64,000 nucleotides of DNA from Candidatus Babelota bacterium (GTDB lineage Bacteria > Babelota > Babeliae > Babelales > CAIQNR01). Shown here piece after piece: positions 1-64,000 of this stretch (positions within the stretch are counted from its first letter, which is position 1; each line of letters starts with the position of its first letter). The DNA is taken from assembly GCA_965658655.1 (NCBI GenBank), contig CBFHTA010000001.1, positions 457,005 through 521,004 of the forward strand. Direction: 5' to 3'. The notes beneath the pieces were generated by a model, which saw only the letters and a program-made list of their open reading frames with translations, was not told the origin of the DNA and searched no databases. A program made the translations under genes and the position numbers.

Positions 1-305
1 AGTGTTTCTTCGATAGGATAAAATTGTTTGCCAGGTTCTTTTTTAAAGAGCGACCCTGAAAGATTATCTATAGATTCACCTTTCCATGAAACATCAAGAT
101 TGTGAAGCGAGACAGGTTCTTTGCTTCGTTTCCTAAAAACAAAGGTGCCAGATAAAATCCATTTACCTCCAAATTGTTGGATGTGCCGTTCTGAACTATC
201 TAAATTTTTCCAACACGATTCTATTGAAATTTCATGCGTCGGCGCAGCTTTTAAGAGCAGCGCCACACTGCACAGTGCGACCATAATAACGTTAACACGT
301 CTCAT
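1..305 (-). CDS. Secreted hypothetical protein (3'-truncated by window edge)
   Basis: Hand-translated MRRVNVIMVALCSVALLLKAAPTHEISIESCWKNLD..., open to base 1; signal-peptide-like N-terminus and purine-rich RBS (GAGAGGG); absent from the ORF track. Confidence 0.7.
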   Translation of the reverse strand, partial: MRRVNVIMVALCSVALLLKAAPTHEISIESCWKNLDSSERHIQQFGGKWILSGTFVFRKRSKEPVSLHNLDVSWKGESIDNLSGSLFKKEPGKQFYPIEET

Positions 306-384
306 TTGTACCCTCTCATAAGAGATATGAGTAAAACCTTTTTCTTAATCTATCATAGAGAGGTTGGGTGATGAAAGGTTCTGT

Positions 385-1188
385 TTAGAAATAGGTTCTA
401 ACTTCAAACCGAGCTACGTTTTTGCCCAGTTGGTCAGGTAAAGGAGGAAACGGGGAAGCAGACCAAACATCTTGAATACAGAGTTCATCGTACGGTTTGT
501 AGCCAGATGATAGAATAATATCAATATCTTCTACATCACCTTTTTTATTAATGGTAATACTGCATTGTAGATGGTTTTTAATCAACTTATTAGAAAGCCA
601 TTGTTCAAGAGGAACTTTATTTTTAACCCGATTGAAACGAGCTGCATTATTTAAATGCTTCAAGAAGCTAGACCATAAGCTGTAATACTTAATATCTCCT
701 TCTCGAATAACTAACGGTTGGCCGGCACCGTCCCCATCAACTTGAAGATTACTTTTTTGAGGCATCTTAAAGTTGCGTCTTGCTTGGTTAAGCATTTCTG
801 CCAACGTTGGCTCTTGTTTTATAGGTGTTACTACTGAAGGCTTCTCTTTAACTTCCGTAATCTTCTCGGGTGCTTGAGCCGGAGGCCGATGAATTTTTTG
901 GGATGCAGTTTGTTCGGTTTGTTCTGATGGCGGCGGTACTGATGCTCGGGCGGCTTGAGGTGAAGGTTGATGAGTTTGAGAGAGTGAGCCGGGAGCTTTA
1001 TTTGGATCCATTTGATGACCATAAAAAACGATAGGTGCAGGCACTTTAAAGGCGAATCTTTTTTGAGTTGGCTTGCGAACTAAGCTTGGCTTATTTTGAA
1101 GCGAAACAAAAATAGCAGCCAGTATTAGTAAATGGATACTGATAGATAGTCCAAACCATAGGAAATGATCATTTTTTGCAGTATTCAT
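385..1188 (-). CDS. TonB/TolA C-terminal domain protein (energy-transducer-like)
   Basis: N-terminal TM with SxxxH (SISIH), Pro/Gln-rich linker, TonB_C-like end (INKKGDVEDI..SSG..D..SPFPPLP). Confidence 0.75.
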   Translation of the reverse strand: MNTAKNDHFLWFGLSISIHLLILAAIFVSLQNKPSLVRKPTQKRFAFKVPAPIVFYGHQMDPNKAPGSLSQTHQPSPQAARASVPPPSEQTEQTASQKIHRPPAQAPEKITEVKEKPSVVTPIKQEPTLAEMLNQARRNFKMPQKSNLQVDGDGAGQPLVIREGDIKYYSLWSSFLKHLNNAARFNRVKNKVPLEQWLSNKLIKNHLQCSITINKKGDVEDIDIILSSGYKPYDELCIQDVWSASPFPPLPDQLGKNVARFEVRTYF

Positions 1189-1293
1189 AAAACCCTTTAA
1201 ATCATAAACAAGCTTATTTTGCAGTATACCGTTTAACTCGTATAATTGTCCAAGTTTAAAGTATTTAGAGCTTATTTTTCATCATCAGCCTCA

Positions 1294-1321
1294 TTGACAA
1301 ATAGAAATAATAATGTACTGT
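1294..1321 (+). promoter_or_regulatory. sigma70-like promoter
   Basis: TTGACA-16 nt-TACTGT upstream of three secreted orphans. Confidence 0.5.
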
Positions 1322-1346
1322 TATCTATAGTATTAAACTTTTTTTT

Positions 1347-1949
1347 ATGGAGTATATTGTGAAAAAAGTAATAATTGTTATTTCTATGCTTATGTTTTTA
1401 TCTATGACTACTTTTTCATGGTCTCGTAGACCAGAAAATGTGTTTGTTTATAATGAGCAGAGAGTAGAGCAAGAAATTGCGCATCAAGATTTAAGAAGTT
1501 TTTCTATGTTAGGAACACCTGCATGGCAAAGCGAAACAAATCAAAGAGATCGGCATCTTGATCAACTTTGTAGTGAATTAGATCGGGGGGGTGATGATCA
1601 ATTGATGAGCGTATTGCCTTTATATAAAGAATCATTGGAGGCTTACTTTCAGAATATTTGTTCTGAAGTTCAAACTGTAATAAGATGTGTTGATTTGTTT
1701 GATTTTTTAAATCATAGAGATCGAGAAGTGATGGCGTCACGTTTAAAAAATGTTGTTGTTGAACACCGACAATTTCTACAGAGTCCTCCTCATACACATA
1801 ATCTAACGAGGTTTCTTGGTTATTCTCACCAAGATATTCAAGAGGTTTTAGAAAGAGTTGGAATTTTAGATGACGCTTTTTCTGATATTTTGCCTCATGA
1901 GGCTGATAATGCAAGTGATATTGGTGAAGAAAGTGATTGTAATGAATAA
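1347..1949 (+). CDS. Secreted hypothetical protein (probable start GTG 1359)
   Basis: KKVIIVISMLMFLSMTTFS signal peptide; acidic C-terminus; GGAG RBS before GTG. Confidence 0.7.
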   Translation: MEYIVKKVIIVISMLMFLSMTTFSWSRRPENVFVYNEQRVEQEIAHQDLRSFSMLGTPAWQSETNQRDRHLDQLCSELDRGGDDQLMSVLPLYKESLEAYFQNICSEVQTVIRCVDLFDFLNHRDREVMASRLKNVVVEHRQFLQSPPHTHNLTRFLGYSHQDIQEVLERVGILDDAFSDILPHEADNASDIGEESDCNE

Positions 1950-2598
1950 AAAATTATTAAGTATAGTTTTATTTACTGTAGTATTTTTTGTAAAGGGTGA
2001 AAATGTACCCAATCCTCTTAATGTTGAAGAGCAAATGGCAGAATTGCTAAGAGGTAATATTGCAAGATCTCAAGGTACACCATTTATTGTATTTCTGAGG
2101 CGGGGTACCAGTTTTGTTAGATTCAGTGAACTTCCAGGAAGGAACATGAATCACAATGTTAGGCAAGGGAGGCATTCTGCAGGGTCTGCTCGTACAAGAG
2201 GGGTTGCGATGACCTCTGTTCGAACTGTTCAAGGTAGAGTAGGTCGTCAATTACATTTTGAAGATAGTCCCGAAACACAAGCACAGGCAGATCAATTACG
2301 CGAAGACCGAATGAGAAGGGTTAGACCATTTTTACAACAACAATGGCAAGAAAATATCGCGGCAAGAGAAACGCTTCAAGGACGGGCTATTGCTGGGGAT
2401 GCTCGGGAAATAATTGAAAGGTCACGCGCTAGACGAGCTGCAGGAATAGGGCAGCCAGAAGGGCAAGAAGTTGAAGTTGTTGAAGCAGGTGAAAATCATG
2501 TGGTTTTACAAGCTTTGAATGCAGAGCAATTGATAGAAGATGCTTTTCGTATGGCTAGAGATCAAGAATTGCCGGCTAATGAAGAAGAGTCGAGTTAA
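1942..2598 (+). CDS. Secreted Arg/Gln/Glu-rich hypothetical protein
   Basis: Start reassigned to ATG 1942 (MNKKLLSIVLFTVVFFVKG signal peptide), overlapping the upstream stop. Confidence 0.7.
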   Translation: MNKKLLSIVLFTVVFFVKGENVPNPLNVEEQMAELLRGNIARSQGTPFIVFLRRGTSFVRFSELPGRNMNHNVRQGRHSAGSARTRGVAMTSVRTVQGRVGRQLHFEDSPETQAQADQLREDRMRRVRPFLQQQWQENIAARETLQGRAIAGDAREIIERSRARRAAGIGQPEGQEVEVVEAGENHVVLQALNAEQLIEDAFRMARDQELPANEEESS

Positions 2599-2682
2599 AA
2601 GACTTTATACGATACATGTTCAATTAAATTTTTTAGAAACTTACTTATAGTGATTCATCAATAATTATTACACAGGATAGAA

Positions 2683-3093
2683 ATGACAATGAATAAAAAA
2701 TTAGTATTAATGAGCTTATTAGTAACTACGTCGGTTGGTTTACAGGCTGCTCAGCCTAATCTTCCAGTGGATGGTTTAGTTGTTCTCGAAAACAGTCATG
2801 ACAAGTATTTTGATCTAGTAGAACAGCATGGTCAGCGTGTACGAAACTTTTTACAAGAAAATAAATATGCAAAACAGTTGGCTGTACAAAAAGAAAGCAC
2901 TGTTACAAGTTATTTTGAAACTATAAAAAAAATGTATGAAGAGTTGTCGGAGATAGATTTTAACGGACGTGCTTTTAATAAAGAGGCTGTTGGCATTCTT
3001 ACGCTAAACACGCTTTCTGTAAAAAATGATCTAGAAGCTTTTATGGATACATTTGGTCTTTTGCCAGATGATTATGATAACGGTTTAATTTAA
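2683..3093 (+). CDS. Secreted helical hypothetical protein
   Basis: MNKKLVLMSLLVTTSVGLQA signal peptide; AGGA RBS. Confidence 0.75.
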   Translation: MTMNKKLVLMSLLVTTSVGLQAAQPNLPVDGLVVLENSHDKYFDLVEQHGQRVRNFLQENKYAKQLAVQKESTVTSYFETIKKMYEELSEIDFNGRAFNKEAVGILTLNTLSVKNDLEAFMDTFGLLPDDYDNGLI

Positions 3094-3098
3094 TAGCA

Positions 3099-4019
3099 TT
3101 ATCCAAAGAAAGCCTGATTTTGTTTTTTGATAAGTTTCCAGTTTTGTCCCAATTGATGAGAACCTCCACGAGGACTTTCTAAGAATTTTAAGATTTCATT
3201 TAAAAACGAATGAGTAAGTGTGTGTGCTACACGTTGTCTTGTTAGCCAACGTTGTAGCACGCGTTTTTTTATGTACGGGTGTAGCTTTGAAAACACTTTT
3301 AAATCAAGTTTATTATTTCCCCCTAATAAAGATTCAAGTGTATGTTCGGTAATTTCTTGTAAGAAAAATTCTGCTTGCTGAATTTGGTCAAGTGAACGGG
3401 CAAAGTTAATCTCTGCTCGTGGGTCAATCGACTTGAAAGCTGGTACCACTGTTTTTCTAATACGGTTCCGTAAATATTTTTCTGAGTCATTGGTGAAATC
3501 TTCTAGGTAAGCAATTTTACGTTTTTTTAATGAGTCTAAAATCTCTTCTTTGGTAAGGTTCAAGAGTGGTCGATCATAAAAACCGTCTTGTGCTTTCATG
3601 CATGCAAGTCCTTGTGAAGTTGTGCCGCGTACCAATCGAATGAAAAAAGTTTCTATTTGATCGTCTGCATGGTGCCCCAAGAGTATTGCTTTTGCGTTGT
3701 ATTCCAATAAGAGCATTTCAAGGAAATGTCGACGCATTTTTCTGCCAACTTCTTCTTGAGAGCCATTAGCTTTAATCTCAATCTTTAACTCAGATGTTTT
3801 TTTACTCACAAATTCTACGTTTAGTTCTTTGCATAGTTGTTCACAAAATTTTGCATCTTTTTCTGACCCTTTGCGCCATTCATGATCTAGATGTGCAGCG
3901 ACAATAGTAAGCTGTGGAAAGTTTTCTACCATGTGATACAAAAGGTACACCGAGTCTGGGCCTCCAGAAAGACCTAAAATATAGGTAGCATTAGGAATAC
4001 ATTGTGAATTAATTATCAT
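3099..4019 (-). CDS. tilS: tRNA(Ile)-lysidine synthetase
   Basis: PP-loop SGGPDS; GHHADDQIETF; RNRIR motif. Confidence 0.95.
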   Translation of the reverse strand: MIINSQCIPNATYILGLSGGPDSVYLLYHMVENFPQLTIVAAHLDHEWRKGSEKDAKFCEQLCKELNVEFVSKKTSELKIEIKANGSQEEVGRKMRRHFLEMLLLEYNAKAILLGHHADDQIETFFIRLVRGTTSQGLACMKAQDGFYDRPLLNLTKEEILDSLKKRKIAYLEDFTNDSEKYLRNRIRKTVVPAFKSIDPRAEINFARSLDQIQQAEFFLQEITEHTLESLLGGNNKLDLKVFSKLHPYIKKRVLQRWLTRQRVAHTLTHSFLNEILKFLESPRGGSHQLGQNWKLIKKQNQAFFG

Positions 4020-4354
4020 TACTTACGGATCTCAAGACGTCTGTGTTGTGAATAAACGATAGCGATATTTTGTAATGTTAAAAGCTCACTTGCGTTTTCA
4101 AATCTCCCTATGTCAAGATTATCTAAGATAGTTGCGGAAAAAGATATACATATAACACTATCAGGAATAGTTATATTACGTTTTTCATCGGTGTCTATGA
4201 ATATTGTTTTTGTAGAGGTTTCTTTTTTTTCTTTATGGTGAATCTTACATTTAACTGTTAATAAAAAGGGGGTGTTGTTTTTAATAGTTAAAGGTGCTCC
4301 GCAAGCAATTTGACTAAAAGTGACTAATAATAATGTAAATAATGTTTTATTCAT
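4019..4354 (-). CDS. Small secreted beta-rich hypothetical protein
   Basis: Signal peptide then LTIKNNT motif; stop overlaps the tilS start. Confidence 0.7.
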   Translation of the reverse strand: MNKTLFTLLLVTFSQIACGAPLTIKNNTPFLLTVKCKIHHKEKKETSTKTIFIDTDEKRNITIPDSVICISFSATILDNLDIGRFENASELLTLQNIAIVYSQHRRLEIRK

Positions 4355-4362
4355 TTTGTTTC

Positions 4363-4707
4363 TTAATGGCTTATAGTTGCTATTATTAATTGTTTTGGTG
4401 CTGTCTGGTTATAGCATATTCTGAATATTCTACAGGAAGAATTGGCAGGAATTGAAAAATCTTGTTCAGTATCTTTTATTTTTACTTTTAATCCATATAT
4501 GGCATCTTGCACTGTTTTTTCTTGTTGAGGTTCGATCGTCATAGATGGTATCCAAGCTATTCCTAAGATATGGTTCTTTTCGGCTTGATACACTACAATA
4601 TTTTTATCGCTATCATTACGAATAGTAAAAAAATTTGGATGATCCCCACCATCTGAACTAAAGAGAGATGAAGTACAAAAAAGTAGTGTTAATAACCAGG
4701 TGTCCAT
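4363..4707 (-). CDS. Small secreted beta-rich hypothetical protein
   Basis: Signal peptide then FTIRNDS motif; similar size and pattern to 4019-4354. Confidence 0.7.
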   Translation of the reverse strand: MDTWLLTLLFCTSSLFSSDGGDHPNFFTIRNDSDKNIVVYQAEKNHILGIAWIPSMTIEPQQEKTVQDAIYGLKVKIKDTEQDFSIPANSSCRIFRICYNQTAPKQLIIATISH

Positions 4708-4726
4708 CTTTTTTGTACTTCCAACT

Positions 4727-7201
<2,475 letters not shown>

Positions 7202-7280
7202 TCATAGTGTACCCTAAGAATCGATATTTTGCCAAAAATGAGGGTGTAAAAGCAAGAAATAAGCTTGAGGAACGGAATTT

Positions 7281-7766
7281 ATGGAAAATAAACATAACAA
7301 ATATATGGATCAGGCACTTGAGCTTGCACAGCAAGCGTATGATGCAGGCGAAGTTCCCATTGGAGCTGTAGTGGTAGATCAAGATGGCACGATCATTGGG
7401 CAAGGTTATAATACTGTAGAAAAAAATTTGACCCAAACAGCGCATGCTGAAATACAGGCACTGAAACATGCCGCTCAGACAAAAAATAATTGGCGCCTTC
7501 AGGATTGTACTTTGTATGTCACCCTTGAGCCTTGTTCTATGTGTTTTTTTGCAACTAAATTAAGTCGTGTAAAGGCGATTTATTTTGGGGCACCTTCACC
7601 TTTATTTGGTTGTCACCTTGACAAGGATTGTTTTCTTTCGCTATACAACAATGATGCTCTTTTTATTACGGGGGGCATAAGGGAAGAGGAAAGTAAACAA
7701 ATTTTGAAGCAATTTTTTCAGAAAAAAAGGAACGCGGGTGACCAAAGTAAAGGGTGCACAAACTAA
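7281..7766 (+). CDS. tadA: tRNA adenosine(34) deaminase
   Basis: EVPIGA, HAE and TLEPCSMC motifs. Confidence 0.9.
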   Translation: MENKHNKYMDQALELAQQAYDAGEVPIGAVVVDQDGTIIGQGYNTVEKNLTQTAHAEIQALKHAAQTKNNWRLQDCTLYVTLEPCSMCFFATKLSRVKAIYFGAPSPLFGCHLDKDCFLSLYNNDALFITGGIREEESKQILKQFFQKKRNAGDQSKGCTN

Positions 7767-8121
7767 TCACAATGAAGTAAAAAGTATTCTTCTTATACGC
7801 AAGCAGGAGCTCGAAGAAGAGTTTTCTCATTTAGATGCAGATAGAGATGATGATCAAATTCAAGATCCTGCAGATCAAGCTTCTTCGTCTGCGCTTGAAA
7901 CACTCAAAAGTTCGCTACAAAGTAATGAGTATGAAGAGTACAAAATGATCATGAACGCACTTGAGATGATAGAAGAAGGTTCTTACGGTAAATGTATAGA
8001 TTGTCATGAATGTATATCTCTTAAACGTCTTGAGTCATATCCGAACGCCGCTCGTTGCTTAATTTGCCAAGAAACTGCGGAAGAAATGGTAGCTGGAAAT
8101 CAAATTCATTCTTTTTTGTAG
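7738..8121 (+). CDS. dksA: DksA/TraR C4-type zinc-finger RNA polymerase-binding factor
   Basis: Coiled-coil tip DPADQA; YGKCIDC...RL...P.A.RCLICQ. Confidence 0.8.
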   Translation: MTKVKGAQTNHNEVKSILLIRKQELEEEFSHLDADRDDDQIQDPADQASSSALETLKSSLQSNEYEEYKMIMNALEMIEEGSYGKCIDCHECISLKRLESYPNAARCLICQETAEEMVAGNQIHSFL

Positions 8122-8524
8122 ACGCTCTTTGTTTTGAGGGGGCTACCAAATGTAGTACTAATGGATCTTTATAGGGATCGTAGGTATCTTCTCGTAGCTT
8201 GCGCTGTACAAATAGATTTTTAAGTGGTTCTCCAATTGTGTCAGGGTTTCTTTGTAGCATAATTTTTAAAACTAGATCACCGATAGTTTTTTCTTTCATA
8301 TATTCTTGAACTAATGGTTTCATGTCTTTATATACATCTTCGATATTTTTTCTTACCGCCCATATTACAAAGTCATCAAAGATACCTGTGTTTTTCATAT
8401 GTTTTTCAATTTCGCCTGGTGCAAGTAGGGGTTCTACAAATTGATCTTCATATGGATTGTAGGTATTTTCTGCAGCATGTACGTTCATTGTTATTAGTAC
8501 AAATAATCCAATTAATATTTGCAT
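8021..8524 (-). CDS. Secreted hypothetical protein
   Basis: Signal peptide MQILIGLFVLITMNVHA; the 3' ~100 bp overlap dksA convergently. Confidence 0.6.
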   Translation of the reverse strand: MQILIGLFVLITMNVHAAENTYNPYEDQFVEPLLAPGEIEKHMKNTGIFDDFVIWAVRKNIEDVYKDMKPLVQEYMKEKTIGDLVLKIMLQRNPDTIGEPLKNLFVQRKLREDTYDPYKDPLVLHLVAPSKQRASTKKNEFDFQLPFLPQFLGKLSNERRSDMTQDV

Positions 8525-8545
8525 GTAATTCTTTCTTGTTGATTA

Positions 8546-9214
8546 TTATAATGTTTCTTCTTCAATACAATTATCTAAAAAACCATCTGCTAAACAATGA
8601 GAAACATCTGTATCTTTAGGAAGACTCAATAATGTGCGTATTGCGTCTTCAGTATCTTTCACATGATACTTTGCTGTTAGATGTGTTTTCGCCGAGCTTT
8701 TTTGATTATAGCGTTGTGAGCATATTTTGCATTTAAAGGGTTTTTCGTTGGTATGTATAAACTGATGTCTTTTGAGTTTGTACGGAGTAGTCCAACGTTT
8801 TAAACGTCCTGCTTCTGTCGGGCATAAATTACAACAAAGTATTGGTTTTGAATTGTCTGTAAAAATGGGTTTTTGTGCTTTGGCACTTGAGCCAGATTGT
8901 TTTTGTGCCATTTTAACAGTTGGTAGAAGATGAGTTCCTCTTTTTGATTTAGCGACTGCAGCTGCCATAATTATGGCATCCCTCTTCATGCTTGCATTGT
9001 TTTTTTGCACGGATGGTGGTGGAACAGGCGGAAGAGTTAGGGAATCACCCGAAGTGGATAGAGTAGCAGCTTTTATAGGAACAGCTAGGACGGTTTGAGA
9101 AATGTTTTCTTGAGTTGCTTTATGGGGATTGTTAAGATCAACAGCTGAATTAAAACTAAAAAGTGGAATTGCTAAAATTAATAAAGGGCTTATTAAGAGC
9201 GTTTGTTTATTCAT
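8546..9214 (-). CDS. Secreted C2H2 zinc-finger protein (2 fingers)
   Basis: Signal peptide; Pro/Ser-rich region; CNLC...LKRHQFIH-TNEKP-FKCKIC...KTHLTAKYH. Confidence 0.85.
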   Translation of the reverse strand: MNKQTLLISPLLILAIPLFSFNSAVDLNNPHKATQENISQTVLAVPIKAATLSTSGDSLTLPPVPPPSVQKNNASMKRDAIIMAAAVAKSKRGTHLLPTVKMAQKQSGSSAKAQKPIFTDNSKPILCCNLCPTEAGRLKRWTTPYKLKRHQFIHTNEKPFKCKICSQRYNQKSSAKTHLTAKYHVKDTEDAIRTLLSLPKDTDVSHCLADGFLDNCIEEETL

Positions 9215-9304
9215 AAATATTCCGTAGTAGTTGTGGTAAAAAAGAATTTTAGTTTGATTGCATAATGTACTAGAGTCAAGAAAATTTAATAAAAAGGGTG
9301 TTTT

Positions 9305-10000
9305 ATGAAGAGAGTAGTTGTACTGTCGTTGCTTGTTAACACATTTGCATATGGGTTCACTTCAGAGCCATTATCGGACACGCTTAAAAAAGAATTGGTT
9401 CAACGCAATGTTTGGAGTAGAGAATGTCCTGTTTCTATGGAGAGACTTAGGTTGTTGACTATGGCCTACATAGATTTTGATGGAAAAGAACACACTGATG
9501 GCAAAATGATTGTACTTGACGCTGTGGCAGATGATGTACTTGCTGTGTTTAAAAAACTGTATGAAATTAAATTTCCTATTGCTCGGATGGAGCTTATTAC
9601 TCAATATAATGGTGATGACGACCTTTCACTTGCAGCTAATAATACGAGTGCCTTTTGTTATCGATCCATCACCGGCGGAGGGCCTGTTTCGCTTCATGGT
9701 CTTGGAGTGGCAATAGATATTAATCCCATTCAGAATCCTTACCTTGGGTTTGGAGGAGGCTTTAAAGGGACTGTATATTCGGGGAAAGTTTTAGTTTTGC
9801 CTTCCAAGGGGGCTGACTATTTAAACCGAGCTCATGACCGTGTGGGTATGGCAGAACAAGTGGTCTCTATCTTTAAAGAACATGGTTTTACTGACTGGGG
9901 AGGCGATTGGGGAGATGGTGATCAAGGGGGCAGAATAGACTACCAGCACTTTGCTGTACCCAGAGAAAAGGCGGAGAATCTCGTAAAAATTGACAAATAA
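9305..10000 (+). CDS. M15-family peptidoglycan metallopeptidase
   Basis: Signal peptide; NTSAFCYR, SLHGLGVAIDINP, WGGDW, DYQHF. Confidence 0.88.
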   Translation: MKRVVVLSLLVNTFAYGFTSEPLSDTLKKELVQRNVWSRECPVSMERLRLLTMAYIDFDGKEHTDGKMIVLDAVADDVLAVFKKLYEIKFPIARMELITQYNGDDDLSLAANNTSAFCYRSITGGGPVSLHGLGVAIDINPIQNPYLGFGGGFKGTVYSGKVLVLPSKGADYLNRAHDRVGMAEQVVSIFKEHGFTDWGGDWGDGDQGGRIDYQHFAVPREKAENLVKIDK

Positions 10001-10017
10001 GGCCCCTCTGGTAAGCT
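9990..10017 (+). promoter_or_regulatory. rpsI promoter
   Basis: TTGACA-16 nt-TAAGCT with TCTGG immediately before the -10 box. Confidence 0.65.
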
Positions 10018-10071
10018 AGATAAACGTAAAAATCAAACTATTCAAGCTTATTTGTAAGGTAGTAAAAGTCT

Positions 10072-10665
10072 ATGGTCAAGACAAAAACAGCAGAAAAAAA
10101 ACCTGCTGCAAAAAAAACGACAGTTTCAAAAACTGTTGCTCCTAAAAAAGCGGCTCCTAAAAAAACAGCTGAACCTAAGAAGGTAGAAGCTAAAAAAGTT
10201 TCTCCGGATAAGCCAGAGACAAAGGCTGCTTCAACAGCGGATAAAGTAGTAGCAACTCCTCGTAAAAAGGGTGCTATGGGAGCTGTAATTGGTGCGGTTG
10301 GTCGTCGTAAAGCTGCGGTTGCTCGTGTATGGGTTCGTCGCGGGAAAGGCGGAGTAGCGATTAATAATCAACGTTGCGCTGACTATTTTAACACAGATGA
10401 AACTCGTACTGCTGCAGTAAAAGGTCTTGTATCTTGCGATGTAGTAAACAAATACGACGTTATTGCAAACGTACAAGGTGGTGGAAAGGTTGCTCAATCT
10501 GAAGCAGTTAACCTTGGTATTGCTCGTGCGCTTGTAAAAGAAAGCGAATCTTACAAGGCAACGTTAAGAGCAAACGGCTCTTTAACAGTTGACTCTCGTA
10601 ATAAAGAGCGTAAAAAGCCTGGTCAAAAAGGTGCTCGTGCGAAGTTCCAATTTGTAAAACGTTAA
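10072..10665 (+). CDS. rpsI: 30S ribosomal protein S9 with Lys/Ala/Pro-rich N-terminal extension
   Basis: GRRKAAVARV, GGGKVAQSEA, ERKKPG..GARAKFQFVKR. Confidence 0.95.
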   Translation: MVKTKTAEKKPAAKKTTVSKTVAPKKAAPKKTAEPKKVEAKKVSPDKPETKAASTADKVVATPRKKGAMGAVIGAVGRRKAAVARVWVRRGKGGVAINNQRCADYFNTDETRTAAVKGLVSCDVVNKYDVIANVQGGGKVAQSEAVNLGIARALVKESESYKATLRANGSLTVDSRNKERKKPGQKGARAKFQFVKR

Positions 10666-10699
10666 TCGTATATCCAAGTTATCGAAAAAGGGTTTTCGG

Positions 10700-12547
10700 G
10701 TGTGTAGTGTTGTTGGCTATATTGGCAAGCAGCAGAGTCGACAGGTAGTTTTAGATGGTTTGAAACGTCTAGAATATCGTGGATATGATTCAGCTGGATT
10801 TGCGTGTCTTGATCAAGATAGTTGTCAATTAATGTATGCCAAAGCGCCCGGAGCTCTTTCTAATTTGGTTGATATTTTTAACACCCAACCCATAAATGGA
10901 TCGGTTGGTATTGGTCATACTCGTTGGGCAACTCACGGTGTGGCGAATAAACAAAATGCGCATCCGCATTTTGACTGTCAAAAAACTATCTCTCTTGTTC
11001 ATAACGGAATCATAGAAAATCACGTCGAGTTAAAAGCTCAGCTTTCTTCTAGGGGGCATGAATTTCATTCAGACACAGATAGTGAAGTGGTTGCTCATTT
11101 GTTAGAGCAAGCTTTCTTGGAAAAACCTAAATCGGTAGTGGCAGCGGTAGAGTCGGTAGTGTCTCAACTTGCCGGTGCATATGCTTTTGTAGCGGTGCTC
11201 AAAGAGCATCCAGATATGTTGATTATTGCACGTAAGGGTTCTCCTTTGTGTGTAGGGATCGGTGAAGACGAGATGTTTGTAGCGTCAGATGTATTGGCAT
11301 TTGCGGGCAGAACGCAACGTGTTCTGTTTATGCAAGAGCAAACGTTTGCGCTGGTTTCTCGTAATAATGTTGCTGTTTATGGTTTTGACGGTAAAAAAAT
11401 TAAACACGAAATTAAAGAGCTCGATGCGCAATGGCTAGCGGCTGAAAAAGACGGTCACGAGCATTATATGCTTAAAGAGATTTATGAGCAGCGAGAAGTT
11501 ATTCACAAATCTGTTTGTTTTTATAAAACTATTAGTAGTGATATTTGGAATCATCTTGGTATTACCAAGTCGTTTGTTAAGAAAATAAAAAAAGTAGTTT
11601 TTGTGGCGTGTGGAACATCTGCGCATGCAGGGCAAATAGCACAGTATTTTTTTGAAGAAGTCTGTGGATTGCCAACACAGACAGTGCTTGCTTCTGAATT
11701 TAGGTATCGATCGTTCTTCGAAGATAAGAACACACTCTATGTTGCAATTTCTCAATCAGGAGAAACTGCAGACACACTTGAGGCTATTCGCTTTTTAAAG
11801 GAACGGAATCAAACAGTTGTAGCGCTAACTAATGTTGCTTCGAGTACCATGGTTCGTGAGTGTGATGGTTTCTTGTTAACGCAAGCTGGTCCAGAGGTTG
11901 CCGTTGCTTCTACTAAGGCATTTTCAACACAAGTTGTTGCGTTGTATTGGTTGTCTCATCGCATGGCATATGAAAACGGTAACATTACTCAAAAAGCATT
12001 TGAGCAAGCGCAAGATGATTTATTGATTGCTGCTGAGTCTTTAGAGAACGCTCTTGAGAATGTTAAACATACCATTGTGGAAACGCTAGCTCCTGAATAT
12101 GCCCCTTATGAAAAATTTATCTTTTTAGGTAGACACATCAGTTTACCGTTTGCCCAAGAGGCGGCATTAAAGCTTAAAGAGATTGCGTACGTGTTTACGC
12201 AAGCGTACCCATCGGGAGAACTTAAACACGGCCCTTTGGCTCTTATTGATGATCAAACGCCTGTTTGTTTATTCTCTCATCCAGATCCTATTATTTATCA
12301 AAAAATGTTAGCTAGTGCACAAGAAGTTAAAGCGCGTAAGGGTAAAATTATAGCATTTCTTTTTGAGGGCCAAGATGAACTTACTGCGCTTGTTGACCAT
12401 GCCATTACGTTCCCTCTTGTTGCAGGGAATCTTTCTATTCTTCCCATGACTGGTGTAATGCAAGTTCTTATGTATTATATTGCACGTATCCGTGGGTGCG
12501 AAATAGACAAACCTCGCAATCTTGCAAAATCTGTTACGGTTGAGTAA
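10700..12547 (+). CDS. glmS: Glutamine-fructose-6-phosphate aminotransferase
   Basis: N-terminal Cys; LEYRGYDSAG, GHTRWATHG, SQSGET, PRNLAKSVTVE. Confidence 0.98.
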   Translation: MCSVVGYIGKQQSRQVVLDGLKRLEYRGYDSAGFACLDQDSCQLMYAKAPGALSNLVDIFNTQPINGSVGIGHTRWATHGVANKQNAHPHFDCQKTISLVHNGIIENHVELKAQLSSRGHEFHSDTDSEVVAHLLEQAFLEKPKSVVAAVESVVSQLAGAYAFVAVLKEHPDMLIIARKGSPLCVGIGEDEMFVASDVLAFAGRTQRVLFMQEQTFALVSRNNVAVYGFDGKKIKHEIKELDAQWLAAEKDGHEHYMLKEIYEQREVIHKSVCFYKTISSDIWNHLGITKSFVKKIKKVVFVACGTSAHAGQIAQYFFEEVCGLPTQTVLASEFRYRSFFEDKNTLYVAISQSGETADTLEAIRFLKERNQTVVALTNVASSTMVRECDGFLLTQAGPEVAVASTKAFSTQVVALYWLSHRMAYENGNITQKAFEQAQDDLLIAAESLENALENVKHTIVETLAPEYAPYEKFIFLGRHISLPFAQEAALKLKEIAYVFTQAYPSGELKHGPLALIDDQTPVCLFSHPDPIIYQKMLASAQEVKARKGKIIAFLFEGQDELTALVDHAITFPLVAGNLSILPMTGVMQVLMYYIARIRGCEIDKPRNLAKSVTVE

Positions 12548-12583
12548 AAAATATTTTTTATTGTTACTAGTTTTAGGGGTTTT

Positions 12584-13843
12584 ATGAAAAAAACGTATGT
12601 TTATATTTTGTTGTCATTGTATGCTTCATTTAGTTTTTGTGCTTCTTCTGGAGTAGGTGGAAACATGTCTGAAGATCGTTTGTTCCGTATTCTCTGTTCT
12701 GTCAGTACTGATGAGAAGGCAGTGCAGACATTTCTTAATTCTGGAGTAGATGTGAATTCCAGAGACGGTTATGGCAGAACTTCGTTGTATTACGCGTGTC
12801 ATAACAAGTGTCAGGGAATGAAGGGAATGGTAGGAAAATTGATTGCTCATAATGCAGATGTAAATGTCAAAGAGAATTCTAAAGATACTCCATTGCATTA
12901 CGCATGTCATAAAGGTCATCAGGAAGCGGTATCGGCATTGATTGATAATAATGCAGAGGTAGATGCCCGTAATGCTAAAGAAAATACTCCATTACATTAC
13001 GCATGTTTTTACGGTCATCAGGAAGTGGCACAGCTCTTGATTGATAATAATGCAGAGGTAGATGCCCGTAATGCTAAAAAAGAGACTCCATTATATTATG
13101 CATGCATTAAAGGCTGTCAGGAAGTGGTAGAGGAATTGCTTGCTCATAATGCAGAGGTAAACTCAACGGATGCTTTTGGAGATACTTTATTGCATAAAGC
13201 ATGTTGTGCAGAATATAAGACTGCAGTAGAAAGCTTGCTTGCTCACAATGCAGAGATAAATGCAACGGATGCTCTTGGAGAGACTCCATTGCATAAGATA
13301 TGTTGCAAAGGAAATCTCGCTGCAATAGCATTCTTGCTTGAGAACAATGCAAATGTCAATGCGAAAGATTGTGGAGGGGAGACTCCATTGCATAAAGCAT
13401 CTTGTAATAGTGAGAGTGAAGTAGTAAGGCGCTTGCTTACTCATAATGCAGAGGTAGATGCCCAAGATTCTTCAGGTGAGACTCCATTACATAAAGCATC
13501 TTGTAATGGTCAGAGTCGAGTAGCAAGGCTTTTGCTTACTAACAATGCAGAGGTAGATGCCCGTAATACTGAAAGAGAGACTCCATTACATTACGCATCT
13601 TGTAATGGTCAGATTCGAGTAGCAAGGCTTTTGCTTACTAAAAATGCAAAGGTAGATGCCCGTAATACTCAAAGAGAGACTCCATTGCATAAAGCATGTC
13701 GTAATAGTAAGTATAGTACGGTAGATCTCTTGGTTCGTAACAATGCAGAGGTAGGTGCACAAGATTCTTCAGGTGAGATTCCATTAGATAAAGTTTCTTC
13801 TAAAGGCGATTCTCAAATGGAGTTCTTATTAACGCAGAGGTAG
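12584..13843 (+). CDS. Secreted ankyrin-repeat protein (~11 repeats)
   Basis: Signal peptide; repeated TPLHxAC..G...V..LL..NAEV. Confidence 0.95.
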   Translation: MKKTYVYILLSLYASFSFCASSGVGGNMSEDRLFRILCSVSTDEKAVQTFLNSGVDVNSRDGYGRTSLYYACHNKCQGMKGMVGKLIAHNADVNVKENSKDTPLHYACHKGHQEAVSALIDNNAEVDARNAKENTPLHYACFYGHQEVAQLLIDNNAEVDARNAKKETPLYYACIKGCQEVVEELLAHNAEVNSTDAFGDTLLHKACCAEYKTAVESLLAHNAEINATDALGETPLHKICCKGNLAAIAFLLENNANVNAKDCGGETPLHKASCNSESEVVRRLLTHNAEVDAQDSSGETPLHKASCNGQSRVARLLLTNNAEVDARNTERETPLHYASCNGQIRVARLLLTKNAKVDARNTQRETPLHKACRNSKYSTVDLLVRNNAEVGAQDSSGEIPLDKVSSKGDSQMEFLLTQR

Positions 13844-13883
13844 AGGTATAATTGTTTTTTATTGTTATGAGTTTAGGGGTTTT

Positions 13884-14828
13884 ATGAAAAAAATGTATGT
13901 TTATATTTTGTTATCATTGTGTACTTCATTCATTTTCTGTGCGTCTTCTGAAGTGGTTGGAAATGTATTCGGAGATACACTATTACATCGTTACTGTTAT
14001 AGTGGTAATAAGGAGTACGTAGAATCATTTCTTGCTAACAAACCAGCAGAAGTAAATGTTAAGAATGATAGTGCTCAAACTCCATTACATAGCGTGTGTA
14101 CTACTCATTATTGTGATGTGGCAGCGGTTTTGCTTGATTATAATGCAGAGGTAGATGCGAAAGAACATCTTGGAGATACACCATTGCATAAAGCATCTTT
14201 CAGTGGTCATAAGGATATGGCACAGCTTTTAATTGATAATAAAGCACAGATAAATATTAAGAATAATCTTGGAGAGGCTCCATTGTATTATGCATCTTGC
14301 AGTGGCCATAAGGATATCGCAGCCCTCTTGCTTGCTTATAATGCACAGATAAATATTAAGAATAATCTTGGAGATACACCATTGCATAAAGCATCTTGCA
14401 GTGGTCATAAGGATATGGCAGCCCTCTTGCTTGCTTATAATGCACAGATAAATATTAAGAATGATCTTGGAGATACACCATTGCATTATGCATCTTTCAA
14501 TGGTCATAAAGATATGGCACAGCTTTTGATTGATAATAACGCAGATAGAGAGGCACAAGATTGTTGTGGAGATACACCATTGCATAAAGTATGTTGTAAA
14601 GGCGATCAGGAGATGGCACAGCTCTTGATTGATAATAATGCAGAGGTAAATCCGAAAAATAGTCTTAAGGAAACTCCATTGCATAAAGCATATTCTAAAA
14701 GTCATGTAATAATGTCACAGCTTTTGATTGATAATAACGCAGATAGAGAGGCACAAGATGATTTTGGGAATACTCCATATCAAGCATATTGTAAGGCTCA
14801 TCATTTAGTAATAGAGCCTATTGGTTGA
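13884..14828 (+). CDS. Secreted ankyrin-repeat protein (~8-9 repeats), paralogue of the upstream gene
   Basis: Near-identical signal peptide; GDTPLH repeats. Confidence 0.95.
   Translation: MKKMYVYILLSLCTSFIFCASSEVVGNVFGDTLLHRYCYSGNKEYVESFLANKPAEVNVKNDSAQTPLHSVCTTHYCDVAAVLLDYNAEVDAKEHLGDTPLHKASFSGHKDMAQLLIDNKAQINIKNNLGEAPLYYASCSGHKDIAALLLAYNAQINIKNNLGDTPLHKASCSGHKDMAALLLAYNAQINIKNDLGDTPLHYASFNGHKDMAQLLIDNNADREAQDCCGDTPLHKVCCKGDQEMAQLLIDNNAEVNPKNSLKETPLHKAYSKSHVIMSQLLIDNNADREAQDDFGNTPYQAYCKAHHLVIEPIG
14170..14560 (+). repeat. Near-identical 99-bp coding tandem repeats (ankyrin units)
   Basis: gcacagataaatattaagaat(a/g)atcttggaga recurs at ~14244, 14343 and 14442; boundaries approximate. Confidence 0.85.
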
Positions 14829-14886
14829 TAACAATGCAGATATAAAGGTATAACTGTTTTTTATTAGTAGGAATACTGAGGGTTGT

Positions 14887-15426
14887 ATGAAAAAATTTTT
14901 AGTTTTAGTTTTATTTTTATTTAGTACCGTGCAAGCGTCTCAAATTCCTGTCAGAGGTGCATATGAATTTCGATCAAAACCAGAACTTATGCCGAGCCCA
15001 AAAACATTAACAGAAGCTGTTCGTTGGGGAACGCTAGAAGAAGTAAAAATGTTTTTGTCCTGTGGGTGGAACCCTAATGCAAGTGACAAAAATGGTAGAA
15101 CCTCTATGCACTTTGTAATTTTTAGACAAGATAATCATGCTATTTTTATTTTACAAGAACTACTTTTTGCAGGAGGGAGTCTAACGGTGCTAGATAAAAA
15201 TGAAGCGACCCCTGTACATGAAGCTCTTACCTTGGGTAATAAAAAGGCACTTAAAATATTTATAGTTTCTTATGGTTTGGTTTTTGATTCTTTATTAACT
15301 AAGAAATATCCGGTTATAGATAAAGTTGCTGTTGAATTGGGTTTTCCTCCGTCACAGGCTACGGTACAAGAGTGCTCTGCTTCTGGTTCTTTTTCAAAAA
15401 CTATAGCACGTCCAAGCCCTTTTTAA
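14887..15426 (+). CDS. Secreted ankyrin-repeat protein
   Basis: Signal peptide; GWNPNASDKNGRTSMH, ATPVHEA. Confidence 0.85.
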   Translation: MKKFLVLVLFLFSTVQASQIPVRGAYEFRSKPELMPSPKTLTEAVRWGTLEEVKMFLSCGWNPNASDKNGRTSMHFVIFRQDNHAIFILQELLFAGGSLTVLDKNEATPVHEALTLGNKKALKIFIVSYGLVFDSLLTKKYPVIDKVAVELGFPPSQATVQECSASGSFSKTIARPSPF

Positions 15427-15511
15427 TTGTGGTCTGATAGATCTTGTTTTTACTCTTTTTATTCGTTTATACTTGGCTCGATTATTAATTCATCTATAAA
15501 GGGGGACGGGG

Positions 15512-16213
15512 ATGAAAAGATTCGTATTTTTATTTTTACTTACCATTTCACTCACTGCTGTAGATCATAAAAAGGTTCCAGACATTTATGTTCACGAAGA
15601 GTCGGTAGGGTATGAGCCAGGAGAAAGAGATAGAATTGCAACGGGAAAGACAGATTGTGCAACAGCAGAGAATTTTGAGCAGCTTATGGAAAACGGGCAA
15701 TATGATTTATGTCGTGCCTATTTAGCAGGTAAAAAACCTGCAGAGATCACAGCTTTAAAATTATTTCTTCCGCGTAAACCTGGTAAGGTGTTAACCAAAC
15801 AAGAGGAAATTGAGGCTGTTCAAAAAAGATCAAAAAAAATTGATCAAATCATGGGAGAACTTTGGGGGCTTCCTTCTGGAGAAGAAGTTAATCTTGCTGA
15901 TGATGAAAAAGACTTTCTAAAAGGTGTTTGCGCAAGATTTCCTTTACATCATAGAGCATTTTTTGGAGATAAAGGAGCCGTTAATTGGTTTTTGAAACAT
16001 TATCCAGGTTATGACGTTTCAACTACTACTGTAACAGGTTATACAGCTTCTGATGTTGCTTGTCACGAGGGGTATGTATCACTTGCAAATGAACTTAAGG
16101 CGTTAACTAGTAGACCAAAGAAACAGGGAACTTTTTCAAGGCCTAAAAAACGCTTGCTCTGGATTTTTTTGTTTCTGTTTAATTGTCATCTTTTATATGC
16201 AAGTCAGGCATAA
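15512..16213 (+). CDS. Secreted protein with a degenerate ankyrin pair and hydrophobic C-terminal tail
   Basis: Signal peptide; FPLHHRAFFG..AVNWFL, GYTASDVACHEG. Confidence 0.7.
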   Translation: MKRFVFLFLLTISLTAVDHKKVPDIYVHEESVGYEPGERDRIATGKTDCATAENFEQLMENGQYDLCRAYLAGKKPAEITALKLFLPRKPGKVLTKQEEIEAVQKRSKKIDQIMGELWGLPSGEEVNLADDEKDFLKGVCARFPLHHRAFFGDKGAVNWFLKHYPGYDVSTTTVTGYTASDVACHEGYVSLANELKALTSRPKKQGTFSRPKKRLLWIFLFLFNCHLLYASQA

Positions 16214-16216
16214 AAA

Positions 16217-16238
16217 AAGGCCACATTTAAGTGGCCTT
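16217..16238. terminator. Intrinsic terminator hairpin between convergent genes
   Basis: AAGGCCAC-atttaa-GTGGCCTT with an A-run on the left (U-tail for the minus strand). Confidence 0.7.
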
Positions 16239-16242
16239 AATC

Positions 16243-16374
16243 TTATCTTCTTATATGATATCTCTGTTCGAGTTTCCTTCGAGGAGGATTCTTTTCGGTA
16301 ATAATAAAAACAAACATAAAAAACAAACTACACATGAATGCGGAGGATAACCACCTCTTGTGTTTTCGCCTCAT
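16243..16374 (-). CDS. Small basic single-TM protein (43 aa)
   Basis: MRRKHKRWLSSAFMCSLFFMFVFIITEKNPPRRKLEQRYHIRR; AAGGA RBS; terminator directly downstream. Confidence 0.5.
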   Translation of the reverse strand: MRRKHKRWLSSAFMCSLFFMFVFIITEKNPPRRKLEQRYHIRR

Positions 16375-16455
16375 ATAGTCCTTTAAATAAGGGTTACCAA
16401 ATATCAGGGGATCAAGTATGACGGATTCCCTTTAATATGTCAAAGAGCCTTAGTT

Positions 16456-17910
16456 TTAGGATTTTATCTCTTGCAAATTAAGCTTACGGTCTACCACATA
16501 GTTCTCCGTTAGGAACGCTTTTTGAGCCTGACGGGTGATCATGGTTGGGTGAGCTTTTTTGCCTGCATTGAGCATGTCTATAATACTTACTGTGTTTTGA
16601 ACCATATAGTCATTGGCAAGCATTTCTTTACGTTGTTCTTTCCATGGAGTTTTGTCGTCTTTCTTTTTCTTCTTTTCTTTCTTTTCTTCTTTTTCCCCGT
16701 GTGGCTTAATTGAGCCCTTGAGCGCTTTTTCTCTACCATAGGTTTCAGTCATCCATTTATGAGTATCACTTAATGGCAGTCTAGGTTCAATGACAAAATC
16801 TGGTGTTACTCCTTTTCCTTGAATGCATGTATCAAAAGGTAAGTAGTAGAGTGCGGTGGTTAAACGTAGTGCGCATTCATTAGAAAGTGGAATAACTTCT
16901 TGTACAGAACCTTTACCAAAGGTTTGAGTTCCCACTACAAAAACATGCAAATCTTTATCTTTTTCAGAATACACTTTCAGTGTTCCTGCCATAATTTCAG
17001 CAGCAGAAGCGGTGTAGTTATTTACAATAAAGAAGATTGGCATACCTTTTGCAATTGGTAGTGGATCGCGTGTTGTTTTCCAGCTTTCAGTTACTTTGTG
17101 TTCACGGTTTTTGGTAACAGCAACTAATGTATCTTTTGGTAAGAACAGGCCAGCAATATCAAGTGCAGATTCAAAAAGTCCACCAGTGTTATTACGAAGA
17201 TCAATAATAATGCCTTTACACTTTTTCTCATGGGCTTTTTTTAGAGTGTCTGCTACATGTTGTGCTGATTTTTCGCTAAAGATAGAAAGCAATAAGTAAT
17301 ATACATTTTGATCTGGTAGATAGAACGAGAGTGAGATTTCATCTTTAATAATGTCTCGTTTTACTTTGAAGTCCATAGGTTCTGGGTATTTGTCTCGCAT
17401 TACTTTTAGGTTTACGGTTGAATGACGTTCACCTTTAAGTTTATTCATAATCTGGTCAATTTTCATGCCTTTAATAACATCATCATTAATTTGCATAAGT
17501 TTGTCGCCTGCACGAATACCAGCTTTGTCAGATGGTCCTCCAGGCACAATTTCTATGAATGGTAAGAATTCATCATCTTCATCTTTTAAATCTCCTGGAA
17601 GAACAACTCCAATACCAGAAAATTCACCAGACATTTTTTGTTGAAGATTTTTCATATCGTCTGGTCCGAGTACACTAGAGTGAGGATCACGTTTGGCAAA
17701 GCTATTAAAGCTATCTATGAATGCTTTTTGTACTTCTTTGGCGGTTAAATTTTTATAATATTTGTGATAAATCAGATTTACAACTTCGCTCAGAGTTTGA
17801 GACATTTTGATAATTTCTTGCTCTGCAGGCTGTAGGGTTGACTTGATAATCATGTTTGCTACTAGAGGTTGTATGCAGATGAGGGTGGCGAGTAAAAAAA
17901 TCTTTTTCAT
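16456..17910 (-). CDS. ctpA: Carboxyl-terminal processing protease (S41 family, PDZ)
   Basis: DPHS, GIG PDZ loop, DLRNNTGG, TASAAE, TFGKGSVQ. Confidence 0.9.
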   Translation of the reverse strand: MKKIFLLATLICIQPLVANMIIKSTLQPAEQEIIKMSQTLSEVVNLIYHKYYKNLTAKEVQKAFIDSFNSFAKRDPHSSVLGPDDMKNLQQKMSGEFSGIGVVLPGDLKDEDDEFLPFIEIVPGGPSDKAGIRAGDKLMQINDDVIKGMKIDQIMNKLKGERHSTVNLKVMRDKYPEPMDFKVKRDIIKDEISLSFYLPDQNVYYLLLSIFSEKSAQHVADTLKKAHEKKCKGIIIDLRNNTGGLFESALDIAGLFLPKDTLVAVTKNREHKVTESWKTTRDPLPIAKGMPIFFIVNNYTASAAEIMAGTLKVYSEKDKDLHVFVVGTQTFGKGSVQEVIPLSNECALRLTTALYYLPFDTCIQGKGVTPDFVIEPRLPLSDTHKWMTETYGREKALKGSIKPHGEKEEKKEKKKKKDDKTPWKEQRKEMLANDYMVQNTVSIIDMLNAGKKAHPTMITRQAQKAFLTENYVVDRKLNLQEIKS

Positions 17911-18007
17911 GGTTAGTCCTTTTAATTAGTTCGTGACTCTTCATATCTCTTTACCGTACACTGATCCTAAAAGCGGTGTGAAGACCTTGAAGAAAGGAGA
18001 GTCGAAA

Positions 18008-18286
18008 ATGGTCATTACTAAACGGCATATGTTACGTATATTTTTCATGTTCGAAATTGTTATTTTTGCTTCGATCTATTTTTTTAGTGCTCAGGGGTTA
18101 CGTGTTCTGCAGGGCATGCAGAAAGAAAATGAGCATGTGTACCAAGAAATAACGTACCTTAAAAGTGAAATTGCCGTTTTAGAAGAAGAAGTTATCGAAT
18201 GGGAAAACAATTCTTTCTATAAAGAAAAAATTGCACGTGAAGATTTGCAGATGGCCAAAAAGGGTGATGAGGTTTATTTCTTATAA
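18008..18286 (+). CDS. ftsB: Septum formation initiator FtsB/DivIC family
   Basis: TM plus coiled coil plus EKIAREDLQMAKKGDEVY; AGGAG RBS before ATG 18008. Confidence 0.8.
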   Translation: MVITKRHMLRIFFMFEIVIFASIYFFSAQGLRVLQGMQKENEHVYQEITYLKSEIAVLEEEVIEWENNSFYKEKIAREDLQMAKKGDEVYFL

Positions 18287-18396
18287 TTTGTTTTTTGTAT
18301 TTCTCTGAGTACTGTATGGGTAGTGCATAAATTTGTGCGATAATAACAATTACGTTAACCTACCAAATTAAAACCATTTACTAAGAGAAAGAAAAA

Positions 18397-19008
18397 ATGT
18401 ACGAATTACCAAAACTTCCCTATGACTACGGCGCTCTTGAACCATACATCGAAGCTCAAATCATGGAGCTGCATCATGCAAAGCATCAACAAGCGTATGT
18501 AAATGGCCTTAATGCAGCGCTCGAAAAACATCCTGAGCTCTTTAATAAATCACTTGATGAACTTCTTAAAGATTTAAATGCAATCCCCGAAGATATTCGA
18601 ACAGCCGTTCGTAATCATGGTGGTGGAGTAAAAAACCATACAGATTTTTGGCATGTTATGAAACCAGGCGGTGGTGGTGAACCTAAAGGCCCTGTGGCTC
18701 AAAAAATTAAAGAAGCATTTGGTAGTTTTAATGCCTTTAAAAATCAATTTACTAAAGTCGGAAAGTCTCGCTTTGGTAGTGGTTGGGCATGGCTCTCTTT
18801 AGACAATAACGGTAAGATGCTTATCTCTTCTACGGCAAATCAAGATACTCCCCTTTCGGAAGGCCTTCATCCTGTTTTAGGCTTAGATGTGTGGGAACAT
18901 GCTTACTATCTTCAATATTTTAATCGTCGTCCCGATTATATAGATGCTTGGTGGAATACCCTTAATTGGGAAAGAGTTGAAGAAAATTATCATAATCTTG
19001 TGGGGTAA
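18397..19008 (+). CDS. sodA: Superoxide dismutase, Fe/Mn family (Mn-type signature), cytoplasmic
   Basis: LPYDYGALEP, HH.KH, NHGGG, GSGW, NQD, DVWEHAYY. Confidence 0.93.
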   Translation: MYELPKLPYDYGALEPYIEAQIMELHHAKHQQAYVNGLNAALEKHPELFNKSLDELLKDLNAIPEDIRTAVRNHGGGVKNHTDFWHVMKPGGGGEPKGPVAQKIKEAFGSFNAFKNQFTKVGKSRFGSGWAWLSLDNNGKMLISSTANQDTPLSEGLHPVLGLDVWEHAYYLQYFNRRPDYIDAWWNTLNWERVEENYHNLVG

Positions 19009-19038
19009 ATAAGCTTATATTTTAAAGAGCCGGCCCAA

Positions 19039-19066
19039 TTGACAAATAGAAAACATTTATTATAAT
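19039..19066 (+). promoter_or_regulatory. Consensus sigma70 promoter
   Basis: TTGACA-16 nt-TATAAT. Confidence 0.7.
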
Positions 19067-19105
19067 AAGTCTTATAGAGTTAGATTTTAATAAATGGAGG
19101 TTTCT

Positions 19106-19579
19106 ATGAAAAAGGTATTATCGCTTTTAAGTTTATGTTCTTTTGTAGTGCTGCAAGCAGCTTCGATAGGTTCTGATTATAATAAGGTTATAGACTCTGA
19201 ATTACGTATACAAAGTGATGATTCCGGGCTTGTGGAATCACCGATAAGTTTTGATGATTCTTTAGATACCGAGGTTATTATTGCACTTGAAAAACCAATC
19301 GAGATTAACGGGAAAAAGGTTGGTGAAGTTACAGAAACTATAGGACAGCTTCAATTTAAATATAACAATATGCGGGTACTTATTGAGATGCTGTCTCCTT
19401 TTATCCATGAGCATGATAAAAATCACATGAGAGCTATTTTGAAATACTCTCCTGAAGATAAAAAATCTCTTATTGATCTAGCTAGAGACAAGATGGAAAA
19501 ACACGGTAACAAAGATAAAAGATGGGAAGCTCCAAATAATGCTGTGCAGAATTTTACATTTTTGAAGAGTTTAATTTAA
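19106..19579 (+). CDS. Secreted hypothetical protein
   Basis: GGAGG RBS then MKKVLSLLSLCSFVVLQA signal peptide. Confidence 0.75.
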   Translation: MKKVLSLLSLCSFVVLQAASIGSDYNKVIDSELRIQSDDSGLVESPISFDDSLDTEVIIALEKPIEINGKKVGEVTETIGQLQFKYNNMRVLIEMLSPFIHEHDKNHMRAILKYSPEDKKSLIDLARDKMEKHGNKDKRWEAPNNAVQNFTFLKSLI

Positions 19580-19600
19580 GATTTTAAACATAAAATACTT

Positions 19601-19637
19601 TTAGAGCCGGTCTATTGTAGGCCGGCTCTAATTTTTT
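19601..19637 (+). terminator. Intrinsic terminator
   Basis: TTAGAGCCGGTCTA-ttg-TAGGCCGGCTCTAA plus T-run. Confidence 0.8.
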
Positions 19638-19689
19638 GGTCTTCTTTTACGGTCTTTACAAAAGACTTGAATGGTAAAAGGGAATTTCA

Positions 19690-19785
19690 ATGGAAAGGTT
19701 ATTCTTATTATTGAGTTTATGTACGATAGATTTTACACAAGCAGTAGTTGTATGGCCCAGTCTAGATAAGAAAAAAGAGGAATGA
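19690..19785 (+). pseudogene. Remnant of a secreted-protein gene (signal peptide then stop)
   Basis: MERLFLLLSLCTIDFTQAVVVWPSLDKKKEE*; AAGGGA RBS; no long ORF downstream. Confidence 0.4.
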
Positions 19786-20027
19786 GTGACGGTTTATTTT
19801 GCTTCAAGTAGTGTTCTGACTATCTTCGAGGAATAAGATAATTTTCGGGGTGCAATATTGGTGAATCTGTGAAGAATTCAGGGAGTGCCTGAGGTTGATT
19901 CGTAGTATGTTCGGCTTGAAGAAGGGAACCCATTATTGTTCGAATAGTTTGGCTAAAATCCCTAAAAACAGTATACTAAAAGCTTAATGATGGTATTAAA
20001 GTAACCGTAGCAAGGGGATAAATCCCG

Positions 20028-21536
20028 ATGACCAAAGAAAAAGATCTAAACGTAGAAGATACTCATACTGTTAACCCAGATGCTTCTGAGGAGCACCATA
20101 TTCGGGTTGAGAAAGTCAAAAAATTACGAGACCAGGGTATTGAGCCATGGCCTGAATTTAAGGAAGTGCCAAACACTTCTAAGCAGGTTATTGATGAATT
20201 TAAAGAAGATTCAGAAGTTGAGTATGCTATTGCGGGTCGTGTTGTAGCTTTGCGTTGGCATGGAAAAAGTGCTTTTGCGCAGTTGCAAGATCGTCATGGT
20301 CGTGTGCAGGTCTACTTTAAAAAAGATATTATTGGTGAAAAAACGTTTGATCTTTTTCAAGATAACTTAGACTTGGGAGACATTCTCTGGGTTAAGGGAA
20401 TCACTTTCAAAACTAAAACTGGCGAAACTACGATTAAAGCTTTTGAAGGCACACTACTTTCTAAGTGTCTTCATCCTCTACCAGAAAAATTTCATGGTAT
20501 TGCCGATGTAGAGATTAAATATCGTCAACGTTATTTAGATCTCATCTCCGACCAAGAGAGTAGAAACAAATTTGTAGTCCGCTCAAAGCTCATTAGCGGA
20601 CTACGTCATTATCTTGAAGACCATGAGTTTATGGAAGTAGAAACACCAATGCTTCATCCTATTCCGGGTGGTGCGGTGGCTAAGCCTTTTGTAACACATC
20701 ATAATGCTCTGCATTCAGACCTGTATTTGCGTATTGCTCCAGAGCTTTACCTTAAAAGACTTGTCGTTGGTGGATTTGAACGTGTGTATGAAATTAACCG
20801 TAGCTTTAGAAACGAAGGTATTTCTACAAAGCACAATCCTGAATTTACTATGCTAGAGTTCTATATGGCGCACAAAGATTATCATTACATGATGAATTTT
20901 GTAGAAGATATGCTCAAAAAAGTAGTTAAAAAATCATGTGAGACAGATCAAGTTGCATTTGGTGAACATACCTTAGATTTTGCAAAACCATTTGAACGCA
21001 TGAGTATCAAAGAAGCTGTGCTTAAACATGGTAATTACAAAGAAGAAGACGTTTCTATCGATAAAATTGACGATGAGATAAAAAAACATGGAGCAAAGCT
21101 TCAGGTTAAAGACGCATCTTATGGGCAGAAGTTATTTTTATTGTTCGAAGAAGTTGCAGAGTCTCATCTTATTCAACCAACATTTATCACCGACTTTCCG
21201 GTAGAAGTTTCTCCACTTTCAAAGCGTGATGTAAATAATCCAAATTTTGTATCTAGGTTTGAACTGTTCATGGGTGGAATGGAACTTTCTAATTGTTTCA
21301 ATGAGTTAAACGAACCGTTTGATCAAGAAGAGCGATTCAAAGAGCAAGCAGCGACTCATGCTGCTGGTGATGACGAAGCAATGCATTTTGACGGTGACTA
21401 TGTTCGTGCGCTTGAATATGGATTACCTCCAACAGTGGGTGTTGGAATTGGTATTGATCGTCTTGCTATGATTTTAACCAATACTACTTCTATTAAGGAC
21501 GTTATCTTGTTCCCAACCCTTAAGAGAAAAGACTAA
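20028..21536 (+). CDS. lysS: Lysine-tRNA ligase (class II)
   Basis: YRQRYLDL, RIAPELYLKRLVVGG, FRNEG, GIGIDRLAM. Confidence 0.98.
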   Translation: MTKEKDLNVEDTHTVNPDASEEHHIRVEKVKKLRDQGIEPWPEFKEVPNTSKQVIDEFKEDSEVEYAIAGRVVALRWHGKSAFAQLQDRHGRVQVYFKKDIIGEKTFDLFQDNLDLGDILWVKGITFKTKTGETTIKAFEGTLLSKCLHPLPEKFHGIADVEIKYRQRYLDLISDQESRNKFVVRSKLISGLRHYLEDHEFMEVETPMLHPIPGGAVAKPFVTHHNALHSDLYLRIAPELYLKRLVVGGFERVYEINRSFRNEGISTKHNPEFTMLEFYMAHKDYHYMMNFVEDMLKKVVKKSCETDQVAFGEHTLDFAKPFERMSIKEAVLKHGNYKEEDVSIDKIDDEIKKHGAKLQVKDASYGQKLFLLFEEVAESHLIQPTFITDFPVEVSPLSKRDVNNPNFVSRFELFMGGMELSNCFNELNEPFDQEERFKEQAATHAAGDDEAMHFDGDYVRALEYGLPPTVGVGIGIDRLAMILTNTTSIKDVILFPTLKRKD

Positions 21537-22154
21537 TTATTGATGTGTCTTTTCTAATCTTTTAGAAGAGGTAGATTTCATAACTTGTGAGAGACTTGGA
21601 GTCCCTTTTTTTCTTTTAAAAGATGAAGAAGTTTTTTCTTGATGCTTTAAAGTTTTTTTGTGCCTTTTAAGCGAAGAGAGTATTCCAAATGTTTGATTAC
21701 AAGGAGCACATAAATAAACTTTGCTTTTTGTATGTATCCTTATATGAATTTTAAGGGCACCTTTTCGGGCAAAGGTTTTATTACAAGTATCACAAGAAAA
21801 CGGTTTCTCACCGCTATGTTTTGATTGTGTATGAAGTTTAAGGTCACCTTTTCGGGCAAAGGTTTTATTACAAGCATCACAAGGAAACGGTTTCTCACCG
21901 CTATGTACTTCTTTTCGATGTGTCATTAACCCTTTTTCTTGTGCAAATGTTTGATTGCATTCGCTGCAGCGAGCATTGATTACTTTTTCATGTGTTCTTG
22001 TATGTCTTTCCAAAGCATTACTTGTTGTGAATATTTGACTGCAGAGATTGCAAAAAAGATCTTTAGAAAAAGTTCTGTTAGAAGATGCAGATTGAACAAT
22101 AGATGTATTTGTTAAAAATAATGCGAAAATTATAACTATTAATTTTTTATTCAT
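21537..22154 (-). CDS. Secreted C2H2 zinc-finger protein (5 fingers, KRKK NLS-like)
   Basis: Signal peptide; five Cx2Cx3Fx5Lx2Hx3-5H units with SGEKP linkers. Confidence 0.92.
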   Translation of the reverse strand: MNKKLIVIIFALFLTNTSIVQSASSNRTFSKDLFCNLCSQIFTTSNALERHTRTHEKVINARCSECNQTFAQEKGLMTHRKEVHSGEKPFPCDACNKTFARKGDLKLHTQSKHSGEKPFSCDTCNKTFARKGALKIHIRIHTKSKVYLCAPCNQTFGILSSLKRHKKTLKHQEKTSSSFKRKKGTPSLSQVMKSTSSKRLEKTHQ

Positions 22155-22205
22155 TTAGGTTCCGAAAATTATAAGATAAAAACTTATTGTGACAGAAAGG
22201 GTATT

Positions 22206-22286
22206 ATGAATCAAGCATTATTAATGAATCCTGAAGCAGGTTTTCAAGATCAAGAGTATATGGATACCAAAAAAAGAGGTGATTAG
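22206..22286 (+). pseudogene. Duplicated 5' fragment of the PfpI-family gene
   Basis: MNQALLMNPEAGFQDQEYMDTKK vs MKQVLLMISEVGFQEQEYTDTKK at 23073. Confidence 0.85.
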
Positions 22287-22289
22287 TCA

Positions 22290-22337
22290 TAAGGACGTTA
22301 CCTTGTTCCCAACCCTTAAGAGAAAAGACTCATTATT
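22290..22337 (+). repeat. Duplicate of the lysS 3' end (copy of 21494-21541)
   Basis: 46/48 nt identical by hand alignment. Confidence 0.92.
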
Positions 22338-22950
22338 TATTTGTACTTTCTAATCTTTTGAAAGAGGTAGATTTCATAGCTTGTGAGAGACCTGGAGTTT
22401 CCTTTTTTCTTTTAAGAGATAAACCTGCTATTTCTGGATGTTGTGCATTATTGTGCCTTTGCAGCCCATAGTGTCTAGTAAATACGGCGTTGCAAAGAGC
22501 GCATAAATAAGATCTGTGTTTTTTGTGTACTTCATTTATATGTCTGTTAAGAACGTTTTTTCGGCTAAATTCTTTCTTGCAGATATTACAAGAATGGGAT
22601 GCTTTTTCGCCATGTACTTCATCTGTGTGTCTTTTAAGACCCTCTTTTCGAACAAATTTTTTTGGGCAAAAACGGCAAGAATAGGATGCTTTTTCGCCAT
22701 GTATTTCATTTGTATGTCGCTTGAGACCATATTTTTCTGTAAATGTACGTGCACATTGGGTGCAACTATAATATCCTTTTTCTTCATGTGTTTTTCTATG
22801 TTCTGTAAAATCTTTATTTGTTTTAAACATTTGATTACACGTATTGCAGACAATATCTTTAGAAAAAGCTGTGTCAGAAGATGCAGATTGAACAGTAGAT
22901 GTATTTGTTAGTAATAATCCGAAAATTATAATTATTAATTTTTTATTCAT
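22333..22950 (-). CDS. Secreted C2H2 zinc-finger protein (5 fingers, KRKK NLS-like), tandem paralogue
   Basis: Same 205-aa length, similar signal peptide and C-tail as 21537-22154; GEKAS linkers. Confidence 0.92.
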   Translation of the reverse strand: MNKKLIIIIFGLLLTNTSTVQSASSDTAFSKDIVCNTCNQMFKTNKDFTEHRKTHEEKGYYSCTQCARTFTEKYGLKRHTNEIHGEKASYSCRFCPKKFVRKEGLKRHTDEVHGEKASHSCNICKKEFSRKNVLNRHINEVHKKHRSYLCALCNAVFTRHYGLQRHNNAQHPEIAGLSLKRKKETPGLSQAMKSTSFKRLESTNK

Positions 22951-23072
22951 TTAGATCCCTAAAATTATAATATAAAAGTCTATGTGTTATACTTTGTTTG
23001 TTGATATGACTTTATTTAGGTTTGTGTATTATTTCTTTAAAAATAAAAATTCATTCTGACAGAAAGAGGATT

Positions 23073-23585
23073 ATGAAGCAAGTATTATTAATGATTTCTG
23101 AAGTAGGTTTTCAAGAGCAAGAGTATACGGATACTAAAAAAGTATTAGAAGAGGCAGGGGTTAAAGTTCTTACCACTTCAGATCATTCAAAAGAGGCGAT
23201 TGGGCATAATGGAGTAAAGCAAAAAATAGAAGTGCAACTTGACCAAATTAATCCACGAGAATACGATGGTATCTTTGTAATCGGTGGTTCTGGTGCGCTT
23301 GATCATTTAAATGTCCCTAAAGTTCACAAAGTGTTAAGTGAATTTTTTGCTCTCGATAAACCGTACGGTGCTATTTGCATTTCTTCTCGTATTCTTGCTC
23401 AAGCAGAATTGTTGCAAAACAAAAAAGCTGCATGTTGGAACAAAGATGAAAAAGCACAAGCTATTTTGGAAGCTTATGGAGCAGAGTTTGTGGATGAACA
23501 TGTGGTGACTGATGGCAAAGTAGTAACAGCTAATGGCCCCGATGCAGCAATAGATTTTGGTAAAGCAATTTTAGAAGTTATATAG
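23073..23585 (+). CDS. DJ-1/PfpI family protein
   Basis: GFQEQE, YDGIFVIGG.G, GAIC, DGKVVTANGP; GAGGA RBS before ATG 23073. Confidence 0.9.
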   Translation: MKQVLLMISEVGFQEQEYTDTKKVLEEAGVKVLTTSDHSKEAIGHNGVKQKIEVQLDQINPREYDGIFVIGGSGALDHLNVPKVHKVLSEFFALDKPYGAICISSRILAQAELLQNKKAACWNKDEKAQAILEAYGAEFVDEHVVTDGKVVTANGPDAAIDFGKAILEVI

Positions 23586-23594
23586 AAAGATAAT

Positions 23595-25331
23595 ATGCAA
23601 ACAGTGTCCGGCATTAAATATTTATGGAAGCTCCCAGAGACAGACACGCAGAAAATGCTTGATATTGCATCTGAATTTAGTCTTTCTATACCTCTTTCTC
23701 AAATTCTTATCTCGCGTGGGTATACAACAAAAGATGCTATAGAGGATTATCTGTTTAGTTCAGAAACCAAAGATGTATCTTCTGCGGTGCTTATGAAAGA
23801 TGCAGAGAAAGCGGTAGATAGAATTTTAACAGCAATAAAAAATAACGAAAAAATCTTAGTCTTTGGTGATTACGATGTTGACGGAATAACTTCTTCTTCT
23901 CTTATGATGACGGCACTAAAACCCCTTGGGGCAGATGTTAATTTTTATTTGCCTCATCGTGTAAAAGATGGTTATGGCCTTTCAACTAAAATTGTAAATC
24001 GTGCAGCAGACAATAATTATAAAGTTGTTATTACGGTTGATAATGGAACAACTGCCTTTGAACAAGCAAAAGTGGCAAAAGAACGTGGCATTGATTTAAT
24101 TATTACCGATCATCACCAACCTCACGGTGACCTTCCAGATGCCTATGCGATTGTAAACCCCCATCAAAAAGATTGCGAGTATCCGTTTAAAGAGTTTGCA
24201 GGTGTTGGGGTAACGTTTAAAATACTTACACTGCTGTATGAGAAGTTAGATAAACAATTGCCTGAAAAAGCCTATGAGCTTTTGCTTCTGGGGACTGTTG
24301 CAGATGTTGTGCCATTGCTCGGAGAAAATCGATTTTGGGTTCGGTACGGTTTGCAGTGGGCCAATACCAAAGAAAGTCTGTCTTTACGTGTCTTAAAAGA
24401 GAACGGTAAGTGTACACGACCTAAGCTGTCATCTCTTGATGTTGGTTTTAGGATAGCTCCTCAGATTAATGCGTTAGGTCGTTTAGAGGATCCACGACAG
24501 GGTGTTGCCTTTTTATTAGGGGTCGATGAAAAAGAGTCTCGGCATATTGGTTCTGTTTTATATCAACTGAACGAGGCAAGAAAACAGATAGAGCGTACCA
24601 TATTCGAAGATGTTGAAACGTTAATTGAGAATGGCACCATTGACCTGACCAAAGAAAAAATCATTCTTGCAGGTGGAAAAAAATGGCCTCCTGGGGTAAT
24701 TGGTTTGGTGGCTTCTCGATTAGTGGGTAAGTATGGTCGCCCTGTTTTACTTTTCCATTTAACAGATAAAGGTAAAGCTAAGGGTTCGTGTAGAACTATT
24801 GAACCTTTTAATATTTTTGAGGCGCTGACAGAAAACTCAGAGTTGCTAGACCAATTTGGTGGGCATGCCATGGCTGCTGGTTTAGCGTTAGATCAAGATA
24901 AGTTAGCAGATTTAAAACAGGCGCTTGAAAAGCGCGCAGAGCGTCTATTAACGGCAGAAGATTTGCAACAAAAATTAGTGTGCGATGCCGCAATTACTTT
25001 ACCCGATGTTGGTGCTAAGTTGGTGCGAGACATGGAGTATTTAGAGCCATTTGGTGCAAAGAATTCTCAACCAACGTTTTATTTGCGTAGTGTATCGTTG
25101 GTTCAAAAGCCTCAATTGTTAAAGCTTTTGCATGTTAAATGCATGGTTTTTGCAGAAGGAATTATTAAGCCTGTTATTTTTTTCAACAGACCTGAATTGT
25201 TTGATATACTTAATGCACAAGAAGAAGAACCTTTTGATTTGGCTGTTCAGGTGACAGAGAATCATTGGCAAGGACGTTCGCAGGTAGAGTTAATGGGAGT
25301 GGACGTTGCTAACACAAAGGAAGATGCATGA
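23595..25331 (+). CDS. recJ: ssDNA-specific exonuclease RecJ
   Basis: GDYDVDG, TVDNG, TDHH, GGHAMAAG. Confidence 0.96.
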   Translation: MQTVSGIKYLWKLPETDTQKMLDIASEFSLSIPLSQILISRGYTTKDAIEDYLFSSETKDVSSAVLMKDAEKAVDRILTAIKNNEKILVFGDYDVDGITSSSLMMTALKPLGADVNFYLPHRVKDGYGLSTKIVNRAADNNYKVVITVDNGTTAFEQAKVAKERGIDLIITDHHQPHGDLPDAYAIVNPHQKDCEYPFKEFAGVGVTFKILTLLYEKLDKQLPEKAYELLLLGTVADVVPLLGENRFWVRYGLQWANTKESLSLRVLKENGKCTRPKLSSLDVGFRIAPQINALGRLEDPRQGVAFLLGVDEKESRHIGSVLYQLNEARKQIERTIFEDVETLIENGTIDLTKEKIILAGGKKWPPGVIGLVASRLVGKYGRPVLLFHLTDKGKAKGSCRTIEPFNIFEALTENSELLDQFGGHAMAAGLALDQDKLADLKQALEKRAERLLTAEDLQQKLVCDAAITLPDVGAKLVRDMEYLEPFGAKNSQPTFYLRSVSLVQKPQLLKLLHVKCMVFAEGIIKPVIFFNRPELFDILNAQEEEPFDLAVQVTENHWQGRSQVELMGVDVANTKEDA

Positions 25332-26002
25332 TTATAACAATTGACGGTCCTGCTGCAAGTGGAAAGTCTACTATTGCACGAATGGCGGCAGAGCATCTTA
25401 ATTTTTATTATTTAAATAGTGGTCTTTTGTATCGTGCGGTTACTTATATTCTTATTCATAATCATAAGTATACTCAGCATCAGTTACGGGAGGTAGTGCA
25501 GAAAGATATTGATGAATGTACAGATATAAAACGTATTTTTTATGCATATAACCCTCAAGAGGGTTCTACTGTAATGTATGATGAGCAAGACATTACCCGC
25601 TTTTTAAAAGATCCACAGATAGATCAATGCGTTTCTATTATAAGTCCTCAAAAGATAGTTAGAGAGGCTCTTTCTGATTTACAACGCGCTATTGCAAAAA
25701 GTCATGATGTGGTCGTTGAAGGGCGAGATGTGGGTTCGGTTGTTTTTCCTCATGCTGATTACAAGTTTTTTCTTACAGCATTACTTGAAGTTAGAGCGGA
25801 AAGATGGCGTAAGTATCAAGAGAAAAAGGGTAATTCTTATTCTTTGGATCAGGTAAAAGAGCTTGTTGCGCATCGTGATTCTAATGATAAGAGTAGGAAG
25901 ATTTCTCCTTTAATGGTTCCTGCTCAAGCAATTACCATAGATAATTCGAATCTAAGCCTCCAAGAAACAGTGCAGCAAATTTTAAAACATATTAAAAACT
26001 AA
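25328..26002 (+). CDS. cmk: Cytidylate kinase
   Basis: IDGPAASGKST, VEGRDVGSVVFP. Confidence 0.95.
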   Translation: MIITIDGPAASGKSTIARMAAEHLNFYYLNSGLLYRAVTYILIHNHKYTQHQLREVVQKDIDECTDIKRIFYAYNPQEGSTVMYDEQDITRFLKDPQIDQCVSIISPQKIVREALSDLQRAIAKSHDVVVEGRDVGSVVFPHADYKFFLTALLEVRAERWRKYQEKKGNSYSLDQVKELVAHRDSNDKSRKISPLMVPAQAITIDNSNLSLQETVQQILKHIKN

Positions 26003-26032
26003 AAAAAGCCACCCTTAAGGATGGCTTTTTTT
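26001..26032. terminator. Bidirectional intrinsic terminator
   Basis: A7GCCA...TGGCT7 between convergent genes. Confidence 0.75.
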
Positions 26033-26044
26033 AATAGCAGTAGC

Positions 26045-26293
26045 TTATGCAAAAAGAGCGTCTGTGTTGTCTAACTCGATGTGTACATGCTTTTTGTGTT
26101 TTTTCGTAGGAGTTGCTTTGTGCTTTTTCACAACATGCTTCTTATGAGCTGCTTTGTGTTTTTTTACTACATGTTTCTTATGAGCTGCTTTTTTGCTGTG
26201 TGTCTTAGCTTTGGGTGCATTTGAACGTTTGCAGCAACATCCTGGAAGTGCTAAAATTGCAATCGCGCAAAGAGTCATCATTAGTTTCTTCAT
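26045..26293 (-). CDS. Small Lys/His-rich lipoprotein
   Basis: Lipobox-like LPGC; 12-aa (36-bp) tandem repeat KAAHKKHVVKKH. Confidence 0.75.
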   Translation of the reverse strand: MKKLMMTLCAIAILALPGCCCKRSNAPKAKTHSKKAAHKKHVVKKHKAAHKKHVVKKHKATPTKKHKKHVHIELDNTDALFA

Positions 26294-26477
26294 TCTTCTT
26301 TCCCTTTCTTTTGTGAAGATAAACTATTACTTTTGACCTTTAATTATTTAGAAAATTAAAATCTTTTTTGAAGATAACGTATTCTAAAGAGCGAGTGCAA
26401 TAAAATAGTCTTGAGAAGGGTGTTATTGTCGAATAATTTAAGGTAAAATAAATAAAATTAAATTCTTCGGGAGTATC

Positions 26478-28073
26478 ATGGCAAAGTATATATTTGTAAC
26501 AGGTGGGGTGTTAAGTTCGGTTGGTAAAGGGATTGTTGCGTCTTCGCTCGGTAAGATCTTAAAAGAGCGAGGCATCAAAGTAGGTATTCAGAAGTTTGAT
26601 CCGTATATTAACGTTGATCCTGGGACGATGTCTCCTTATCAGCATGGAGAAGTTTTTGTTACCAACGATGGAGCAGAAACAGATCTTGACTTAGGGCATT
26701 ATGAACGCTTTCTTGATGTAAATTTACAACGTTCATGCAGTGTAAGTTCAGGGCAAATTTATGCACGTGTTATCGAAAAAGAACGTAGAGGGGATTATTT
26801 AGGTGGAACCATTCAGGTTATTCCGCATATTACACAAGAAATTAAAAATGCTGTTAAGCAAGCTGCAAAAGATACCGATTGTGACGTGCTCATTGTAGAA
26901 GTTGGAGGCACCGTAGGTGATTTAGAGGCAGCACCATTTTTCGAAGCACTTCGTCAATTACAGTATGAAGAAGGTCGAGAAAACACAGCTTTTGTACATG
27001 TTTCTTGGTTAGCACACATGGGTGCAACGGGAGAACTTAAAACAAAACCTTCGCAGCATTCATTACGTGAACTTAGATCTATTGGTATTATTCCAGATAT
27101 TGTTGTTGCTCGTGCAGATTATCCTATTGAACGTTCGCTTTGCGAAAAGCTTGGACACTTCTCTAATGTTCCGGGAGACCAAGTACTTTCTTTAATAACA
27201 GAAAAAGTTGCTTATAAGGTTCCTTTAACTCTTGAGAAACAAGGGCTCGGGAAATTTATGGTGAAACGTTTGGCATTAAAGGTGCAAGCGGCTACTCCAG
27301 ATTGGTCTTGTTGGAAGACGCTTATAGAGAATATAGAAACAGATAGTCAAAAAAAACTAACTATTGGTCTGGTGGGTAAATATACTCAATTGCATGATGC
27401 TTATTTGTCTGTAGTTGAAGCATTACGTCATGCTGGGTATGCACAAAGAGTTCAAGTGTCTATCGCTTGGATTAATTCAGAGGAGCTTACTGAAGAAAAT
27501 GTTGAAGGAGCTCTTTCGGTATGCGATGGTATTGTGGTGCCGGGTGGTTTTGGGTATCGCGGCGTAGAAGGGAAAATTCTTGCGGCTCGCTGGGCACGTA
27601 AAAATAATAAACCATATTTAGGTCTTTGTTTAGGGTTGCAAGTAATGTGTATTGATCTTGCTCGTGAGTGTATAGACAAAGCAGCAACGTCTTTTGAGTT
27701 TGATGAAAAAGCAAAAACACCTATTGTTGCGCTTATGGACGAACAAAAGAAGGTAACCAAAAAAGGCGGCACTATGCGTTTAGGTGTATATCCATGTAAA
27801 GTTATTCCTGGTACAAAAGCAGCGTGCGCATATAATACAGAAGAGATTCAAGAACGTCATCGGCATCGTCTTGAATTTAATAACACATATCGAGATCAAT
27901 TAGAGAAAGCTGGTTTGGTAATATCTGGACAATCTCCTGATGGTTCTTTAGTAGAGATTGTGGAGCTTAAAGATCATCCTTTTATGGTTGCGAGCCAATT
28001 TCATCCAGAATTTTTATCACGGCCAGATAAGGCACACCCGTTGTTTTCAGCATTTCTGCAGGCTACCATTTAA
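26478..28073 (+). CDS. pyrG: CTP synthase
   Basis: TGGVLSSVGKG, DPGTMSPYQHGEV, GLCLG, QFHPE. Confidence 0.98.
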   Translation: MAKYIFVTGGVLSSVGKGIVASSLGKILKERGIKVGIQKFDPYINVDPGTMSPYQHGEVFVTNDGAETDLDLGHYERFLDVNLQRSCSVSSGQIYARVIEKERRGDYLGGTIQVIPHITQEIKNAVKQAAKDTDCDVLIVEVGGTVGDLEAAPFFEALRQLQYEEGRENTAFVHVSWLAHMGATGELKTKPSQHSLRELRSIGIIPDIVVARADYPIERSLCEKLGHFSNVPGDQVLSLITEKVAYKVPLTLEKQGLGKFMVKRLALKVQAATPDWSCWKTLIENIETDSQKKLTIGLVGKYTQLHDAYLSVVEALRHAGYAQRVQVSIAWINSEELTEENVEGALSVCDGIVVPGGFGYRGVEGKILAARWARKNNKPYLGLCLGLQVMCIDLARECIDKAATSFEFDEKAKTPIVALMDEQKKVTKKGGTMRLGVYPCKVIPGTKAACAYNTEEIQERHRHRLEFNNTYRDQLEKAGLVISGQSPDGSLVEIVELKDHPFMVASQFHPEFLSRPDKAHPLFSAFLQATI

Positions 28074-28198
28074 TGGTTCAATAAATGAATCTTCAGCTTT
28101 CATGTGATTAATTATTGCTTTAGGAGGCCTCTTTATGGCATTTTGAATTTTAGGATGACTCATGAAAGTTACCTTAAGATAGGCATAGAGAGGTTATA

Positions 28199-29248
28199 AT
28201 GAAGAAAGTATGTGTTTTTATTCTATTACTTGTTGGAGGGTTTGATTTAGGCGCTTTGCCAAGTGCTTCTACATTGTCAAAAGACGATAAAGCAGAAATT
28301 GCAGCACTTCCGATCCCTGAACAACGAAAGCATATATTTAATTTTCCGTTACGGATATTATCCGATTCTAATGTTGATGTATCAACAGATGCCGCCCTTA
28401 CAGCTCAATTATCGAAACTAGATCTTTATCAATTGATATCATCTGAGCATCGAAGCAGAGTTTTTCAAACAGTAAAATCTTTGCTGCCGTTGATCCCTGA
28501 TATAATGAAATATATTCAAGAAGTTTTAAAACACGAAGTGGTAAGCATTATATTTTATGGAAGCTATCTTTGGGGTTTTGAGCCACGGGATTTAGATGTT
28601 CTTGTTGTGGTTAACAAGCGAATTTTAACAATTCATGAGATTCAAGATCTTGATACACTATTGTCTAAAGAAACAAAGTTGGAAAAAAATGTAAAAAAAG
28701 TAAGCTTCCACATTATCGGTCAAGAGGTGCTAAAAAATAATGTTGATCCTTATATTCCTGCAGATGTATTATTTGATAAACCTGGTTTGATGATTAATTC
28801 TTATCGTACAAGAGGAAATAAGACGCTTCTTGTTTTATGGGGGAAAAAATTTATTCTAACACCTCATCAAGTTGAAAATAATTTAGCCGATATGTCTAGA
28901 CTATTAATTAGTGTTTATCAAAGGATGAATAATACGTTTTATAAGAAAAAAACTGAAGATGAACATTTTAGAAAATCAGCCAAAAGAATGAGCGTTGTTG
29001 CAACAGTATTATCTCGTATTCAAGGAAAATGGGTATTACCAAGGGAAAAGCGGGAAAGTTTAAGTGTAATCGGAATAACTGATCATCCATCTTCTGACCA
29101 GAAGCGTTTAATAGTTTCTGTTTATAGAGATGTTTTCAATGCATATCAGAAAATTATACAAAAGGTAGAGCAGGGAGAAATAACTAACATGGCACCTATG
29201 GAAGACTTAATTAAGGAAGAGAGGAATGATTTAAGCTTAAACAAATAA
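28199..29248 (+). CDS. Secreted DNA polymerase beta-superfamily nucleotidyltransferase
   Basis: Signal peptide; IIFYGS.LWG..PRDLDVLVV (hG[GS]...DxD) followed by a helical C-domain. Confidence 0.7.
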   Translation: MKKVCVFILLLVGGFDLGALPSASTLSKDDKAEIAALPIPEQRKHIFNFPLRILSDSNVDVSTDAALTAQLSKLDLYQLISSEHRSRVFQTVKSLLPLIPDIMKYIQEVLKHEVVSIIFYGSYLWGFEPRDLDVLVVVNKRILTIHEIQDLDTLLSKETKLEKNVKKVSFHIIGQEVLKNNVDPYIPADVLFDKPGLMINSYRTRGNKTLLVLWGKKFILTPHQVENNLADMSRLLISVYQRMNNTFYKKKTEDEHFRKSAKRMSVVATVLSRIQGKWVLPREKRESLSVIGITDHPSSDQKRLIVSVYRDVFNAYQKIIQKVEQGEITNMAPMEDLIKEERNDLSLNK

Positions 29249-29339
29249 ACTTTAAGCTCGAGGTGCGCCAATTGTTGCTATAGGAGCTTTGATTGTGTTA
29301 TTCTGGTTCATAGTAAAGAATAATTAAAAGGAGGAAACT

Positions 29340-29783
29340 ATGAAGAAAATATTAATTTTATCAATTGCACTTTTAGCAGCAGTTCCTGGATTGCAAGCTG
29401 ATCATAATAATACTTGTTCATCAAGTAAAAAGCATGTTGCTAAGAAAGCATGTGCAACATGTGCCAATGCAAAAGTATGTAGAGCGTGTACAAGCCACGG
29501 TAAAGAAGCATGTTCTTGTAAGCACTCAGCACATTGTAAATGTTCAAACAAAAGTAAAGGTGGACCGGTAAAAAGAACTTTGAGAGCAACAGGAAATGTT
29601 GTTAAAGATACAGGAGAAGTTGTAGCGGCACCGTTTAAAGCTTTATTTGGTGACGACGAAGATGCAAAAGAATCACATCATGTGAAACACAATAATCATA
29701 AAGCAAGCAATGAAATACACATTGATCAACTTGAAGAAAATGATATGGCAGAATCAAGTAATGATAGTTTCAGTGCTTATTAA
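29340..29783 (+). CDS. Secreted Cys/His-rich protein
   Basis: GGAGG RBS; signal peptide; CATC, CRAC, CSC, CKC clusters. Confidence 0.75.
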   Translation: MKKILILSIALLAAVPGLQADHNNTCSSSKKHVAKKACATCANAKVCRACTSHGKEACSCKHSAHCKCSNKSKGGPVKRTLRATGNVVKDTGEVVAAPFKALFGDDEDAKESHHVKHNNHKASNEIHIDQLEENDMAESSNDSFSAY

Positions 29784-29802
29784 TTAAGAATAATATTTGT
29801 AT

Positions 29803-29835
29803 AAAAAAAGGCAGCTTTTAACGGCTGCCTTTTTT
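29803..29835. terminator. Bidirectional intrinsic terminator
   Basis: A7GGCAGC...GCTGCCT6. Confidence 0.75.
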
Positions 29836-29857
29836 CTTTCTAAAAACTATCTAGAAT

Positions 29858-30007
29858 TTAATCTTCGATAAGTTCTTTAGAGTGTTTTCTTGTTACTTTT
29901 TTCTCAGTCTTAGGTTTCTTTTTCTCAGTTTTTTTACTTAAACATCCTGGTAAAAAAGCTAGTGTTGAAACGCAAAGTAATGCGAAAAATGTTTTGTTCT
30001 TCTTCAT
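29858..30007 (-). CDS. Small Lys-rich lipoprotein (49 aa)
   Basis: MKKNKTFFALLCVSTLAFLPGCLSKKTEKKKPKTEKKVTRKHSKELIED; GGGAG RBS; below the ORF-track cutoff. Confidence 0.7.
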   Translation of the reverse strand: MKKNKTFFALLCVSTLAFLPGCLSKKTEKKKPKTEKKVTRKHSKELIED

Positions 30008-30031
30008 AGATAAAACTCCCTGTTGTAACAG

Positions 30032-32470
30032 TTATTTCTTCTTCGTTGTTTTCTTCTTAATAGTTTTTTTCTTAGGAGCTGGCTTCTTAAAAGGGTTTTT
30101 TACCAACGCTTCTTTTAATACTTCGTCCATAGTAGACGCGTATACAAGATTAATTCCTAAGTCTTGATCAATATCCTTAAGAACTTCAGAAACATCATCT
30201 TTGTTCTCATTTGGAATAATAACCGTTTTAACTTTATGTTGCTTTGCTGCCAATAACTTTTCTTTTATTCCACCAATGGGTAGTACCCGACCACGTAAAG
30301 TGATCTCACCTGTCATAGCAAGATGAGGTTTTACTGCATTTTTACTTAACGCAGAAACTAGAGCAGTACACATGGTAATACCGGCTGAAGGACCGTCTTT
30401 TGGAACAGAACCTTCTGGTAAATGAATATGAATATCTTTGGTTGAGTGGAAAGTTTTTGGAATACCAAGATCTTGTGCACGAGCACGGATGTAACTCAAT
30501 GCTGCATGTGCAGATTCCTGCATAACCTCACCAAGCTGACCAGTCAACGTTAAGTTTCCTTTACCCGGCAGAATAGAGATTTCTACTTCTAGAACATCAC
30601 CACCCAGTTCAGTCCACGCAAGTCCAGTTGCTAGCCCAATGTCTTTTTCGGTTGTTAAAGTTTGTTTTTTGTAGATCGGATTACCAAGCCATTCTATAAG
30701 CAGCTCTTTGGTAACAGTGATAGACTTTTGAGTCTTTTTGTCTAGTAGCTTTTGAATAACTTTTCGCATTACTTTAGTAAGTGTTCGTTCTAGTTGACGT
30801 ACACCTGCTTCTTTTGTGTAGTCTTCAACAACAAGCTTTAAAATGTCATCGGGAAGTTTGCACTGTTGTTTTGTTAAACCATATTCTTTTAAATTTTTTG
30901 GTACTAAAAAGTCTTTCGAAATTTGTACTTTTTCCGTGTCAGTGTATCCAGAAAGCTGAATAACTTCCATACGATCGTACAATGGATACGGAATGCTATC
31001 CATATGGTTTGCTGTTGTAAGGAACATAACCTGTGAAAGGTCGTATTCAATTTCTAAGAAATGATCAGTAAATGCTTTATTTTGTTCTGGATCTAATACT
31101 TCTAATAATGCAGATGCAGGGTCACCATGAATGTCCATAGACATTTTGTCTATTTCATCGAGTAAAATCACTGGATTAACCGTGCTTGCTTTTTTCATAG
31201 CCTGAATAATTTTTCCCGGAAGAGCACCTATATAGGTTCTGCGATGTCCACGAATTTCTGCTTCGTCTTTAGTTCCACCGAGTGCAATACGCACAAATTC
31301 TCGGCCTAAACTCTCTGCTACAGAACTTGCCAACGATGTTTTACCAACACCGGGAGGTCCCACTAAACAGATGATTGGAGAACGTTCAAAAGATTTAGAG
31401 AATTTCTTTGCAGCTAAAAACTCAATAATACGTTCTTTAGGCTTTTTAAGACCAGCATGAAATTTGTTTAAAATTTTCTCTGCTTGCTTTAAGCTAATGC
31501 GATCTTTGCTCTTCTTTGACCAAGGCAATGATGCAATCCAGTCGATATAATGACGACTTACCACAGCTTCAGAAGAAAGTGGTGGCATCTGCTCAAGGCG
31601 TTTTAATTCTTTTTCTACTTTATCAAGCGCTTCTTGCGTTGGTTTTAATGCTTTAATTTTTTCACGCAACTGAGTGAATTCAGTTTGTTGGTCTTCTCGA
31701 CCAAGCTCTTTATGAATCGCTTTTATTTGTTCTGTAAGGTAGTATTCGCGTTGATTTTTTTCTACCTGTGTTTGAATTCTGCCACGAATACGTTGTTCGA
31801 TTTCTAAAATTTCTATTTCTTTTTTCAAAGTAGTAGAGATACGAATCAATCTTTTTTTAAGATCAATCATCTCTAAAATTTCTTGACGTTCATCAAAAGA
31901 TAAATTCAAGTGCACTGCGGTAGTATCAACAATATAATCAATATCTTCTATAGTTGAACCAAGAGTCATTAAGTCTTGGGGAGCTTTTTCGTTGAGCTTC
32001 GCATAAGCAGTATATAATTTTTGGAATGTACGCCACGACGCTTCAAAATCAGCACTTTTCGATTTTGGAGTAGTTTTTAAATCTTCGTAGAGAACGCTCG
32101 TAAAGCCTTCCATTTCTTTATGTTCAATGATTCTTGCACGGTTAATACCTTCAACAAGAATTTTGAGTGAGCCATTTGGCATGCGCATAACTTGTAAAAT
32201 AGTTGAACGTGTACCGTAGTTGTAAAGTGTATCTGGTGCAGGTTGTTCAATATCAGGATCTTTTTGTGCGGTAACAAAAATAGTTTTAGTATCCTTAAGC
32301 GCTTCTTCTACAGCCTTAATAGAGGTTTCTCGGCCAACAATAACCGGTAAAATACTCTTTGGTAGAAGCACTACATTCTTAAGAGGCAAAAGAGGAAGAA
32401 TATGATCTTCTGAACCTGTAACAGGCTCAACAACTTTTTCTGGCGCTATTTGTTCGTTTTGAATATCCAT
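30032..32470 (-). CDS. lon: ATP-dependent Lon protease
   Basis: [24 protein letters not shown] catalytic Ser; probable start MDIQ at 32470. Confidence 0.97.
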
Positions 32471-32814
32471 AATAGTAATCCCACATTTGAGCTTAAAATT
32501 AAAACAGATGAGCTTATTCTGTGGCAGACCTCTCATAATCTTTTAAGTAAAACTTTAACCCTTGCTTCTATCCTAACAGAGACCTCTCAATTAGTAAATG
32601 CGAAAACTGCACTTTCTGACTGGAAATTTTTTTAAAAAAGGCGTATAATCCTTTTTTCTTCCTTTTGTGAATGAAATCTGCTTATTATAAGCAATTCGTG
32701 GGACTTATTTCCTACATATACTCTGTATCCAAGTAGGATGCGTATTGTGTGCTCTAGGCTTATTTAAGCTTAAAAGCATACCGGGATTACTTTTTTAAAG
32801 AAGGGGTTACTTTA

Positions 32815-34158
32815 GTGGCCAGTGGCATAATCAATCTTTTGACTTCAGTTTTTAGAGGCTTTGAAAGCCCAGAAGAAAGAAGGAAATTTTCTATCCTAGC
32901 GGTTCTTTTTGGCCTTACCATCGGTGTTTATTGGCTTTTTAGGCCACTTAAGGATAGTGTTTTTTTGACAATGGTAGGTAGAGATTATCAACCATGGGCA
33001 AAAATCCTGTCTATTTTTGTTACTGCTGGTGCGGTACTGGTCTATTCATATTTGGTAGATAAATATCCTCGGCACAAACTTTTATATGGATATTCGCTTT
33101 TCTATGCGGTTCTTTCTATTATATTTGCCTTTTTTATTATTGATCCTCAAGTAGGTTTAGCCAATACAGTAGAAGATCCACACCGTTATATTGGGTGGCT
33201 TTTTTATTTATTTGTGGAGAGCTTTGGTTCAACAATGGTTGCATTGTTTTGGTCTTTTGTTGCTGACACAACTACTCCTGAATCTGCACGCAGAGGGTAT
33301 GCATTGATTGTTTTTGGTGCACAGAGTGGAGGTGTTATTGTGCCTTTGCTTGGTAAGATTGTTATTAACTATAGTTCCTCTGGTTCTGCTATGTTGATTT
33401 GTGTGGTGGGTATTTGTTGCATTCCGGCAGTGGTGTATTACTTCATGCATACGGTTTCTCGCAAGCAGCTTAAAGGTTTTGACGGTAGTAAGAATGCCAT
33501 CGAAAAAGGTAAAAAAAATAAAATAAAATTTTTAGATGGTCTTTATTTGGTAATAAATCGTCCGTATGTTCTCGCCATTTTTACTATGGTAGCGTTTTAT
33601 GAAGTTGTTATTATTATGATTGATTTTCAATTTAAGTGGTTAGCGAAAGCTGCTTATACAGGCGATGCGCTTACTAACTTTTTTACTACCTATGCGATTT
33701 CAATTAATGTAATTGCTGTGTTGAGTGTATTGCTTGGCTCTAAAGGAATTATGCGCAGACTGGGACTTTCGAGAACTTTATTGTTGCTTCCGGTGGTAGT
33801 AGGGACAGCTGCAATTATTGTTAATATGAATCCAGTTTTATGGGTTGCATTTAGTGTGATGGTGATGTGTAAAAGTATTAACTATTCACTTAATCAACCA
33901 GCAAAAGAGCAGCTTTATATTCCTACTTCGAAAAATACTAAATACAAAGCAAAAGCGTGGATCGACATGTTCGGTATTCGTCTTTCTAAAGGAACCGCTT
34001 CTGCTATTAATACGTTGCGACCATTGTTGGGTGTTGCAACATTTACCATGTTGAGTCTTGGGCTCTCTGCTGTTTTGATTTTTGTATGGTTTTTTGCCGC
34101 AGTATTTTTAGGCAAAGAGCATAGTGCAGCTATCGAGCAAGACCGTATTGTTTGTTAA
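32815..34158 (+). CDS. Nucleotide transporter, NTT/TLC (ATP/ADP translocase) family
   Basis: RPLKDS, FVESFGS..VALFWSF, NQPAKEQLYIPT..KYKAKAWID; polytopic membrane protein. Confidence 0.9.
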   Translation: MASGIINLLTSVFRGFESPEERRKFSILAVLFGLTIGVYWLFRPLKDSVFLTMVGRDYQPWAKILSIFVTAGAVLVYSYLVDKYPRHKLLYGYSLFYAVLSIIFAFFIIDPQVGLANTVEDPHRYIGWLFYLFVESFGSTMVALFWSFVADTTTPESARRGYALIVFGAQSGGVIVPLLGKIVINYSSSGSAMLICVVGICCIPAVVYYFMHTVSRKQLKGFDGSKNAIEKGKKNKIKFLDGLYLVINRPYVLAIFTMVAFYEVVIIMIDFQFKWLAKAAYTGDALTNFFTTYAISINVIAVLSVLLGSKGIMRRLGLSRTLLLLPVVVGTAAIIVNMNPVLWVAFSVMVMCKSINYSLNQPAKEQLYIPTSKNTKYKAKAWIDMFGIRLSKGTASAINTLRPLLGVATFTMLSLGLSAVLIFVWFFAAVFLGKEHSAAIEQDRIVC

Positions 34159-34253
34159 TCTAGAAAGGAGTGTCCATATAGTAAAAGGGTGTGGTAAGAA
34201 AAAATTTGAAGTGAATTTTTTACAATAACCAAAATAACATTAAAGAGGTATTT

Positions 34254-35648
34254 ATGTTTAGTGGTATTATTCAGTATTTTTATCCTGATTTAAAAAAAGA
34301 AGAGTTGAATAAGTTTGGTCATTTAGCAGTAGCATTCTTGTTTACTGTTGGAACCTACTGGTTGTTGCGTTTAGTTAAAGACGCTGTGGTTTATGAATTA
34401 GCTTTCCCTACAGAATTGGGTTGGGCTATTGGGTACGGTGCAACAGTTGTAAGATGGCTTAAAACGCTCTCTCCATTTGTTGTTGTAGGTGCTTTAACTG
34501 TTTATACAAGGTTGATTGATGTATTTGAAAAGCAACAACTTTTCTATGTGATTGGAAGTTTCTTTGCAGTTGTTTTTGCAATGATCGCATTAATTCTATT
34601 TGGTGCTGATACACTTGGTTTTCAAGCAATTGGTGCTATTCCTTTTGGTAAAGAAGCATTAGCTGGAGCTGGTTGCGTCGGTTACCTTGCGACTGAAGCA
34701 TTTGGTTCTTTAATGATGGCACTTTTCTGGTCATTTACTGTGAGTAGCTCAACAAGTGATCAAGCAAAACGTGGATTCCCATTTGTTATTGCACTAGGGC
34801 AAATTGGTGCAATTATTGGTTCTTCTTTAATGTTATTTAAAGGAAGTTTTCCAACATGGCCCCTTTACTTTGTGGCAATCGCTACAATCTTTGGTTTGAT
34901 TTTTACTATTAAGAGTCTTGTTGCTTCTGTTCCAGCAGCAGAATTAACAAGTGGAAAAACAGAGAAGAAAAGTAAACCAGATATGCTTGCAGGTCTTAAA
35001 CTACTTTTGACACAGCCATACTTGATGGGTGTGTTTGTAGTTTCAACATTCTACGAAGTTGCAAAAGTAGTGGTTGATATGCAAATGAAATATCAAGCAT
35101 CTGTTATCCCTGGATTTAACTTCCCAAGATTCTTAGGAATCTTTGGTGTATGTGTTAATACTCTATCATTTGTAATGGTATTGTTGGGAACTTCATATGC
35201 TATGAAAAAATACGGTCTTCGTGTTTGTTTGTTGATTTATCCAATTGTATTTGCTGCTTGCTTGGGTGGTATGTACTTCTTCTACTCAACTGGTCCAGAT
35301 GCTACAAGTTTAGTATGGGCAACGTTTGCAGCTATGATGCTTATTACAGCAACTTCATATGCAGTTAATAATCCAGTAAAAGAAATGATGTATATTCCAA
35401 CTTCAAAAGACGCTAAGTTTAAAGCTAAAGGTCTTGTTGATATGGTTGGTGGCCGTGCAGGTAAAATGTCTGGTGCGCAAATTGGTGGTAGCTTAATTGT
35501 TCCTGGCAATGTGTCTGCAAGTATTGCAGGTTTAATGACAACAGGAACACTGATTAGTCTTGGTGTTGTTGGCGTATGGGCACTCGTTGCTGTGTATGTT
35601 GGTATTAAAAATGCACAGTTGGTTAAAGACGGCGAAATTATCGAGTAA
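34254..35648 (+). CDS. Nucleotide transporter, NTT/TLC family
   Basis: RLVKDA, EAFGSLMMALFWSF, NNPVKEMMYIPTSKDAKFKAK..D..GGRAGK. Confidence 0.9.
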   Translation: MFSGIIQYFYPDLKKEELNKFGHLAVAFLFTVGTYWLLRLVKDAVVYELAFPTELGWAIGYGATVVRWLKTLSPFVVVGALTVYTRLIDVFEKQQLFYVIGSFFAVVFAMIALILFGADTLGFQAIGAIPFGKEALAGAGCVGYLATEAFGSLMMALFWSFTVSSSTSDQAKRGFPFVIALGQIGAIIGSSLMLFKGSFPTWPLYFVAIATIFGLIFTIKSLVASVPAAELTSGKTEKKSKPDMLAGLKLLLTQPYLMGVFVVSTFYEVAKVVVDMQMKYQASVIPGFNFPRFLGIFGVCVNTLSFVMVLLGTSYAMKKYGLRVCLLIYPIVFAACLGGMYFFYSTGPDATSLVWATFAAMMLITATSYAVNNPVKEMMYIPTSKDAKFKAKGLVDMVGGRAGKMSGAQIGGSLIVPGNVSASIAGLMTTGTLISLGVVGVWALVAVYVGIKNAQLVKDGEIIE

Positions 35649-35722
35649 AAAGAACATCGCGTTTTTTATTAAACGTGGTACATTAACATGGACTGAGTAA
35701 CTTCATTATAAGGAACTAATCC

Positions 35723-37054
35723 ATGTTGCAAACCCTAGCTCAATTGCTGTGGGGAAAATTCAAAAGCAAGAATGAGTGTTTTAAGTTTATTAGACTGGCA
35801 CTCATTTTTGCTTTTACTATCGGTGTCTACTGGTTAATCAACCCACTTAAAGACACTGTTTTTATAAGTATTGTAGGTAAGCAATGGCTTGCCTACGCAA
35901 AAGTCTTTTCTATCTGTTTTCTTTTTCCTCTTTTGATACTCTATGGCAGACTTGTAGATATGTTCAAACGTCACCGTATGTTTTATGTCATCTGTGGCAT
36001 TTACACTTTGTGTTCGTTGATCTTTGCGTACTTGTTAAGTGACCCTTCTATTGGGCTACCTAATACCGTTGCCAATGGTGGTCGTTTGATAGGTTGGCTC
36101 TGGTATGCATTTGTAGAAAGCTTTGGTTCCTTAATTGTTGCATTGTTCTGGTCGTTTGCTTCTGATACTTCTACACCTGATTCGGCAAAGCGTGGTTTTA
36201 GTATTATTGCTATGGGCGCTCAATTTGGTGGTGTGCTTGGGCCATTGTTTGGATTATGGGTGTCTCAATTTGCTGGCCCTGTACCTATTATTATTGTGGG
36301 TGCCGTTGGTATGTTTAGTATTGGCTGCTTGATTTTCAACTTTATGAAAGTAACGCCATCTTCTGAGTTGGTAGGGTTTCATTCTAATGAACCTACAGCT
36401 AGCTATAGAAAGCCAGCACCAGGTTTTTTTGAGGGATTACAGCTCATTGCTGCTCAACCATATTTATTGAGTATAGTGGCCATTGTGAGCTTGTACGAGG
36501 TAGTCAGTATTTTCTTAGAATTGCATATGAAAATTATGGCCGCCAATGTTTTGCCAAAAGGTGTTGTAATGCAAGGTTTCTTCTTTAAGTATGCCATTTT
36601 TGTTAATGGAGTTGCTTTGACTTGTTTACTCTTGGGAGCAGGGGCTATTGGAAGGGCGCTTGGATTGTCTAGAACGTTATTATTACTACCAACGCTTATG
36701 GGTATTGGTATATGTGCTGTGTGGTGGGCTCCTGGGCTGTGGATGTCTCTTGGTGTAATGGTTATTACGAAAGGCCTCAATTACGCCTTAAATCAGCCTG
36801 TTAAAGAGCAATTGTATATCCCCACAACGCGTGAGTCTAAGTATAAAGCTAAGGCCTGGATAGACAGTTTTGGGTCTAGATTATCAAAAAGTATAGGCTC
36901 CTCTATTCATATGCTCCGTCCTGTGCTACAATCGTTCTTTGTAGTGGTGAGTTCCAGTATTTGTTTTGGACTTATAGGGATATGGATAGCAGCGGCATTG
37001 TTTGCAGCGCGATTGCACGACGATGCTGTTGAAAAGGATTACGAAATATGTTGA
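35723..37054 (+). CDS. Nucleotide transporter, NTT/TLC family
   Basis: PLKDT, FVESFGSLIVALFWSF, NQPVKEQLYIPT..KYKAKAWID. Confidence 0.9.
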   Translation: MLQTLAQLLWGKFKSKNECFKFIRLALIFAFTIGVYWLINPLKDTVFISIVGKQWLAYAKVFSICFLFPLLILYGRLVDMFKRHRMFYVICGIYTLCSLIFAYLLSDPSIGLPNTVANGGRLIGWLWYAFVESFGSLIVALFWSFASDTSTPDSAKRGFSIIAMGAQFGGVLGPLFGLWVSQFAGPVPIIIVGAVGMFSIGCLIFNFMKVTPSSELVGFHSNEPTASYRKPAPGFFEGLQLIAAQPYLLSIVAIVSLYEVVSIFLELHMKIMAANVLPKGVVMQGFFFKYAIFVNGVALTCLLLGAGAIGRALGLSRTLLLLPTLMGIGICAVWWAPGLWMSLGVMVITKGLNYALNQPVKEQLYIPTTRESKYKAKAWIDSFGSRLSKSIGSSIHMLRPVLQSFFVVVSSSICFGLIGIWIAAALFAARLHDDAVEKDYEIC

Positions 37055-37124
37055 GTACTAGCGACATATATAGGAAAAATAAGAAAATGCATAAAGCGTT
37101 AAGAAATTTGACGCGTAAAATTTT

Positions 37125-37155
37125 GGCCTTCTAGAAATTCTAGAGGCCTTTTTTT
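37125..37155 (+). terminator. Intrinsic terminator
   Basis: GGCCTTCTAGA-aat-TCTAGAGGCC plus T7. Confidence 0.7.
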
Positions 37156-37193
37156 GTTGTGGTGTGTGAGTTGTTATTGATCTATAAAGGGTT

Positions 37194-38606
37194 ATGATGC
37201 GCATAGGTATTATGCAAACTTTCAAGGCTTTGTGGGAAATTGAGGAAAAAGAGCAGCTTAAAGCTTTGTTCTTGAGTGGTGCTTTTTTTGCTATTATTTC
37301 TGCTTATACGATTATTAAAGAGTTAAAAGACTCTATTTTTATGAACATTGTAGGCGGGAAAGAGGCAGTTCCTTACGCTAAATTATTTATGATTTTTGGT
37401 TTAGTGCCATTGGTGCTTCTGTATTCAAAGTTGGTTGATTCGGTGCGCCGATACCAGCTTCTTGCTTATTGTGCATGGGTTTACAGTATCATTGGCTTTT
37501 TTTGTGCCATTGTGATTAGTTATGGTGGATTAGGAACAGCAGTTGTTAAACCATATAGTGCCTATTGGTTTTTTGGTTGGTTCTATTATTTCTATATTGA
37601 GAGCTTTTCGCCTTTTATTGTCGGAGTATTTTGGGCATTTTTAAACTCAGTTTCTACTCCTGATTCAGCTAAGAAAAACTATGGTATTTTAATTTCCGTA
37701 TCTAAGCTTGGAGGTATGCTTTCAGCTGGTCTTGCATGGTTCTTGCTTTCTCATTCTGGTCAATGTCATGCTGTTGGTTTAAATGAAACGCGCTTGCATG
37801 CTTTGCTGATTGTTATTTCTTCTGTAATTCTACTAGCGGTACCCTTTATTATTAATTTGATGATGAAAATGGTTCCTGGTCAGTATCTTCATGGGTATGA
37901 AGCTGCTTATCAGTTTGAAAAAAAGCAAAGTAAGGCTGGAGCTAAAGATACTGGGATTTTTAGTGGTCTGCTTATTCTTTTACGTTATCCTTACGCTTTT
38001 GGTATCTTCTGCTCTATCTTCTTTTACGAAGTTTTGAGTGCGATTTTAAGCTATATGCGTTTGGGGGTTGCTCAAAACTCTGCTGCTGACATTTCCGGTG
38101 TAAGTTGCTTCTTGTTTAAAATTGTTTTTTATACTCATATGATAGGTTTTGTTATCTCCCTTTTTGGTACTCGAGTATTGATCTCGTATCTGGGAGAACG
38201 TTTGTCTTTGATGGTCATGCCTATTGTTATGGGAACCCTTTTAATCTATCTCATGTTTAGCTCTTCTCCTGGAGCTTTAATTGCAGCTTTTGTAGCGCTC
38301 AGAGCGATTTACTATGCATTTAATCAGCCGGTAACTGAGGCGCTGTATATTCCAACAGTAAAAGACATGAAGTTTAAATCTAAATCATGGATTGATACGT
38401 TCGGTAAAAAGTTTGCTCGGGGAGCTGGGTCGAGCTTTAATATTCTTGCTACCAGTGTTGCAGGTACAGTGACAAGTGGTGTCCATGGAGTATTCTTTGG
38501 GGGCATTGTCATTTTATGGTCAGTTGTGTCTTTCATGCTTGGTAGGCGTTATGATAGGGCGATTAAGAAGGGTGAGGTAATAGGAGCAGATGAGCTTGAA
38601 GGTTAA
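37194..38606 (+). CDS. Nucleotide transporter, NTT/TLC family
   Basis: ELKDS, ESFSPFIVGVFWAF, NQPVTEALYIPT..KFKSKSWID. Confidence 0.9.
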   Translation: MMRIGIMQTFKALWEIEEKEQLKALFLSGAFFAIISAYTIIKELKDSIFMNIVGGKEAVPYAKLFMIFGLVPLVLLYSKLVDSVRRYQLLAYCAWVYSIIGFFCAIVISYGGLGTAVVKPYSAYWFFGWFYYFYIESFSPFIVGVFWAFLNSVSTPDSAKKNYGILISVSKLGGMLSAGLAWFLLSHSGQCHAVGLNETRLHALLIVISSVILLAVPFIINLMMKMVPGQYLHGYEAAYQFEKKQSKAGAKDTGIFSGLLILLRYPYAFGIFCSIFFYEVLSAILSYMRLGVAQNSAADISGVSCFLFKIVFYTHMIGFVISLFGTRVLISYLGERLSLMVMPIVMGTLLIYLMFSSSPGALIAAFVALRAIYYAFNQPVTEALYIPTVKDMKFKSKSWIDTFGKKFARGAGSSFNILATSVAGTVTSGVHGVFFGGIVILWSVVSFMLGRRYDRAIKKGEVIGADELEG

Positions 38607-38611
38607 GAAAA

Positions 38612-38639
38612 TTGCAAAATTTTCATGATCTGGTAGGCT
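38612..38639 (+). promoter_or_regulatory. rpsB promoter
   Basis: TTGCAA-16 nt-TAGGCT preceded by TCTGG. Confidence 0.6.
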
Positions 38640-38660
38640 TATTCGGGTAATTTATAGTAA

Positions 38661-38703
38661 CACTCACGCTCTCAATCAGGGTGGCTTTATGGCCGAGACG
38701 TGA
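38661..38703 (+). promoter_or_regulatory. Candidate S2 (rpsB) autoregulatory leader RNA
   Basis: TCACG/CGTGA and TCTC/GAGA stems enclosing a GGGTG motif in the rpsB 5' UTR. Confidence 0.45.
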
Positions 38704-38733
38704 CAGATAAAACCCTGCAAAAGGTATTTTTTA

Positions 38734-39636
38734 ATGATTAATTTTAGAGATCTCGTTAAAGCTGGTGTACACTTTGGTCATCAATCATCACGTTGGTGTC
38801 CGCGCATGGCTCCTTATATTTGGGGACAAAAAAACAGTGTGCATTTGATTAACGTTGCAAAAACTGCAAACCAATTAGAAAAAGCTGCAAAGTTTTTAGA
38901 AAATACAATTGGTGAAGGTAAAACAGTTATGTGGATTGGTACTAAGAAACCTGCTCAAGCTGTTGTTAGAGAAGCGGCTACTTCTCTTTCTATGCCGTAT
39001 GTTACTCATCGTTGGATTGGTGGAACATTAACGAATAATTCTCAAGTAAAAAAATCGATCACTAAGTACTTGCATCTTAAAGATGTAATTTCAAAAACCG
39101 ACCGTGGTCACTACACTAAAAAAGAATTCAACATGTTCCAAAAGAATGTTGATCGTTTAGAGAAGAACATTGGTGGTATTGTAAAGCTTAACTGGCCAGT
39201 TGGTGCTATTGTTGTTGTTGACGTTCGTAAAGAAGCGTCTGCAATTAAAGAAGCAGTTTGCATGGGTATTCCGGTTGTTGCGCTTATCGATACAAATGGT
39301 GATCCTCTTGGAATCGATCATGTAGTTCCTGGGAACGATGATTCTCCAAAATCTATTAAGATTCTTATTGATTATTTAGCAGAAGCTGCTCAACGTGGAG
39401 TTGAAGTTGCAAAAGCTAAAAAAGCTGAACAGGAAGCTGAAGCTGAACTTCTAAGAGAGAAGAAGCAAGAAGAGCGCAAAGCTGCAGCTGCCAAAAAAGC
39501 AGCTCCTGCAAAGCCTTCTGAGAAAAAAGAAGCTACTCCTAAAAAAGTAGAAGCTAAACCGGCAGCAAAAGCGGCTCCTAAAAAAGCAGCTGAAGAGAAG
39601 CCTGCGGCTAAAAAAGCAGAAGCTCCAAAGAAATAA
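38734..39636 (+). CDS. rpsB: 30S ribosomal protein S2 with Lys/Ala/Pro-rich C-terminal tail
   Basis: AGVHFGH, RWIGGTLTN, DTN, PGNDDS. Confidence 0.97.
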   Translation: MINFRDLVKAGVHFGHQSSRWCPRMAPYIWGQKNSVHLINVAKTANQLEKAAKFLENTIGEGKTVMWIGTKKPAQAVVREAATSLSMPYVTHRWIGGTLTNNSQVKKSITKYLHLKDVISKTDRGHYTKKEFNMFQKNVDRLEKNIGGIVKLNWPVGAIVVVDVRKEASAIKEAVCMGIPVVALIDTNGDPLGIDHVVPGNDDSPKSIKILIDYLAEAAQRGVEVAKAKKAEQEAEAELLREKKQEERKAAAAKKAAPAKPSEKKEATPKKVEAKPAAKAAPKKAAEEKPAAKKAEAPKK

Positions 39637-39642
39637 TTATTT

Positions 39643-39731
39643 GGAGAGGTGTCTGAGTGGTCGAAGGAGCACGATTGGAAATCGTGTGTACTCGGAAACG
39701 GGTACCGAGGGTTCGAATCCCTCTCTCTCCA
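39643..39731 (+). tRNA. tRNA-Ser(GGA)
   Basis: GGAGAGG acceptor; CACGA-ttGGAaa-TCGTG anticodon arm; long variable arm; GTTCGAATC; CCA not encoded. Confidence 0.95.
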
Positions 39732-39743
39732 AAATAAGATTCT

Positions 39744-39780
39744 AAAAAATAAGTCTCGAGAAATCGGGGCTTATTTTTTT
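39744..39780 (+). terminator. Intrinsic terminator
   Basis: TAAGTCTCGA-gaaa-TCGGGGCTTA plus T7. Confidence 0.75.
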
Positions 39781-40069
39781 ATTCTGCAATAAATAAGTTT
39801 TATTAAGATAAATATAATTTTTTTATTGAGTGGTCTTGCTGCACGTATTAAGTGTATTTAGATTTTTTAGTTTTTGATTTGTTATATTATGTAAAGCTAT
39901 AGGCATTCTTTTTTTTTAGTGTAATCAAGTGTACTTTTGTGATAATGATATCGTTAACAGAAAAAGCTTTTTCGTATTTTATTGAAATAGTCTCTAGTGA
40001 TGACGATCGATTAAAAGAGAGTAAATAAAAGTAAAAATAAAGATGCCTACTTTGCTATTATTTCTTTAT

Positions 40070-40597
40070 TTAAGTTTGAATGGATAGTGCTTCATCAAAG
40101 ATTGGATTGTCTAATGGTCTACCTGTTTTTTGTAGCATGCACGTAATATAATGCACAAAGAGTACTCCTTGTTCTTCAATATATCCTTTTACTTTATAGG
40201 TTTCGTTGATTGTTAGAACAAGTGGTTTAGTACCTATAACGGGGGGTTCTTTAAGGATATTTTTGTATTCAGGTAATGAAGCATCGTGACTACCTTCAGT
40301 GTATTCGGAAGGTAAATTTCTTTCTGGTCGAACACTAATTTCATGCAGAAAAAAAGATTCTTTTTCTGCAAAATTAAGAGATGTGTTTTTACCTGGCTCT
40401 AATGCAAGTGTTATAGCGTCTTCATAATCTGTTTTAGCTAGAGGGGTTCTCATTTTCAATAGCATAGAAACTTTACAGGCCATATTGGTAAGAAGATGAA
40501 GGGGATGCTCTGGTCGTTTTAAAGGTTTGGGGGCAGATGCTGATAGAATAGTTAGAGTGTAAAAATTAAGAGTAATAAAAAGTAGGAGTAGTTTCAT
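40070..40597 (-). CDS. Secreted hypothetical protein
   Basis: MKLLLLFITLNFYTLTILSAS signal peptide. Confidence 0.65.
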   Translation of the reverse strand: MKLLLLFITLNFYTLTILSASAPKPLKRPEHPLHLLTNMACKVSMLLKMRTPLAKTDYEDAITLALEPGKNTSLNFAEKESFFLHEISVRPERNLPSEYTEGSHDASLPEYKNILKEPPVIGTKPLVLTINETYKVKGYIEEQGVLFVHYITCMLQKTGRPLDNPIFDEALSIQT

Positions 40598-40732
40598 GTT
40601 TCTTTTAGGTTAGAATTTTATTGAAAACTATATTTTTAAGGGTACTTCTGCAGGCTTTGTTGCGGTAAACTGGTCTCTCGGGTAAACTAGAGTAATCTGG
40701 TCTAAGGGATATTAATTTATAGAAAGTACGGT

Positions 40733-42427
40733 ATGGCAACACAACTCAATCTCGCTCGTAAATGGCGCTCTAAGCAGTTCGATCAAGTAGTCGGGCAAGA
40801 GTTGTCTATTCGTATGTTACAAAATAGTTTGTACTTGAATCAAATCTTTCCAGTCTATTTATTTTCTGGTCAACGAGGGTGTGGGAAAACAACTACTGCT
40901 CGTATTTTTGCAGCAGCGCTCAACTGTGCAGATTTGCCTGCTTTTAGAAAAGATCCTAAGTCTCATAAAATTCCATGCCTTAACTGTGAGTCGTGCAAAG
41001 CAATGGCAACCGGAAGTCATCCAGATTTCATTGAGATTGATGCTGCTTCACATACCGGGGTAGACAATGTCCGCCAGATTATTGATGCTGCATCGTTGCT
41101 TCCTGTTATGGGAACTAAGCGTTTATATCTTATTGACGAAGCGCACATGCTTAGTAAAGCAGCGTTCAATGCATTTTTAAAAATTTTAGAAGAACCGCCA
41201 GCGTCAGTTGTGTTTATGTTAGCAACAACTGATCCACAAAAGATTATAGAAACGGTTCGTTCTCGTTGCTTTCAGTTGTTTTTTCCTGCTCTTGCTATTG
41301 ACGCACTGCTTAAGCATTTACAACATGTGTGTACTGCAGAAAATATTCGTGCCGATGAAAATGCACTCAAAGTTATTATTCAAGAAACTGAAGGTTCTGC
41401 GCGGGATGCACTTAATCTTTTAGAGCAGGTAAGATTTGCTCATGCACAGGTTTCTAAAGACGCGGTGCTAAAAGTTCTTGGCCATGTGCCAGAGCCGATT
41501 CTACTTGATCTTTTTGCTCAACTTACAACCGGTGACCCAGCGCAACTGTTAACATTTTTTGAAGAAAAGAATGTTGCTAATTATACGCCTTTGGCAGTTT
41601 GGCAGAAGTTACAGGAACTGATTCGTAGTATTCTGTTTGTAAAGTATGGTGTTGCGCGTCAGGTAATGTTTGAAGATAAAGAGCGCGTTGCTGCTTTTGC
41701 CCGTAAATGTTCTTTAGAGCAATTGACAGGTTACTTGCAGCGTGTGTATCAAACGGAAATGTTGTTGCTAAAAACAACTGCGCAGCAGGGCGTTTTGGAA
41801 ATGATGTTGCTTGGTATGTGTAAACCGGAAGCGGTTACGCAGCAAGTAGTACCCGCTCCAACAGCTGTAACGGCTCAAAAAAAAACAGCAGTTTCCAAAC
41901 CAACTCCAGTAGCACCAGTTAAAGCGCTTCAAGATGATCGATGGAATGCTTTTATTGCAAAAGTAGAACAATTAAGTGATCCGATGTTAAGTTCAATTTT
42001 TAAACAAGCAAAATTTAGAAGTTACGATTTAAAAACTCATGAACTTACCGTTGCTTTTGCGCAAGACACTACGTTTTTTGGAGATTGGTTAAAAGAGACA
42101 AAAGCAGCATGGATGAATTTTTTAAAAGAGATTTTTTCAGCGGAGGTGCAATTTAAACCGGTATTTGAGAAGTCGGTTGCACAGGTGAAGTCTGCTCCCT
42201 CGATACAAACGCCTTCGGCTTCCAATCGGGATGATTCGAAGATAGGAGGAGCGCTTGCAAAACCGCAGCAACAATCAGGTTCACCCAATAAATTTGTGCG
42301 AACACAACCAAAAAGAGCAATGATAGTGAATGTATCGGATAAAGAAAAATGGAAAACGGCAAATAAATTAGTAGATGCCTTTGGTGGCACAGTTGTAGAG
42401 GTTGAGGGGGAACATGAAAAAGCGTAA
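40733..42427 (+). CDS. dnaX: DNA polymerase III subunit gamma/tau
   Basis: ARKWR..F..VVGQ, GQRGCGKTT, EIDAAS, DEAHML, SRC. Confidence 0.96.
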   Translation: MATQLNLARKWRSKQFDQVVGQELSIRMLQNSLYLNQIFPVYLFSGQRGCGKTTTARIFAAALNCADLPAFRKDPKSHKIPCLNCESCKAMATGSHPDFIEIDAASHTGVDNVRQIIDAASLLPVMGTKRLYLIDEAHMLSKAAFNAFLKILEEPPASVVFMLATTDPQKIIETVRSRCFQLFFPALAIDALLKHLQHVCTAENIRADENALKVIIQETEGSARDALNLLEQVRFAHAQVSKDAVLKVLGHVPEPILLDLFAQLTTGDPAQLLTFFEEKNVANYTPLAVWQKLQELIRSILFVKYGVARQVMFEDKERVAAFARKCSLEQLTGYLQRVYQTEMLLLKTTAQQGVLEMMLLGMCKPEAVTQQVVPAPTAVTAQKKTAVSKPTPVAPVKALQDDRWNAFIAKVEQLSDPMLSSIFKQAKFRSYDLKTHELTVAFAQDTTFFGDWLKETKAAWMNFLKEIFSAEVQFKPVFEKSVAQVKSAPSIQTPSASNRDDSKIGGALAKPQQQSGSPNKFVRTQPKRAMIVNVSDKEKWKTANKLVDAFGGTVVEVEGEHEKA

Positions 42428-43730
42428 TAAAGTTGTAATTATTGGTAGAACCAATGTTGGTAAATCCACACTATTTAATAGACTTTCTACTTCGGTAAAA
42501 AGTATGGCGCTTGACTACGAAGGAGTAACACGAGATTTTGTGTTCGATACTGTAGATTGGAAAGGGCGTACTTTTGAAATGATTGATACAGGTGGTATCG
42601 ATTTTAAAAAAGGTTTGGATTACTTAACCGAAGCGATTCGTGAACGTGCAATTGAGGTGCTAGAGTCGTCTGACGTTGTAATTTTTGTGTTGGACGGAAA
42701 AGTGGGAGTAACTTCTGAAGATCAAGCGCTGGCAAAGTTTGTGCACAAACTGGGTAAGCCTACTATTCTTGCAGTTAATAAGATAGACAGTAAGCAAACG
42801 GCAGAAAATATTGGTGAGTTTCATCGACTTGGATTTAAAAATGTTCTTGAGATTTCTGCACAACATGGAACTGGTTCTGGAGATTTACTAGATGAGATTC
42901 TTTTCCAATTACCTAAAGAAGAGAATGAGAAAGAAGATAAGCCTGAATTTAAAGTAGTATTGCTTGGTAAGCCAAATGTTGGGAAGTCTTCTTTAACTAA
43001 TTTATTGCTAGATAAAGAACGTTCTTTGGTTGCCGATATTCCTGGTACTACACGAGAGGCGATTACTGATCGTATTAAATTTTATAAAGAGACTATTCAG
43101 GTTACAGACACTGCTGGTGTACGGCGTAAAAGTTCGGTAGATGAAAATATTGAAGAGCTCATGGTTAAAAGTTCTTTGGCTGCAGTACGAGATGCAGACA
43201 TTGTTCTGTTGCTCATTGACGGTAACGAAGCAGAGCTTTCTCAACAAGAGTTAAAGCTTGCTTCATATGTTTTTCAAGAAGGTAAAGCATTAATTATTTT
43301 ACGTAACAAGCACGATCTGATTGACGATGATAAACAAACCCAATGGGATTTTGAAAAAGAGCCGTACGATTATCTTTTAAAGAAGCTAGAAGTTGTGACT
43401 ATCTCTTGTAAAACAAGGCATCATGTAGGGAAGATTCTACCACTAATCACCAAAGTGTGGGAACGGTATAACACTCATTTTTCTACCACCCATCTTACTA
43501 TGTTATGTAAAGGGGCACTTGAGAATAAGCCTTTGTACCATAAAAGGCAGCGACTTAAGCTGCACTCTATTCAGCAGGTTGCAACTGCGCCTCCAACTAT
43601 TCGATTAAATGTGAATCACACAGAATGGTTTGGAAACAGTCAACTAAGTTTCTTTGAAAATGTTTTGCGTAAAGATGGTGACCTTAAGAGTGTTCCAATT
43701 AAGTTTGCCTTGCGAAAAATGTTCTTCTAA
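42414..43730 (+). CDS. der: Ribosome biogenesis GTPase Der (EngA)
   Basis: Two G-domains (GRTNVGKS, GKPNVGKS) plus KH-like C-terminus. Confidence 0.96.
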   Translation: MKKRNKVVIIGRTNVGKSTLFNRLSTSVKSMALDYEGVTRDFVFDTVDWKGRTFEMIDTGGIDFKKGLDYLTEAIRERAIEVLESSDVVIFVLDGKVGVTSEDQALAKFVHKLGKPTILAVNKIDSKQTAENIGEFHRLGFKNVLEISAQHGTGSGDLLDEILFQLPKEENEKEDKPEFKVVLLGKPNVGKSSLTNLLLDKERSLVADIPGTTREAITDRIKFYKETIQVTDTAGVRRKSSVDENIEELMVKSSLAAVRDADIVLLLIDGNEAELSQQELKLASYVFQEGKALIILRNKHDLIDDDKQTQWDFEKEPYDYLLKKLEVVTISCKTRHHVGKILPLITKVWERYNTHFSTTHLTMLCKGALENKPLYHKRQRLKLHSIQQVATAPPTIRLNVNHTEWFGNSQLSFFENVLRKDGDLKSVPIKFALRKMFF

Positions 43731-43741
43731 ATTAGAGATAA

Positions 43742-43773
43742 TAAAAAAGCCTCGATAATACGAGGCTTTTTTA
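43742..43773. terminator. Bidirectional intrinsic terminator
   Basis: A6GCCTCG-ataata-CGAGGCT6. Confidence 0.8.
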
Positions 43774-43812
43774 CTTGGTTAGTTTTGTATTATCGATGTT
43801 TTCTTCTGGAGC

Positions 43813-44478
43813 CTAAATATCTGCTTGAGATTTTTTAATGTATGTGTTCATTAAGCTTACCAGGTTGTTATAACCTCGGCGTTGAGCAATCTTTAGGGGA
43901 GTGGTTTTTGAGTCATCAGAGGATTCTGGTTGCGCACCGTATTCGAGTAAAATTTGGGCAATAGCGTGGTTTCCGGCTCGAGCTGCTGCGTGAAGTGGGG
44001 TCCAACCTTCTTTATTTGCTTTGTTTGGTTGAGCACCGTTGTCTAACAGCATGCGGACTAATGTTACGTTGCCAGAACGTGCTGCAACATGAAGCGGTGT
44101 CCATCCACCGTTGTCTGTCATGTTCACATCGGCTCCAGTATAGATAAGATACAATGCAAGGTTGTAATGACTATTGCGAATAGCGCACATTAAAACCGTC
44201 CAGCCATCGTCTGTTTGTGCATTTACGCTGATTCCATTTTTAATTAATTGTGCAACTTTGTTCTGCTTACCTTCTTTGGCCGCTTCCATAATAGATTGCC
44301 ACTTGGTGGTAGATGGCCGAGCAATGGGAGATAAGTCATTACGTAATTGTAGGGGGATTAGTGCTTTTAGTTCTTCTCGTAATTGTTTTTGAGGTCTGAT
44401 TGTTGGGGACTCAAGGCCTTTTACAAAAGCGTGGTTTGTTTGGGCAACTAATAACAAAAGAGCTAAGAACTTCTTCAC
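43813..44478 (-). CDS. Secreted ankyrin-repeat protein (~4 repeats)
   Basis: Signal peptide; GWTPLHVAARSG, GWTPLHAAARAG. Confidence 0.92.
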   Translation of the reverse strand: MKKFLALLLLVAQTNHAFVKGLESPTIRPQKQLREELKALIPLQLRNDLSPIARPSTTKWQSIMEAAKEGKQNKVAQLIKNGISVNAQTDDGWTVLMCAIRNSHYNLALYLIYTGADVNMTDNGGWTPLHVAARSGNVTLVRMLLDNGAQPNKANKEGWTPLHAAARAGNHAIAQILLEYGAQPESSDDSKTTPLKIAQRRGYNNLVSLMNTYIKKSQADI

Positions 44479-44597
44479 GATTATCCTTGTATGTATTGTG
44501 TGATTGGGAAAGTAATTCTAACTTTTAAATTTTATTTTTTCAAACTTTTGAATTATGGTATCAAAGAACGTAGTAACAATTTAGCAGGGAGATAAAG

Positions 44598-44933
44598 ATG
44601 AATGTTAGAATAGCGTTTCGTGGTATGGAGCACTCAGATTCAGTAGAAAATTACGCAAACAAGGAAATGGAAAAACTTACAAAGTTTCTTCATAAAGAAC
44701 CGGAACCTCTTTCTTTTGATCTAGTTCTTCAGGCTGATAAAAATCATACGCATCATAAAGTTGAATTAAGGTTGAGTGGTAAAAATCTTAATTTAGTGGC
44801 CGCTCGAGAAGGAAAAGACCTTTATCAAGAAATTGATCACGTTGTTAAAATCATGGGTAAAGAGCTTCAAAAAAACAAAGAGAAAGCTCTTGATAAACGC
44901 AATCATCCCAATACTCCTAAAGATAGCTTCTAA
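44598..44933 (+). CDS. hpf: Ribosome hibernation factor (HPF/RaiA family)
   Basis: MNVRIAFRGMEHS..VENY; DLYQEID. Confidence 0.85.
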   Translation: MNVRIAFRGMEHSDSVENYANKEMEKLTKFLHKEPEPLSFDLVLQADKNHTHHKVELRLSGKNLNLVAAREGKDLYQEIDHVVKIMGKELQKNKEKALDKRNHPNTPKDSF

Positions 44934-44967
44934 AGTTGTTGTAAGAGTTTGTTTTTCGGTTTAATGT

Positions 44968-45023
44968 AAAAAATACCCAGAGAGACTCGGCTTTTATTAT
45001 TGAGTCAATCTGGGTATTTTTTT
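44968..45023. terminator. Long bidirectional hairpin/terminator
   Basis: A6TACCCAGA/TCTGGGTAT7 outer stem with GACTC/GAGTC inner stem. Confidence 0.65.
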
Positions 45024-45041
45024 AGAAATTGTATCGAAGTA

Positions 45042-46853
45042 TTAAGGCAGTATGTCTAGAATACTATCGTTATTGTCTTTACTGTATTTGTTAAGTTCTT
45101 TTTCAACTTCATCAATTGGCATGTCATACATTTCACTTTGCCATCTCTTGAGTTCTTGTCCTGAATTAGGATTAACAACTAATAGGTTTGGCGCACCCCA
45201 TGTATCGTAGCGAGCTTTAAGAGATTTGTATGGTTCCGTTTCACTGTCAGAAGCATCCACCGACAAGATAACGTACTTGTCTTGTAAGATTTTTGTTATC
45301 TTAGGGTTTTTTAGAACGGTAGCTGTAATTGCTTTGCAGATTGAACAATATGGTGTCCAGAAATCAATAAACAGCATTTTGTTTTCGTTTTTCGCTTTAG
45401 ATACAGCAGTGCCATAATTTGTCTGCCAAGACTTTTCAAATGCATTATTTGCTAATTCTGGGTAATACACATTTTGGAATGTTTCGATGGCTAGAAAGAC
45501 TGTTACAACGAGTGCGATTACTCCAACAATGTTTTGTGTTTTATTGCTGATTCCTGTGGATTTGTATGCAGAAGAGAAGTAATAATAACCAATAACTGCG
45601 GAGAACACGGTAAGACCCATTAGAATAATGTACCATGGCAAAATGTTACTTAAGTAGTAAAAGCACATACCAATTAACATAAACCCAAAGACTTTTTGTA
45701 CTTCGAGCATCCAGCTTCCTGCGCGTGGTAGCAAATTAATAGAGCCAGAGAATGTTCCAATAACAATCAATGGTGTACTGATTCCAATACCAAATGCAAA
45801 CAAGAGCAAGAAGCCTAAAAATTTGTTTGCCATGGTTGCTACCATTGTCAAGATTAATGCTAATCCTGGAGACAAACAGGGTGAGGAAACAGTACCGCTT
45901 GCAAGACCAAATGCAAAGATAGAAAGAGCAGATCCAGATTTTGAAACAGAGCCTTTATTCTGCATAAAACGTGGAATGTACAGTGTATAGAAACCGAACA
46001 TAGAGAATGCAAAATAGAGTAAGAAGGCAACAATGAAAAGTACAAAAATGGGGTTGACCATAATAGAGCCAAACGCTGCACCAGAGCTTGCTGCAAGAAG
46101 TCCCATAATAGAAAATGTTGTTCCGAGCCCCAATGCGTAGCAGCAAGAAAGTAAGAAGTTTCTAAAAACAGAAGTGCTACCTTGGGATTGTAAGATACCT
46201 ACGGTGATAGGAACCATAGGGTAAATACATGGTGTAAGACTTAATAAAAGTCCTAGTAGGAATGCTAAAAGAATACGCAAGAACCATGAATTAGTATGTG
46301 AAATAGTGTCTTTCAGCTCTTCACGATATTTTTTTAAGACTTCCATAAAAGTTTCTCCACCTTTAGGCGAAACTTTTTTTACTTCAGGAGTTTTTTTCTT
46401 TTCTTTTGTTTTTGTGGGTTCAGTTACTTTAGAGAGATCGGTCTTTTCTCCTTTTGCCTTAAACTTAATGGCAAAGGTTTCTTCTTTTGGTTTTGGAGAT
46501 TGGTTAGATGCAAGGGTAACGTGTAATGATGCTTGTACAGGGTCCTCTGTTTTTTTGGTTACTTCTGCACTGATGCAGAAGTTCTCTGCAAATGATTTAC
46601 ACGTTGTCTTTAGATGATGGTCGTAATTATCTTTAGCTGGGTGGTCTGTTTTCCATTTTGAAAGTTTAACATGAGGATTATTACTTGAGAGTGTTATTTT
46701 TTTCTCATCTATATGTTCATGTGGATTAAGAATAACGTGGAGGATAACCTCTGTTTTGGTGGGGCTTATTTCTTTTTGTTCAGACGTTATGGTATAAGGT
46801 AGAACAAATGAAGGGATTAACAAGGCGAATAAAAGACTCAGCTTTTTTCTCAT
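45042..46853 (-). CDS. dsbD: Thiol:disulfide interchange protein DsbD
   Basis: TPCIYP and SPCLSP TM cysteines; C-terminal thioredoxin fold YCSICK. Confidence 0.88.
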   Translation of the reverse strand: MRKKLSLLFALLIPSFVLPYTITSEQKEISPTKTEVILHVILNPHEHIDEKKITLSSNNPHVKLSKWKTDHPAKDNYDHHLKTTCKSFAENFCISAEVTKKTEDPVQASLHVTLASNQSPKPKEETFAIKFKAKGEKTDLSKVTEPTKTKEKKKTPEVKKVSPKGGETFMEVLKKYREELKDTISHTNSWFLRILLAFLLGLLLSLTPCIYPMVPITVGILQSQGSTSVFRNFLLSCCYALGLGTTFSIMGLLAASSGAAFGSIMVNPIFVLFIVAFLLYFAFSMFGFYTLYIPRFMQNKGSVSKSGSALSIFAFGLASGTVSSPCLSPGLALILTMVATMANKFLGFLLLFAFGIGISTPLIVIGTFSGSINLLPRAGSWMLEVQKVFGFMLIGMCFYYLSNILPWYIILMGLTVFSAVIGYYYFSSAYKSTGISNKTQNIVGVIALVVTVFLAIETFQNVYYPELANNAFEKSWQTNYGTAVSKAKNENKMLFIDFWTPYCSICKAITATVLKNPKITKILQDKYVILSVDASDSETEPYKSLKARYDTWGAPNLLVVNPNSGQELKRWQSEMYDMPIDEVEKELNKYSKDNNDSILDILP

Positions 46854-46879
46854 ACGATCTCCAGACAGGGGTAAAAAGT

Positions 46880-46907
46880 TTGCAAATTATAAACGTTAAT
46901 TTACACT
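46880..46907 (+). promoter_or_regulatory. tRNA-Ala promoter
   Basis: TTGCAA-16 nt-TACACT. Confidence 0.5.
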
Positions 46908-46941
46908 TACTATACTGTAAATTTCTCAAGAGACAATAATT

Positions 46942-47017
46942 GGGGCCGTAGCTCAGTTGGTAGAGCGCATGGATGGCATTCATGAGGCCAGCGGTTCGAA
47001 CCCGCTCGGCTCCACCA
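46942..47017 (+). tRNA. tRNA-Ala(GGC)
   Basis: 76 nt; G3:U70; anticodon loop ATGGCAT; encoded CCA. Confidence 0.97.
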
Positions 47018-47035
47018 GTGTTTTAAGGAGGTGTC

Positions 47036-47437
47036 ATGAATGAAGATCTGTTTCAAATAGCAGCAAAGGCGGTTGTTAAAGATTCAGAAGGACATATTCT
47101 TTTGATAAAGATCAGTAATCCTCAAAAAAGATACTGGGATTTGCCCGGTGGTCGCATACAAAAAGAGAGCACCATCGAAGAAACACTTCGTCGAGAAATT
47201 GAAGAAGAAACGGGCATTGTAGACATTCAAGACGTAAAACCTCTGACAACTTTTCTAACGCATATTCGTCTGCCAATTAATCAAGACCAAACTTCTGGAT
47301 TAATTTTTTTTGTATACACATGTCAATTGGCAAAGAAATGTGAAATTGTGCTTTCTGAAGAGCATACAGAATATAAATGGGCTGCCCCAGAAGAAGCAGC
47401 CGCATTATTGTCTCGATTTGATATTCCGTTTATTTAG
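47036..47437 (+). CDS. NUDIX hydrolase
   Basis: Nudix box PGGRIQKESTIEETLRREIEEETG. Confidence 0.92.
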   Translation: MNEDLFQIAAKAVVKDSEGHILLIKISNPQKRYWDLPGGRIQKESTIEETLRREIEEETGIVDIQDVKPLTTFLTHIRLPINQDQTSGLIFFVYTCQLAKKCEIVLSEEHTEYKWAAPEEAAALLSRFDIPFI

Positions 47438-47586
47438 TGAGATTCTTTTGGAGGAGTTCCGGCTTCGTATACAACCTTGCCGTTTTCTTTAACATCTACT
47501 CCACCGTGAAATTTAACAACGCCGGTGAAATAACCAACTACACCAAGGGCTACAAGAATAATAATCGCCCACAACCATTTACTCAT
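47434..47586 (-). CDS. Small membrane-anchored protein (50 aa)
   Basis: MSKWLWAIIILVALGVVGYFTGVVKFHGGVDVKENGKVVYEAGTPPKESH; AAGGAG RBS; not in the ORF track. Confidence 0.7.
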   Translation of the reverse strand: MSKWLWAIIILVALGVVGYFTGVVKFHGGVDVKENGKVVYEAGTPPKESH

Positions 47587-47622
47587 GGTTTCTCCTTTTA
47601 GTTAATAGAAATACTACCGTAC

Positions 47623-48420
47623 TTATGCTTCAATGAGATTTACATTTCCACTTGAAGTGTGAAGTTTAATAGTAACACCATCTACTGTGCCAATGTGACC
47701 TTGAATATCACGACGCAAGTTAGCCATTGTTTTTTTGCTAATTTGCATTGGACGTTGTGCAAGAGTGACGGGGTGAGTACTCGTAATTCTTCCTTTTTGC
47801 GCTTTTGCGTAGAGTTTGGCAGAGGTTTTCGCAGGAAGTTCTATTTTAATATTTCCACGTCCGCTGACCGCTAATACCTTGTGCTTTTTTTCAAGTTTTT
47901 TTGCATGAATGCGAATGTTTCCATGCCGTGTGTTTGCGTGTACAGAGTTGGTAATATTTTTGCAGACAATAGAACCTTTGTAGGTTTGTATTTTTATAGG
48001 TTGGTCAGTATTTTTGATTTCAATGTTACCTTGATCGGTATGTGCAAGCGTGATGTGTGCGGTGTGTGGAATTAAAATAGTGTAATCAACGCTACATTTG
48101 TGTTGAGAATCTGACTGTACAGTTTTAACAGAAGCACCTTTTTCTGTGTATTTGGTTACAATGTCTGTTCCTGCAATACCCTCAGGAGAGCCTTTTTTGA
48201 CCGCTTCAACTACTAATTTATTTTGTTTCCAAGTTTTAATAGAAACATTCCCTTTAGTATTTTCTATTCTAAAGGTACTATTAGGAGTGAGTATTTGTTC
48301 TTTAGAAACAACCTCGCTGTTGTTGTCCCATAAAGAACGAACAGAATCAAATATTGATGCGTGCATAGTGTATGCTGTACAAAGAGAGAGTAGTAGAAAA
48401 AATCGTATTGAGTGTTTCAT
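47623..48420 (-). CDS. Secreted DUF4097-like beta-strand repeat (putative adhesin) protein
   Basis: Signal peptide; repeated T..GNI.I motifs ending TSSGNVNL. Confidence 0.75.
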   Translation of the reverse strand: MKHSIRFFLLLSLCTAYTMHASIFDSVRSLWDNNSEVVSKEQILTPNSTFRIENTKGNVSIKTWKQNKLVVEAVKKGSPEGIAGTDIVTKYTEKGASVKTVQSDSQHKCSVDYTILIPHTAHITLAHTDQGNIEIKNTDQPIKIQTYKGSIVCKNITNSVHANTRHGNIRIHAKKLEKKHKVLAVSGRGNIKIELPAKTSAKLYAKAQKGRITSTHPVTLAQRPMQISKKTMANLRRDIQGHIGTVDGVTIKLHTSSGNVNLIEA

Positions 48421-48459
48421 AATTTATCCTTCTTACCTTAAAGAGGAACTTTAATTTTT

Positions 48460-49863
48460 ATGAAGTCTACAAAAGTTGTAGAAAATATACAAAAAGCCAT
48501 ATCTTATATTTTTACCACATCGCCGCTGATAAAAGCAATTGTTGAACGTCTTGATCAATCTAAAGGACGGGCATTACTTGTGGGTGGTGCTGTGCGTGAC
48601 TTGGTGCAAGAAAAACCAGCTAAAGATCTCGATATTGAGGTTCATGGGCTTTCTATTGATCAGCTCGAACAAATACTAAAAGAATTTGGGCATGTTCGGC
48701 TAGTAGGCAAGGCTTTTGGTGTATTGCGAATTGATGGATTAGATGTTGATTGGTCTATTCCTCGTACCGATTCTTCGGGGAGAAAACCAAAGGTAGCGTT
48801 TGACCCTCATATGCCGCTGGAGCAAGCGTTGCGCCGACGAGATTTAACAATTAATGCCATGGCTGTAGATTTGATCACAAGAGAATTACAAGATCCATTC
48901 GATGGTTTACGTGATTTAGAAAAAGGAATCTTACGTGTGCCGGATAAACAACTGTTTATTGAAGATCCGCTGCGTTATTTTCGGGTTATGCAGTTTATTG
49001 GGCGCTTTCAACTAAAACCTGATCAAGAATTATATGAGCTGGGAAAAACTATGGACTTGCGCGATATTTCTCAAGAACGCATTATTCAGGAATTTGAAAA
49101 ATTATGCATCAAAGGTACAAAGCCGTCGATGGGTATTCAGTGGTTGCAAGACACGGGCAGACTTAAAGCTTTGTTGCCAGAAATTTACAATACGATTGGT
49201 GTTCAGCAAGATCCGGAATGGCACCCAGAAGGTGATGTGTACGAACATTCTAAACAGGCAATGGATGCAGCCGCTCGTTTAGAATACGAAACAGATGAAG
49301 ATAAAATAACCATGGTGCTTGCAGGGCTCTGTCACGATGTAGGAAAAGTGGTGGCAACTCAAAATATAGATGGTCGAATTAGATCTTTAGGACACGATGT
49401 TAAAGGGGTGCCGATTGCATCCACGTTTTTAGATAGAGTAATTAACACACAGAAAATTAAAGACCGTGTTTTAAAGTTGGTGCGCTATCATATGACTCCC
49501 GTTGCGTTTGTAAAAAATAATGCAAAAGCGTCGGCTTATAAGCGATTGGCTAAAAAACTTGCGCCAGAAACTAATATTCAAGAATTAACACGTTTGGCAT
49601 ATTGCGATAAATCAGGTAGAAATCCCGACAGACAAGCGCCATTTGAAGTGTGCCCTGAAGAATTAATTGAAGCTTTCTTAGAGGAGGCAAAAAAATATCG
49701 TGTTGATCAAACATTTGAACCACCCGTTTTGAAGGGTAAAGACTTACTAGAGCAGGTAAAACCAGGGCCTGACCTTGGAAAGCTTTTGGGAAAAGCCTAT
49801 ACTATTCAAATTGAAGAAGGCATTACTGATAAAGATGAACTGAAAAAACGATTGAAATTATGA
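48460..49863 (+). CDS. cca: CCA tRNA nucleotidyltransferase with HD domain
   Basis: VGGAVRD, DLDIE, RRDLTINAM, EDPLR, WHPEGDV, HD. Confidence 0.88.
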   Translation: MKSTKVVENIQKAISYIFTTSPLIKAIVERLDQSKGRALLVGGAVRDLVQEKPAKDLDIEVHGLSIDQLEQILKEFGHVRLVGKAFGVLRIDGLDVDWSIPRTDSSGRKPKVAFDPHMPLEQALRRRDLTINAMAVDLITRELQDPFDGLRDLEKGILRVPDKQLFIEDPLRYFRVMQFIGRFQLKPDQELYELGKTMDLRDISQERIIQEFEKLCIKGTKPSMGIQWLQDTGRLKALLPEIYNTIGVQQDPEWHPEGDVYEHSKQAMDAAARLEYETDEDKITMVLAGLCHDVGKVVATQNIDGRIRSLGHDVKGVPIASTFLDRVINTQKIKDRVLKLVRYHMTPVAFVKNNAKASAYKRLAKKLAPETNIQELTRLAYCDKSGRNPDRQAPFEVCPEELIEAFLEEAKKYRVDQTFEPPVLKGKDLLEQVKPGPDLGKLLGKAYTIQIEEGITDKDELKKRLKL

Positions 49864-50264
49864 AAAAAAAATTCCTGTTTCTTTTCCTTTTTCCTTTATG
49901 TACTTATTCTGTGGACTGGTTAACCCTATGTGGGACTCTAAAAAAATTTAGCTTGGACTTTTTAGCGTCAGAAATGTTTACTGAATCAGGAGACCATTGG
50001 GGAAAGCTTTCTGAGACAACCTCTCAACTTTCAGAAGAAGAAAAAAGAAAACTCATGGTAACTGCGGCCACTCAAAGACAAGAAGAGGAAAACAATATTC
50101 GTAAAAAGCTTGAGGCTTATTTAAGAGAAGAAACGAAACGCCAGCAAAAGGATCCTGAGTATCTTCGTTTGGTAGCTACAGCGCAATTGACTGGAGAAGC
50201 TATTCCGAAGATCAATGATTTTGAGATGCAGAATCTTAAGAAAAAATCGCACATTTGTAGCTAA
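49860..50264 (+). CDS. Secreted coiled-coil hypothetical protein
   Basis: MKKKFLFLFLFPLCTYS signal peptide; start overlaps the cca stop. Confidence 0.7.
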   Translation: MKKKFLFLFLFPLCTYSVDWLTLCGTLKKFSLDFLASEMFTESGDHWGKLSETTSQLSEEEKRKLMVTAATQRQEEENNIRKKLEAYLREETKRQQKDPEYLRLVATAQLTGEAIPKINDFEMQNLKKKSHICS

Positions 50265-50340
50265 AGATACATAGAAAATGCTCCATAGGCTTATTTATTA
50301 GAAAATTGATTTAAAAGTAAAGTAGGTGATAGTTGTGAAT

Positions 50341-51147
50341 ATGAAACAATTTCCTCTCATTATGTTTTTAGTGAGTTTAAATGTGCTTAACGCAGTCGGT
50401 CCTGCACCGGATAGAAAAACCTTACGAGATGTTTTAGCACACATGTCAGAAAAACAATTACAGCCTGTTGAAAAAGTATGGTTGGGTAACTTTGGAGAAT
50501 CTGAATATCTTCGTTCTACGCTCGATCTATCTAACGAAGGTATAGAGCAATTAACTCCTGCACCTAGTTCAGATGAATTGAAAGATAGATTTAAAGATGC
50601 GAGAGGTTTTGATTTTTCAAATAATAAAATCACAGGTGAAGTTGCACCAGAAACTTTTGCAGGTCTTAAAAATGTTCAAATGATAACACTTAATGGCAAT
50701 GAAATCACACGTATAACTCCTGATGCTTTTAAAGCAAATAACTCTTTGCAATGGGTTTTTTTTACAAATAATCCTAATATGGATGACGTTACTTTTAAAG
50801 ATCTTACTCAACTTTGGGGAATTCAGGGAACCGCTAAACGTGTTGATTTAGAAAATGTACCTATGCTTCATGCAGTAACAGTTGATGGTCTTACTAAACT
50901 TACAGCGGGAATGTTTGGTAAAAAACTTGGTTTAAAACATGACTGGTGTAAGGATATGACTATTGACCTTTCTAGATGTGATATAGAGGAAGTAGAGGAC
51001 GATTCTTTTGAAGAAGACAGTTTAAGAGAGAAGACGATTGTTAAAATAGGCGCGGGTAAAATTAATGATCAAGCTCTTATAGCGTTAGCTAGACAGCTTG
51101 TCAGTGCAGGTAAAGATAGAAAAACGGTGACTCTTGAAATATCATAA
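50341..51147 (+). CDS. Secreted leucine-rich-repeat protein
   Basis: Signal peptide; LDLSNEGI, FDFSNNKI, ITLNGNEITRITPDAF, FFTNNP. Confidence 0.8.
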   Translation: MKQFPLIMFLVSLNVLNAVGPAPDRKTLRDVLAHMSEKQLQPVEKVWLGNFGESEYLRSTLDLSNEGIEQLTPAPSSDELKDRFKDARGFDFSNNKITGEVAPETFAGLKNVQMITLNGNEITRITPDAFKANNSLQWVFFTNNPNMDDVTFKDLTQLWGIQGTAKRVDLENVPMLHAVTVDGLTKLTAGMFGKKLGLKHDWCKDMTIDLSRCDIEEVEDDSFEEDSLREKTIVKIGAGKINDQALIALARQLVSAGKDRKTVTLEIS

Positions 51148-51157
51148 GTTAGTAAGC

Positions 51158-51203
51158 TAACAAATAAAAAGCCTCGAAGGAATTCGAGGCTTTTTATTTG
51201 TTA
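51158..51203. terminator. Bidirectional terminator (21-bp perfect stem)
   Basis: TAACAAATAAAAAGCCTCGAA-ggaa-TTCGAGGCTTTTTATTTGTTA. Confidence 0.85.
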
Positions 51204-51239
51204 TGCTTAGATATTTTTTAGTAGATTATTATCGTTTTT

Positions 51240-52034
51240 TCATCGTAAAGTATAATGTTTTTTCGCGACTTTGCCTTTGTAAGTAAAGATTAAAGTAGCT
51301 TTTTTCCCTCGAGGAGTTGCTTTAAGCACCTGCACGGTGTAACCATAAAGGGGAGATTTTATGATTTTAATAAATTCCTTATCTTGGCTTGTAATGGTTA
51401 CGCCAGGAGGTACTGTATATGGTTCTGGTGATTCACCGACACTCGGTAATTGCAAGTGATTATTTTTTACCCAACCAAGCGCGTTTACATGAATTATTGC
51501 TGTATTTGATGTGCCATCATTATAGGTAAAAGTTACTTTATGTTTTCCTTCCCGTAAAAAAGTTACATTCACCCCTGGAGACTTTTTATTTGAACCATTG
51601 AACATGTTTTGACTGCTTTTTTTAATGCTGTAACTGTTAGGTGTAATGTCTATTTTTTTAATGAGATAATAATTTGGAATGAAAAATTGTTGATTTGGAA
51701 CAGAGAATTTTTGGTTCATCTGTATAAAAACATTTTGAGGGGTTTCGTAATAAACGTGTCCTTGAATTTCATTGGTCTGATTATTATGGGAAATAACTTT
51801 TGCCCTATAGGGTCCTGGTGAAATACCAACGAGACTTAAGCCAGAAGCAGTGAGCCCTTTTTCTATCTGTGCTTTAACATGCTTTTTTCCAGAAATAATC
51901 TGTATGCTTTTTGGGTTTCCAAAACTCGTAGGCATTCCAATTGTTATGTTAGTAGGAGGCTTTATTGGTTTAGAAATTCCGTTAAGATTGAGAATTGTAA
52001 GACAGAGCGTGTTGATTAATAACATTTTTTTCAT
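51240..52034 (-). CDS. Secreted basic beta-rich (Ig-like?) protein
   Basis: Signal peptide; three beta-rich segments containing G.Y/H.V motifs. Confidence 0.6.
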   Translation of the reverse strand: MKKMLLINTLCLTILNLNGISKPIKPPTNITIGMPTSFGNPKSIQIISGKKHVKAQIEKGLTASGLSLVGISPGPYRAKVISHNNQTNEIQGHVYYETPQNVFIQMNQKFSVPNQQFFIPNYYLIKKIDITPNSYSIKKSSQNMFNGSNKKSPGVNVTFLREGKHKVTFTYNDGTSNTAIIHVNALGWVKNNHLQLPSVGESPEPYTVPPGVTITSQDKEFIKIIKSPLYGYTVQVLKATPRGKKATLIFTYKGKVAKKHYTLR

Positions 52035-52170
52035 AAGATCTCCTTTTTATGAAAAATTAAACGATTTTCTTGATTGTATCATGCTTGAGGAGGACAAAAA
52101 AAGAGTCTTGTTTTGTTAGTTTTTTTTTTGTTATTTTTAAGTGTTGTTTTTTATTCATAGGGGTTTTGAG

Positions 52171-52854
52171 ATGAAAAAAATGTTTTATAGTTTTGTTTTT
52201 CTTGCTGTATCGACGGTGCCTCTTTTTTCTCGCTATACTTTATCAACTTTGCCGTATGATTATGATGCATTAGAACCAGTTATTAGTGAAGAAATAATGC
52301 TTCTTCATCATAAAAAGCATGAACAGGGGTATGTAACAAATCTTAATGCAGCTTTAAGTAAACATCCAAATTTGTTTAAGAAAAGTTTAGATGATCTTTT
52401 ACAAGATCTTAGTGTTGTTCCAAAAGATATTCGAGATGTTGTTAGAAATCATGGAGGAGGGGTAAAAAACCATCAGGACTTTTGGAAGGTTATGACTGTT
52501 CCAGGTAAGCGTAAACCAACGGGTCGTTTATTAAAAAAAATAAAAACAGCATTTGGAAGTTTTAGTAACTTTAAAGCTGCTTTTGAGAAGAAAGCAAAAC
52601 AGCATTTTGGTAGTGGTTGGGTGTGGCTTTGTATGAATTCTAAAGGACAACTTTTTATTGCTACTACTAAGGATCAAGATACCCCACTGTCTGAAGGGAA
52701 TTATCCTTTGTTGGGGTTAGATCTTTGGGAACATGCTTATTATTTGAAATATCATAATAAACGTTCGAATTATGTTTCTGCATGGTGGAGTGTAGTTAAA
52801 TGGAAACAGGTAGAAGCTAACTATAAAGATGCTTTACGTAAAAACAATCTTTAA
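52171..52854 (+). CDS. Signal-peptide-bearing Fe/Mn superoxide dismutase
   Basis: MKKMFYSFVFLAVSTVPLFS plus a SOD domain (LPYDYDALEP, NHGGG, DLWEHAYY). Confidence 0.92.
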   Translation: MKKMFYSFVFLAVSTVPLFSRYTLSTLPYDYDALEPVISEEIMLLHHKKHEQGYVTNLNAALSKHPNLFKKSLDDLLQDLSVVPKDIRDVVRNHGGGVKNHQDFWKVMTVPGKRKPTGRLLKKIKTAFGSFSNFKAAFEKKAKQHFGSGWVWLCMNSKGQLFIATTKDQDTPLSEGNYPLLGLDLWEHAYYLKYHNKRSNYVSAWWSVVKWKQVEANYKDALRKNNL

Positions 52855-52952
52855 GATTTTTTTAAAAAATTTTCTTGTAAGAGGTTGTTATTTTTTTTGA
52901 GAATACGCTACACTGCAACTTACGTTTAACCGTTATTCATGGAGAAAATAGA

Positions 52953-53690
52953 ATGAAACTCTTTCTCGGAAATTCGCTTTGGCATTTAGTAGCACAAGCC
53001 GATAGCATGACCAAGATGGTTCTTGGAGTGTTATTGTTTGCTTCTGTTGTATGCTGGACGATTATTTTATACAAACTTGTACTTCTTAATATTAAACATA
53101 AACAACTTAAAACATCACTTAAAAAAGCAAGGAAAGTAACTTCTTTGGAAGCGCTTCTAGATCTTGCAAATGCAAATACCAAAACGTTCCCAGGTCATTT
53201 AATTGCAGAACAACTAAACGCAACTAAAGAGATGTTGGAACATAAAAAACTCATTACTTCTGATGACAAAACTGTGCTCGAAGATCAACGCTTTTCAGTT
53301 ATTGATGATATGGTACACCAAGAAAATTCTTATCTATCTATTCTATCGGTAACGGCTGCTGTTTCACCATTGCTTGGTTTGTTTGGAACCGTGTGGGGTT
53401 TAACACATTCATTTATTAGTATCAGTGAAAAACAAGCGGCTGACATTGTTACCATTGCTCCTGGTATTGCAGAAGCGTTATTGACGACACTTGGTGGTTT
53501 GATGGTCGCTATTCCTGTTTCTATTATGTACTACTTTTTACGAGAGCAGGTTTCAAGTGTTGAACATCAATTAAATCAGCTTTCTGATAGATTGGCGATT
53601 GTGGTACAAAAAGTATTTATAGATGGAAAGGAAACACGTGAAGTCTCGACGATATCGAAGAAAAGGACTGAAGGAACAGTCGTTTCCTGA
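52953..53690 (+). CDS. tolQ: TolQ/ExbB proton channel protein
   Basis: SPLLGLFGTVWG, IAPGIAEALLTT. Confidence 0.9.
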   Translation: MKLFLGNSLWHLVAQADSMTKMVLGVLLFASVVCWTIILYKLVLLNIKHKQLKTSLKKARKVTSLEALLDLANANTKTFPGHLIAEQLNATKEMLEHKKLITSDDKTVLEDQRFSVIDDMVHQENSYLSILSVTAAVSPLLGLFGTVWGLTHSFISISEKQAADIVTIAPGIAEALLTTLGGLMVAIPVSIMYYFLREQVSSVEHQLNQLSDRLAIVVQKVFIDGKETREVSTISKKRTEGTVVS

Positions 53691-54069
53691 AATTAGTCTT
53701 ACACCGTTAATTGATACTGCTCTTACGCTTTTAATCATCTTTATGGTAACTACTCCAATGCTTAAGAAAGAAAACGCATTGCAAGTTGAGTTGCCTAAAG
53801 GAAAAATGAAAGAGATTGACGACAGCAAAGAACAAGAGATTACTATTGCAATAGATAAATCTGGTAAATTTTCTTTTAACGATAAGATTATAAAAGAAAA
53901 AGAAGTTCTTGAGAAACTTAAAGTGCAGGTGGGCAAAAAGTCTGACCGCACAGTGTTTGTAAAAGCTGACACAGCAGTGCATTACGGTAAAGTGTTGGAG
54001 CTGGTAGACAAAATAAAGCATGTGTCAGGAGTGCGGTATGTTGCTTTGGCTACGGCAAAGATTACCTAA
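53623..54069 (+). CDS. tolR: TolR/ExbD
   Basis: EISLTPLIDTALTLLIIFMVTTP; KAD..V.YG. Confidence 0.9.
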   Translation: MERKHVKSRRYRRKGLKEQSFPEISLTPLIDTALTLLIIFMVTTPMLKKENALQVELPKGKMKEIDDSKEQEITIAIDKSGKFSFNDKIIKEKEVLEKLKVQVGKKSDRTVFVKADTAVHYGKVLELVDKIKHVSGVRYVALATAKIT

Positions 54070-54883
54070 AAAAAATCTGTTTCTTTTTAAACTTTCTATT
54101 CTTTCTGCGGTAACACATTTTATACTTTGCTTCGGCTTCTTTTTTATGTACAAAGAGTATCATCATTCTCTGTTACTTCAGGTTCATGCAAAGCATAATC
54201 CAGATGATGTTAAAGTCCGCTTGTTGCCGCTTTCTGCTAAAAAACCACGTGTACGTGTGGCAAAACGTGCTATAGGTATTGCCAAGAAAAAAGTAGCAAA
54301 AAAAACAGTGGTTAAGAAGAAGACTATGCAGCTCGCTCAAGTTGCAAAACCAAAGCCTGTTAAGGTTACTTCAAAGGTTGAGCCTAAGCAAATCGCAAAG
54401 AAGGTAGAGAAAAAGACAACGCCAAAAGAAGACCTCAAACCTAAACCAGTAGAAAAGAAAGAAATTAAACCGGTAGAAAAGAAACAAGAAGTAAAAGCAG
54501 AACCAGTTAAAGAATCTCCAAAAGTTGAACCTAAGAAAGTAGAATCAAGTAAGCAAATAAAAGAAGAAATAAAAATAGATCCGGTGGAAGAAGTTGAAGA
54601 AAATGTGCGGTATGTAACACACAAAGAACTGCGAGGTATAGAGCTTGAAAATGCAGTGCAAGCTGCTGTGCAAGAAGTGTGGAGTCCACCGCTTGGAGTT
54701 GATCAGGAAGTGGTGAGTGAAGTTTTAGTGACGGTGGGTTGGGATGGTAAACTGGCAGAAAGTAAAATGTTAAAATTGTCTGATATTGTAATTTACGATG
54801 TTGCTGTTCAAGAAGCGCTGGAAGATATTAAGTTTCCACGTCAAATATGGGGCAAGGAGATTAAAATAGCATTCAGACCATAA
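54038..54883 (+). CDS. tolA: TolA-like envelope integrity protein
   Basis: TM with SAVTH; K/E/P-rich stalk; W.PP C-domain; lies between tolR and tolB. Confidence 0.78.
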   Translation: MLLWLRQRLPKKNLFLFKLSILSAVTHFILCFGFFFMYKEYHHSLLLQVHAKHNPDDVKVRLLPLSAKKPRVRVAKRAIGIAKKKVAKKTVVKKKTMQLAQVAKPKPVKVTSKVEPKQIAKKVEKKTTPKEDLKPKPVEKKEIKPVEKKQEVKAEPVKESPKVEPKKVESSKQIKEEIKIDPVEEVEENVRYVTHKELRGIELENAVQAAVQEVWSPPLGVDQEVVSEVLVTVGWDGKLAESKMLKLSDIVIYDVAVQEALEDIKFPRQIWGKEIKIAFRP

Positions 54884-54896
54884 AGAAAGTAGTAAT

Positions 54897-56168
54897 ATGA
54901 AGAAGCTTTTATTAATAGCACTTACACTCTTTACACTTAATGCGAAGCCTCTTCGTGTACAAGTTGGTTCAAAGGTTGCTCAAAAAACTAGAATTGCGCT
55001 TGTTCCATTGGGAGAAAGTAAAACATTGCTGCAGGCAATTAGTGTTGTTAAAGATGATTTAGAATTCACTCATCAGTTTGACGTAGAGGTTATAAAGCAG
55101 GGTGCCGTAGGTTCAAAGCAGGTTGTTAAACAGTTGCATAAAAAGGGCTATCCGGTTGCGATGTTTCTTTCAGAAAAGCCAGAAGAAGAATTTTCTGAAG
55201 TGCGTTTATATAATACACGTAAAGCAAAGATGATTAAGGGGTATAAGATTCCTTATGTTGCAACAATGCCTAGAAGTTGGGGACACACTATTGCCGATGC
55301 ATGTTTACCGATACTTACAGGTAAGGAAGGGTTCTTTTCTAGTAAATTAGCTTTCTATAAAGAAGAGGGTGATAAGAAGCAGATTTGTGTAGCTGATTAT
55401 AATGGAAAGGTGACTCGTCCATTGGTTCATCTTAAAAGAACTGCCGTTGCGCCACGCTGGAATAATGATTCAGAGAATCCTTTAGTTTTATATTCGGAAT
55501 ATACTCCTGTTAACGTGCGATTAATGTCTACGAACCTCCAAGGTAAAAAACAAGTTGCAGTAAATTTCGATGGTCTCAATATGCTTCCTTCGTTCTCAGA
55601 AGATGGTAGCGAAGTGGTAATGTGTTTGTCGCAGAATGAAAACACTCAGATTTATTCTTATGGATACAATAAAAAGAGCGGTGAACCAACTTATACACAG
55701 CTAACTCATAATGATGGTAATAATATTTCACCAACTCTTATGGAAAATGGTGATGTTGTTTTCTGTTCAGATTATCAAAGAGGAAAACCTCAAATTTATC
55801 GATTAAAGCGTAAGCGGGGGTCCATTAAACGTTTGAGTGTGGGTGGATCTTGTTATAATCCTGCCTATTCTGTCGTTGCTCAAAAAGTGGCTTATTCTCA
55901 AATGGTAGAAGGAACAGCACAAATTATGGTGTATGATTTTAAAACTAAAAAAGAGAAACAGGTAACTAAAGGGCACGGGCATAAAATGGAATGCTCATGG
56001 TCTCCTTGTGGAAACTATTTGGCATTTTCTTATGAAGCAGGAAAACAAAAAAGAATCGCAGTCCACAGTCTTTTAACGAATAAGAGACGTTATCTTACTT
56101 CTGCTACTCAGCGGTGTAGTTTTCCTTCTTGGTCTATCAACTACTCACGCTTTCCGTACAAAGCCTAG
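54897..56168 (+). CDS. tolB: TolB beta-propeller protein
   Basis: TolB_N-like region and PD40 repeats (PSFSEDG, WSPCG, PSWS). Confidence 0.88.
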   Translation: MKKLLLIALTLFTLNAKPLRVQVGSKVAQKTRIALVPLGESKTLLQAISVVKDDLEFTHQFDVEVIKQGAVGSKQVVKQLHKKGYPVAMFLSEKPEEEFSEVRLYNTRKAKMIKGYKIPYVATMPRSWGHTIADACLPILTGKEGFFSSKLAFYKEEGDKKQICVADYNGKVTRPLVHLKRTAVAPRWNNDSENPLVLYSEYTPVNVRLMSTNLQGKKQVAVNFDGLNMLPSFSEDGSEVVMCLSQNENTQIYSYGYNKKSGEPTYTQLTHNDGNNISPTLMENGDVVFCSDYQRGKPQIYRLKRKRGSIKRLSVGGSCYNPAYSVVAQKVAYSQMVEGTAQIMVYDFKTKKEKQVTKGHGHKMECSWSPCGNYLAFSYEAGKQKRIAVHSLLTNKRRYLTSATQRCSFPSWSINYSRFPYKA

Positions 56169-56273
56169 GTAAATGGTCGACAGGGCTTGGCCCTTTTTAT
56201 ATACTAAACAACTTGTGGGGAAAATAGGAAGGGACATTCTGGTGCTAAAGCCGCAAATTGACCTAGGGAATTT

Positions 56274-58094
56274 ATGAAAAAACAGAAAAACAGATTTGGA
56301 TCGGGTGGTCCACGCAATATTCTTATCGTTGTTGTTGTTATGCTACTTAGTTTAGTTATTTTAACCAAATTGGTTGATGACACACGCGATAAAGAAGAGT
56401 TTAAATACTCTCAGTTTATGAACCTAGTTGAGGGTAAAAAGGTGAAAAGCGTTGCTATAGATGGTTCTTTGGTTAAAGGTATAACTAAAGATAATAAACG
56501 CTTTGAAGTTGTTGCTCCAACAGATCACTCATCATTAGAAATATTACGTAAGAATGGTGTAGAAATTGCACTTGCGAATGCAGCGGTTCAAACTAATATC
56601 TGGCATATTTTATTGTTGCTCTCCTTTGTCGTTGGTCTTGTAGGGATTTGGTATTTGTTTAGACAATCTCGTGGCCAAGGTGGTGGTGGCGGTGGAAACA
56701 TTTTTACTATGGGTAAAAGCCGTGCGAAGATGTTTATGCCTTCTACTATTAAAGAAAAGTTTACAGACGTTGCTGGTGCTAACGAAGCAAAAGAAGAACT
56801 TGAAGATGTTGTAGATTTTTTAAAGAACCCAGAAAAATATAAAAAAATTGGTGCAAAGATTACTCGAGGAGCTCTTTTGGTAGGTTCTCCGGGTAATGGT
56901 AAAACATTATTAGCGCGTGCAGTTGCAGGTGAAGCTAACTGTCCATTCTTTAGTATTAGTGGTTCAGATTTTATAGAAGTATTTGTAGGTGTAGGTGCAT
57001 CGCGTGTGCGTGATCTTTTTGCGCAAGCTCGTAAGCATGCTCCAAGCATTATTTTTATCGACGAAATTGATGCAGTTGGTCGTCAGCGTGGAAGCGGGTT
57101 AGGTGGAGGTCACGATGAACGTGAACAAACATTAAACCAATTACTTACAGAAATGGACGGATTTGAAACAGCCAAAGAATCTGTTATTGTTCTTGCGGCA
57201 ACTAATAGACCAGATGTATTAGACAGCGCACTGTTGCGTCCTGGTCGATTCGATCGACGCGTTGAAGTGCCTTATCCAGATTTAATTAGCCGTGAGCAAA
57301 TTTTAAAAGTACATGCTAGAAATGTAAAAGTAGATCCAGATCTTGATCTTAAAAAAGTGGCACGTGGAACTCCTGGATTCTCTGGTGCAGATCTTGCAAA
57401 CTTAATAAATGAAGCTGCAATTATAGCTTCTAAAGGTGATGAGCAAAAAGTCACTATGAACGATATTGAAGAAGCGCGAGATAAAGTACTTCTTGGTAAA
57501 GAGATTAAAACTATGGTGCTTTCAGAAGAAGAGCGTCGCATGACTTCGTTCCATGAATCAGGACATGCGCTTGTACGGCTCTTGCTGCCAGAAGTTTCTG
57601 ATCCACTTCATAAAGTAACGATTGTTCCTCGTGGTCGTGCGCTTGGGGTAACACATTCATTGCCTGAACGAGAAAAGTATTCAACAACTAAAGAAGAAAT
57701 GTTGGCGACTATTAAGTCTGCTTTGGGTGGGCGAATTGCCGAAGACATAGTGTTTAATAAAGTTTCTACTGGAGCGTATAGCGATTTTCAAGCAGCAACG
57801 AGTATTGCGCGCGACATGGTCTGTCGTTACGGTATGTCAGATAAACTTGGTCCTATTGTGTACTCTCAACAACAGGGTGATTTTGTTTATTCTCAAGAAA
57901 CAGCACATAAGATTGATGAAGAAGTTCGTCGTATCATTGAAGAATGCGAAAAAGAAGCTACACAATTATTGAATGATAATCGAGACAAGTTGGATAAGCT
58001 TGCTGAGACATTGCTTGAAAAAGAAACAATGTATGCAGGTGAAATTTACACATTGCTTGATATTGAATCTCGTGAAGACCATAAGCTAACTTAA
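56274..58094 (+). CDS. ftsH: ATP-dependent zinc metalloprotease FtsH
   Basis: Two TMs; [21 protein letters not shown]. Confidence 0.98.
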
Positions 58095-58858
58095 TGAATC
58101 TTAAAGATATACAGCCAGCAGTTGAACAGGCGGTAAAAGAATCTGGAAAGATACTTTTATCTTACTTTAATACTTCTTTAGAAAAATATCATAAAGTAGA
58201 TGGTAGCTATGCTACTGATGCAGATGTAGCAAGTGAACAATACTTGCTAAAAGCTTTGGGTAAGATTATGCCAGAAGCAGGTTTTTACGCCGAAGAGTCT
58301 GGTGTTTCTAATTCGAGTGAATATATGTGGGTTATTGACCCATTAGATGGTACCACTAACTTTGCTCAAGGGATCCCTTATTTTTGTGTGTCGGTAGCTT
58401 TAACTCGTAACGATGAGCGAGTTTTAGGGGTTATCTATCAACCAACTACAAAAGAACTTTTTTTGGCCATTAAAGGCTTGGGGGTTACTTTAAACGGTAA
58501 AGCTATACAAGTTTCTGAGCAAAAAGACTTCTCTAAAGCAGTTATTGGTTGTTCTCTAACTCATACGGTTGATTATAGGTTTTACAATATGATCACTGAG
58601 CTTGAGCCTAAAATTTATTCCGTACGTTTAATGGGAGCTTCGGCACTTGATATGGCTTATTGTGCAGTAGGAAGACTCGACGGAGCCTTTTTTGGGCAAT
58701 TGTGCTGGTGGGATATTGCAGCTGGTTCTCTTATAATAGAAGAGGCTGGAGGTAAGGTATCTACTCGTGATCAACAGATTCTTACTAACCAAGCACGCTC
58801 TCTAATAGCCGGCCCTGAGCTTATTTATAGAGGATTATGCTCTGTAATAAAGTCTTAG
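58094..58858 (+). CDS. suhB: Inositol monophosphatase family protein
   Basis: WVIDPLDGTTNF, WDIAAG. Confidence 0.9.
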   Translation: MNLKDIQPAVEQAVKESGKILLSYFNTSLEKYHKVDGSYATDADVASEQYLLKALGKIMPEAGFYAEESGVSNSSEYMWVIDPLDGTTNFAQGIPYFCVSVALTRNDERVLGVIYQPTTKELFLAIKGLGVTLNGKAIQVSEQKDFSKAVIGCSLTHTVDYRFYNMITELEPKIYSVRLMGASALDMAYCAVGRLDGAFFGQLCWWDIAAGSLIIEEAGGKVSTRDQQILTNQARSLIAGPELIYRGLCSVIKS

Positions 58859-58866
58859 ATTTGGGA

Positions 58867-58894
58867 TTGCTAAAAAGGTCGAATCTGGTATACT
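58867..58894 (+). promoter_or_regulatory. rpmB-rpsT promoter
   Basis: TTGCTA-16 nt-TATACT preceded by TCTGG. Confidence 0.6.
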
Positions 58895-58960
58895 GTTAGC
58901 TTAAATCCTCCCATTATCATAAGTTACATACATTGGTATGAGCATGAAAGGATAATAATT

Positions 58961-59164
58961 ATGTCTAGAATATGTTTTGTTTGTGGCAAGGGGCCACAAG
59001 TTGCGAACTGGTCTAGTAAAGCAAATAATAAAGTAAAACGCTGGGTGTACCCAAACGTACACAAGATGCGTTTTGTATTGGCTAGCGATTGCAAGAAAAA
59101 AGTGCATAACTCAAAAGTTTGTACTAAATGTGTCAAAGCTGATAAGGTTCAAAAAGTTATATAG
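58961..59164 (+). CDS. rpmB: 50S ribosomal protein L28 (Zn-binding type)
   Basis: MSRICFVCGK..S.ANNK.KR...PN...CTKC. Confidence 0.93.
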   Translation: MSRICFVCGKGPQVANWSSKANNKVKRWVYPNVHKMRFVLASDCKKKVHNSKVCTKCVKADKVQKVI

Positions 59165-59176
59165 GGTCAAGTTTAT

Positions 59177-59506
59177 ATGGCAAATATTAAGTCATCAAAA
59201 AAACGTGCTCGCCAAATGCTTGGCAGAAGACAAAAAAATCTAGCACGTACATCTGCGATTAAAACTGTAGTAAAAAAAGTTATGGATGCAATTAAAGCAA
59301 AAGATCATGCTGCATCAGTTACTTTATTTAAAGATGCAGAAGCGCAAATGTCTCGTGCAAAAGGTAAGAAAGTAATGCATGCTAAAACAGCTTCTCGTAA
59401 GATTAGTCGTTTAGCAAAAAAGGTTGCGGCTCTTTCAAAAGAAGCTAAACCTGCAGCTGCTAAAAAAGCTGCTCCAAAAAAGAAAGCAGCAGAAGCTGCT
59501 AAGTAA
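59177..59506 (+). CDS. rpsT: 30S ribosomal protein S20 with basic C-terminal tail
   Basis: MANIKSSKKR, H.KTASRKISRL. Confidence 0.95.
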   Translation: MANIKSSKKRARQMLGRRQKNLARTSAIKTVVKKVMDAIKAKDHAASVTLFKDAEAQMSRAKGKKVMHAKTASRKISRLAKKVAALSKEAKPAAAKKAAPKKKAAEAAK

Positions 59507-59512
59507 GAAAAA

Positions 59513-59567
59513 TTTTTAGACGCGTTGATTTCTTTCTTCGCGTCTTTTTTTCTTTTCTCTTAATTCC
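59513..59567. repeat. 55-bp direct repeat, left copy (duplicate of the mrdA 3' end; contains a terminator hairpin)
   Basis: 53/55 identical to 60418-60472; AGACGCG/CGCGTCT stem plus T-run. Confidence 0.92.
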
Positions 59568-59674
59568 TTTCATATTCGTCAATAGCTCTGGGTTAGAGAG
59601 TTTTGATTTTAATTTAAAAATATTCTATAAGTAGGGAGCGATTTTTCGATTTTCCTTATAGAAAGGTTTTTTAA

Positions 59675-60118
59675 ATGAAAGAAAAATTTCCTCTAATAAT
59701 ATTGTTATGTTGTTCTATGAATATTTCTTATTCAGCAAGTGTCCCAGTTTCTATTCTTGCAAAAATAGGAGTATCATTTGGGCCGGCCGGGCAAGTAGGA
59801 GCTTTTTTTGGTCCAGTAACTTTTGTAGGTGGGTTAGCTCTTGGTAGTTTTGTAACATTATTGAAAGGGAAAAAGAGTGTTAATAATGCACAAGCTCCAG
59901 GAGTGCCGACAGTACAAGACGGGTTTGTTCCTCCAAAGAGGTGGGACGGAAAAAAACATAGACATCCGATTAATGGAAAAGTTGGCTATCCTGATAAAAA
60001 AGGTAATATATGGGTTCCTACAGGTCCTGGTCCCCTTGCGCATGGAGGTCCGCATTGGGATGTGCAGACTCCTGATGGAAGAGCTAAAAATGTTTATCCT
60101 GGTGGAAAGGTAAGATAA
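59675..60118 (+). CDS. Secreted polymorphic toxin, Ntox37-like predicted RNase domain
   Basis: Signal peptide, Gly-rich hydrophobic linker, C-terminal DGFVPPKRWDG...GYPDKKGNIWVPTG...HGGPHWDVQ...NVYPGG recalled as typical of toxin-37 domains. Confidence 0.72.
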   Translation: MKEKFPLIILLCCSMNISYSASVPVSILAKIGVSFGPAGQVGAFFGPVTFVGGLALGSFVTLLKGKKSVNNAQAPGVPTVQDGFVPPKRWDGKKHRHPINGKVGYPDKKGNIWVPTGPGPLAHGGPHWDVQTPDGRAKNVYPGGKVR

Positions 60119-60412
60119 GTGAATACTACTACTCTCATTTGTAAAGATATATTTTTTTATTCTGACTTAGACGAAGCAGTTTTTTTTGAATGGATTAAAA
60201 AAATTCCTTCTATTCAAGATTGTAAAGGTGTGGCAGATGAACTTCATTTAGATGTTCAGATAGGTATGAGTGATCATGCATTACGAAACCTTATTGCACT
60301 TTTTTCTCGTTATGCAATTGAGATGAATGATTTGAAGCAATTTGTAACGGATGAGAATAGGCAATGGTTTCAGAATGAAAAAGCGTACTGGTATTCGAAT
60401 ATTTTTCAGTAA
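60119..60412 (+). CDS. Probable cognate immunity protein
   Basis: Small acidic ORF with no signal peptide, starting immediately after the toxin stop. Confidence 0.65.
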   Translation: MNTTTLICKDIFFYSDLDEAVFFEWIKKIPSIQDCKGVADELHLDVQIGMSDHALRNLIALFSRYAIEMNDLKQFVTDENRQWFQNEKAYWYSNIFQ

Positions 60413-60417
60413 AAAAG

Positions 60418-60472
60418 TTTTTAGACGCGTTGATTTTTTTCTTCGCGTCTTTTTTTCTTCTCTCTTAATTCC
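60418..60472. repeat. 55-bp direct repeat, right copy (mrdA 3' end)
   Basis: Matches 59513-59567. Confidence 0.92.
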
Positions 60473-62172
60473 ATTAATTCTTGATAATTCTTTAAAAACT
60501 CTCTTCCAATTAACATGGGCAACTTCGCATTTCCTGTATTCTCAGTAAGAACCACTAGGGTTAGGGGTGGGGACCCTCTAAAAGAAAAATTTCCTGCAAA
60601 CCAACCATGTTCTAAGAACGCTTCACCTTGCTTTCTTTTACTGAGGCCACTTGTTTGAGCAGTACTCGTTTTTGCTCTAATAATAAAGTCATCTAATGTA
60701 TTAAACATTCGTGCAGTGCCTTTGGTTACAACGGCGTGCATAGTTTGTCGTAAAAAAGCGCGTGTTTCGTATTTAATCTTTAAAGGTTCATATTGAGGGG
60801 TGCTGCTTTCTATTAATCTTGTGGAAACAAGGTATCCTGTTTCTATAGAACCTATCATGCGGGCGATTTGTAAGGGTGTGGTGAGTAAAAAACTTTGGCC
60901 GATAGAGGCTGATAATGTTTCTCCGAGCCACCATCTTTCTCCTTTAGTTTCTTGTTTCCATTCACGGGTGGGGACTAAACCGGTCCGTTCAGAAAGTACG
61001 TTGCTCGTTGCTTTTCCAAATCCGAAGATCTGTGCGTATTTTGCGAGCACGTCAATATCGAGTTTTTTTGCAATTTCATAAAATAAAATATTACATGAAT
61101 TGGCAACCGCTTGTTTTGTGGTTAATTCTCCATGTCCATAAATACGAGCACATCTAAATTTACGTTTAGCGAGTGTAACATATCCTTTGCAGTCCCATGT
61201 TGAATAGGGGTCTATAATGCCAGTTTCAATAGCTGCGCTGAGTGTGACTAGTTTGAAAATCGAGCCAGGTGGATAGCTTGCATTACAAAAACGATTTAAG
61301 AATGGTTTTTGCGCTTGTAGTTCTTGCCATTGATCAGGATTAAGTGGGTTCATGAACACATTAGGGTCAAACGTTGGACGAGAAAGAACCACTCGCAAGC
61401 TGCCGTCACGTGGGTCCATTAAAATTAATGTTCCAGTTCGATCTTCAGGAAAAGTTCTTTCAGCAATTCGTTGTAGAGATAAATCAAGCGTAGTGGTAAT
61501 ATCTTTGCCGCTTAAAGTCTCTTCTGTTTCGTATTCGGCTAGATGGGTTCCTACCGAATTTATAATTCGGAGTAATGAGCCTTTTTTTCCACGCAGCTGT
61601 TCCTCGAATAATCTCTCGAGTCCCATACGGCCTTCATAGGAAGGTCCTAGGTGCCCCAGGTAACCTAATACATGGCTAGCAATAGATTTGTAGGGGTACA
61701 GTCTTTTGAACTTGGTTTCGATACTGATATTTTTTTCGTCAGAGAAAAGTTCCGCAATTTTGCTTAGCTGTTCAAAAGAAACATCAGTAGCAAGTAAGTG
61801 TTTTTTAAAGTGCTTTTCGGTATGGGTAATAAGAGATTGTTTTTCAGTGAAATCTTTTTTGGTTACTATGCCTAGTTGCTTTATAATGTTTAGTTGTTCT
61901 TGTGTTAATTTCTTTTGCCCTGTTCCTTGCCAATAGACAGCTGTGATAGGTTTATTAGTCGCCAGTATATTGCCTCTACAGTCAAGTATATTGCCTCGCA
62001 ACGATAATAAGTTTTCGGTCCGAGTAAAATTCTTTTTGCTTTGCTCAAAGAGTGTTTTGCCTTGATTGATCTGTAAATAAAAAAGACGGCCAACAATAAT
62101 ACACAAGGCCAATGTACACACTTTAAGTAAAAATAGGTTCTTTGATTCAAATGTTCTTTGGGCCGGAATCAT
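60421..62172 (-). CDS. mrdA: Class B penicillin-binding protein 2
   Basis: N-terminal TM; RGNILD; SIFK, SCN and KTS motifs. Confidence 0.9.
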   Translation of the reverse strand: MIPAQRTFESKNLFLLKVCTLALCIIVGRLFYLQINQGKTLFEQSKKNFTRTENLLSLRGNILDCRGNILATNKPITAVYWQGTGQKKLTQEQLNIIKQLGIVTKKDFTEKQSLITHTEKHFKKHLLATDVSFEQLSKIAELFSDEKNISIETKFKRLYPYKSIASHVLGYLGHLGPSYEGRMGLERLFEEQLRGKKGSLLRIINSVGTHLAEYETEETLSGKDITTTLDLSLQRIAERTFPEDRTGTLILMDPRDGSLRVVLSRPTFDPNVFMNPLNPDQWQELQAQKPFLNRFCNASYPPGSIFKLVTLSAAIETGIIDPYSTWDCKGYVTLAKRKFRCARIYGHGELTTKQAVANSCNILFYEIAKKLDIDVLAKYAQIFGFGKATSNVLSERTGLVPTREWKQETKGERWWLGETLSASIGQSFLLTTPLQIARMIGSIETGYLVSTRLIESSTPQYEPLKIKYETRAFLRQTMHAVVTKGTARMFNTLDDFIIRAKTSTAQTSGLSKRKQGEAFLEHGWFAGNFSFRGSPPLTLVVLTENTGNAKLPMLIGREFLKNYQELMELREKKKRREEKNQRV

Positions 62173-63086
62173 TCAGTGTCTGTCATATCATTAAAAGGAT
62201 GGAGGGTATCGCACATTTCTGCCAGCTGTGCAGAGGTAACATGAGTATATTTTTCTGTACTCGCTAAACTTTGATGCCCCAATAATTCTTGCACTACACG
62301 TAAGTCAGTTCCTTGATTAAGCATATGTGTTGCAAAAGAGTGACGTAATTTGTGAGGTGTTACTTTTTTACCACCTTTTAAGAATTTTCTAAACATTTCT
62401 ATGATGCGCTGTACAGAGCGAACATCGAGAGGTCCTGTTCGATAATTAACGAAAAGTTTTTCGTTCAAATTCAATGGTTTCGGACGTTCTTTTTTTAAAT
62501 ATTCTTTAATACGCTTTTGTGCTTTGCTTCCAAAGAGAACCATCCGCTCTTTGCGGCCTTTACCAGTGATTTTAATTACTTTGTTTTCAATGTCTAAGTT
62601 ACCCATGGTAATACTGCATAGCTCAGAACACCGCATTCCGCTTGCATATAAAAGTTCAAAAATAGTTTTATCTCGAATCGGTTTTTTTGACGGTAATTCA
62701 GAATCTTTCACTGTATCGAGCAGATAAAAAACTTCGTCAACACTTAAGTAAACGGGAAGTTTTTTGTCTACACGAGGGCGTTTGAGTTTGAATGAAACGT
62801 CGAGACCTACAGATCGTAAGAAACGTTCAAATGATTTAAAACACGAAATTTTTCGAGCTACCGAACTGGTATCTATTTTCTTGTAAAAAAGGCTTACAAA
62901 GTAGCGTTCAAGTGCTCGCCTTAAAACTTCTTGCTTTTTGTCGTTATTGTTGATTTGGAGCCAGAATTGGTTGAATAACTTGAGGTCGCTTTCATACGAT
63001 CTTTGAGTGTTTGTACTTAGGTTTTTTTCTACCTTTATATAGGCTAGAAAGTCTTTTTTATACTTTTCAAATGTTTTAATATTCAT
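62169..63086 (-). CDS. xerC: Tyrosine recombinase XerC/XerD
   Basis: SGMRCSE, GKGRKER, HKLRHSFATH, LLGH, EKYTH. Confidence 0.85.
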   Translation of the reverse strand: MNIKTFEKYKKDFLAYIKVEKNLSTNTQRSYESDLKLFNQFWLQINNNDKKQEVLRRALERYFVSLFYKKIDTSSVARKISCFKSFERFLRSVGLDVSFKLKRPRVDKKLPVYLSVDEVFYLLDTVKDSELPSKKPIRDKTIFELLYASGMRCSELCSITMGNLDIENKVIKITGKGRKERMVLFGSKAQKRIKEYLKKERPKPLNLNEKLFVNYRTGPLDVRSVQRIIEMFRKFLKGGKKVTPHKLRHSFATHMLNQGTDLRVVQELLGHQSLASTEKYTHVTSAQLAEMCDTLHPFNDMTDTE

Positions 63087-63254
63087 TACATTCCTTGAGC
63101 TTATTTAAGCTCAGAGTACTGAATGAGAGTTATAAGTGCAACTGTTATGATTTATAGACTTATTTAAGCTTATAAATTACAAGCAGACCCTGTTGACTAA
63201 TAGAGATTATTTGAGTAAATTATTCTTACAATAAACTTTAATAGAGAGGTTGTG

Positions 63255-63962
63255 ATGAATAAAGTATGGATGTTTGGATTACTTTTTATTTCAATAGGGC
63301 AATTGAATGGAATGGAGACTGGTTTCAATGTACTACCATTAGAAGGTCTGATAGATAAAGATGGGGCGATGTTTGGCTTAGATATGTTGAATGAAGAGGA
63401 TGCATCTCAGATTTTAACTGCGTTGGCTTCTTTTCAAGAAGTAGAGATACCTCACACTCAGCAAAGTAGTGAACAATCTTTGGTTGTAGGGGCAGTAAGT
63501 ACAGCATCAGATAAAAAGCGTAAAAGAACTCACACAGAGGAAGGATCTTATGTATGTGGAATTTGTCATAAAGGTTTTAAGAAAAAGTGTAATTTAAAAA
63601 CACATATAAGAGTTCATACGGGGGAAAAACCTTTTGTATGTGAGATTTGTGATAAAAGTTTTACGGAAAAGAGTAGTTTAAAAACACATATAAGAATTCA
63701 TACAGGGGAAAAACCTTTTGTATGTGAAATTTGTGATACAGGTTTTACGCAATCTAGTAATTTAAAAAAACATGAAAGAATCCATACAGGGGAAAGGCCT
63801 TATAGGTGTGAAATTTGTGATACAGGTTTTACGGAAAAGAGTGGTTTAACAATGCATATAAGAGTTCATACAGGTGAGAGACCTTATGAGTGTGAAATTT
63901 GTCATAGAAGTTTTAAGCAATTTGGTAATTTATCAAGACATAAAAAAGTACATGAAAAATAA
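63255..63962 (+). CDS. Secreted C2H2 zinc-finger protein (5 Kruppel-type fingers, KKRKR NLS-like, acidic N-region)
   Basis: Signal peptide MNKVWMFGLLFISIGQLNG; five 28-aa fingers with TGEKP/TGERP linkers (84-bp repeats). Confidence 0.95.
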   Translation: MNKVWMFGLLFISIGQLNGMETGFNVLPLEGLIDKDGAMFGLDMLNEEDASQILTALASFQEVEIPHTQQSSEQSLVVGAVSTASDKKRKRTHTEEGSYVCGICHKGFKKKCNLKTHIRVHTGEKPFVCEICDKSFTEKSSLKTHIRIHTGEKPFVCEICDTGFTQSSNLKKHERIHTGERPYRCEICDTGFTEKSGLTMHIRVHTGERPYECEICHRSFKQFGNLSRHKKVHEK

Positions 63963-63983
63963 ATAGGTAATAAGGAGGTTATA

Positions 63984-64000
63984 ATGAATAAAGTATGGAT
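63984..64000 (+). CDS. Start of a tandem paralogue of 63255-63962 (truncated by window edge)
   Basis: AAGGAGG RBS then ATGAATAAAGTATGGAT, identical to the first 17 nt of the preceding gene. Confidence 0.7.

Follow-up and report, generated by a model that had tools for sequence, protein, structure and literature searches.

Signal-like C2H2 zinc-finger proteins expanded in a Babelota genome: candidate secreted effectors directed at the host nucleus

Why should a host-dependent marine bacterium with a 0.93 Mb genome encode several C2H2 zinc-finger proteins that begin like exported proteins? The question is raised by a stretch of 64,000 nucleotides from a Candidatus Babelota bacterium (the window), in which a sequence-only reading had proposed a dispersed family of exported, host-nucleus-targeted regulators. 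Our six-frame regular-expression scan of the window identified 16 canonical C-x2-C-x12-H-x3-5-H fingers within four signal-like ORFs at three loci, as that reading had described: five each in 63255-63962, 22333-22950 and 21537-22154, and one in 8546-9214 (Table 1). The four linkers that it had listed (TNEKP, SGEKP, GEKAS and TGEKP) and its three basic patches were found as well, and the fifth gene that it had thought probable is real, with a ribosome-binding site and an ATG, and is cut by the contig end. Two other matches of the scan, at 16155-16226 and 45555-45620, were rejected; they lie outside any finger gene and have no Pfam support.

Table 1. Features of the finger family in the window and on contig C2 (positions on contig C2 are prefixed C2).
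Feature	Position	Strand	Evidence or detail
Two-finger member, 222 aa	8546..9214	-	ORF, finger scan, Pfam
Its signal-like N-terminus, residues 1-23	9146-9214		then a low-complexity S/A/P/K-rich stretch
Its long-spaced finger	8753-8833		then TNEKP linker
Its canonical finger	8663-8731		
Five-finger member, 205 aa	21537..22154	-	PF00096 77 bits
Its signal-like N-terminus	22089-22154		
Its fingers	21642-22052		SGEKP linkers
Its KRKK patch	21606-21617		in C-terminal tail
Five-finger paralogue of 21537..22154, 205 aa	22333..22950	-	PF00096 72.7 bits
Its signal-like N-terminus	22885-22950		
Its fingers	22438-22848		HGEKAS linkers
Its KRKK patch	22402-22413		
Intergenic region, 168 bases	63087..63254	+	upstream of array
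First tandem-array gene, 235 aa	63255..63962	+	PF00096 110.5 bits
Its signal-like N-terminus, residues 1-19	63255-63311		
Its acidic region, residues 20-84	63312-63506		predicted disordered
Its KKRKR patch	63513-63527		
Its five fingers	63555-63953		TGE[KR]P linkers
Start of next array copy	63972..64000	+	AAGGAGG RBS 63972-63978, ATG 63984, MNKVWM
Array continuation, 3' fragment	C2:3-134		
Array continuation, complete copy	C2:157-948		
Array continuation, complete copy	C2:970-1680		
Array continuation, complete copy	C2:1702-2325		
Array continuation, complete copy	C2:2347-3237		
Array continuation, complete copy	C2:3259-3897		

The Pfam cut-off for zf-C2H2 (PF00096) is 25.2 bits, and it was passed by the three five-finger proteins. 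At E<=0.01, 42 PF00096 matches were found in the genome, all of them either at the window loci or in the part of the array that lies on contig C2; one of 14 control genomes was positive. The 32 array fingers, which are joined by TGE[KR]P linkers, all keep the residues C, C, F, H and H, and 30 of them also have the core Leu. A search of the PDB with the product of 63255..63962 gave ZNF568 as the best match (2.7e-76), followed by PRDM9, CTCF, Aart and Zif268, and the matches to DNA-bound ZNF568, PRDM9, CTCF and Zif268 span 1e-76 to 1e-22. AlphaFold2 predicted five beta-beta-alpha units for this product, with pLDDT above 90 in the fingers and below 50 in residues 1-96. The array fingers are classical Krueppel-type C2H2 fingers, and probably of the consensus DNA-binding type, as judged from their similarity to DNA-bound structures. 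Upon Pfam search, the product of 8546-9214 matched only zf-H2C2_2 (PF13465), at 30 bits, which is under the cut-off of 40. We nevertheless kept it in the family, given that its second finger is canonical, that its linker is TNEKP and that similar signal-like two-finger ORFs were found in two relatives, G009 (242 aa) and G001 (206 aa).

The paralogues 22333..22950 and 21537..22154 are 43% identical. Of the array copy that opens at ATG 63984, the first 17 bases are present before contig C1 ends. A further fragment and five complete copies follow on contig C2, which brings the family to about ten genes in the 0.93 Mb genome, a larger expansion than had been claimed. The tandem array breaks the assembly between contigs C1 and C2. 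A complete array protein consists of a signal-like N-terminus, an acidic disordered stretch, a KKRKR patch and 4-7 consensus fingers; KKRKR follows the pre-finger region in five of the six complete array copies and in the C2 fragment. The array is divergent from a XerC/D-type recombinase gene (62169-63086), and the intergenic region lies between them. Since the spacers between the array genes are only about 21 bases, this region probably contains the promoter from which the array is transcribed as a polycistronic unit; promoter-like matches in it were no more than the shuffled expectation.

Genes of this kind in a bacterial assembly could be mis-binned or mis-assembled eukaryotic DNA, from the host or a metazoan. 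The best outside matches of the finger regions are indeed metazoan zinc-finger proteins (45-55% identity), and a contig end cuts a finger ORF in 11 of the 38 loci that we sampled in relatives. But the genes are intronless, the array genes have Shine-Dalgarno sites and 21-base spacers, putative bacterial-type signal peptides are fused in frame, and the GC3 of the finger genes (0.15-0.22) is below, not above, the genome mean (0.27). On the same contigs they are flanked by lysS, DJ-1, rpsI and an xerC-like gene; lysS (20028-21536) directly abuts 21537..22154, and in run X1 the latter and housekeeping genes were together on one 25-kb contig. Across the phylum, PF00096 was found at E<=1e-5 in 46 of 261 genomes, 29 of 145 genera and 9 of 21 families, but in none of 301 genomes from a control phylum whose genomes are similar in size, and some of the finger loci in the phylum are on contigs of 0.6-1.5 Mb. 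An artefact is already contradicted by gene structure, GC3, flanks and recurrence, and we give it next to no credence. The finger genes are genuine bacterial genes.

We assessed the N-termini with an in-house heuristic that combines an n-region and an h-region (score cut-off 1.9). All nine complete finger ORFs of the genome passed, as did 351 of all 821 ORFs (43%), but none of 22 cytoplasmic housekeeping proteins encoded in the window. With 43% of ORFs carrying one, a signal-like N-terminus is a weak discriminator in this genome, and as the roughly ten finger genes derive from about three lineages, the nine out of nine is weak on its own. N-termini of the same kind are found in the window on the LRR protein and on all four ankyrin proteins, although the first ankyrin protein, at 1.77, is just below the cut-off. 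All nine finger ORFs have a basic n-region and a hydrophobic core of 10-12 residues, too short for a membrane anchor, and a lipobox Cys at the end of the core was absent in all nine. A plausible cleavage site, between VQS and A, is present in the putative signals of 21537-22154 and 22333-22950; the candidate site of the array copies, between LNG and M, has Leu at position -3, which is less typical.

In the 24 relatives, whose 38 loci were picked by finger score only, we counted 70 5'-complete ORFs with at least two fingers. Of these, 57 were signal-like at the first ATG and 65 when a downstream Met was allowed. A net acidic pre-finger region or tail was found in 57 of the 65 signal-like ORFs, and a crude basic-patch pattern in only 29. 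The modular design is kept across the phylum whereas the sequences are not.

If the hydrophobic N-terminus were non-functional, or the true start lay downstream of it, these proteins would be cytoplasmic regulators of the bacterium itself, acquired from a eukaryote. A Met directly after the hydrophobic segment, in 31 of the 65 from relatives and in all array copies, offers a possible alternative start, and reduced genomes have few regulators. However, the Shine-Dalgarno site lies 5 bases before the upstream ATG rather than in front of the internal Met. Among the paralogues, no part is better conserved than the signal-like segment, and segments of this kind are found, with unrelated sequences, in 24 genomes. 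Nor would a 0.93 Mb genome have much need of some ten regulators that diversify rapidly. We therefore regard this explanation as very improbable.

Export by itself would also fit proteins that stay in the envelope or periplasm, as zinc stores, nucleic-acid scavengers or surface adhesins, and never enter a host compartment. Sec-dependent routes are the only evident ones, the N-terminal feature is common to 43% of ORFs, and nucleotide import by four tandem TLC transporters implies nucleic-acid-related needs. Such roles leave the 4-7-finger arrays, the diversifying base-contact residues, the acidic modules and the NLS-like patches unexplained, and we consider them improbable, if less so than a role as the bacterium's own regulators.

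As for the route out of the cell, the genome encodes two secretins, one GspE/PilB-type ATPase and one GspF/PilC-type protein, a set that might belong to a type IV pilus and not to a type II secretion system. The injection-system markers VirB4, FHIPEP and TolC/OEP (T4SS, T3SS and T1SS) were not found in the 95%-complete genome. DsbA and DsbB were also searched for in the genome and not found, and a DsbD-like reductant carrier is encoded at 45042-46853.

We hold it to be somewhat better than an even chance that the family consists of secreted, host-nucleus-directed DNA-binding effectors built on Krueppel-like C2H2 arrays, some of them activators. The N-terminal signal peptide would lead the unfolded protein via Sec into the periplasm and then be cleaved; with no DsbA or DsbB and a DsbD-like carrier, the zinc-binding cysteines may be spared there. 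The steps after Sec targeting, namely outer-membrane export, nuclear entry and DNA binding, are ones that we infer. Either the secretin/GspE/GspF-type machine or outer-membrane vesicles might carry the protein out of the bacterium, and since relatives grow inside the host cytoplasm, it would thereby reach the host. Host nuclear import would depend on the KKRKR or KRKK patch or on the fingers, and 2-7 fingers could read 6-21 bp of host DNA. In the product of 63255..63962, the acidic region contains 11 D/E against 1 K/R, with F, L and M interspersed, and this composition, together with the low predicted pLDDT, fits a candidate activation domain resembling viral acidic activators. In the array proteins, this acidic, disordered stretch with its scattered hydrophobic residues, placed between signal and fingers, would then activate transcription, and 21537-22154 and 22333-22950, which lack it, may be blockers or recruiters. 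Of the earlier claim of exported nuclear effectors, the part that stands is the fit of the modular design (signal-like N-terminus, acidic region, KKRKR/KRKK patch, fingers).

The claim that the family is diversifying was confirmed. Among the 32 array fingers there are 28 distinct signatures at positions -1, 2, 3 and 6, and entropy peaks at helix positions -1, 3 and 6 (2.56, 2.69 and 3.0 bits). Comparison of each finger with its nearest neighbour gave 0.62 amino-acid differences per site at contact positions and 0.20 at the others, where neighbour choice on non-helix codons lowers the distances at those codons. The corresponding pN/pS, 1.68 at contact positions and 0.83 elsewhere, is based on a small number of synonymous changes (11 of them at contact codons). 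Between 21537 and 22333, the signal-like region is identical at 20 of 24 residues and the C-terminal tail is conserved, but 16 of 20 contact positions differ. Tandem duplication, gain and loss of fingers and substitutions at -1, 2, 3 and 6 would in this way give new specificities.

C2H2 fingers can bind RNA and protein too, so exported proteins that reach the host might instead act outside its nucleus, on mitochondrial or plastid DNA, on the DNA of a co-infecting giant virus, or on RNA or host proteins. Weaker Pfam matches to RNA-binding finger types were found (zf-C2H2_jaz 53.5 bits, zf-met 59 bits), with scores far under those of PF00096 and PF13465, and a clear basic patch is present in only 29 of the 65 ORFs from relatives. 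Yet KKRKR or KRKK is conserved among the paralogues despite their diverged fingers, and the linkers and the variability at helix positions are typical of DNA-reading arrays. A cultured relative from the presumed phylum is reported to remodel the host mitochondrion and nest in it (PMC6561590). We consider action outside the nucleus unlikely, and the most probable of the alternatives weighed here.

A bolder form of the nuclear-effector reading, which we put forward only tentatively and think rather less likely to be right than wrong, is that the phylum independently built a programmable system resembling TAL effectors, with a Sec signal, an acidic activation domain, an NLS, a polydactyl array, injection-free cytoplasmic release and an arms race. 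The tandem clusters would evolve by finger shuffling and by positive selection at the base-contacting residues, against the genomes of protist hosts. Few bacterial effectors read host DNA directly, chief among them the TAL effectors. If true, this would be a second, independent solution, in which parasites capture the host's commonest DNA-reading module and turn it against the host, in a widespread phylum of protist parasites with hardly any cultured members. From the recognition code of the fingers one could then predict host target sites, and even which hosts the uncultured lineages have. The genes are short and intronless with separable modules, which makes them concrete test objects. They also let the evolution of zinc-finger gene clusters be followed in nature outside animals, and bear on how effectors could be delivered to host cells without an injection system.

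Several known systems share parts of this design. Ros/MucR proteins carry a single atypical finger in a larger globular domain, are cytoplasmic and regulate bacterial genes. They share with the present proteins a Cys2His2 zinc site in a bacterial DNA-binding protein, which here occurs as multi-finger arrays of eukaryotic type; membership was rejected, as no ROS_MUCR match was found at E<=0.01 in the four proteins. TAL effectors of Xanthomonas and Ralstonia have a secretion signal, modular repeats with few base-setting residues per repeat, NLSs and an acidic activation domain; their repeat number and specificity residues diversify quickly, and they are delivered by type III secretion. The finger family appears similar in combining a modular DNA-reading array with a putative secretion signal, NLS and acidic domain. 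But the TAL repeat has 33-35 residues where a zinc finger is found here, and the acidic domain is C-terminal in TAL effectors and N-terminal in the finger family. TAL-effector membership was likewise rejected, since Pfam found only zinc-finger families in the repeat region and no FHIPEP in the genome. The metazoan polydactyl proteins, KRAB-type clusters (ZNF568) and PRDM9, share the C-x2-C-x12-H-x3-H fingers, TGEKP linkers and tandem clusters, finger number varying between copies and variability at -1, 2, 3 and 6. The present family differs in being bacterial, intronless and polycistronic with Sec-type signal-like N-termini, and no KRAB, SCAN, BTB or SET domain was found by Pfam in the window finger proteins.

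The features of the genome agree with the label Dependentiae used in the earlier reading. Among the Dependentiae, Chromulinavorax destructans has been reported to carry signal peptides on 44% of its CDS and on 78% of its ankyrin proteins, and to bud vesicles during infection (PMC6561590). Such ankyrin proteins join a Sec signal to a eukaryote-like domain, the strategy proposed here, and the ankyrin and LRR genes of our window encode similar N-termini; ankyrin repeats, however, bind proteins, and the available part of that paper reports no DNA-reading domain and uses the word zinc once, for a transporter. Multi-finger C2H2 proteins also occur in the host-associated marine bacteria Kistimonas and Salinisphaera sp. 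G21_0. For Kistimonas, the available text notes an enrichment of zinc-finger eukaryote-like proteins in one sentence, which gives no function, architecture or expansion analysis (PMC12491435), and the C2H2-type zinc finger protein of Salinisphaera sp. G21_0 (NCBI, P0022) has no signal-like N-terminus.

Our literature search found no description of this bacterial family of signal-like multi-finger C2H2 proteins, and to that extent the suggestion of an undescribed system holds; the concept itself had a precedent. In Magnaporthe oryzae, MoHTR1, MoHTR2 and MoHTR3 are secreted proteins with a signal peptide, an NLS and a C2H2 domain that reach the host nucleus, where MoHTR1 and MoHTR2 bind promoter elements of host immunity genes (PMC10189765). 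As far as the passages of that paper at hand go, these are small secreted proteins with the same order of modules, signal peptide, NLS and C2H2, but they come from a eukaryotic producer by the ER secretory route and have a single short finger domain rather than arrays of 4-7 fingers; tandem gene arrays and acidic modules do not appear in those passages. The switching of host genes by exported multi-zinc-finger proteins, as proposed here, would be something new for bacteria, while the secreted C2H2 nuclear effector as a concept is already known from a fungus.

Our ORF listing and translation recovered the four complete finger genes (a signal-like N-terminus followed by C2H2 zinc fingers) that a sequence-only reading had placed in the window. 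Its linkers (TNEKP, SGEKP, GEKAS and TGEKP) and basic patches (KRKK twice, KKRKR once) were likewise found in the translations. A six-frame scan of the window for C-x2-4-C-x12-H-x3-5-H gave 16 fingers within the four ORFs and two extra matches elsewhere, which had no Pfam support. The three five-finger proteins matched PF00096 (zf-C2H2) with 110.5, 77 and 72.7 bits (cut-off 25.2). The other protein contained one long-spaced and one canonical finger with TNEKP between them, and its sole Pfam match was zf-H2C2_2, at 30 bits, below the cut-off of 40.

The last base of the window is the end of contig C1. An AAGGAGG site was found at 63972–63978, 3′ of the stop codon of the last complete gene, and an ATG at 63984 starts a further copy (MNKVWM) that is cut after 17 bases; this is the fifth gene that had been thought probable. 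The copies resume on contig C2, where each of the five complete ones has its own AAGGAGG site, and the series ends at a gene in convergent orientation, whose 454-aa product has a helix-turn-helix at its C-terminus. At least seven finger genes therefore form a single tandem array at which the assembly broke. In the whole genome (928,713 bases, 95% complete) we found 42 PF00096 matches at E ≤ 0.01: one in the two-finger gene, nine in the paralogous pair, five in the array gene of the window and 27 in C2:57-3888, with none outside these loci. This puts the genome-wide total at nine complete finger genes, with one or two fragments besides, so the dispersed family, proposed as at least four and probably five members, is larger once contig C2 is added.

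Finger genes and other features of the window and of contig C2
Feature	Position	Strand	Length or remark
Two-finger gene	8546–9214	−	222 aa
Finger gene of the pair	21537–22154	−	205 aa
Finger gene of the pair	22333–22950	−	205 aa
Array gene of the window	63255–63962	+	235 aa counted from ATG; GTG one codon upstream
Array copy, 3′ end only	C2:3-134		start of contig C2
Complete array copies	C2:157-948, 970-1680, 1702-2325, 2347-3237, 3259-3897		spacers of about 21 bases
Four ankyrin-repeat genes (three in tandem) and one LRR gene	12584–15426, 43813–44478, 50326–51147		
TLC family genes, four in tandem	32815–38606		447, 464, 443 and 470 aa
DsbD-like gene	45042–46853		DsbD_TM and thioredoxin domain
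Fe/Mn superoxide dismutase genes	18397–19008, 52141–52854		
Ntox37 gene and the ORF after it	59675–60412		147 and 97 aa

Four lines of evidence show that the finger genes are genuinely bacterial. Their ribosome-binding sites are of the bacterial type, they lack introns and their spacers are of 21 bases; their GC3 is 0.15–0.22 against 0.271 ± 0.046 over all CDS, which makes them even more AT-rich than the genome; their neighbours are lysS and a DJ-1 gene, the rpsI/M15-peptidase region and a XerC/D-type recombinase gene; and 14730–24000 is covered without difference by one 25-kb contig of DNA run X1, which is not independent support since X1 may be the source sample. Contamination was ruled out on these features, and that the genes are an artefact is scarcely credible. 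Over 8000–24000, contigs of two DNA runs of the same study showed no listed difference within the three finger genes, the second run being too shallow in depth for comparing gene variability. DNA runs containing this DNA carry the label marine plankton metagenome. The best outside matches of the fingers were generic metazoan proteins aligned over the fingers only, and because the finger units are of 23 residues and consensus-like, no donor can be named. Promoter and terminator scans upstream of the array and the pair gave no matches above shuffled expectation; a TATAAT-containing stretch is common to both pair genes, just upstream of each. Elsewhere on contig C1 of this genome, beyond the window, G000:C1:8623-8721 consists of 99 N, which represent either a gap in the scaffold or withheld sequence.

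The window also holds gyrB, ribosomal protein genes, Tol-Pal genes, ftsH and lon, and its four tandem TLC genes match the ATP/ADP transporter family, a local expansion of an energy-parasitism transporter. Judged by its genes, the profile is that of an energy-parasitic, host-dependent Gram-negative. In a scan of named genomes, the gyrB sequence drew just generic matches, of 43–63% identity and spread over many phyla. Two further observations concern single genes. The Ntox37 protein is signal-like with the toxin domain (5.7e-15) at its C-terminus, and the ORF directly 3′ of its gene, of 97 aa and matching no family, is a possible immunity partner. The second superoxide dismutase has a signal-like N-terminal extension of about 30 residues and may be exported.

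Alignment of the six complete array copies showed a nearly invariant N-terminus, MNKVWM[LF]GL[LF]FISIGQLNG, followed by about 65 acidic residues (11 D/E against one K/R in the copy of the window), the stretch SDKKRKRTHTE (degenerate in one of the six), and four to seven fingers with TGE[KR]P linkers and a terminal HEK. AlphaFold2 with the array alignment gave pLDDT below 50 for residues 1–96, with a single short helix at 47–58, and above 90 for five beta-beta-alpha units. The finger region matched DNA-bound ZNF568 (2.7e-76), PRDM9, CTCF, the designed Aart and Zif268. The pair proteins have no acidic stretch; their first finger lies about 10 residues past the signal-like part, and their KRKK patch is in a conserved C-terminal tail. 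No usable match was found with the pre-finger region in the protein Atlas search, nor were relatives of the array N-terminal module found in genome contigs (query, the single protein P0004) or in viral or metagenome contigs (query, alignment A1).

The repertoire was found to be diversifying, as had been proposed from the sequence. In the 32 array fingers the residues C, C, F, H and H are invariant, while the most variable helix positions by entropy are −1 (2.56 bits), 3 (2.69) and 6 (3.0), and 28 distinct signatures of the base-contacting positions −1, 2, 3 and 6 occur. In a nearest-neighbour analysis of 23 finger pairs, amino-acid differences per site were 0.62 at the contact positions (pN/pS 1.68, with only 11 synonymous changes), 0.52 at helix 1 and 5 (pN/pS 3.0) and 0.20 at other finger positions (pN/pS 0.83); neighbours were picked on non-helix codons alone, which depresses distances at those codons. 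The pair proteins are collinear and 43% identical, with 20 of 24 residues the same in the signal-like region and a conserved tail, and differ at 16 of 20 contact positions (ungapped comparison, last finger offset by one residue). Gln at −1 and Asn at 3, which favour A-rich triplets in the zinc-finger recognition code, occur in 13 and 11 of the 32 array fingers, respectively, and the array would be predicted to prefer such triplets. That the proteins act in the host on a different nucleic acid, or on a protein, is unlikely, but is the strongest of the alternatives to the reading favoured below.

A protein was called signal-like by our own heuristic when, within its first 25 residues, one or more K/R preceded a stretch of 10 residues that averaged ≥1.9 on the Kyte-Doolittle hydropathy scale. 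All nine complete finger ORFs passed, as did 351 of the 821 crudely called ORFs of the genome (43%; 297 of the 351 without a further hydrophobic helix); among 22 housekeeping proteins of the cytoplasm encoded in the window, none did. A membrane anchor was ruled out because the hydrophobic cores after the basic N-terminus are of only 10–12 residues, too short for one, and a lipoprotein because no Cys ends the core. The four ankyrin proteins and the LRR protein also have N-termini of this type, the first ankyrin protein scoring 1.77 against the cut-off of 1.9. The signal-like N-terminus is therefore a real feature of the finger proteins, yet with 43% of ORFs passing it is a mark of the presumed secretome in general and not of these proteins in particular. 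The high background matches the report on Chromulinavorax destructans, which gives signal peptides on 44% of CDS and 78% of ankyrin-repeat proteins, Sec as the only evident route, and vesicles budding during infection (PMC6561590).

A small residue-Met-[Asp/Glu/Gln/Lys] motif directly past the hydrophobic core was present in 26 of the 351 signal-like ORFs (for example at 63255–63320 of the window and C2:132679-140472), often with an acidic stretch next to it, in 9 of the 470 other ORFs, and in 5 of the 351 within a control window. Among the 65 signal-like finger proteins of relatives, 31 have it too. One possibility is a cleavage or sorting motif common to these proteins; another is that the Met was the first start of genes to which a signal peptide was later added upstream.

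Genes for two secretins (C1:179.8-184.7 kb) were found in the genome, and one gene each for a GspE/PilB-type ATPase and a GspF/PilC-type platform protein; they may form a pilus or a system for type II secretion. VirB4, FHIPEP and TolC/OEP were not found in the 95%-complete genome, nor were DsbA and DsbB. The DsbD-like membrane reductant carrier of the window, without DsbA/DsbB, suggests a periplasm with reducing power and without the usual oxidative folding pathway. Export of the finger proteins would take two steps, Sec first and then either vesicles or the secretin machine. Oxidative folding may be missing from the periplasm, which would protect the zinc-binding cysteines, and release would be straight into the host cytoplasm if growth takes place there, as in the cultured relative. 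We consider it improbable that the proteins have a periplasmic or surface role, and still less probable that they are the bacterium's own regulators.

The phylum sample comprised 261 species genomes of 0.5–1.7 Mb from one order, which agrees with the putative placement in Dependentiae taken up in the sequence-only reading. At E ≤ 1e-5, PF00096 was found in 46 of them (29/145 genera, 9/21 families) and in 0/301 genomes of a control phylum, whose sizes were 0.7–2.0 Mb among 20 genomes listed (19 of these 0.7–1.2 Mb, the small-genome control including G261 at 1.2 Mb). At E ≤ 1e-4 it was found in 12 of the 15 further genomes from this genome's own family and in 3 of 25 from the order's other families, and a search of 14 well-known genomes at E ≤ 0.01 matched one. 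Large expansions of finger genes were found in five relatives (G007, G013, G053, G133 and G043). The locus L131 (G053:C1:231000-245000), on a 643-kb contig from a different family of the phylum, holds eight signal-like finger genes in one complete tandem array, with 2–12 fingers each and a KRQKK-type patch before the first finger of every gene, and would be a better template than the broken array described here. L033 (G013:C69:126-3506), L034 and L035 encode very long finger proteins (665–1126 aa, 12 fingers at most) that start signal-like, continue with a long acidic region and end in a conserved Cys-rich sequence, CPLCGN.TETC.CE.

Among 38 loci of 24 relatives picked on finger score alone, 81 ORFs had at least two fingers; 11 were left out as 5′-cut or lacking a start codon, two of them antisense shadows. 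Of the 70 complete ORFs, 57 were signal-like from the first ATG and 65 when a downstream Met within 60 residues was allowed, and two of the remaining five fall narrowly below the threshold. The region before the fingers, or the tail, is net acidic in 57 of these 65, and 29 carry a crude basic patch. Signal-like two-finger counterparts of the window's two-finger protein occur in G009 (242 aa) and the same-genus G001 (206 aa). Pre-finger similarity at E ≤ 1e-3 linked 82 pairs within genomes and seven between genomes, six of the latter joining this genome with G001. The design is therefore a conserved one, with sequences that either turn over fast or arose repeatedly. As in the array of this genome, a contig end cuts a finger ORF at 11 of the 38 loci, which makes the copy numbers minimum values.

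With moderate confidence, we favour the view that the finger proteins are secreted DNA-binding effectors directed to the host nucleus. A signal peptide, an acidic disordered module, an NLS-like patch and a polydactyl reader would together make an externally delivered transcription activator; the array proteins would act as activators and the acid-less pair as blockers or recruiters. The repertoire of host-nucleus regulators proposed from the sequence holds in part: we observed its architecture, expansion, diversification and phylum-wide recurrence, and infer that the proteins are secreted into the host, reach its nucleus and bind DNA.

A search of the main text of open-access papers found no C2H2 effector of Dependentiae, TM6 or Babelota described, though comparative-genomics papers may already mention such proteins in their domain tables. 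Titles and abstract openings of the C2H2 papers listed for nucleomodulins, endosymbionts, Legionella and secreted bacterial proteins likewise named no bacterial C2H2 effector. Among the nearest mentions is an NCBI record from a Salinisphaera isolate (sp. G21_0) named C2H2-type zinc finger protein (P0022), which has no signal-like N-terminus. TAL effectors are a functional parallel to the proposed effectors. So are the Magnaporthe oryzae effectors MoHTR1, MoHTR2 and MoHTR3, which combine a C2H2 domain with a signal peptide and an NLS and reach the rice nucleus, and of which MoHTR1 and MoHTR2 bind immunity-gene promoters (PMC10189765). The family would belong with the host-directed DNA-binding effectors and the eukaryote-like proteins of intracellular bacteria.

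Follow-up and report, generated by a model that had tools for sequence, protein, structure and literature searches.

Positive selection at contact residues is documented for the KRAB-ZNF and PRDM9 proteins. TAL effectors carry a nuclear localisation signal, and recombination among repeats shapes the arrays by which their paralogues differ. In Ros/MucR proteins, a single atypical finger is part of a cytoplasmic regulator. Ros/MucR proteins are described as bacterial Cys2His2 zinc-site DNA-binding proteins (PMC9779718, PMC7710501), and the TAL effectors of Xanthomonas and Ralstonia as exported, modular DNA readers built from repeats (PMC4168661). Zinc-finger enrichment in Kistimonas is noted in passages of a report that explain bacterial zinc fingers through the Ros/MucR literature, a different family from the one described here (PMC12491435). 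Here we describe animal-style five-finger proteins, probably exported, in a small, host-dependent marine bacterium; their genes form a tandem pair with young ends and old finger arrays, a combination that points to recombination and not to selection alone. Coordinates refer to the window, that is, the whole 64,000-nucleotide stretch of Candidatus Babelota DNA that was analysed.

The lysS-pfpI interval carries a tandem duplication

A 796-bp unit consisting of the lysS tail, a five-finger C2H2 gene and the pfpI head is present twice, head-to-tail. The repeats, the global alignment and the open reading frames all agree on this arrangement, which had been predicted from the sequence. The features of the locus are as follows.

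20028-21536, plus strand: lysS, class II lysyl-tRNA synthetase, intact (open reading frame; Pfam tRNA-synt_2, E=1.7e-92)
21494-21536, plus strand: last 43 nt of lysS, source of the duplicated tail (alignment)
21537-22154, minus strand: ZnF-A, 205 aa (open reading frame; zf-C2H2, E=7e-22; zf-H2C2_2, E=1.9e-24)
22155-22206: copy A intergenic region, short and divergent (43/52 identical to the copy B region)
22207-22276, plus strand: dead pfpI head, ~23 initial codons of pfpI and then an early stop (60/70 identical to 23073-23142)
22277-22289: duplication junction, at which the pfpI head meets the lysS tail across ~13 nt of filler or rearranged sequence (alignment)
22290-22332, plus strand: dead lysS tail, copy of 21494-21536 (41/43 identical)
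22333-22950, minus strand: ZnF-B, 205 aa, layout as in ZnF-A (open reading frame; zf-C2H2, E=1.7e-20)
22951-23072: copy B intergenic region and pfpI promoter region (alignment)
23073-23585, plus strand: pfpI, DJ-1/PfpI family, intact, its first 70 nt being the source of the duplicated head (Pfam DJ-1_PfpI, E=1.7e-34)

The repeat search matched 21494-21644 to 22290-22440 (151 nt, 86%, offset 796) and 22173-22274 to 23040-23141 (102 nt, 86%); the core block 21812-22111 matched 22608-22907 at only 67%. Global alignment reproduced the predicted identity of 46/48 between the lysS-tail copies (21494-21541 versus 22290-22337) and the alignability of the pfpI heads. The predicted junction also held, as homology ends at ~22276-22289; with a 5-nt insertion permitted, the joint could lie a few bases further on. 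In the alignment, 71 nt of the copy B intergenic region (22969-23039) have no counterpart in copy A. A hairpin between lysS and ZnF-A overlaps the original lysS tail, with energies of -11.6 and -13.8 kcal/mol for the two strands; its counterpart in the dead tail copy is degraded (-6.1 kcal/mol, z=+0.67). With its head-to-tail repeat, its novel joint and the fragments of both flanking genes at that joint, as in tandem segmental duplications, the locus is a genuine tandem duplication that includes dead pieces of the lysS tail and the pfpI head. The gene in the lysS-pfpI gap would have been doubled through an illegitimate joint of pfpI head to lysS tail, which would have created the 796-bp unit.

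It is scarcely credible that assembly strung together two strain haplotypes of one locus, even though the genome comes from a metagenome and repeated gene families break contigs elsewhere (the end of C1 and the start of C2). The joint has unique sequence, and in a second sample (run X2, record 12) a 197-nt contig matches 22142-22338 with 0 differences, in a comparison of contigs, not reads, between two samples of one study, one of them the probable source. In addition, the flank copies differ from their originals, the pfpI copy is cut short with a stop, unlike a repeated graph traversal, and the whole region lies on one 25-kb contig at even depth.

Both copies encode five classical zinc fingers

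ZnF-A and ZnF-B are classical C2H2 finger proteins (Pfam PF00096 / PF13465). The C-x2-C-x12-H-x3-5-H spacing is found in 5/5 fingers of ZnF-A and 5/5 of ZnF-B with all zinc ligands complete, and the zf-C2H2 scores of 77.0 and 72.7 bits (curated cut-off 25.2) and zf-H2C2_2 scores of 85.0 and 48.2 bits (cut-off 40), respectively, exceed the thresholds. ZnF-A comprises a signal-peptide-like segment (aa 1-25), the five fingers (aa 35-172) and, at the C-terminus, a basic tail whose KRKK motif is common to both proteins. Linkers are only partly of the canonical TGEKP type, with SGEKPF at 2/4 positions in ZnF-A and HGEKAS at 2/4 in ZnF-B. On the minus strand, a promoter-like site lies upstream of ZnF-A (-35 at 22195-22190, -10 ending at 22168; 10/12 match), in a region where such sites are no commoner than in shuffles (7 found versus 7.8 expected). 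The two proteins are identical at 99/206 aligned positions (48%, E=4e-54), and their equal length of 205 aa and the matches at 25/32 of the first and 20/28 of the last residues are as predicted. Both copies are intact and kept working, with all zinc ligands present and a pN of 0.30 against a pS of 0.50 at the non-contact finger codons.

Ends and finger core differ in age

Identity between the copies is 41/43 in the lysS tail, 77/90 in the C-terminal tail, 267/429 in the finger core, 88/96 in the N-terminus, 43/52 in the intergenic region and 60/70 in the pfpI head. A two-breakpoint likelihood fit delimited a core at 21625-22058 with an identity of 0.622 (n=431) versus 0.883 outside (n=349), and 0/100 shuffles reached its likelihood gain; the dead flank copies and the coding ends are thus better conserved than the fingers, as had been noticed originally. 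Silent sites follow the same segments. The pS of the core is 0.457 versus 0.046 for the N-terminus and 0.151 for the C-terminus, and codons for identical residues differ at 14/54 sites in the core versus 2/43 in the ends (Fisher p=0.0055). Uniform synonymous divergence across the unit, which the original prediction had named as evidence against itself, was therefore not seen. Silent divergence is ~5x higher in the core than in the ends, in a comparison of two sequences with no third to polarise changes, with core Nei-Gojobori estimates near saturation and small flank counts (43 informative codons; 1.0 synonymous versus 7.0 non-synonymous differences in the N-terminus). It differs significantly between segments with discrete breakpoints, as in partial gene conversion. 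These data show two distinct ages for the ends and the finger core, so that recombination is needed, in agreement with the exchange originally proposed; strong selection alone cannot give the contrast, given that silent change too is much more frequent in the core.

The core dS of ~0.70 is close to the range of 0.84-1.4 between the source genome (G000) and its sister species (G001), for which we obtained 0.84 for lysS, 1.22 for recJ and 1.41 for pfpI. The two cores are positional homologues and not swapped-in paralogues: DNA identity is 0.68 for A1-B1, 0.61 for A2-B2 and 0.65 for A5-B5 versus ~0.5 off the diagonal, and a finger-by-finger DNA comparison found no finger of the second family described below that was closer as a donor. 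Base composition is alike in the A and B cores (GC 0.350 and 0.345; GC3 0.19 and 0.20).

Substitution at the base-contacting positions

The original prediction that the fingers share little beyond structural residues was overstated, since 42/95 finger positions are identical, although all five recognition helices do differ, each at 2-3 of the four canonical contact positions. Identity is 5/20 at contact positions versus 37/75 elsewhere in the fingers (p=0.075). At the contact codons (helix positions -1, 2, 3 and 6), a pN of 0.483 compares with a pS of 0.42-0.50 (own pS 0.419, core pS 0.457), which is approximately neutral or saturated. dN did not exceed dS at these codons or over the whole core, in what is a weak test with two sequences near saturation. 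The data do not show positive selection on the contacts, where dN/dS is ~1 and not demonstrably above 1. Strong diversifying selection, as proposed originally, does not by itself account for the contrast between core and ends, given a silent core divergence that is too high for it and a core dN/dS of ~0.7 (0.49/0.70).

We also consider it very unlikely that the whole unit was duplicated recently and that strong diversifying selection or local hypermutation then rewrote the finger array alone. The lower conservation of contacts would fit such a history, as would the core dN/dS, which is high for a folded domain, and the conversion within the array that overwrote fingers 3 and 4 of ZnF-A (95% DNA identity over 77 nt, 21743-21819 versus 21830-21906). 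However, selection on protein does not raise silent divergence, and pN at the contact codons does not exceed pS. Fingers 1, 2 and 5 are as diverged as 3 and 4, and they are unlike the fingers of their own gene (0.45-0.61), so that intra-array shuffling cannot explain them. No mutation-targeting element was seen in initial, general scans of the sequence, open reading frames and repeats.

A second finger family and the lysS-pfpI slot in relatives

The window contains the start of another tandem array of finger genes.

63252-63962, plus strand: first gene of a second C2H2 family with a signal-like start (zf-H2C2_2, E=1.3e-41)

This gene encodes a constant head of ~98 aa with a KKRKR motif and five fingers with canonical TGE(K/R)P linkers, which are found throughout the family. 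The array extends past the end of the contig and resumes on contig C2 (1-3897); six genes were read whole, with more at the contig break. Their first 60 nt are 97-100% identical and the remaining head 61-100%. PF13465 was found in 42/151 genomes of the order and 12/15 of the family versus 0/14 control genomes, which marks such fingers as a trait of the lineage. A crude hydrophobicity screen found a signal-like hydrophobic start on 9/15 multi-finger open reading frames in relatives. pfpI orthologues are present in 10/15 other family genomes searched, and lysS is 88% identical to its orthologue in G001. When the locus was compared among relatives, as had been suggested, the lysS-pfpI gap proved to be a slot of changing content that houses secreted, eukaryote-like genes.

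Conversion confined to the ends as the most likely cause

Most probably, the mosaic arose when gene conversion acted on an old duplicate but only at its ends; the main rival is that a diverged allele was brought in. Flank-limited conversion had been named originally as a finding that would speak against diversifying selection, and we hold it to be the most likely source of the flank similarity. The finger cores would have been diverging for nearly as long as the source species and its sister, and the ends, which take in the signal-like peptide, the C-terminal tail and the promoter region as well as the dead pieces of lysS and pfpI, would be 5-10x younger, the tandem copies having repeatedly undergone gene conversion or unequal exchange there. 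The ends would have stayed similar enough to recombine, and the cores would have escaped homogenisation, with the zinc scaffold constrained, the base-contacting residues under free or diversifying change, and fingers 3 and 4 partly homogenised inside each array. Conversion appears to operate in this genome, because fingers A3 and A4 are 95% identical and the first 60 nt of the second-family genes 97-100%. The direction and mechanism of recombination are inferred from the sequence pattern. Counting against conversion of the ends, it needs two separate tracts of similar age, each reaching a unit end, and a recent duplication with a replaced core would give the same two-sequence pattern. In conjunction with a host-directed role for the proteins, we regard this account as evenly poised between right and wrong.

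The rival holds that an already diverged allele arrived recently from a related lineage with the same locus and was placed beside the resident copy or substituted into it, the ends being young by shared population ancestry and the cores being old alleles. We judge it conceivable but on the doubtful side. Such an allele could have entered by homology-facilitated illegitimate recombination, by Campbell-type integration of a circular unit or, once a recent duplication had taken place, by a double crossover in the conserved ends. The two-age pattern is equally expected from such an import, and the breakpoints at 21625 and 22058 fall at the edges of the finger array, as if crossovers needed conserved ends. 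A duplicated 72-nt terminator borders a further insertion in the window, the content of the lysS-pfpI gap varies among relatives, and pfpI is 60% identical to that of G001 versus 88% for the flanking lysS and 92% for recJ. Against this, a scan of genome contigs returned one locus, a weak match to ZnF-A residues 85-138, and neither donor nor intermediate; a scan of metagenome contigs returned eight loci, all at 28-38% identity, and no alternative allele was found among the contigs of the two samples. The dead pfpI head and its live counterpart resemble each other far more than either resembles the pfpI of G001, and therefore both come from this lineage. Moreover, the A and B cores have the same composition, and intragenomic conversion, demonstrable in the second family, needs no outside donor.

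Predicted function and host setting

The source genome (0.93 Mb, 95% complete, marine, host-dependent) bears what appear to be marks of an intracellular parasite of eukaryotes, including four tandem TLC nucleotide-translocase genes and 32 ankyrin matches. It also encodes two secretins and one GspE/PilB-type ATPase, and no DsbB or DsbA-type family was found in the 95%-complete sequence. The ZnF proteins are probably host-directed effectors. They may leave the cell by way of Sec and a secretin-type machine, reach the host nucleus via KRKK and bind different DNA targets of ~15 bp, in a TALE-like strategy built from eukaryote-type fingers. Judged by eye from the translations, the N-terminus has basic residues at K3 and K4, an 11-residue hydrophobic run and V-Q-S before A, and hence the n-, h- and c-region layout of a signal peptide. 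A signal-like start recurs in the second family and on the unrelated finger proteins of relatives, and KRKK and KKRKR are basic motifs that resemble nuclear localisation signals. At the sequence level, the nearest neighbours are poly-ZNFs of fish (~40% identity across the fingers), and the best solved relatives are DNA-bound poly-finger proteins, namely ZNF568 (E=3.6e-65), CTCF, Aart and PRDM9.

These features, along with the parasite-like genome and the other eukaryote-like secreted genes in the same slot of relatives, make it unlikely that the proteins work within the bacterium itself, in its envelope or cytoplasm, whether as membrane-anchored or periplasmic binders of zinc, protein or RNA or as regulators of the bacterial genome, with the N-terminus an anchor or left uncleaved. 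Such a role would nevertheless suit the small residues (G, A or S) at +2 or +3 in fingers 2-5 of ZnF-A, which are unusual for highly specific DNA readers and count against the effector reading, as does the unorthodox passage of zinc fingers across the periplasm. It would also suit the Pfam scores for the RNA-binding finger models zf-met and zf-C2H2_jaz, and the result of Pfam and further domain searches, in which no effector domain was found beyond the fingers.

Comparison with known systems

The ZnF proteins share their finger fold family (PF00096, PF13465) with eukaryotic polydactyl (Krueppel-type) C2H2 proteins, KRAB-ZNF clusters and PRDM9. The likeness to the last two that was drawn originally stands for the architecture, in that tandem paralogues combine a constant module with a changeable array and fingers are homogenised within arrays. 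It does not extend to membership, as a Pfam search found no KRAB, SCAN, BTB or PR/SET domain in the ZnF proteins, whose constant module is instead a 25-aa signal-like peptide and a short basic tail. The genes are bacterial, with only five fingers in 205 aa, and their contact codons, unlike the contact sites under positive selection in KRAB-ZNF and PRDM9, are approximately neutral or saturated.

Ros/MucR differ from these proteins, which carry five classical fingers in tandem and have no ROS_MUCR match among their 16-17 Pfam hits. Among the homologues is an annotated C2H2 protein of Endozoicomonas (P0029) without a signal-like start, whereas the proteins described here are short, begin with a signal-like segment and are encoded in tandem arrays. 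With the eukaryote-like families of intracellular and symbiotic bacteria (ankyrin, F-box), they share the expansion of repeat domains in a reduced, host-dependent genome. The proposed logic resembles that of TAL effectors and other bacterial nucleomodulins. The repeat is a 28-aa zinc-binding finger and not a 33-35-aa TAL repeat, the Pfam hits are to zinc-finger models only, with no TAL repeats with variable di-residues, and a putative Sec-type signal takes the place of a type III signal, with no activation domain.

In its sharp breakpoints, homogenised ends and diverged core, with silent sites following the same division, the ZnF pair resembles tandem paralogues that have undergone partial gene conversion, a pattern that recurs in the second family. 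The ZnF ends differ in that they also include dead housekeeping-gene fragments, and these homogenised tracts date the ends independently of protein selection.

Results

The duplicated lysS-pfpI locus

The genome studied here (928,713 bp in four contigs, ~37% GC, 95% completeness) was recovered from a marine plankton metagenome and carries two zinc-finger genes, ZnF-A and ZnF-B, in tandem between lysS and pfpI. The window spans positions 457005-521004 of contig C1 of this genome.

Open frames of the locus (window coordinates)
20028-21536, + strand: lysS
21537-22154, - strand: ZnF-A, 205 aa
22333-22950, - strand: ZnF-B, 205 aa
23073-23585, + strand: pfpI

A repeat search of the window paired 21494-21644 with 22290-22440 (151 nt, 86% identity, offset 796), 22173-22274 with 23040-23141 (102 nt, 86%) and, as a core block, 21812-22111 with 22608-22907 (67%). 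Global alignment reproduced the 46 of 48 identical positions claimed for the lysS-tail copies and placed the joint at ~22277-22289, after the pfpI-head homology, as had been predicted; a 71-nt stretch (22969-23039) is found only upstream of the live pfpI and has no counterpart in copy A, the ZnF-A repeat unit. ZnF-A and ZnF-B are identical at 99 of 206 aligned positions, and the matches noted earlier, 25 in the first 32 residues and 20 in the last 28, both hold in this alignment.

In X2, the assembly run of a second sample from the same study, the contig of record 12 spans the joint (22142-22338) with no differences, and further X2 contigs run, likewise with no differences, from lysS into ZnF-A (21261-21614) and from ZnF-B into pfpI (22875-23293). 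The duplication is therefore real DNA, the support being contigs from two samples of one study. No alternative allele, indel or joint occurred among the sample contigs (contigs, not reads, with X2 coverage interrupted at 21904-22137 and 22372-22839). Repeats, alignments and X2 contigs together confirm the original prediction of a tandem unit with conserved flanks and diverged finger arrays.

Divergence of the ends and the finger core

Identity between the two copies is 41/43 in the lysS tail, 77/90 in the C-terminal tail, 267/429 in the finger core, 88/96 in the N-terminus, 43/52 in the intergenic block and 60/70 in the pfpI head. A two-breakpoint fit delimits the low-identity segment to 21625-22058, which coincides exactly with the array of fingers (identity 0.622 within the segment, 0.883 in the rest of the unit; likelihood gain matched by 0 of 100 shuffles). 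The original prediction had named uniform synonymous divergence across the unit as the result that would speak against it; silent sites are instead split, with the core far above the ends.

Divergence between ZnF-A and ZnF-B by segment (Nei-Gojobori)
N-terminus (codons 1-32): pS 0.046, pN 0.094, dS 0.048, dN 0.101
C-terminus (last 30 codons): pS 0.151, pN 0.171, dS 0.169, dN 0.194
Core: pS 0.457, pN 0.361, dS 0.70, dN 0.49

A codon test restricted to residues identical in both proteins, and hence free of path assumptions, found 2 of 43 codons differing in the ends versus 14 of 54 in the core (Fisher p = 0.0055). Because protein-level selection cannot raise silent divergence, these values indicate that ends and core differ in age. 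Compared with its live counterpart, the dead lysS fragment is 95% identical and the dead pfpI fragment 86%, and no protein-level selection protects either. A function that might keep them conserved was sought and rejected: the hairpin at the lysS/ZnF-A boundary is weaker in copy B, and promoter-like sites are not enriched. Between this genome and that of its sister species (G001), orthologue dS is 0.84 for lysS, 1.22 for recJ and 1.41 for pfpI, and 33-43% of identical-residue codons differ in these three genes. Set against these orthologues, core dS suggests that the finger cores are nearly as old as the species split, while the ends would be five to ten times younger.

Recombination and selection in the finger arrays

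The cores are positional homologues, with DNA identities of 0.68 for A1-B1, 0.61 for A2-B2 and 0.65 for A5-B5 (fingers numbered within each protein) and of ~0.5 for non-partners. We also considered a core donor within the genome, and in a finger-by-finger DNA matrix none of the 31 fingers of a second family, comprising the other signal-peptide C2H2 proteins of this genome, was closer than the positional partner. Both observations argue that the cores were not replaced from a paralogue in the same genome. Over 77 nt, finger A3 matches A4 at 95% (0.70 for B3-B4), and gene conversion is active in this genome. Its traces in A3/A4 and in the second-family heads lead us to prefer, at about an even chance, a reading in which the tandem pair is old and conversion touched its ends alone, an alternative that the original prediction had named as refuting it.

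The main rival, which we consider rather unlikely, is the recent arrival, by addition or by replacement, of an allele from a related lineage where it had already diverged. It predicts that one of the dead fragments (pfpI head or lysS tail) should lie closer to G001 than the live copies do; when the fragments and their live counterparts were compared with G001, this prediction failed and a foreign origin of copy B was rejected, since the two copies are both of this lineage. In composition, too, the A core resembles the B core (GC 0.350 vs 0.345, GC3 0.19 vs 0.20). Neither a donor nor a third allele was found in relatives, genome and metagenome contigs, the protein search or the contigs of the two samples. 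No full-length orthologue appeared among 40 relatives; genome contigs returned a single locus, a short match to ZnF-A residues 85-138 on a Streptomyces contig; and metagenome contigs returned eight loci, all at 28-38% identity. A search of 5.8 billion proteins gave 501 matches; among those listed none but ZnF-A itself spanned the whole protein, and ZnF-B was absent among the best 120.

Pure diversifying selection, the other rival to end-restricted conversion, is in our view highly improbable. At the contact positions (canonical numbering -1, +2, +3 and +6), 5 of 20 residues are identical versus 37 of 75 at other finger positions (p = 0.075), and pN is 0.483 in contact codons and 0.301 elsewhere in the fingers, with pS at 0.42-0.50. 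These ratios point to a constrained finger scaffold, with contact positions either changing near-neutrally or saturated. Positive selection on the contact positions is possible; the "strong diversifying selection" originally proposed is not borne out by a contact pN so close to pS. Of that interpretation, recombination stands, given that silent divergence differs between segments, and diversifying selection as the sole cause falls on the silent divergence of the core.

The lysS-pfpI gap in relatives

Among the 15 other genomes of the family that were searched, pfpI was found in ten. Three of these (G004, G009 and G012) have lysS ~75-120 nt from pfpI, six carry inserts in the gap (G001 2.0 kb, G006 2.4 kb, G013 4.5 kb, G014 5.1 kb, G015 5.2 kb and G008 5.4 kb), and in one (G011) the contig stops before lysS. 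The insert products are proteins of 619-733 aa with signal-like starts. That of G001 (within L041:4276-6135, the L numbers denoting lysS-pfpI loci of relatives) matches the lysophospholipase/cPLA2 catalytic domain (PLA2_B, E = 2.5e-11), and the same cPLA2/lysophospholipase-like motifs were recognized by eye in the other insert proteins (L042, L043, L045, L046 and L047 among the gaps). Some gaps hold an additional, second secreted protein of ~730 aa. No zinc-finger gene was found in the gaps of the relatives examined, which suggests that the ZnF pair is particular to this genome among those searched; the gap itself is a variable slot.

Other features of these loci are recorded here. G013 has a C2H2 gene on the opposite side of lysS (L043:272-607). 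The protein encoded by pfpI (23073-23585) is only 60% identical to that of the sister species (L041:3676-4185), the flanking lysS and recJ reaching 88% and 92%; cmk is likewise low, at 68%. Uneven rates or past replacement could account for the low pfpI and cmk values.

Finger proteins in this genome and its order

Pfam identifies five classical C2H2 fingers in each protein (zf-C2H2, E = 7e-22 for ZnF-A and 1.7e-20 for ZnF-B; zf-H2C2_2, E = 1.9e-24 and 9.5e-13, respectively), with zinc ligands complete in 5/5 fingers of both. Both N-termini, as read from the sequence, are basic and then hydrophobic over ~25 residues, ending in V-Q-S before A, and both C-terminal tails are basic with a KRKK motif.

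Eight ORFs of the genome have at least two fingers, namely the ZnF-A/ZnF-B pair and six second-family genes, which form a tandem array at the end of contig C1 and the start of contig C2.

Second-family array (from finger ORFs)
63252-63962 (first gene, in the window), on to C2:139-3897

A contig break lies inside the array (window 63252-64000, continuing on C2:1-3897), where additional copies are truncated by the end of C1 and the start of C2. Proteins of the second family begin with a signal-like segment; their head, ~98 aa long, contains a KKRKR motif, and their fingers, 4 to 7 in number, are joined by canonical linkers. The first 60 nt of the six whole genes are 97-100% identical, and the rest of the heads falls into two subtypes (61-100%). 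Across the order, PF13465 was detected in 42 of 151 genomes (13 above the curated cut-off) and in 12 of 15 of the family, compared with 0 of 14 control genomes; ZnF-A as query had matches in 21 of 41 genomes, this one counted. Nine of the 15 multi-finger ORFs examined in relatives start with a hydrophobic signal-like segment, several others being cut by locus ends.

Elsewhere the genome has many other direct repeats at short range, 80-98% identical and 0.2-2.6 kb apart, for example at C2:36127-36732, C2:37127-38450, C4:10011-11421 and C1:409451-410088, and tandem duplication appears to be common in it.

Lifestyle and export setting

TLC ATP/ADP translocases are a hallmark of energy parasitism, and the window holds four tandem TLC ATP/ADP (nucleotide)-translocase genes (~32878-38552). 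There are 32 ankyrin-repeat (Ank_2) matches genome-wide, two secretins and one strong GspE/PilB-type ATPase; VirB4 (type IV secretion), DsbB and the DsbA-type family were not found in this 95% complete genome. The gene set is consistent with an intracellular energy parasite of a eukaryotic host that exports proteins through Sec and a secretin. For the ZnF proteins we infer export, import into the nucleus and DNA binding.

Within the window, ankyrin-repeat gene clusters lie at ~12710-15270 and 43885-44220. The rpsT hairpin terminator is duplicated (59502-59573 and 60408-60478; 72 nt, 92%) around a 0.9-kb insert with ORFs at 59675-60118 and 60119-60412, encoding a signal-peptide protein with a Bacterial toxin 37 domain (Ntox37, E = 5.7e-15); a small ORF of the insert has no Pfam match and is possibly an immunity protein. 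The sodA-lysS interval, longer in the sister species too, contains an ORF of 161 aa (19094-19579) whose start is signal-like and which has no match in Pfam.

Discussion

Among the matches listed, the sequences nearest to the ZnF proteins are animal poly-ZNFs (~40% identity over 65-80% of the query), and the solved structures closest to them are finger arrays in complex with DNA (ZNF568, CTCF, Aart, PRDM9 and ZBTB24). The matches listed also include an annotated Endozoicomonas C2H2 protein, which, unlike ZnF-A and ZnF-B, has no signal-like start. NCBIfam has no model for these proteins, and the Protein Atlas offers generic C2H2 clusters only. The literature searched does not describe bacterial poly-C2H2 proteins with a signal peptide, and "zinc finger" is absent from four genome papers on the Dependentiae/Babelota phylum, which is relevant if this genome comes from a lineage of that kind. 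A zinc-finger enrichment in Kistimonas is reported and accounted for by reference to work on Ros/MucR (PMC12491435).

What is new lies less in the duplication than in the duplicated thing: lineage-wide, probably exported finger arrays of eukaryote type, a variant of the known eukaryote-like effector families and nucleomodulins. Recombination probably keeps the constant frame of this finger-array family uniform. The signal peptide and basic motif would constitute an export-and-nuclear-import frame held uniform by gene conversion, within which the finger array would be free for rewriting, expansion (4 to 7 fingers) and duplication; the lysS-pfpI pair may be one young snapshot of the birth of new specificities. 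The dead lysS and pfpI fragments serve as a built-in neutral clock that cleanly shows the age difference between ends and core of the paralogues. Small genomes of this kind are often assumed to be recombinationally quiet; this one, of 0.93 Mb, offers an example of a constant frame evolving together with a variable array.

More broadly, and tentatively, a whole order of intracellular bacteria, reduced and associated with protists or plankton, may have developed a class of DNA readers of its own, exported and programmable, out of zinc fingers of eukaryote type, with a conversion-kept frame and a rewritable array, aimed at host chromatin. Should nuclear entry prove true, these proteins would represent a second family of modular bacterial effectors that read DNA, one of independent evolutionary origin, and their host targets would be directly predictable and testable because the C2H2 finger is the best-understood DNA-binding module in biology. 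The proposed exported finger arrays would then be the natural zinc-finger counterpart of TAL effectors, with host chromatin as their target.

Follow-up and report, generated by a model that had tools for sequence, protein, structure and literature searches.

Tandem genes for leader-bearing C2H2 zinc-finger arrays in a probable member of the Babeliales: candidate exported, host-directed DNA-binding proteins

Described systems with related parts

The genes reported here encode arrays of zinc fingers that resemble the eukaryotic Kruppel-type proteins (ZNF568, PRDM9, CTCF, Zif268/EGR1) and the designed protein Aart, with which they share 28-residue C2H2 units, TGEKP-type linkers, an F/L core, the beta-beta-alpha fold and variability at the helix positions -1, +3 and +6. 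Unlike the Kruppel-type proteins, the members of this family, named A1 after its first gene, are bacterial with a Shine-Dalgarno sequence, carry a putative N-terminal export leader and only 4-7 fingers, and are encoded in an operon-like array. None of the domains KRAB, BTB, SCAN and SET was among the Pfam matches of A1.

A second point of comparison is provided by the TAL effectors of Xanthomonas and Ralstonia, modular transcription activators that bind DNA and are delivered into the nucleus of the host. The proposed logic is common to both, i.e., DNA-reading repeats that recombine and diversify in specificity within multi-copy families, and in this comparison an acidic segment and a basic motif, in the A1 family putatively of the nuclear type, would be common to both as well. 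However, there is no homology between the two, as the TAL repeats are 34-residue units (33-35, with repeat-variable diresidues) and those of A1 are 28-residue zinc fingers, and no TAL family appeared among the Pfam matches of A1. Furthermore, TAL effectors use a type III signal, whereas the leader of A1 is Sec-like, its acidic part is N-terminal, and its host is presumably a protist. Designer zinc-finger activators combine finger arrays with a nuclear signal and VP16 or VP64. They have the same part list as A1 (an acidic hydrophobic motif and a TGEKP-linked array, together with a basic motif of the nuclear kind), but A1 is natural, bacterial and leader-bearing, its acidic segment is weakly conserved, and activation is putative.

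In bacteria, a Cys2His2 zinc site of the DNA-binding type is shared by the Ros/MucR proteins, which in contrast to A1 have a single, larger, unrepeated domain with neither a TGEKP array nor a leader, and which act on bacterial promoters. Membership of A1 in this group was rejected, as ROS_MUCR was not among the 21 Pfam families found at E ≤ 0.01 and A1 has a multi-finger array. TGEKP-linked arrays of the same kind are present in the host-associated Endozoicomonadaceae, often as tandem gene copies. In the available text of the respective reports, zinc-finger proteins are mentioned at the domain level as enriched in Kistimonas (PMC12491435), and a 'Zinc-finger double domain' is listed for Endozoicomonas (PMC9743535). 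Unlike the A1 family, the genes labelled as Endozoicomonadaceae showed no leader by a crude rule (14 loci sampled of the 67 returned); their fingers either begin at residue 5-8 or follow an N-terminus of 100-140 aa that is unrelated.

The Babeliales (Dependentiae), to which the genome studied here probably belongs, are intracellular parasites. The nearest named relative of this genome is a Babeliales MAG, so that a protist host is plausible for this bacterium. According to the accessible part of its description, the cultured relative Chromulinavorax replicates in the host cytoplasm, reorganises the mitochondria and late in infection degrades the host nucleus, and signal peptides are found on 44% of its CDS and on 78% of its ankyrin proteins (PMC6561590). 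The ankyrin proteins of this Dependentiae species, Chromulinavorax destructans, follow an export logic that the A1 family would share, namely expanded families, presumed to manipulate the host, in which eukaryote-type repeats come after a Sec signal peptide (PMC6561590). Ankyrin repeats bind protein, whereas the domain of A1 is a finger array of the DNA-reading type. The accessible part of that report mentions no zinc-finger proteins, and its lone match to 'zinc' is a metal transporter. No description of leader-bearing finger arrays was found in the literature covered, which was mainly outside the subscription journals. There, 'C2H2' was not mentioned together with 'Dependentiae', nor 'candidate phylum TM6' with 'zinc finger', and the available text placed 'Dependentiae' beside 'zinc finger' only in a methyltransferase review.

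Gene A1 and its genomic neighbourhood

The window, i.e., the whole stretch of 64,000 nucleotides that was analysed, contains the features listed in Table 1. The frame of A1 runs from an ATG at 63255 to a stop codon at 63960-63962. The original prediction had named five canonical C2H2 fingers with TGEKP/TGERP linkers and had quoted their helices, all of which can be read exactly in the sequence. The spacing C-X2-C-X12-H-X3-H is present in 5/5 fingers, the linkers are in order TGEKP, TGEKP, TGERP and TGERP (4/4 of the TGEKP type), and the recognition helices (-1 to +6) are KKCNLKT, EKSSLKT, QSSNLKK, EKSGLTM and QFGNLSR. In the canonical finger code, QxxNLxR helices typically read GAA. The Pfam families zf-C2H2 (PF00096; E 1.6e-32, five stretches, 110.5 bits where the cut-off is 25.2) and zf-H2C2_2 (PF13465; E 8.9e-42, 139.5 bits against a cut-off of 40) both matched A1, and Tandem Repeats Finder reported a period of 84 nt at 63524-63915 with 4.7 copies and 81% matches. 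AlphaFold2 predicted five strand-strand-helix fingers with a pLDDT >90, and gave residues 1-96 a pLDDT <50, a single short helix being placed at 47-58.

Table 1. Positions of the finger genes, their parts and neighbouring features in the window
Feature	Position	Strand	Remarks
Third leader-bearing finger protein	8546..9214	-	222 aa; one or two C2H2-type fingers
Family B copy 1	21537..22154	-	205 aa; zf-H2C2_2 E 1.9e-24, zf-C2H2 E 7e-22
Family B copy 2	22333..22950	-	205 aa; build as copy 1; zf-C2H2 E 1.7e-20
PBP2	60421..62172	-	Transpeptidase E 1e-44; start overlapped by xerC
xerC/D-type tyrosine recombinase	62169..63086	-	Divergent neighbour; Phage_integrase E 5.8e-45, Phage_int_SAM_1 E 6.4e-11
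Promoter-like TTGACT-17-TAAATT	63193..63221	+	Within the 168 nt that separate xerC from A1; weak call; single candidate upstream of the array
Shine-Dalgarno-like GAGAGG	63244..63249	+	5 nt upstream of the A1 ATG; read from sequence
Gene A1	63255..63962	+	235 aa; coordinates include the stop codon; leader, acidic disordered segment, KKRKR, five C2H2 fingers
Export-type leader, codons 1-19	63255..63311	+	MNK, 12-residue hydrophobic core, QLNG; n-h-c type
Net-acidic, hydrophobic-studded segment, residues 20-84	63312..63506	+	Charge count; predicted disordered
KKRKR, residues 87-91	63513..63527	+	Fits the monopartite NLS pattern K-K/R-x-K/R
Five tandem C2H2 fingers, residues 99-233	63549..63953	+	84-nt DNA period; Pfam, phmmer
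21-nt intergenic spacer	63963..63983	+	AAGGAGG at 63972-63978; same spacer ahead of each of the five C2 copies
Start of the next paralogue, A2	63984..64000	+	First 17 nt, the same as in A1; cut by the end of C1

A tandem array had been suspected from the second, identical start behind A1, and this was borne out by five more full copies on another contig. The end of the window coincides with the end of contig C1, and in the same genome (0.93 Mb) contig C2 begins within a finger-gene copy, of which it holds the last 43 codons. Behind this tail lie five full paralogues (263, 236, 207, 296 and 212 aa), all on a single strand. The array occupies positions 1-3897 of C2, which beyond it runs on into 236 kb of bacterial genes. 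Altogether there are six full copies, one tail and one start, with 4-7 fingers per paralogue, and the AAGGAGG of the downstream copies lies at the same distance from the ATG as the GAGAGG of A1. A1 thus belongs to a tandem, operon-like family that comprises at least seven genes and is divided by an assembly break. The promoter scan returned 2 promoter-like sites compared to 4.5 ± 2.3 in shuffled sequences, i.e., no excess over chance, and no terminator-like sites were found in 62900-64000.

That the gene is bacterial had been argued from its Shine-Dalgarno sequence, the lack of introns and the adjacent xerC, and this view held as well. The gene order PBP2-xerC-finger gene is repeated in G001, a genome of another species of the same genus, and this synteny, together with the 21-nt spacers with their Shine-Dalgarno sequences, the absence of introns and the genome-like GC, supports the conclusion that the finger genes are bacterial and not a eukaryotic chimera. 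A1 itself sits at the end of the 521-kb contig C1; in relatives with single-contig genomes, finger genes are internal (e.g., G033:C1, 1.23 Mb). In the genome studied here, the finger genes have a GC content of 33-35.5%, the mean of all CDS being 37.2%, their GC3 is 15-20% against 27.2 ± 4.5% in the genome, and AGA makes up 78% of their Arg codons against 27% in the genome. The deviant GC3 and Arg codon use could be due to recent acquisition or weak expression. Of the sampled sequence words, fractions of 0.91 and 0.79 were present in two DNA datasets from one study, labelled as marine plankton metagenome, which may include the source sample and are thus no independent support; no RNA dataset was among those listed with these words.

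The window contains three further leader-bearing finger genes. Copy 1 of family B has a classical leader ending in VQSA, five fingers immediately after it and a C-terminal KRKK, and it is flanked by lysS and a recJ-type gene. Family B is without any acidic segment. The 222-aa protein matched zf-H2C2_2 with an E-value of 5.5e-07, which is below the family cut-off.

Fingers, leader and N-terminal segment

Among the 31 fingers of the A1 family, the four zinc ligands (two Cys, two His) and the core Phe are unchanged in all 31, and Leu occupies helix position +4 in 29. The helix entropy is highest at +6 (3.02 bits), followed by +3 (2.73) and -1 (2.50). Canonical [TS]GE[KR]P linkers account for 14 of the 25 linkers across the six paralogues, and the others deviate from this slightly (e.g., TDERP, KDERP). 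The fingers are related non-collinearly between the copies: for example, finger 1 of A3 matches finger 3 of A7 (91% nt), and finger 3 of A3 matches finger 3 of A6 (99%). A phmmer search against solved structures placed ZNF568 at the top (E 2.6e-76), followed by PRDM9, CTCF, Aart and Zif268, all of them DNA-bound. The anticipated eukaryotic-type TGEKP array was thereby confirmed, its nearest solved structures being DNA-bound eukaryotic or designed poly-finger proteins, and sequence comparison supports an assignment of the A1-family fingers to the eukaryotic poly-finger type. Sequence-specific reading of DNA is favoured by the variability at the base-contacting positions, the TGEKP linkers and the best matches being bound to double-stranded DNA.

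Leaders were called by a crude, home-made n-h-c rule. By this rule the leader of A1 passes, and cleavage might take place behind either G15 or G19; 13/13 C2H2 ORFs of the genome pass as well, compared to 335 of 800 ORFs overall (42%). In the relatives, 20 of the 22 ORFs that have three or more fingers and whose 5' end is complete pass, and in the remaining two a hydrophobic stretch comes after an internal Met. The leader is (near-)invariant in 6/6 full paralogues with synonymous differences near 0, is the sole part homogenised across the paralogues, and is kept in the same-genus orthologue, P0004 and P0005. The genome encodes SecA (E 6.5e-131) and the signal peptidase I LepB (E 2.3e-32). The proposed Sec-type leader is hence a plausible reading of the A1 N-terminus, given its n-h-c build at residues 1-19, the fit of all the C2H2 ORFs of the genome and the presence of these two proteins. 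In addition, two secretins (E 1.4e-36 and 3.3e-33) and one GspE/PilB-type ATPase (E 5.5e-136) were found; the secretins may serve pili only. In the genome, which is 95% complete, there was no VirB4 marker (type IV) and no match to the FHIPEP export gate (type III). Between 8 and 14 cysteines would have to cross a possibly oxidising periplasm.

Between the leader and the fingers, the original prediction had pointed to an acidic, hydrophobic string and to an NLS-like KKRKR, and here the outcome was mixed. The quoted string is present as residues 29-64 of A1, and residues 20-84 contain 11 D+E against 1 K+R, giving a net charge of -10. The motif F-G-L-D-M-L in this segment resembles F-D-L-D-M-L, the core of VP16. 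However, when scored for acidic and hydrophobic windows, the A1 family (family A) reached only the top 1-20% of 322 leader-bearing controls and family B scored low, so that the score was dropped as strong evidence for an activation-domain-like segment; the dN/dS of the segment between subtypes is about 0.75-1.1. KKRKR is present in A1, in 5/6 full paralogues altogether and in the truncated tail on C2, but it reads KKHER in paralogue A4 and is absent from the same-genus orthologue in the sister species. A K/R cluster precedes the fingers in 7 of the 24 ORFs of relatives.

Searches with the N-terminal region gave few matches. A profile search among 1.84 billion representatives returned one paralogue from the same genome and two short proteins of the same type, none outside the genus; a word-based protein search with residues 1-98 found only two own paralogues among 16 candidates; and no usable match to residues 20-98 was obtained in the ESM Atlas. 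As judged from these searches, the N-terminal module appears to be restricted to one genus. The fingers themselves are more widespread. Matches to zf-H2C2_2 were found in 12/15 genomes of the same family and in 22/61 sampled relatives, and in 0/14 control genomes, and in several of the relatives' proteins the fingers follow the leader directly with no acidic part. Genomes of this lineage are streamlined (0.7-1.1 Mb). A scan of 185,579 species genomes yielded 597 candidate finger stretches, of which 546 were confirmed, and the best 80 belonged mostly to animal-associated Endozoicomonadaceae and small-genome MAGs. A leader-based scan of the same 185,579 genomes gave 85 pattern matches, none of which was confirmed.

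Possible function of the A1 family

We suggest, with moderate confidence, that the members of the A1 family are Sec-exported, host-directed DNA-binding effectors and would thus form a zinc-finger counterpart of the TAL effectors. The protein would be synthesised in the bacterium, as the gene context and the ribosome-binding sites indicate, and the leader, SecA and LepB suggest that it would be exported via Sec and its leader cut off by signal peptidase I. It might then leave the cell in vesicles or through the secretins, in a manner like type II secretion. The mature protein, which has a mass of about 24 kDa, could enter the host nucleus, with which its KKRKR and its small size would agree, and there the five TGEKP-linked fingers would read approximately 15 bp of host DNA, with paralogues of 4-7 shuffled fingers targeting different sites. 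In the last and weakest step, the acidic, disordered N-terminal segment may recruit the host transcription machinery, which would make the protein an activator. The weaker parts of this reading are the nuclear signal, as the sister species lacks KKRKR, and the activator role, as the acidic segment is unexceptional.

These weaker parts leave some room, though in our judgement a minor share, for proteins that are exported and host-directed and yet are not activators. Their fingers might bind host RNA, proteins, organelle DNA or the DNA of co-infecting viruses, or they might repress or block, and the acidic segment might be an intramolecular charge mask that shields the bacterium's own DNA from the basic fingers before export. 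The net charge of -10 in residues 20-84 and that of +10 in the finger region roughly cancel, as a mask would have it, and the unexceptional composition and weak constraint of the segment, the proteins of family B and of several relatives that do without it, and the unconserved KKRKR all point the same way. The reorganisation of mitochondria and the late degradation of the host nucleus, as given in the accessible account of Chromulinavorax, also speak for this alternative (PMC6561590). On the other hand, the variability of the fingers is centred on the three base-contacting helix positions, the linkers of A1 are uniformly of the TGEKP type, and the best structure matches are finger arrays bound to double-stranded DNA. 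Nuclear pores let small basic proteins in easily, and the mature protein, being small and basic, would therefore be expected to enter the nucleus with ease.

It is improbable that the proteins remain with the bacterium, with the N-terminus as an uncleaved membrane anchor or a periplasmic signal and the fingers serving in envelope scaffolding, zinc handling or the binding of imported nucleic acid. In favour of this, it is ambiguous where the leader would be cleaved, the genome yielded no dedicated system for the injection of effectors, and with 42% of the ORFs passing the leader rule many of these must be envelope residents. However, the fingers require reduced cysteines and zinc, which are not favoured in the periplasm, and this finger type was absent from the control genomes and is, among prokaryotes, concentrated in host-associated lineages. 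In coherence with this, the rapid change in copy number, the shuffling of fingers and the diversification of helices fit a host-facing arms race over housekeeping. We give still less credit, and very little altogether, to the idea that the copies are recently acquired eukaryotic genes which drift with no maintained function. A dN/dS of about 1 in the N-terminal segment, the departure of the codon usage from that of the genome and the limitation of the N-terminal module to one genus would be expected of such genes, but open frames are kept in 6/6 full copies, the zinc ligands are intact in 31/31 fingers, the leader, the spacer and the Shine-Dalgarno sequence are all conserved, and the same build occurs in 12/15 same-family genomes of a streamlined lineage. 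Finally, the position of A1 at the very end of C1, where the array breaks the assembly, could suggest an assembly or binning artefact in which eukaryotic host DNA was joined to a bacterial contig end, but such contamination was rejected and is extremely improbable given the same junction in the independent genome G001, the 236 kb of bacterial genes on the far side of C2, the bacterial ribosome-binding sites, 21-nt spacers and lack of introns, the genome-like GC, and three more leader-plus-finger loci among core genes such as lysS and recJ.

If the A1 family indeed consists of exported, host-directed DNA-binding effectors, it can tentatively be asked whether the Babeliales/Dependentiae use fast-shuffling, Sec-exported poly-finger transcription factors as natural equivalents of engineered finger-activator fusions and as a second, independent bacterial invention of TAL-like programmable host control, an extension that we consider possible but doubtful. 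If true, programmable DNA-binding effectors would have arisen more than once in bacteria, and they would be spread through a whole order of little-known protist parasites. Their DNA targets would in principle be readable from the finger helices, so that target genes and even the protist hosts of uncultured parasites could be predicted, predictions that the finger shuffling and the variable base-contacting positions make directly testable, and the compact natural finger arrays, shaped by selection, would be of use for the study of recognition rules. It would also provide a concrete and testable mechanism for the Dependentiae, whose effectors have so far been mainly ankyrin proteins. Even in the case that they have no activator role, the conserved build of a leader followed by a finger array, seen in 20/22 complete genes of relatives, still calls for an explanation. 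Should the proteins prove to be nuclear and DNA-binding, they would represent a new class of bacterial host-reprogramming effectors made from the commonest DNA-reading module of eukaryotes.

The tandem finger array and its first gene

The translation of A1, the first of the family A paralogues (A1–A7), carries the leader, acidic segment, KKRKR and five fingers in the order originally predicted, with the quoted acidic/hydrophobic string lying inside the acidic segment and all five recognition helices identical to those proposed. Pfam analysis of A1 returned zf-C2H2 in five stretches (E 1.6e-32) and zf-H2C2_2 (E 8.9e-42), and Tandem Repeats Finder showed an 84-nt period in the DNA (4.7 copies, 81% matches). 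With an alignment of six paralogues as input, AlphaFold2 predicted five folded fingers (pLDDT >90), while residues 1–96 scored below 50, with a lone short helix at 47–58. By its finger domain, A1 belongs fully to the classical C2H2 family. The top solved structures found by Phmmer were DNA-bound ZNF568 (E 2.6e-76), PRDM9, CTCF, the designed protein Aart and Zif268. Membership in the TAL, Ros/MucR or KRAB/BTB groups was rejected for A1 on its Pfam matches.

Features of the window and of contig C2 (positions are those of the window unless the contig is named)
Feature	Position	Strand	Description
Leader-bearing C2H2-pattern gene	8546–9214	-	
Family B copy 1	21537–22154	-	leader ends VQSA, five fingers straight after, KRKK near C-terminus
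Family B copy 2	22333–22950	-	same build: VQSA leader, five fingers, KRKK near C-terminus
Leader-bearing 147-aa protein	59675–60118	+	C-terminal Bacterial toxin 37 (Ntox37), Pfam E 5.7e-15
97-aa ORF	60119–60412	+	directly 3' of Ntox37 gene; no Pfam match
XerC/D-type recombinase	62169–63086	-	neighbour of A1; overlaps PBP2 gene start
Shine-Dalgarno-like GAGAGG	ends 5 nt upstream of A1 ATG	+	seen in the sequence
A1 ORF	63255–63962	+	235 codons, open frame
A1 leader	residues 1–19		MNK, 12 hydrophobic residues, QLNG
A1 acidic segment	residues 20–84		11 acidic vs 1 basic residue
A1 KKRKR	residues 87–91		
A1 fingers	residues 99–233		five C-X2-C-X12-H-X3-H; linkers TGEKP, TGEKP, TGERP, TGERP
Spacer after A1 stop	21 nt, ending before ATG 63984	+	holds AAGGAGG
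Four adjacent leader-bearing genes	C2:170103–173229 (outside window)	-	188–253 aa; single C2H2-pattern match each

A second copy 21 nt past the stop had raised the suspicion of a tandem array, which was confirmed on another contig. The 17 nt from the second ATG to the window end are identical to the A1 start, and the window end coincides with the end of its contig (C1) in the source genome, G000 (four contigs, 928,713 bp, 95% complete, GC 37%). At the start of contig C2 lie the final 43 codons of one copy, comprising KKRKR and one finger, followed by five full paralogues of 263, 236, 207, 296, and 212 aa with 6, 5, 4, 7, and 4 fingers, respectively, all on the same strand and with an identical 21-nt spacer before each; bacterial genes lie beyond the array. 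If the start on C1 and the tail on C2 belong to one gene, the array numbers seven genes or more, and the gap may hide further copies. No terminator-like site was found in a scan of 62900–64000, which fits an operon, though it does not prove one. C1 holds 99 N, and both sides of the assembly break at the array are repeats; the contig of a second species of the genus, G001, likewise stops inside its own finger array. Such breaks suggest that finger arrays are as a rule incompletely assembled in MAGs, probably with too few copies counted.

The six full copies contain 31 fingers between them, in all of which the Cys pair, the His pair and the core Phe are invariant; Leu occupies +4 in 29. The entropy of helix positions peaks at +6 (3.02 bits), +3 (2.73) and -1 (2.50), the three base-contacting residues in Zif268-type fingers. 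Single fingers have their closest nucleotide relatives at different places in the arrays of other copies (A3 finger 1 and A7 finger 3, 91%; A7 finger 2 and A1 finger 1, 87%), indicating that the arrays were rebuilt by recombination between 84-nt units. Third fingers of A3 and A6 are 99% identical in nucleotides, and the last finger pairs with another last finger in four of six copies.

Distribution and bacterial gene context

The 98-residue N-terminal module of family A is restricted to the genus. A word-based protein search matched only two of its own paralogues, and its profile matched only G000 and G001 over 16 same-family genomes. Over 1.84 billion representatives, the profile found an own paralogue, a 44-aa fragment and a 183-aa protein that combines this leader with two degenerate fingers; the Atlas search returned nothing for the module. 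Synonymous differences are nearly nil in the first 20 codons among the family A copies, while the rest of the module shows a dS of 0.27–0.39 and a dN/dS of 0.75–1.1 between its two subtypes. The leader is homogenised or strongly constrained, unlike the acidic segment.

A crude home-made n-h-c rule for N-terminal export-type signals was passed by 13 of 13 G000 ORFs with a C2H2 pattern (six full family A genes, two of family B, the gene at 8546–9214 and the four on C2), which because of paralogy represent about four independent families. The family B pair is located between lysS and recJ. The four C2 genes form a putative additional exported zinc-finger-like family, and two of their products (236 and 240 aa) have a common acidic C-terminal tail.

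Matches to zf-H2C2_2 were present in 22 of the 61 sampled genomes, G000 included (above the family cut-off in 10), in 12 of 15 same-family genomes and in 7 of 21 families sampled within the order, and in none of 14 control genomes. Twenty loci were fetched from nine relatives' genomes; 14 of these loci, spread over seven genomes, yielded 24 ORFs of three or more fingers. The leader rule was passed by 20 of the 22 ORFs with a complete 5' end, the other two having an internal Met with a hydrophobic stretch behind it. Between leader and fingers, acidic residues outnumbered basic ones in 19/24 ORFs, and a K/R cluster occurred in only 7/24.

One same-family relative (L094, G007:C28, 2567–8053) has six consecutive leader-plus-finger genes with 5–9 fingers each; four of the genes start inside the one before them, with an 8-nt overlap, and some proteins have strongly acidic, Trp/Phe/Leu-studded stretches before the fingers. 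The leader-bearing finger proteins of another relative, G013 (L095–L098 on C69, C43, C67, and C73) are far longer (518–1126 aa, at most 12 fingers), with acidic low-complexity N-terminal regions of 180–260 residues and fingers apparently in separate clusters. A public MAG of uncertain phylum (L064, 470–5107) holds five tandem leader-bearing finger genes of the same build; in three of them, a common leader and a basic motif in two parts (RKR..., then KRQKK) precede 5–12 fingers.

Eukaryote-type finger arrays are also present in other host-associated bacteria. A survey of 185,579 species genomes gave 597 candidate finger stretches, of which 546 were confirmed; the best 80 (67 loci) came mostly from Endozoicomonadaceae, the remainder including variously labelled MAGs of small genome size. 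In 14 loci sampled of the 67, no Endozoicomonadaceae-labelled finger gene had a leader, and the leader-bearing ones came from low-GC MAGs. Several small low-GC genomes with leader-type fingers (L019, L026, L043, L066, L071) are titled Bacteroidota or Pseudomonadota, and one of these (~0.9 Mb) gave a poor FtsH match (best E 2e-9); their record labels or bins may be unreliable. The published mentions found stay at domain level: Kistimonas is said to be enriched in zinc-finger proteins (PMC12491435), and Endozoicomonas is credited with a 'Zinc-finger double domain' (PMC9743535).

The view that A1 is bacterial held, as it adjoins PBP2 and xerC and the PBP2-xerC-finger order is repeated in G001 with a homologous leader. 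Relatives' finger genes are embedded in single-contig genomes (e.g., G033:C1, 1.23 Mb). This adjacency, synteny and embedding speak against a eukaryotic chimera. The six full family A genes have a GC of 33–35.5%, the average CDS having 37.2% (sd 2.8), a GC3 of 15–20%, below the genome's 27.2% (sd 4.5), and an AGA share of Arg codons of 78% against 27%. They are AT-shifted accessory genes rather than foreign high-GC DNA.

The organism and a possible export route

Over its full length, the FtsH encoded in the window shares 70% identity with that of a Candidatus Babeliales bacterium MAG, and it is 51–54% identical to those of an Endozoicomonas and a Dehalococcoidia MAG; the Babeliales sit within Candidatus Babelota (Dependentiae/TM6; NCBI taxonomy). 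The small G000 genome is consistent with that of the cultured relative Chromulinavorax destructans, 1.17 Mb with signal peptides on 44% of CDS (PMC6561590), and the leader rule was positive in 335 of 800 G000 ORFs (42%). Two sequencing runs contain the stretch, both of marine plankton metagenome from one study, which may include the source sample. With moderate confidence, we regard the source as a parasite of the Babeliales type whose host is a marine protist. The layout of the gene pair at 59675–60412 resembles that of a small polymorphic toxin followed by its immunity gene, here in the reduced genome of a parasite.

G000 encodes SecA, signal peptidase I, two secretins (882- and 917-aa frames) and a single GspE/PilB-type ATPase, and VirB4-type and FHIPEP-type markers were not found in this 95% complete genome. 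A two-step route is therefore what the gene content allows, and the finger proteins would pass first through Sec and then through a secretin channel or in vesicles. For Chromulinavorax, Sec export plus vesicles has been proposed and replication in the host cytoplasm shown (PMC6561590). A protein of ~24 kDa could pass from the host cytoplasm into the nucleus, KKRKR or none. Such access is conceivable because the size limit of the nuclear pore would admit a protein of this mass.

Proposed role of the family

Of the proposed likeness to a eukaryotic activator, the finger array, acidic segment and KKRKR are present in the sequence. The activator idea is based on the segment's net charge of -10, its predicted disorder and the motif F-G-L-D-M-L, which we take to resemble the VP16 core motif. 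However, the segment ranks only in the top 1–20% among 322 leader-bearing controls by a home-made window score, and KKRKR is not conserved, reading KKHER in one paralogue and missing in G001. The idea is further weakened because dN/dS of the segment is near 1 and because no such segment is present in family B or in several relatives. Masking of the basic fingers (net +10) by the acidic part until export would be an equally simple role.

A host-directed protein with another target, or with another direction of effect, is an appreciable if lesser possibility, considering both the doubts about the activator and the variable base-contacting positions. A role in the envelope or the bacterium itself, for which the protein would stop short of the host, appears unlikely. 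Acquired genes in mere drift, set beside both the dN/dS of the N-terminal module and the invariant finger residues, are very improbable, and an artefact, despite the assembly break, is hardly credible with the gene order repeated in G001.

In the literature covered, mostly outside subscription journals, neither exported finger arrays of Dependentiae nor a nucleomodulin of the finger type were found described. The family would belong to the eukaryote-like effectors, or nucleomodulins, and its proposed way of working is like that of TAL effectors, to which family A is unrelated. On balance, we lean towards a reading of the family A proteins as effectors that are exported through Sec, are directed at the host and bind DNA sequence-specifically, and different paralogues would address different host sites.
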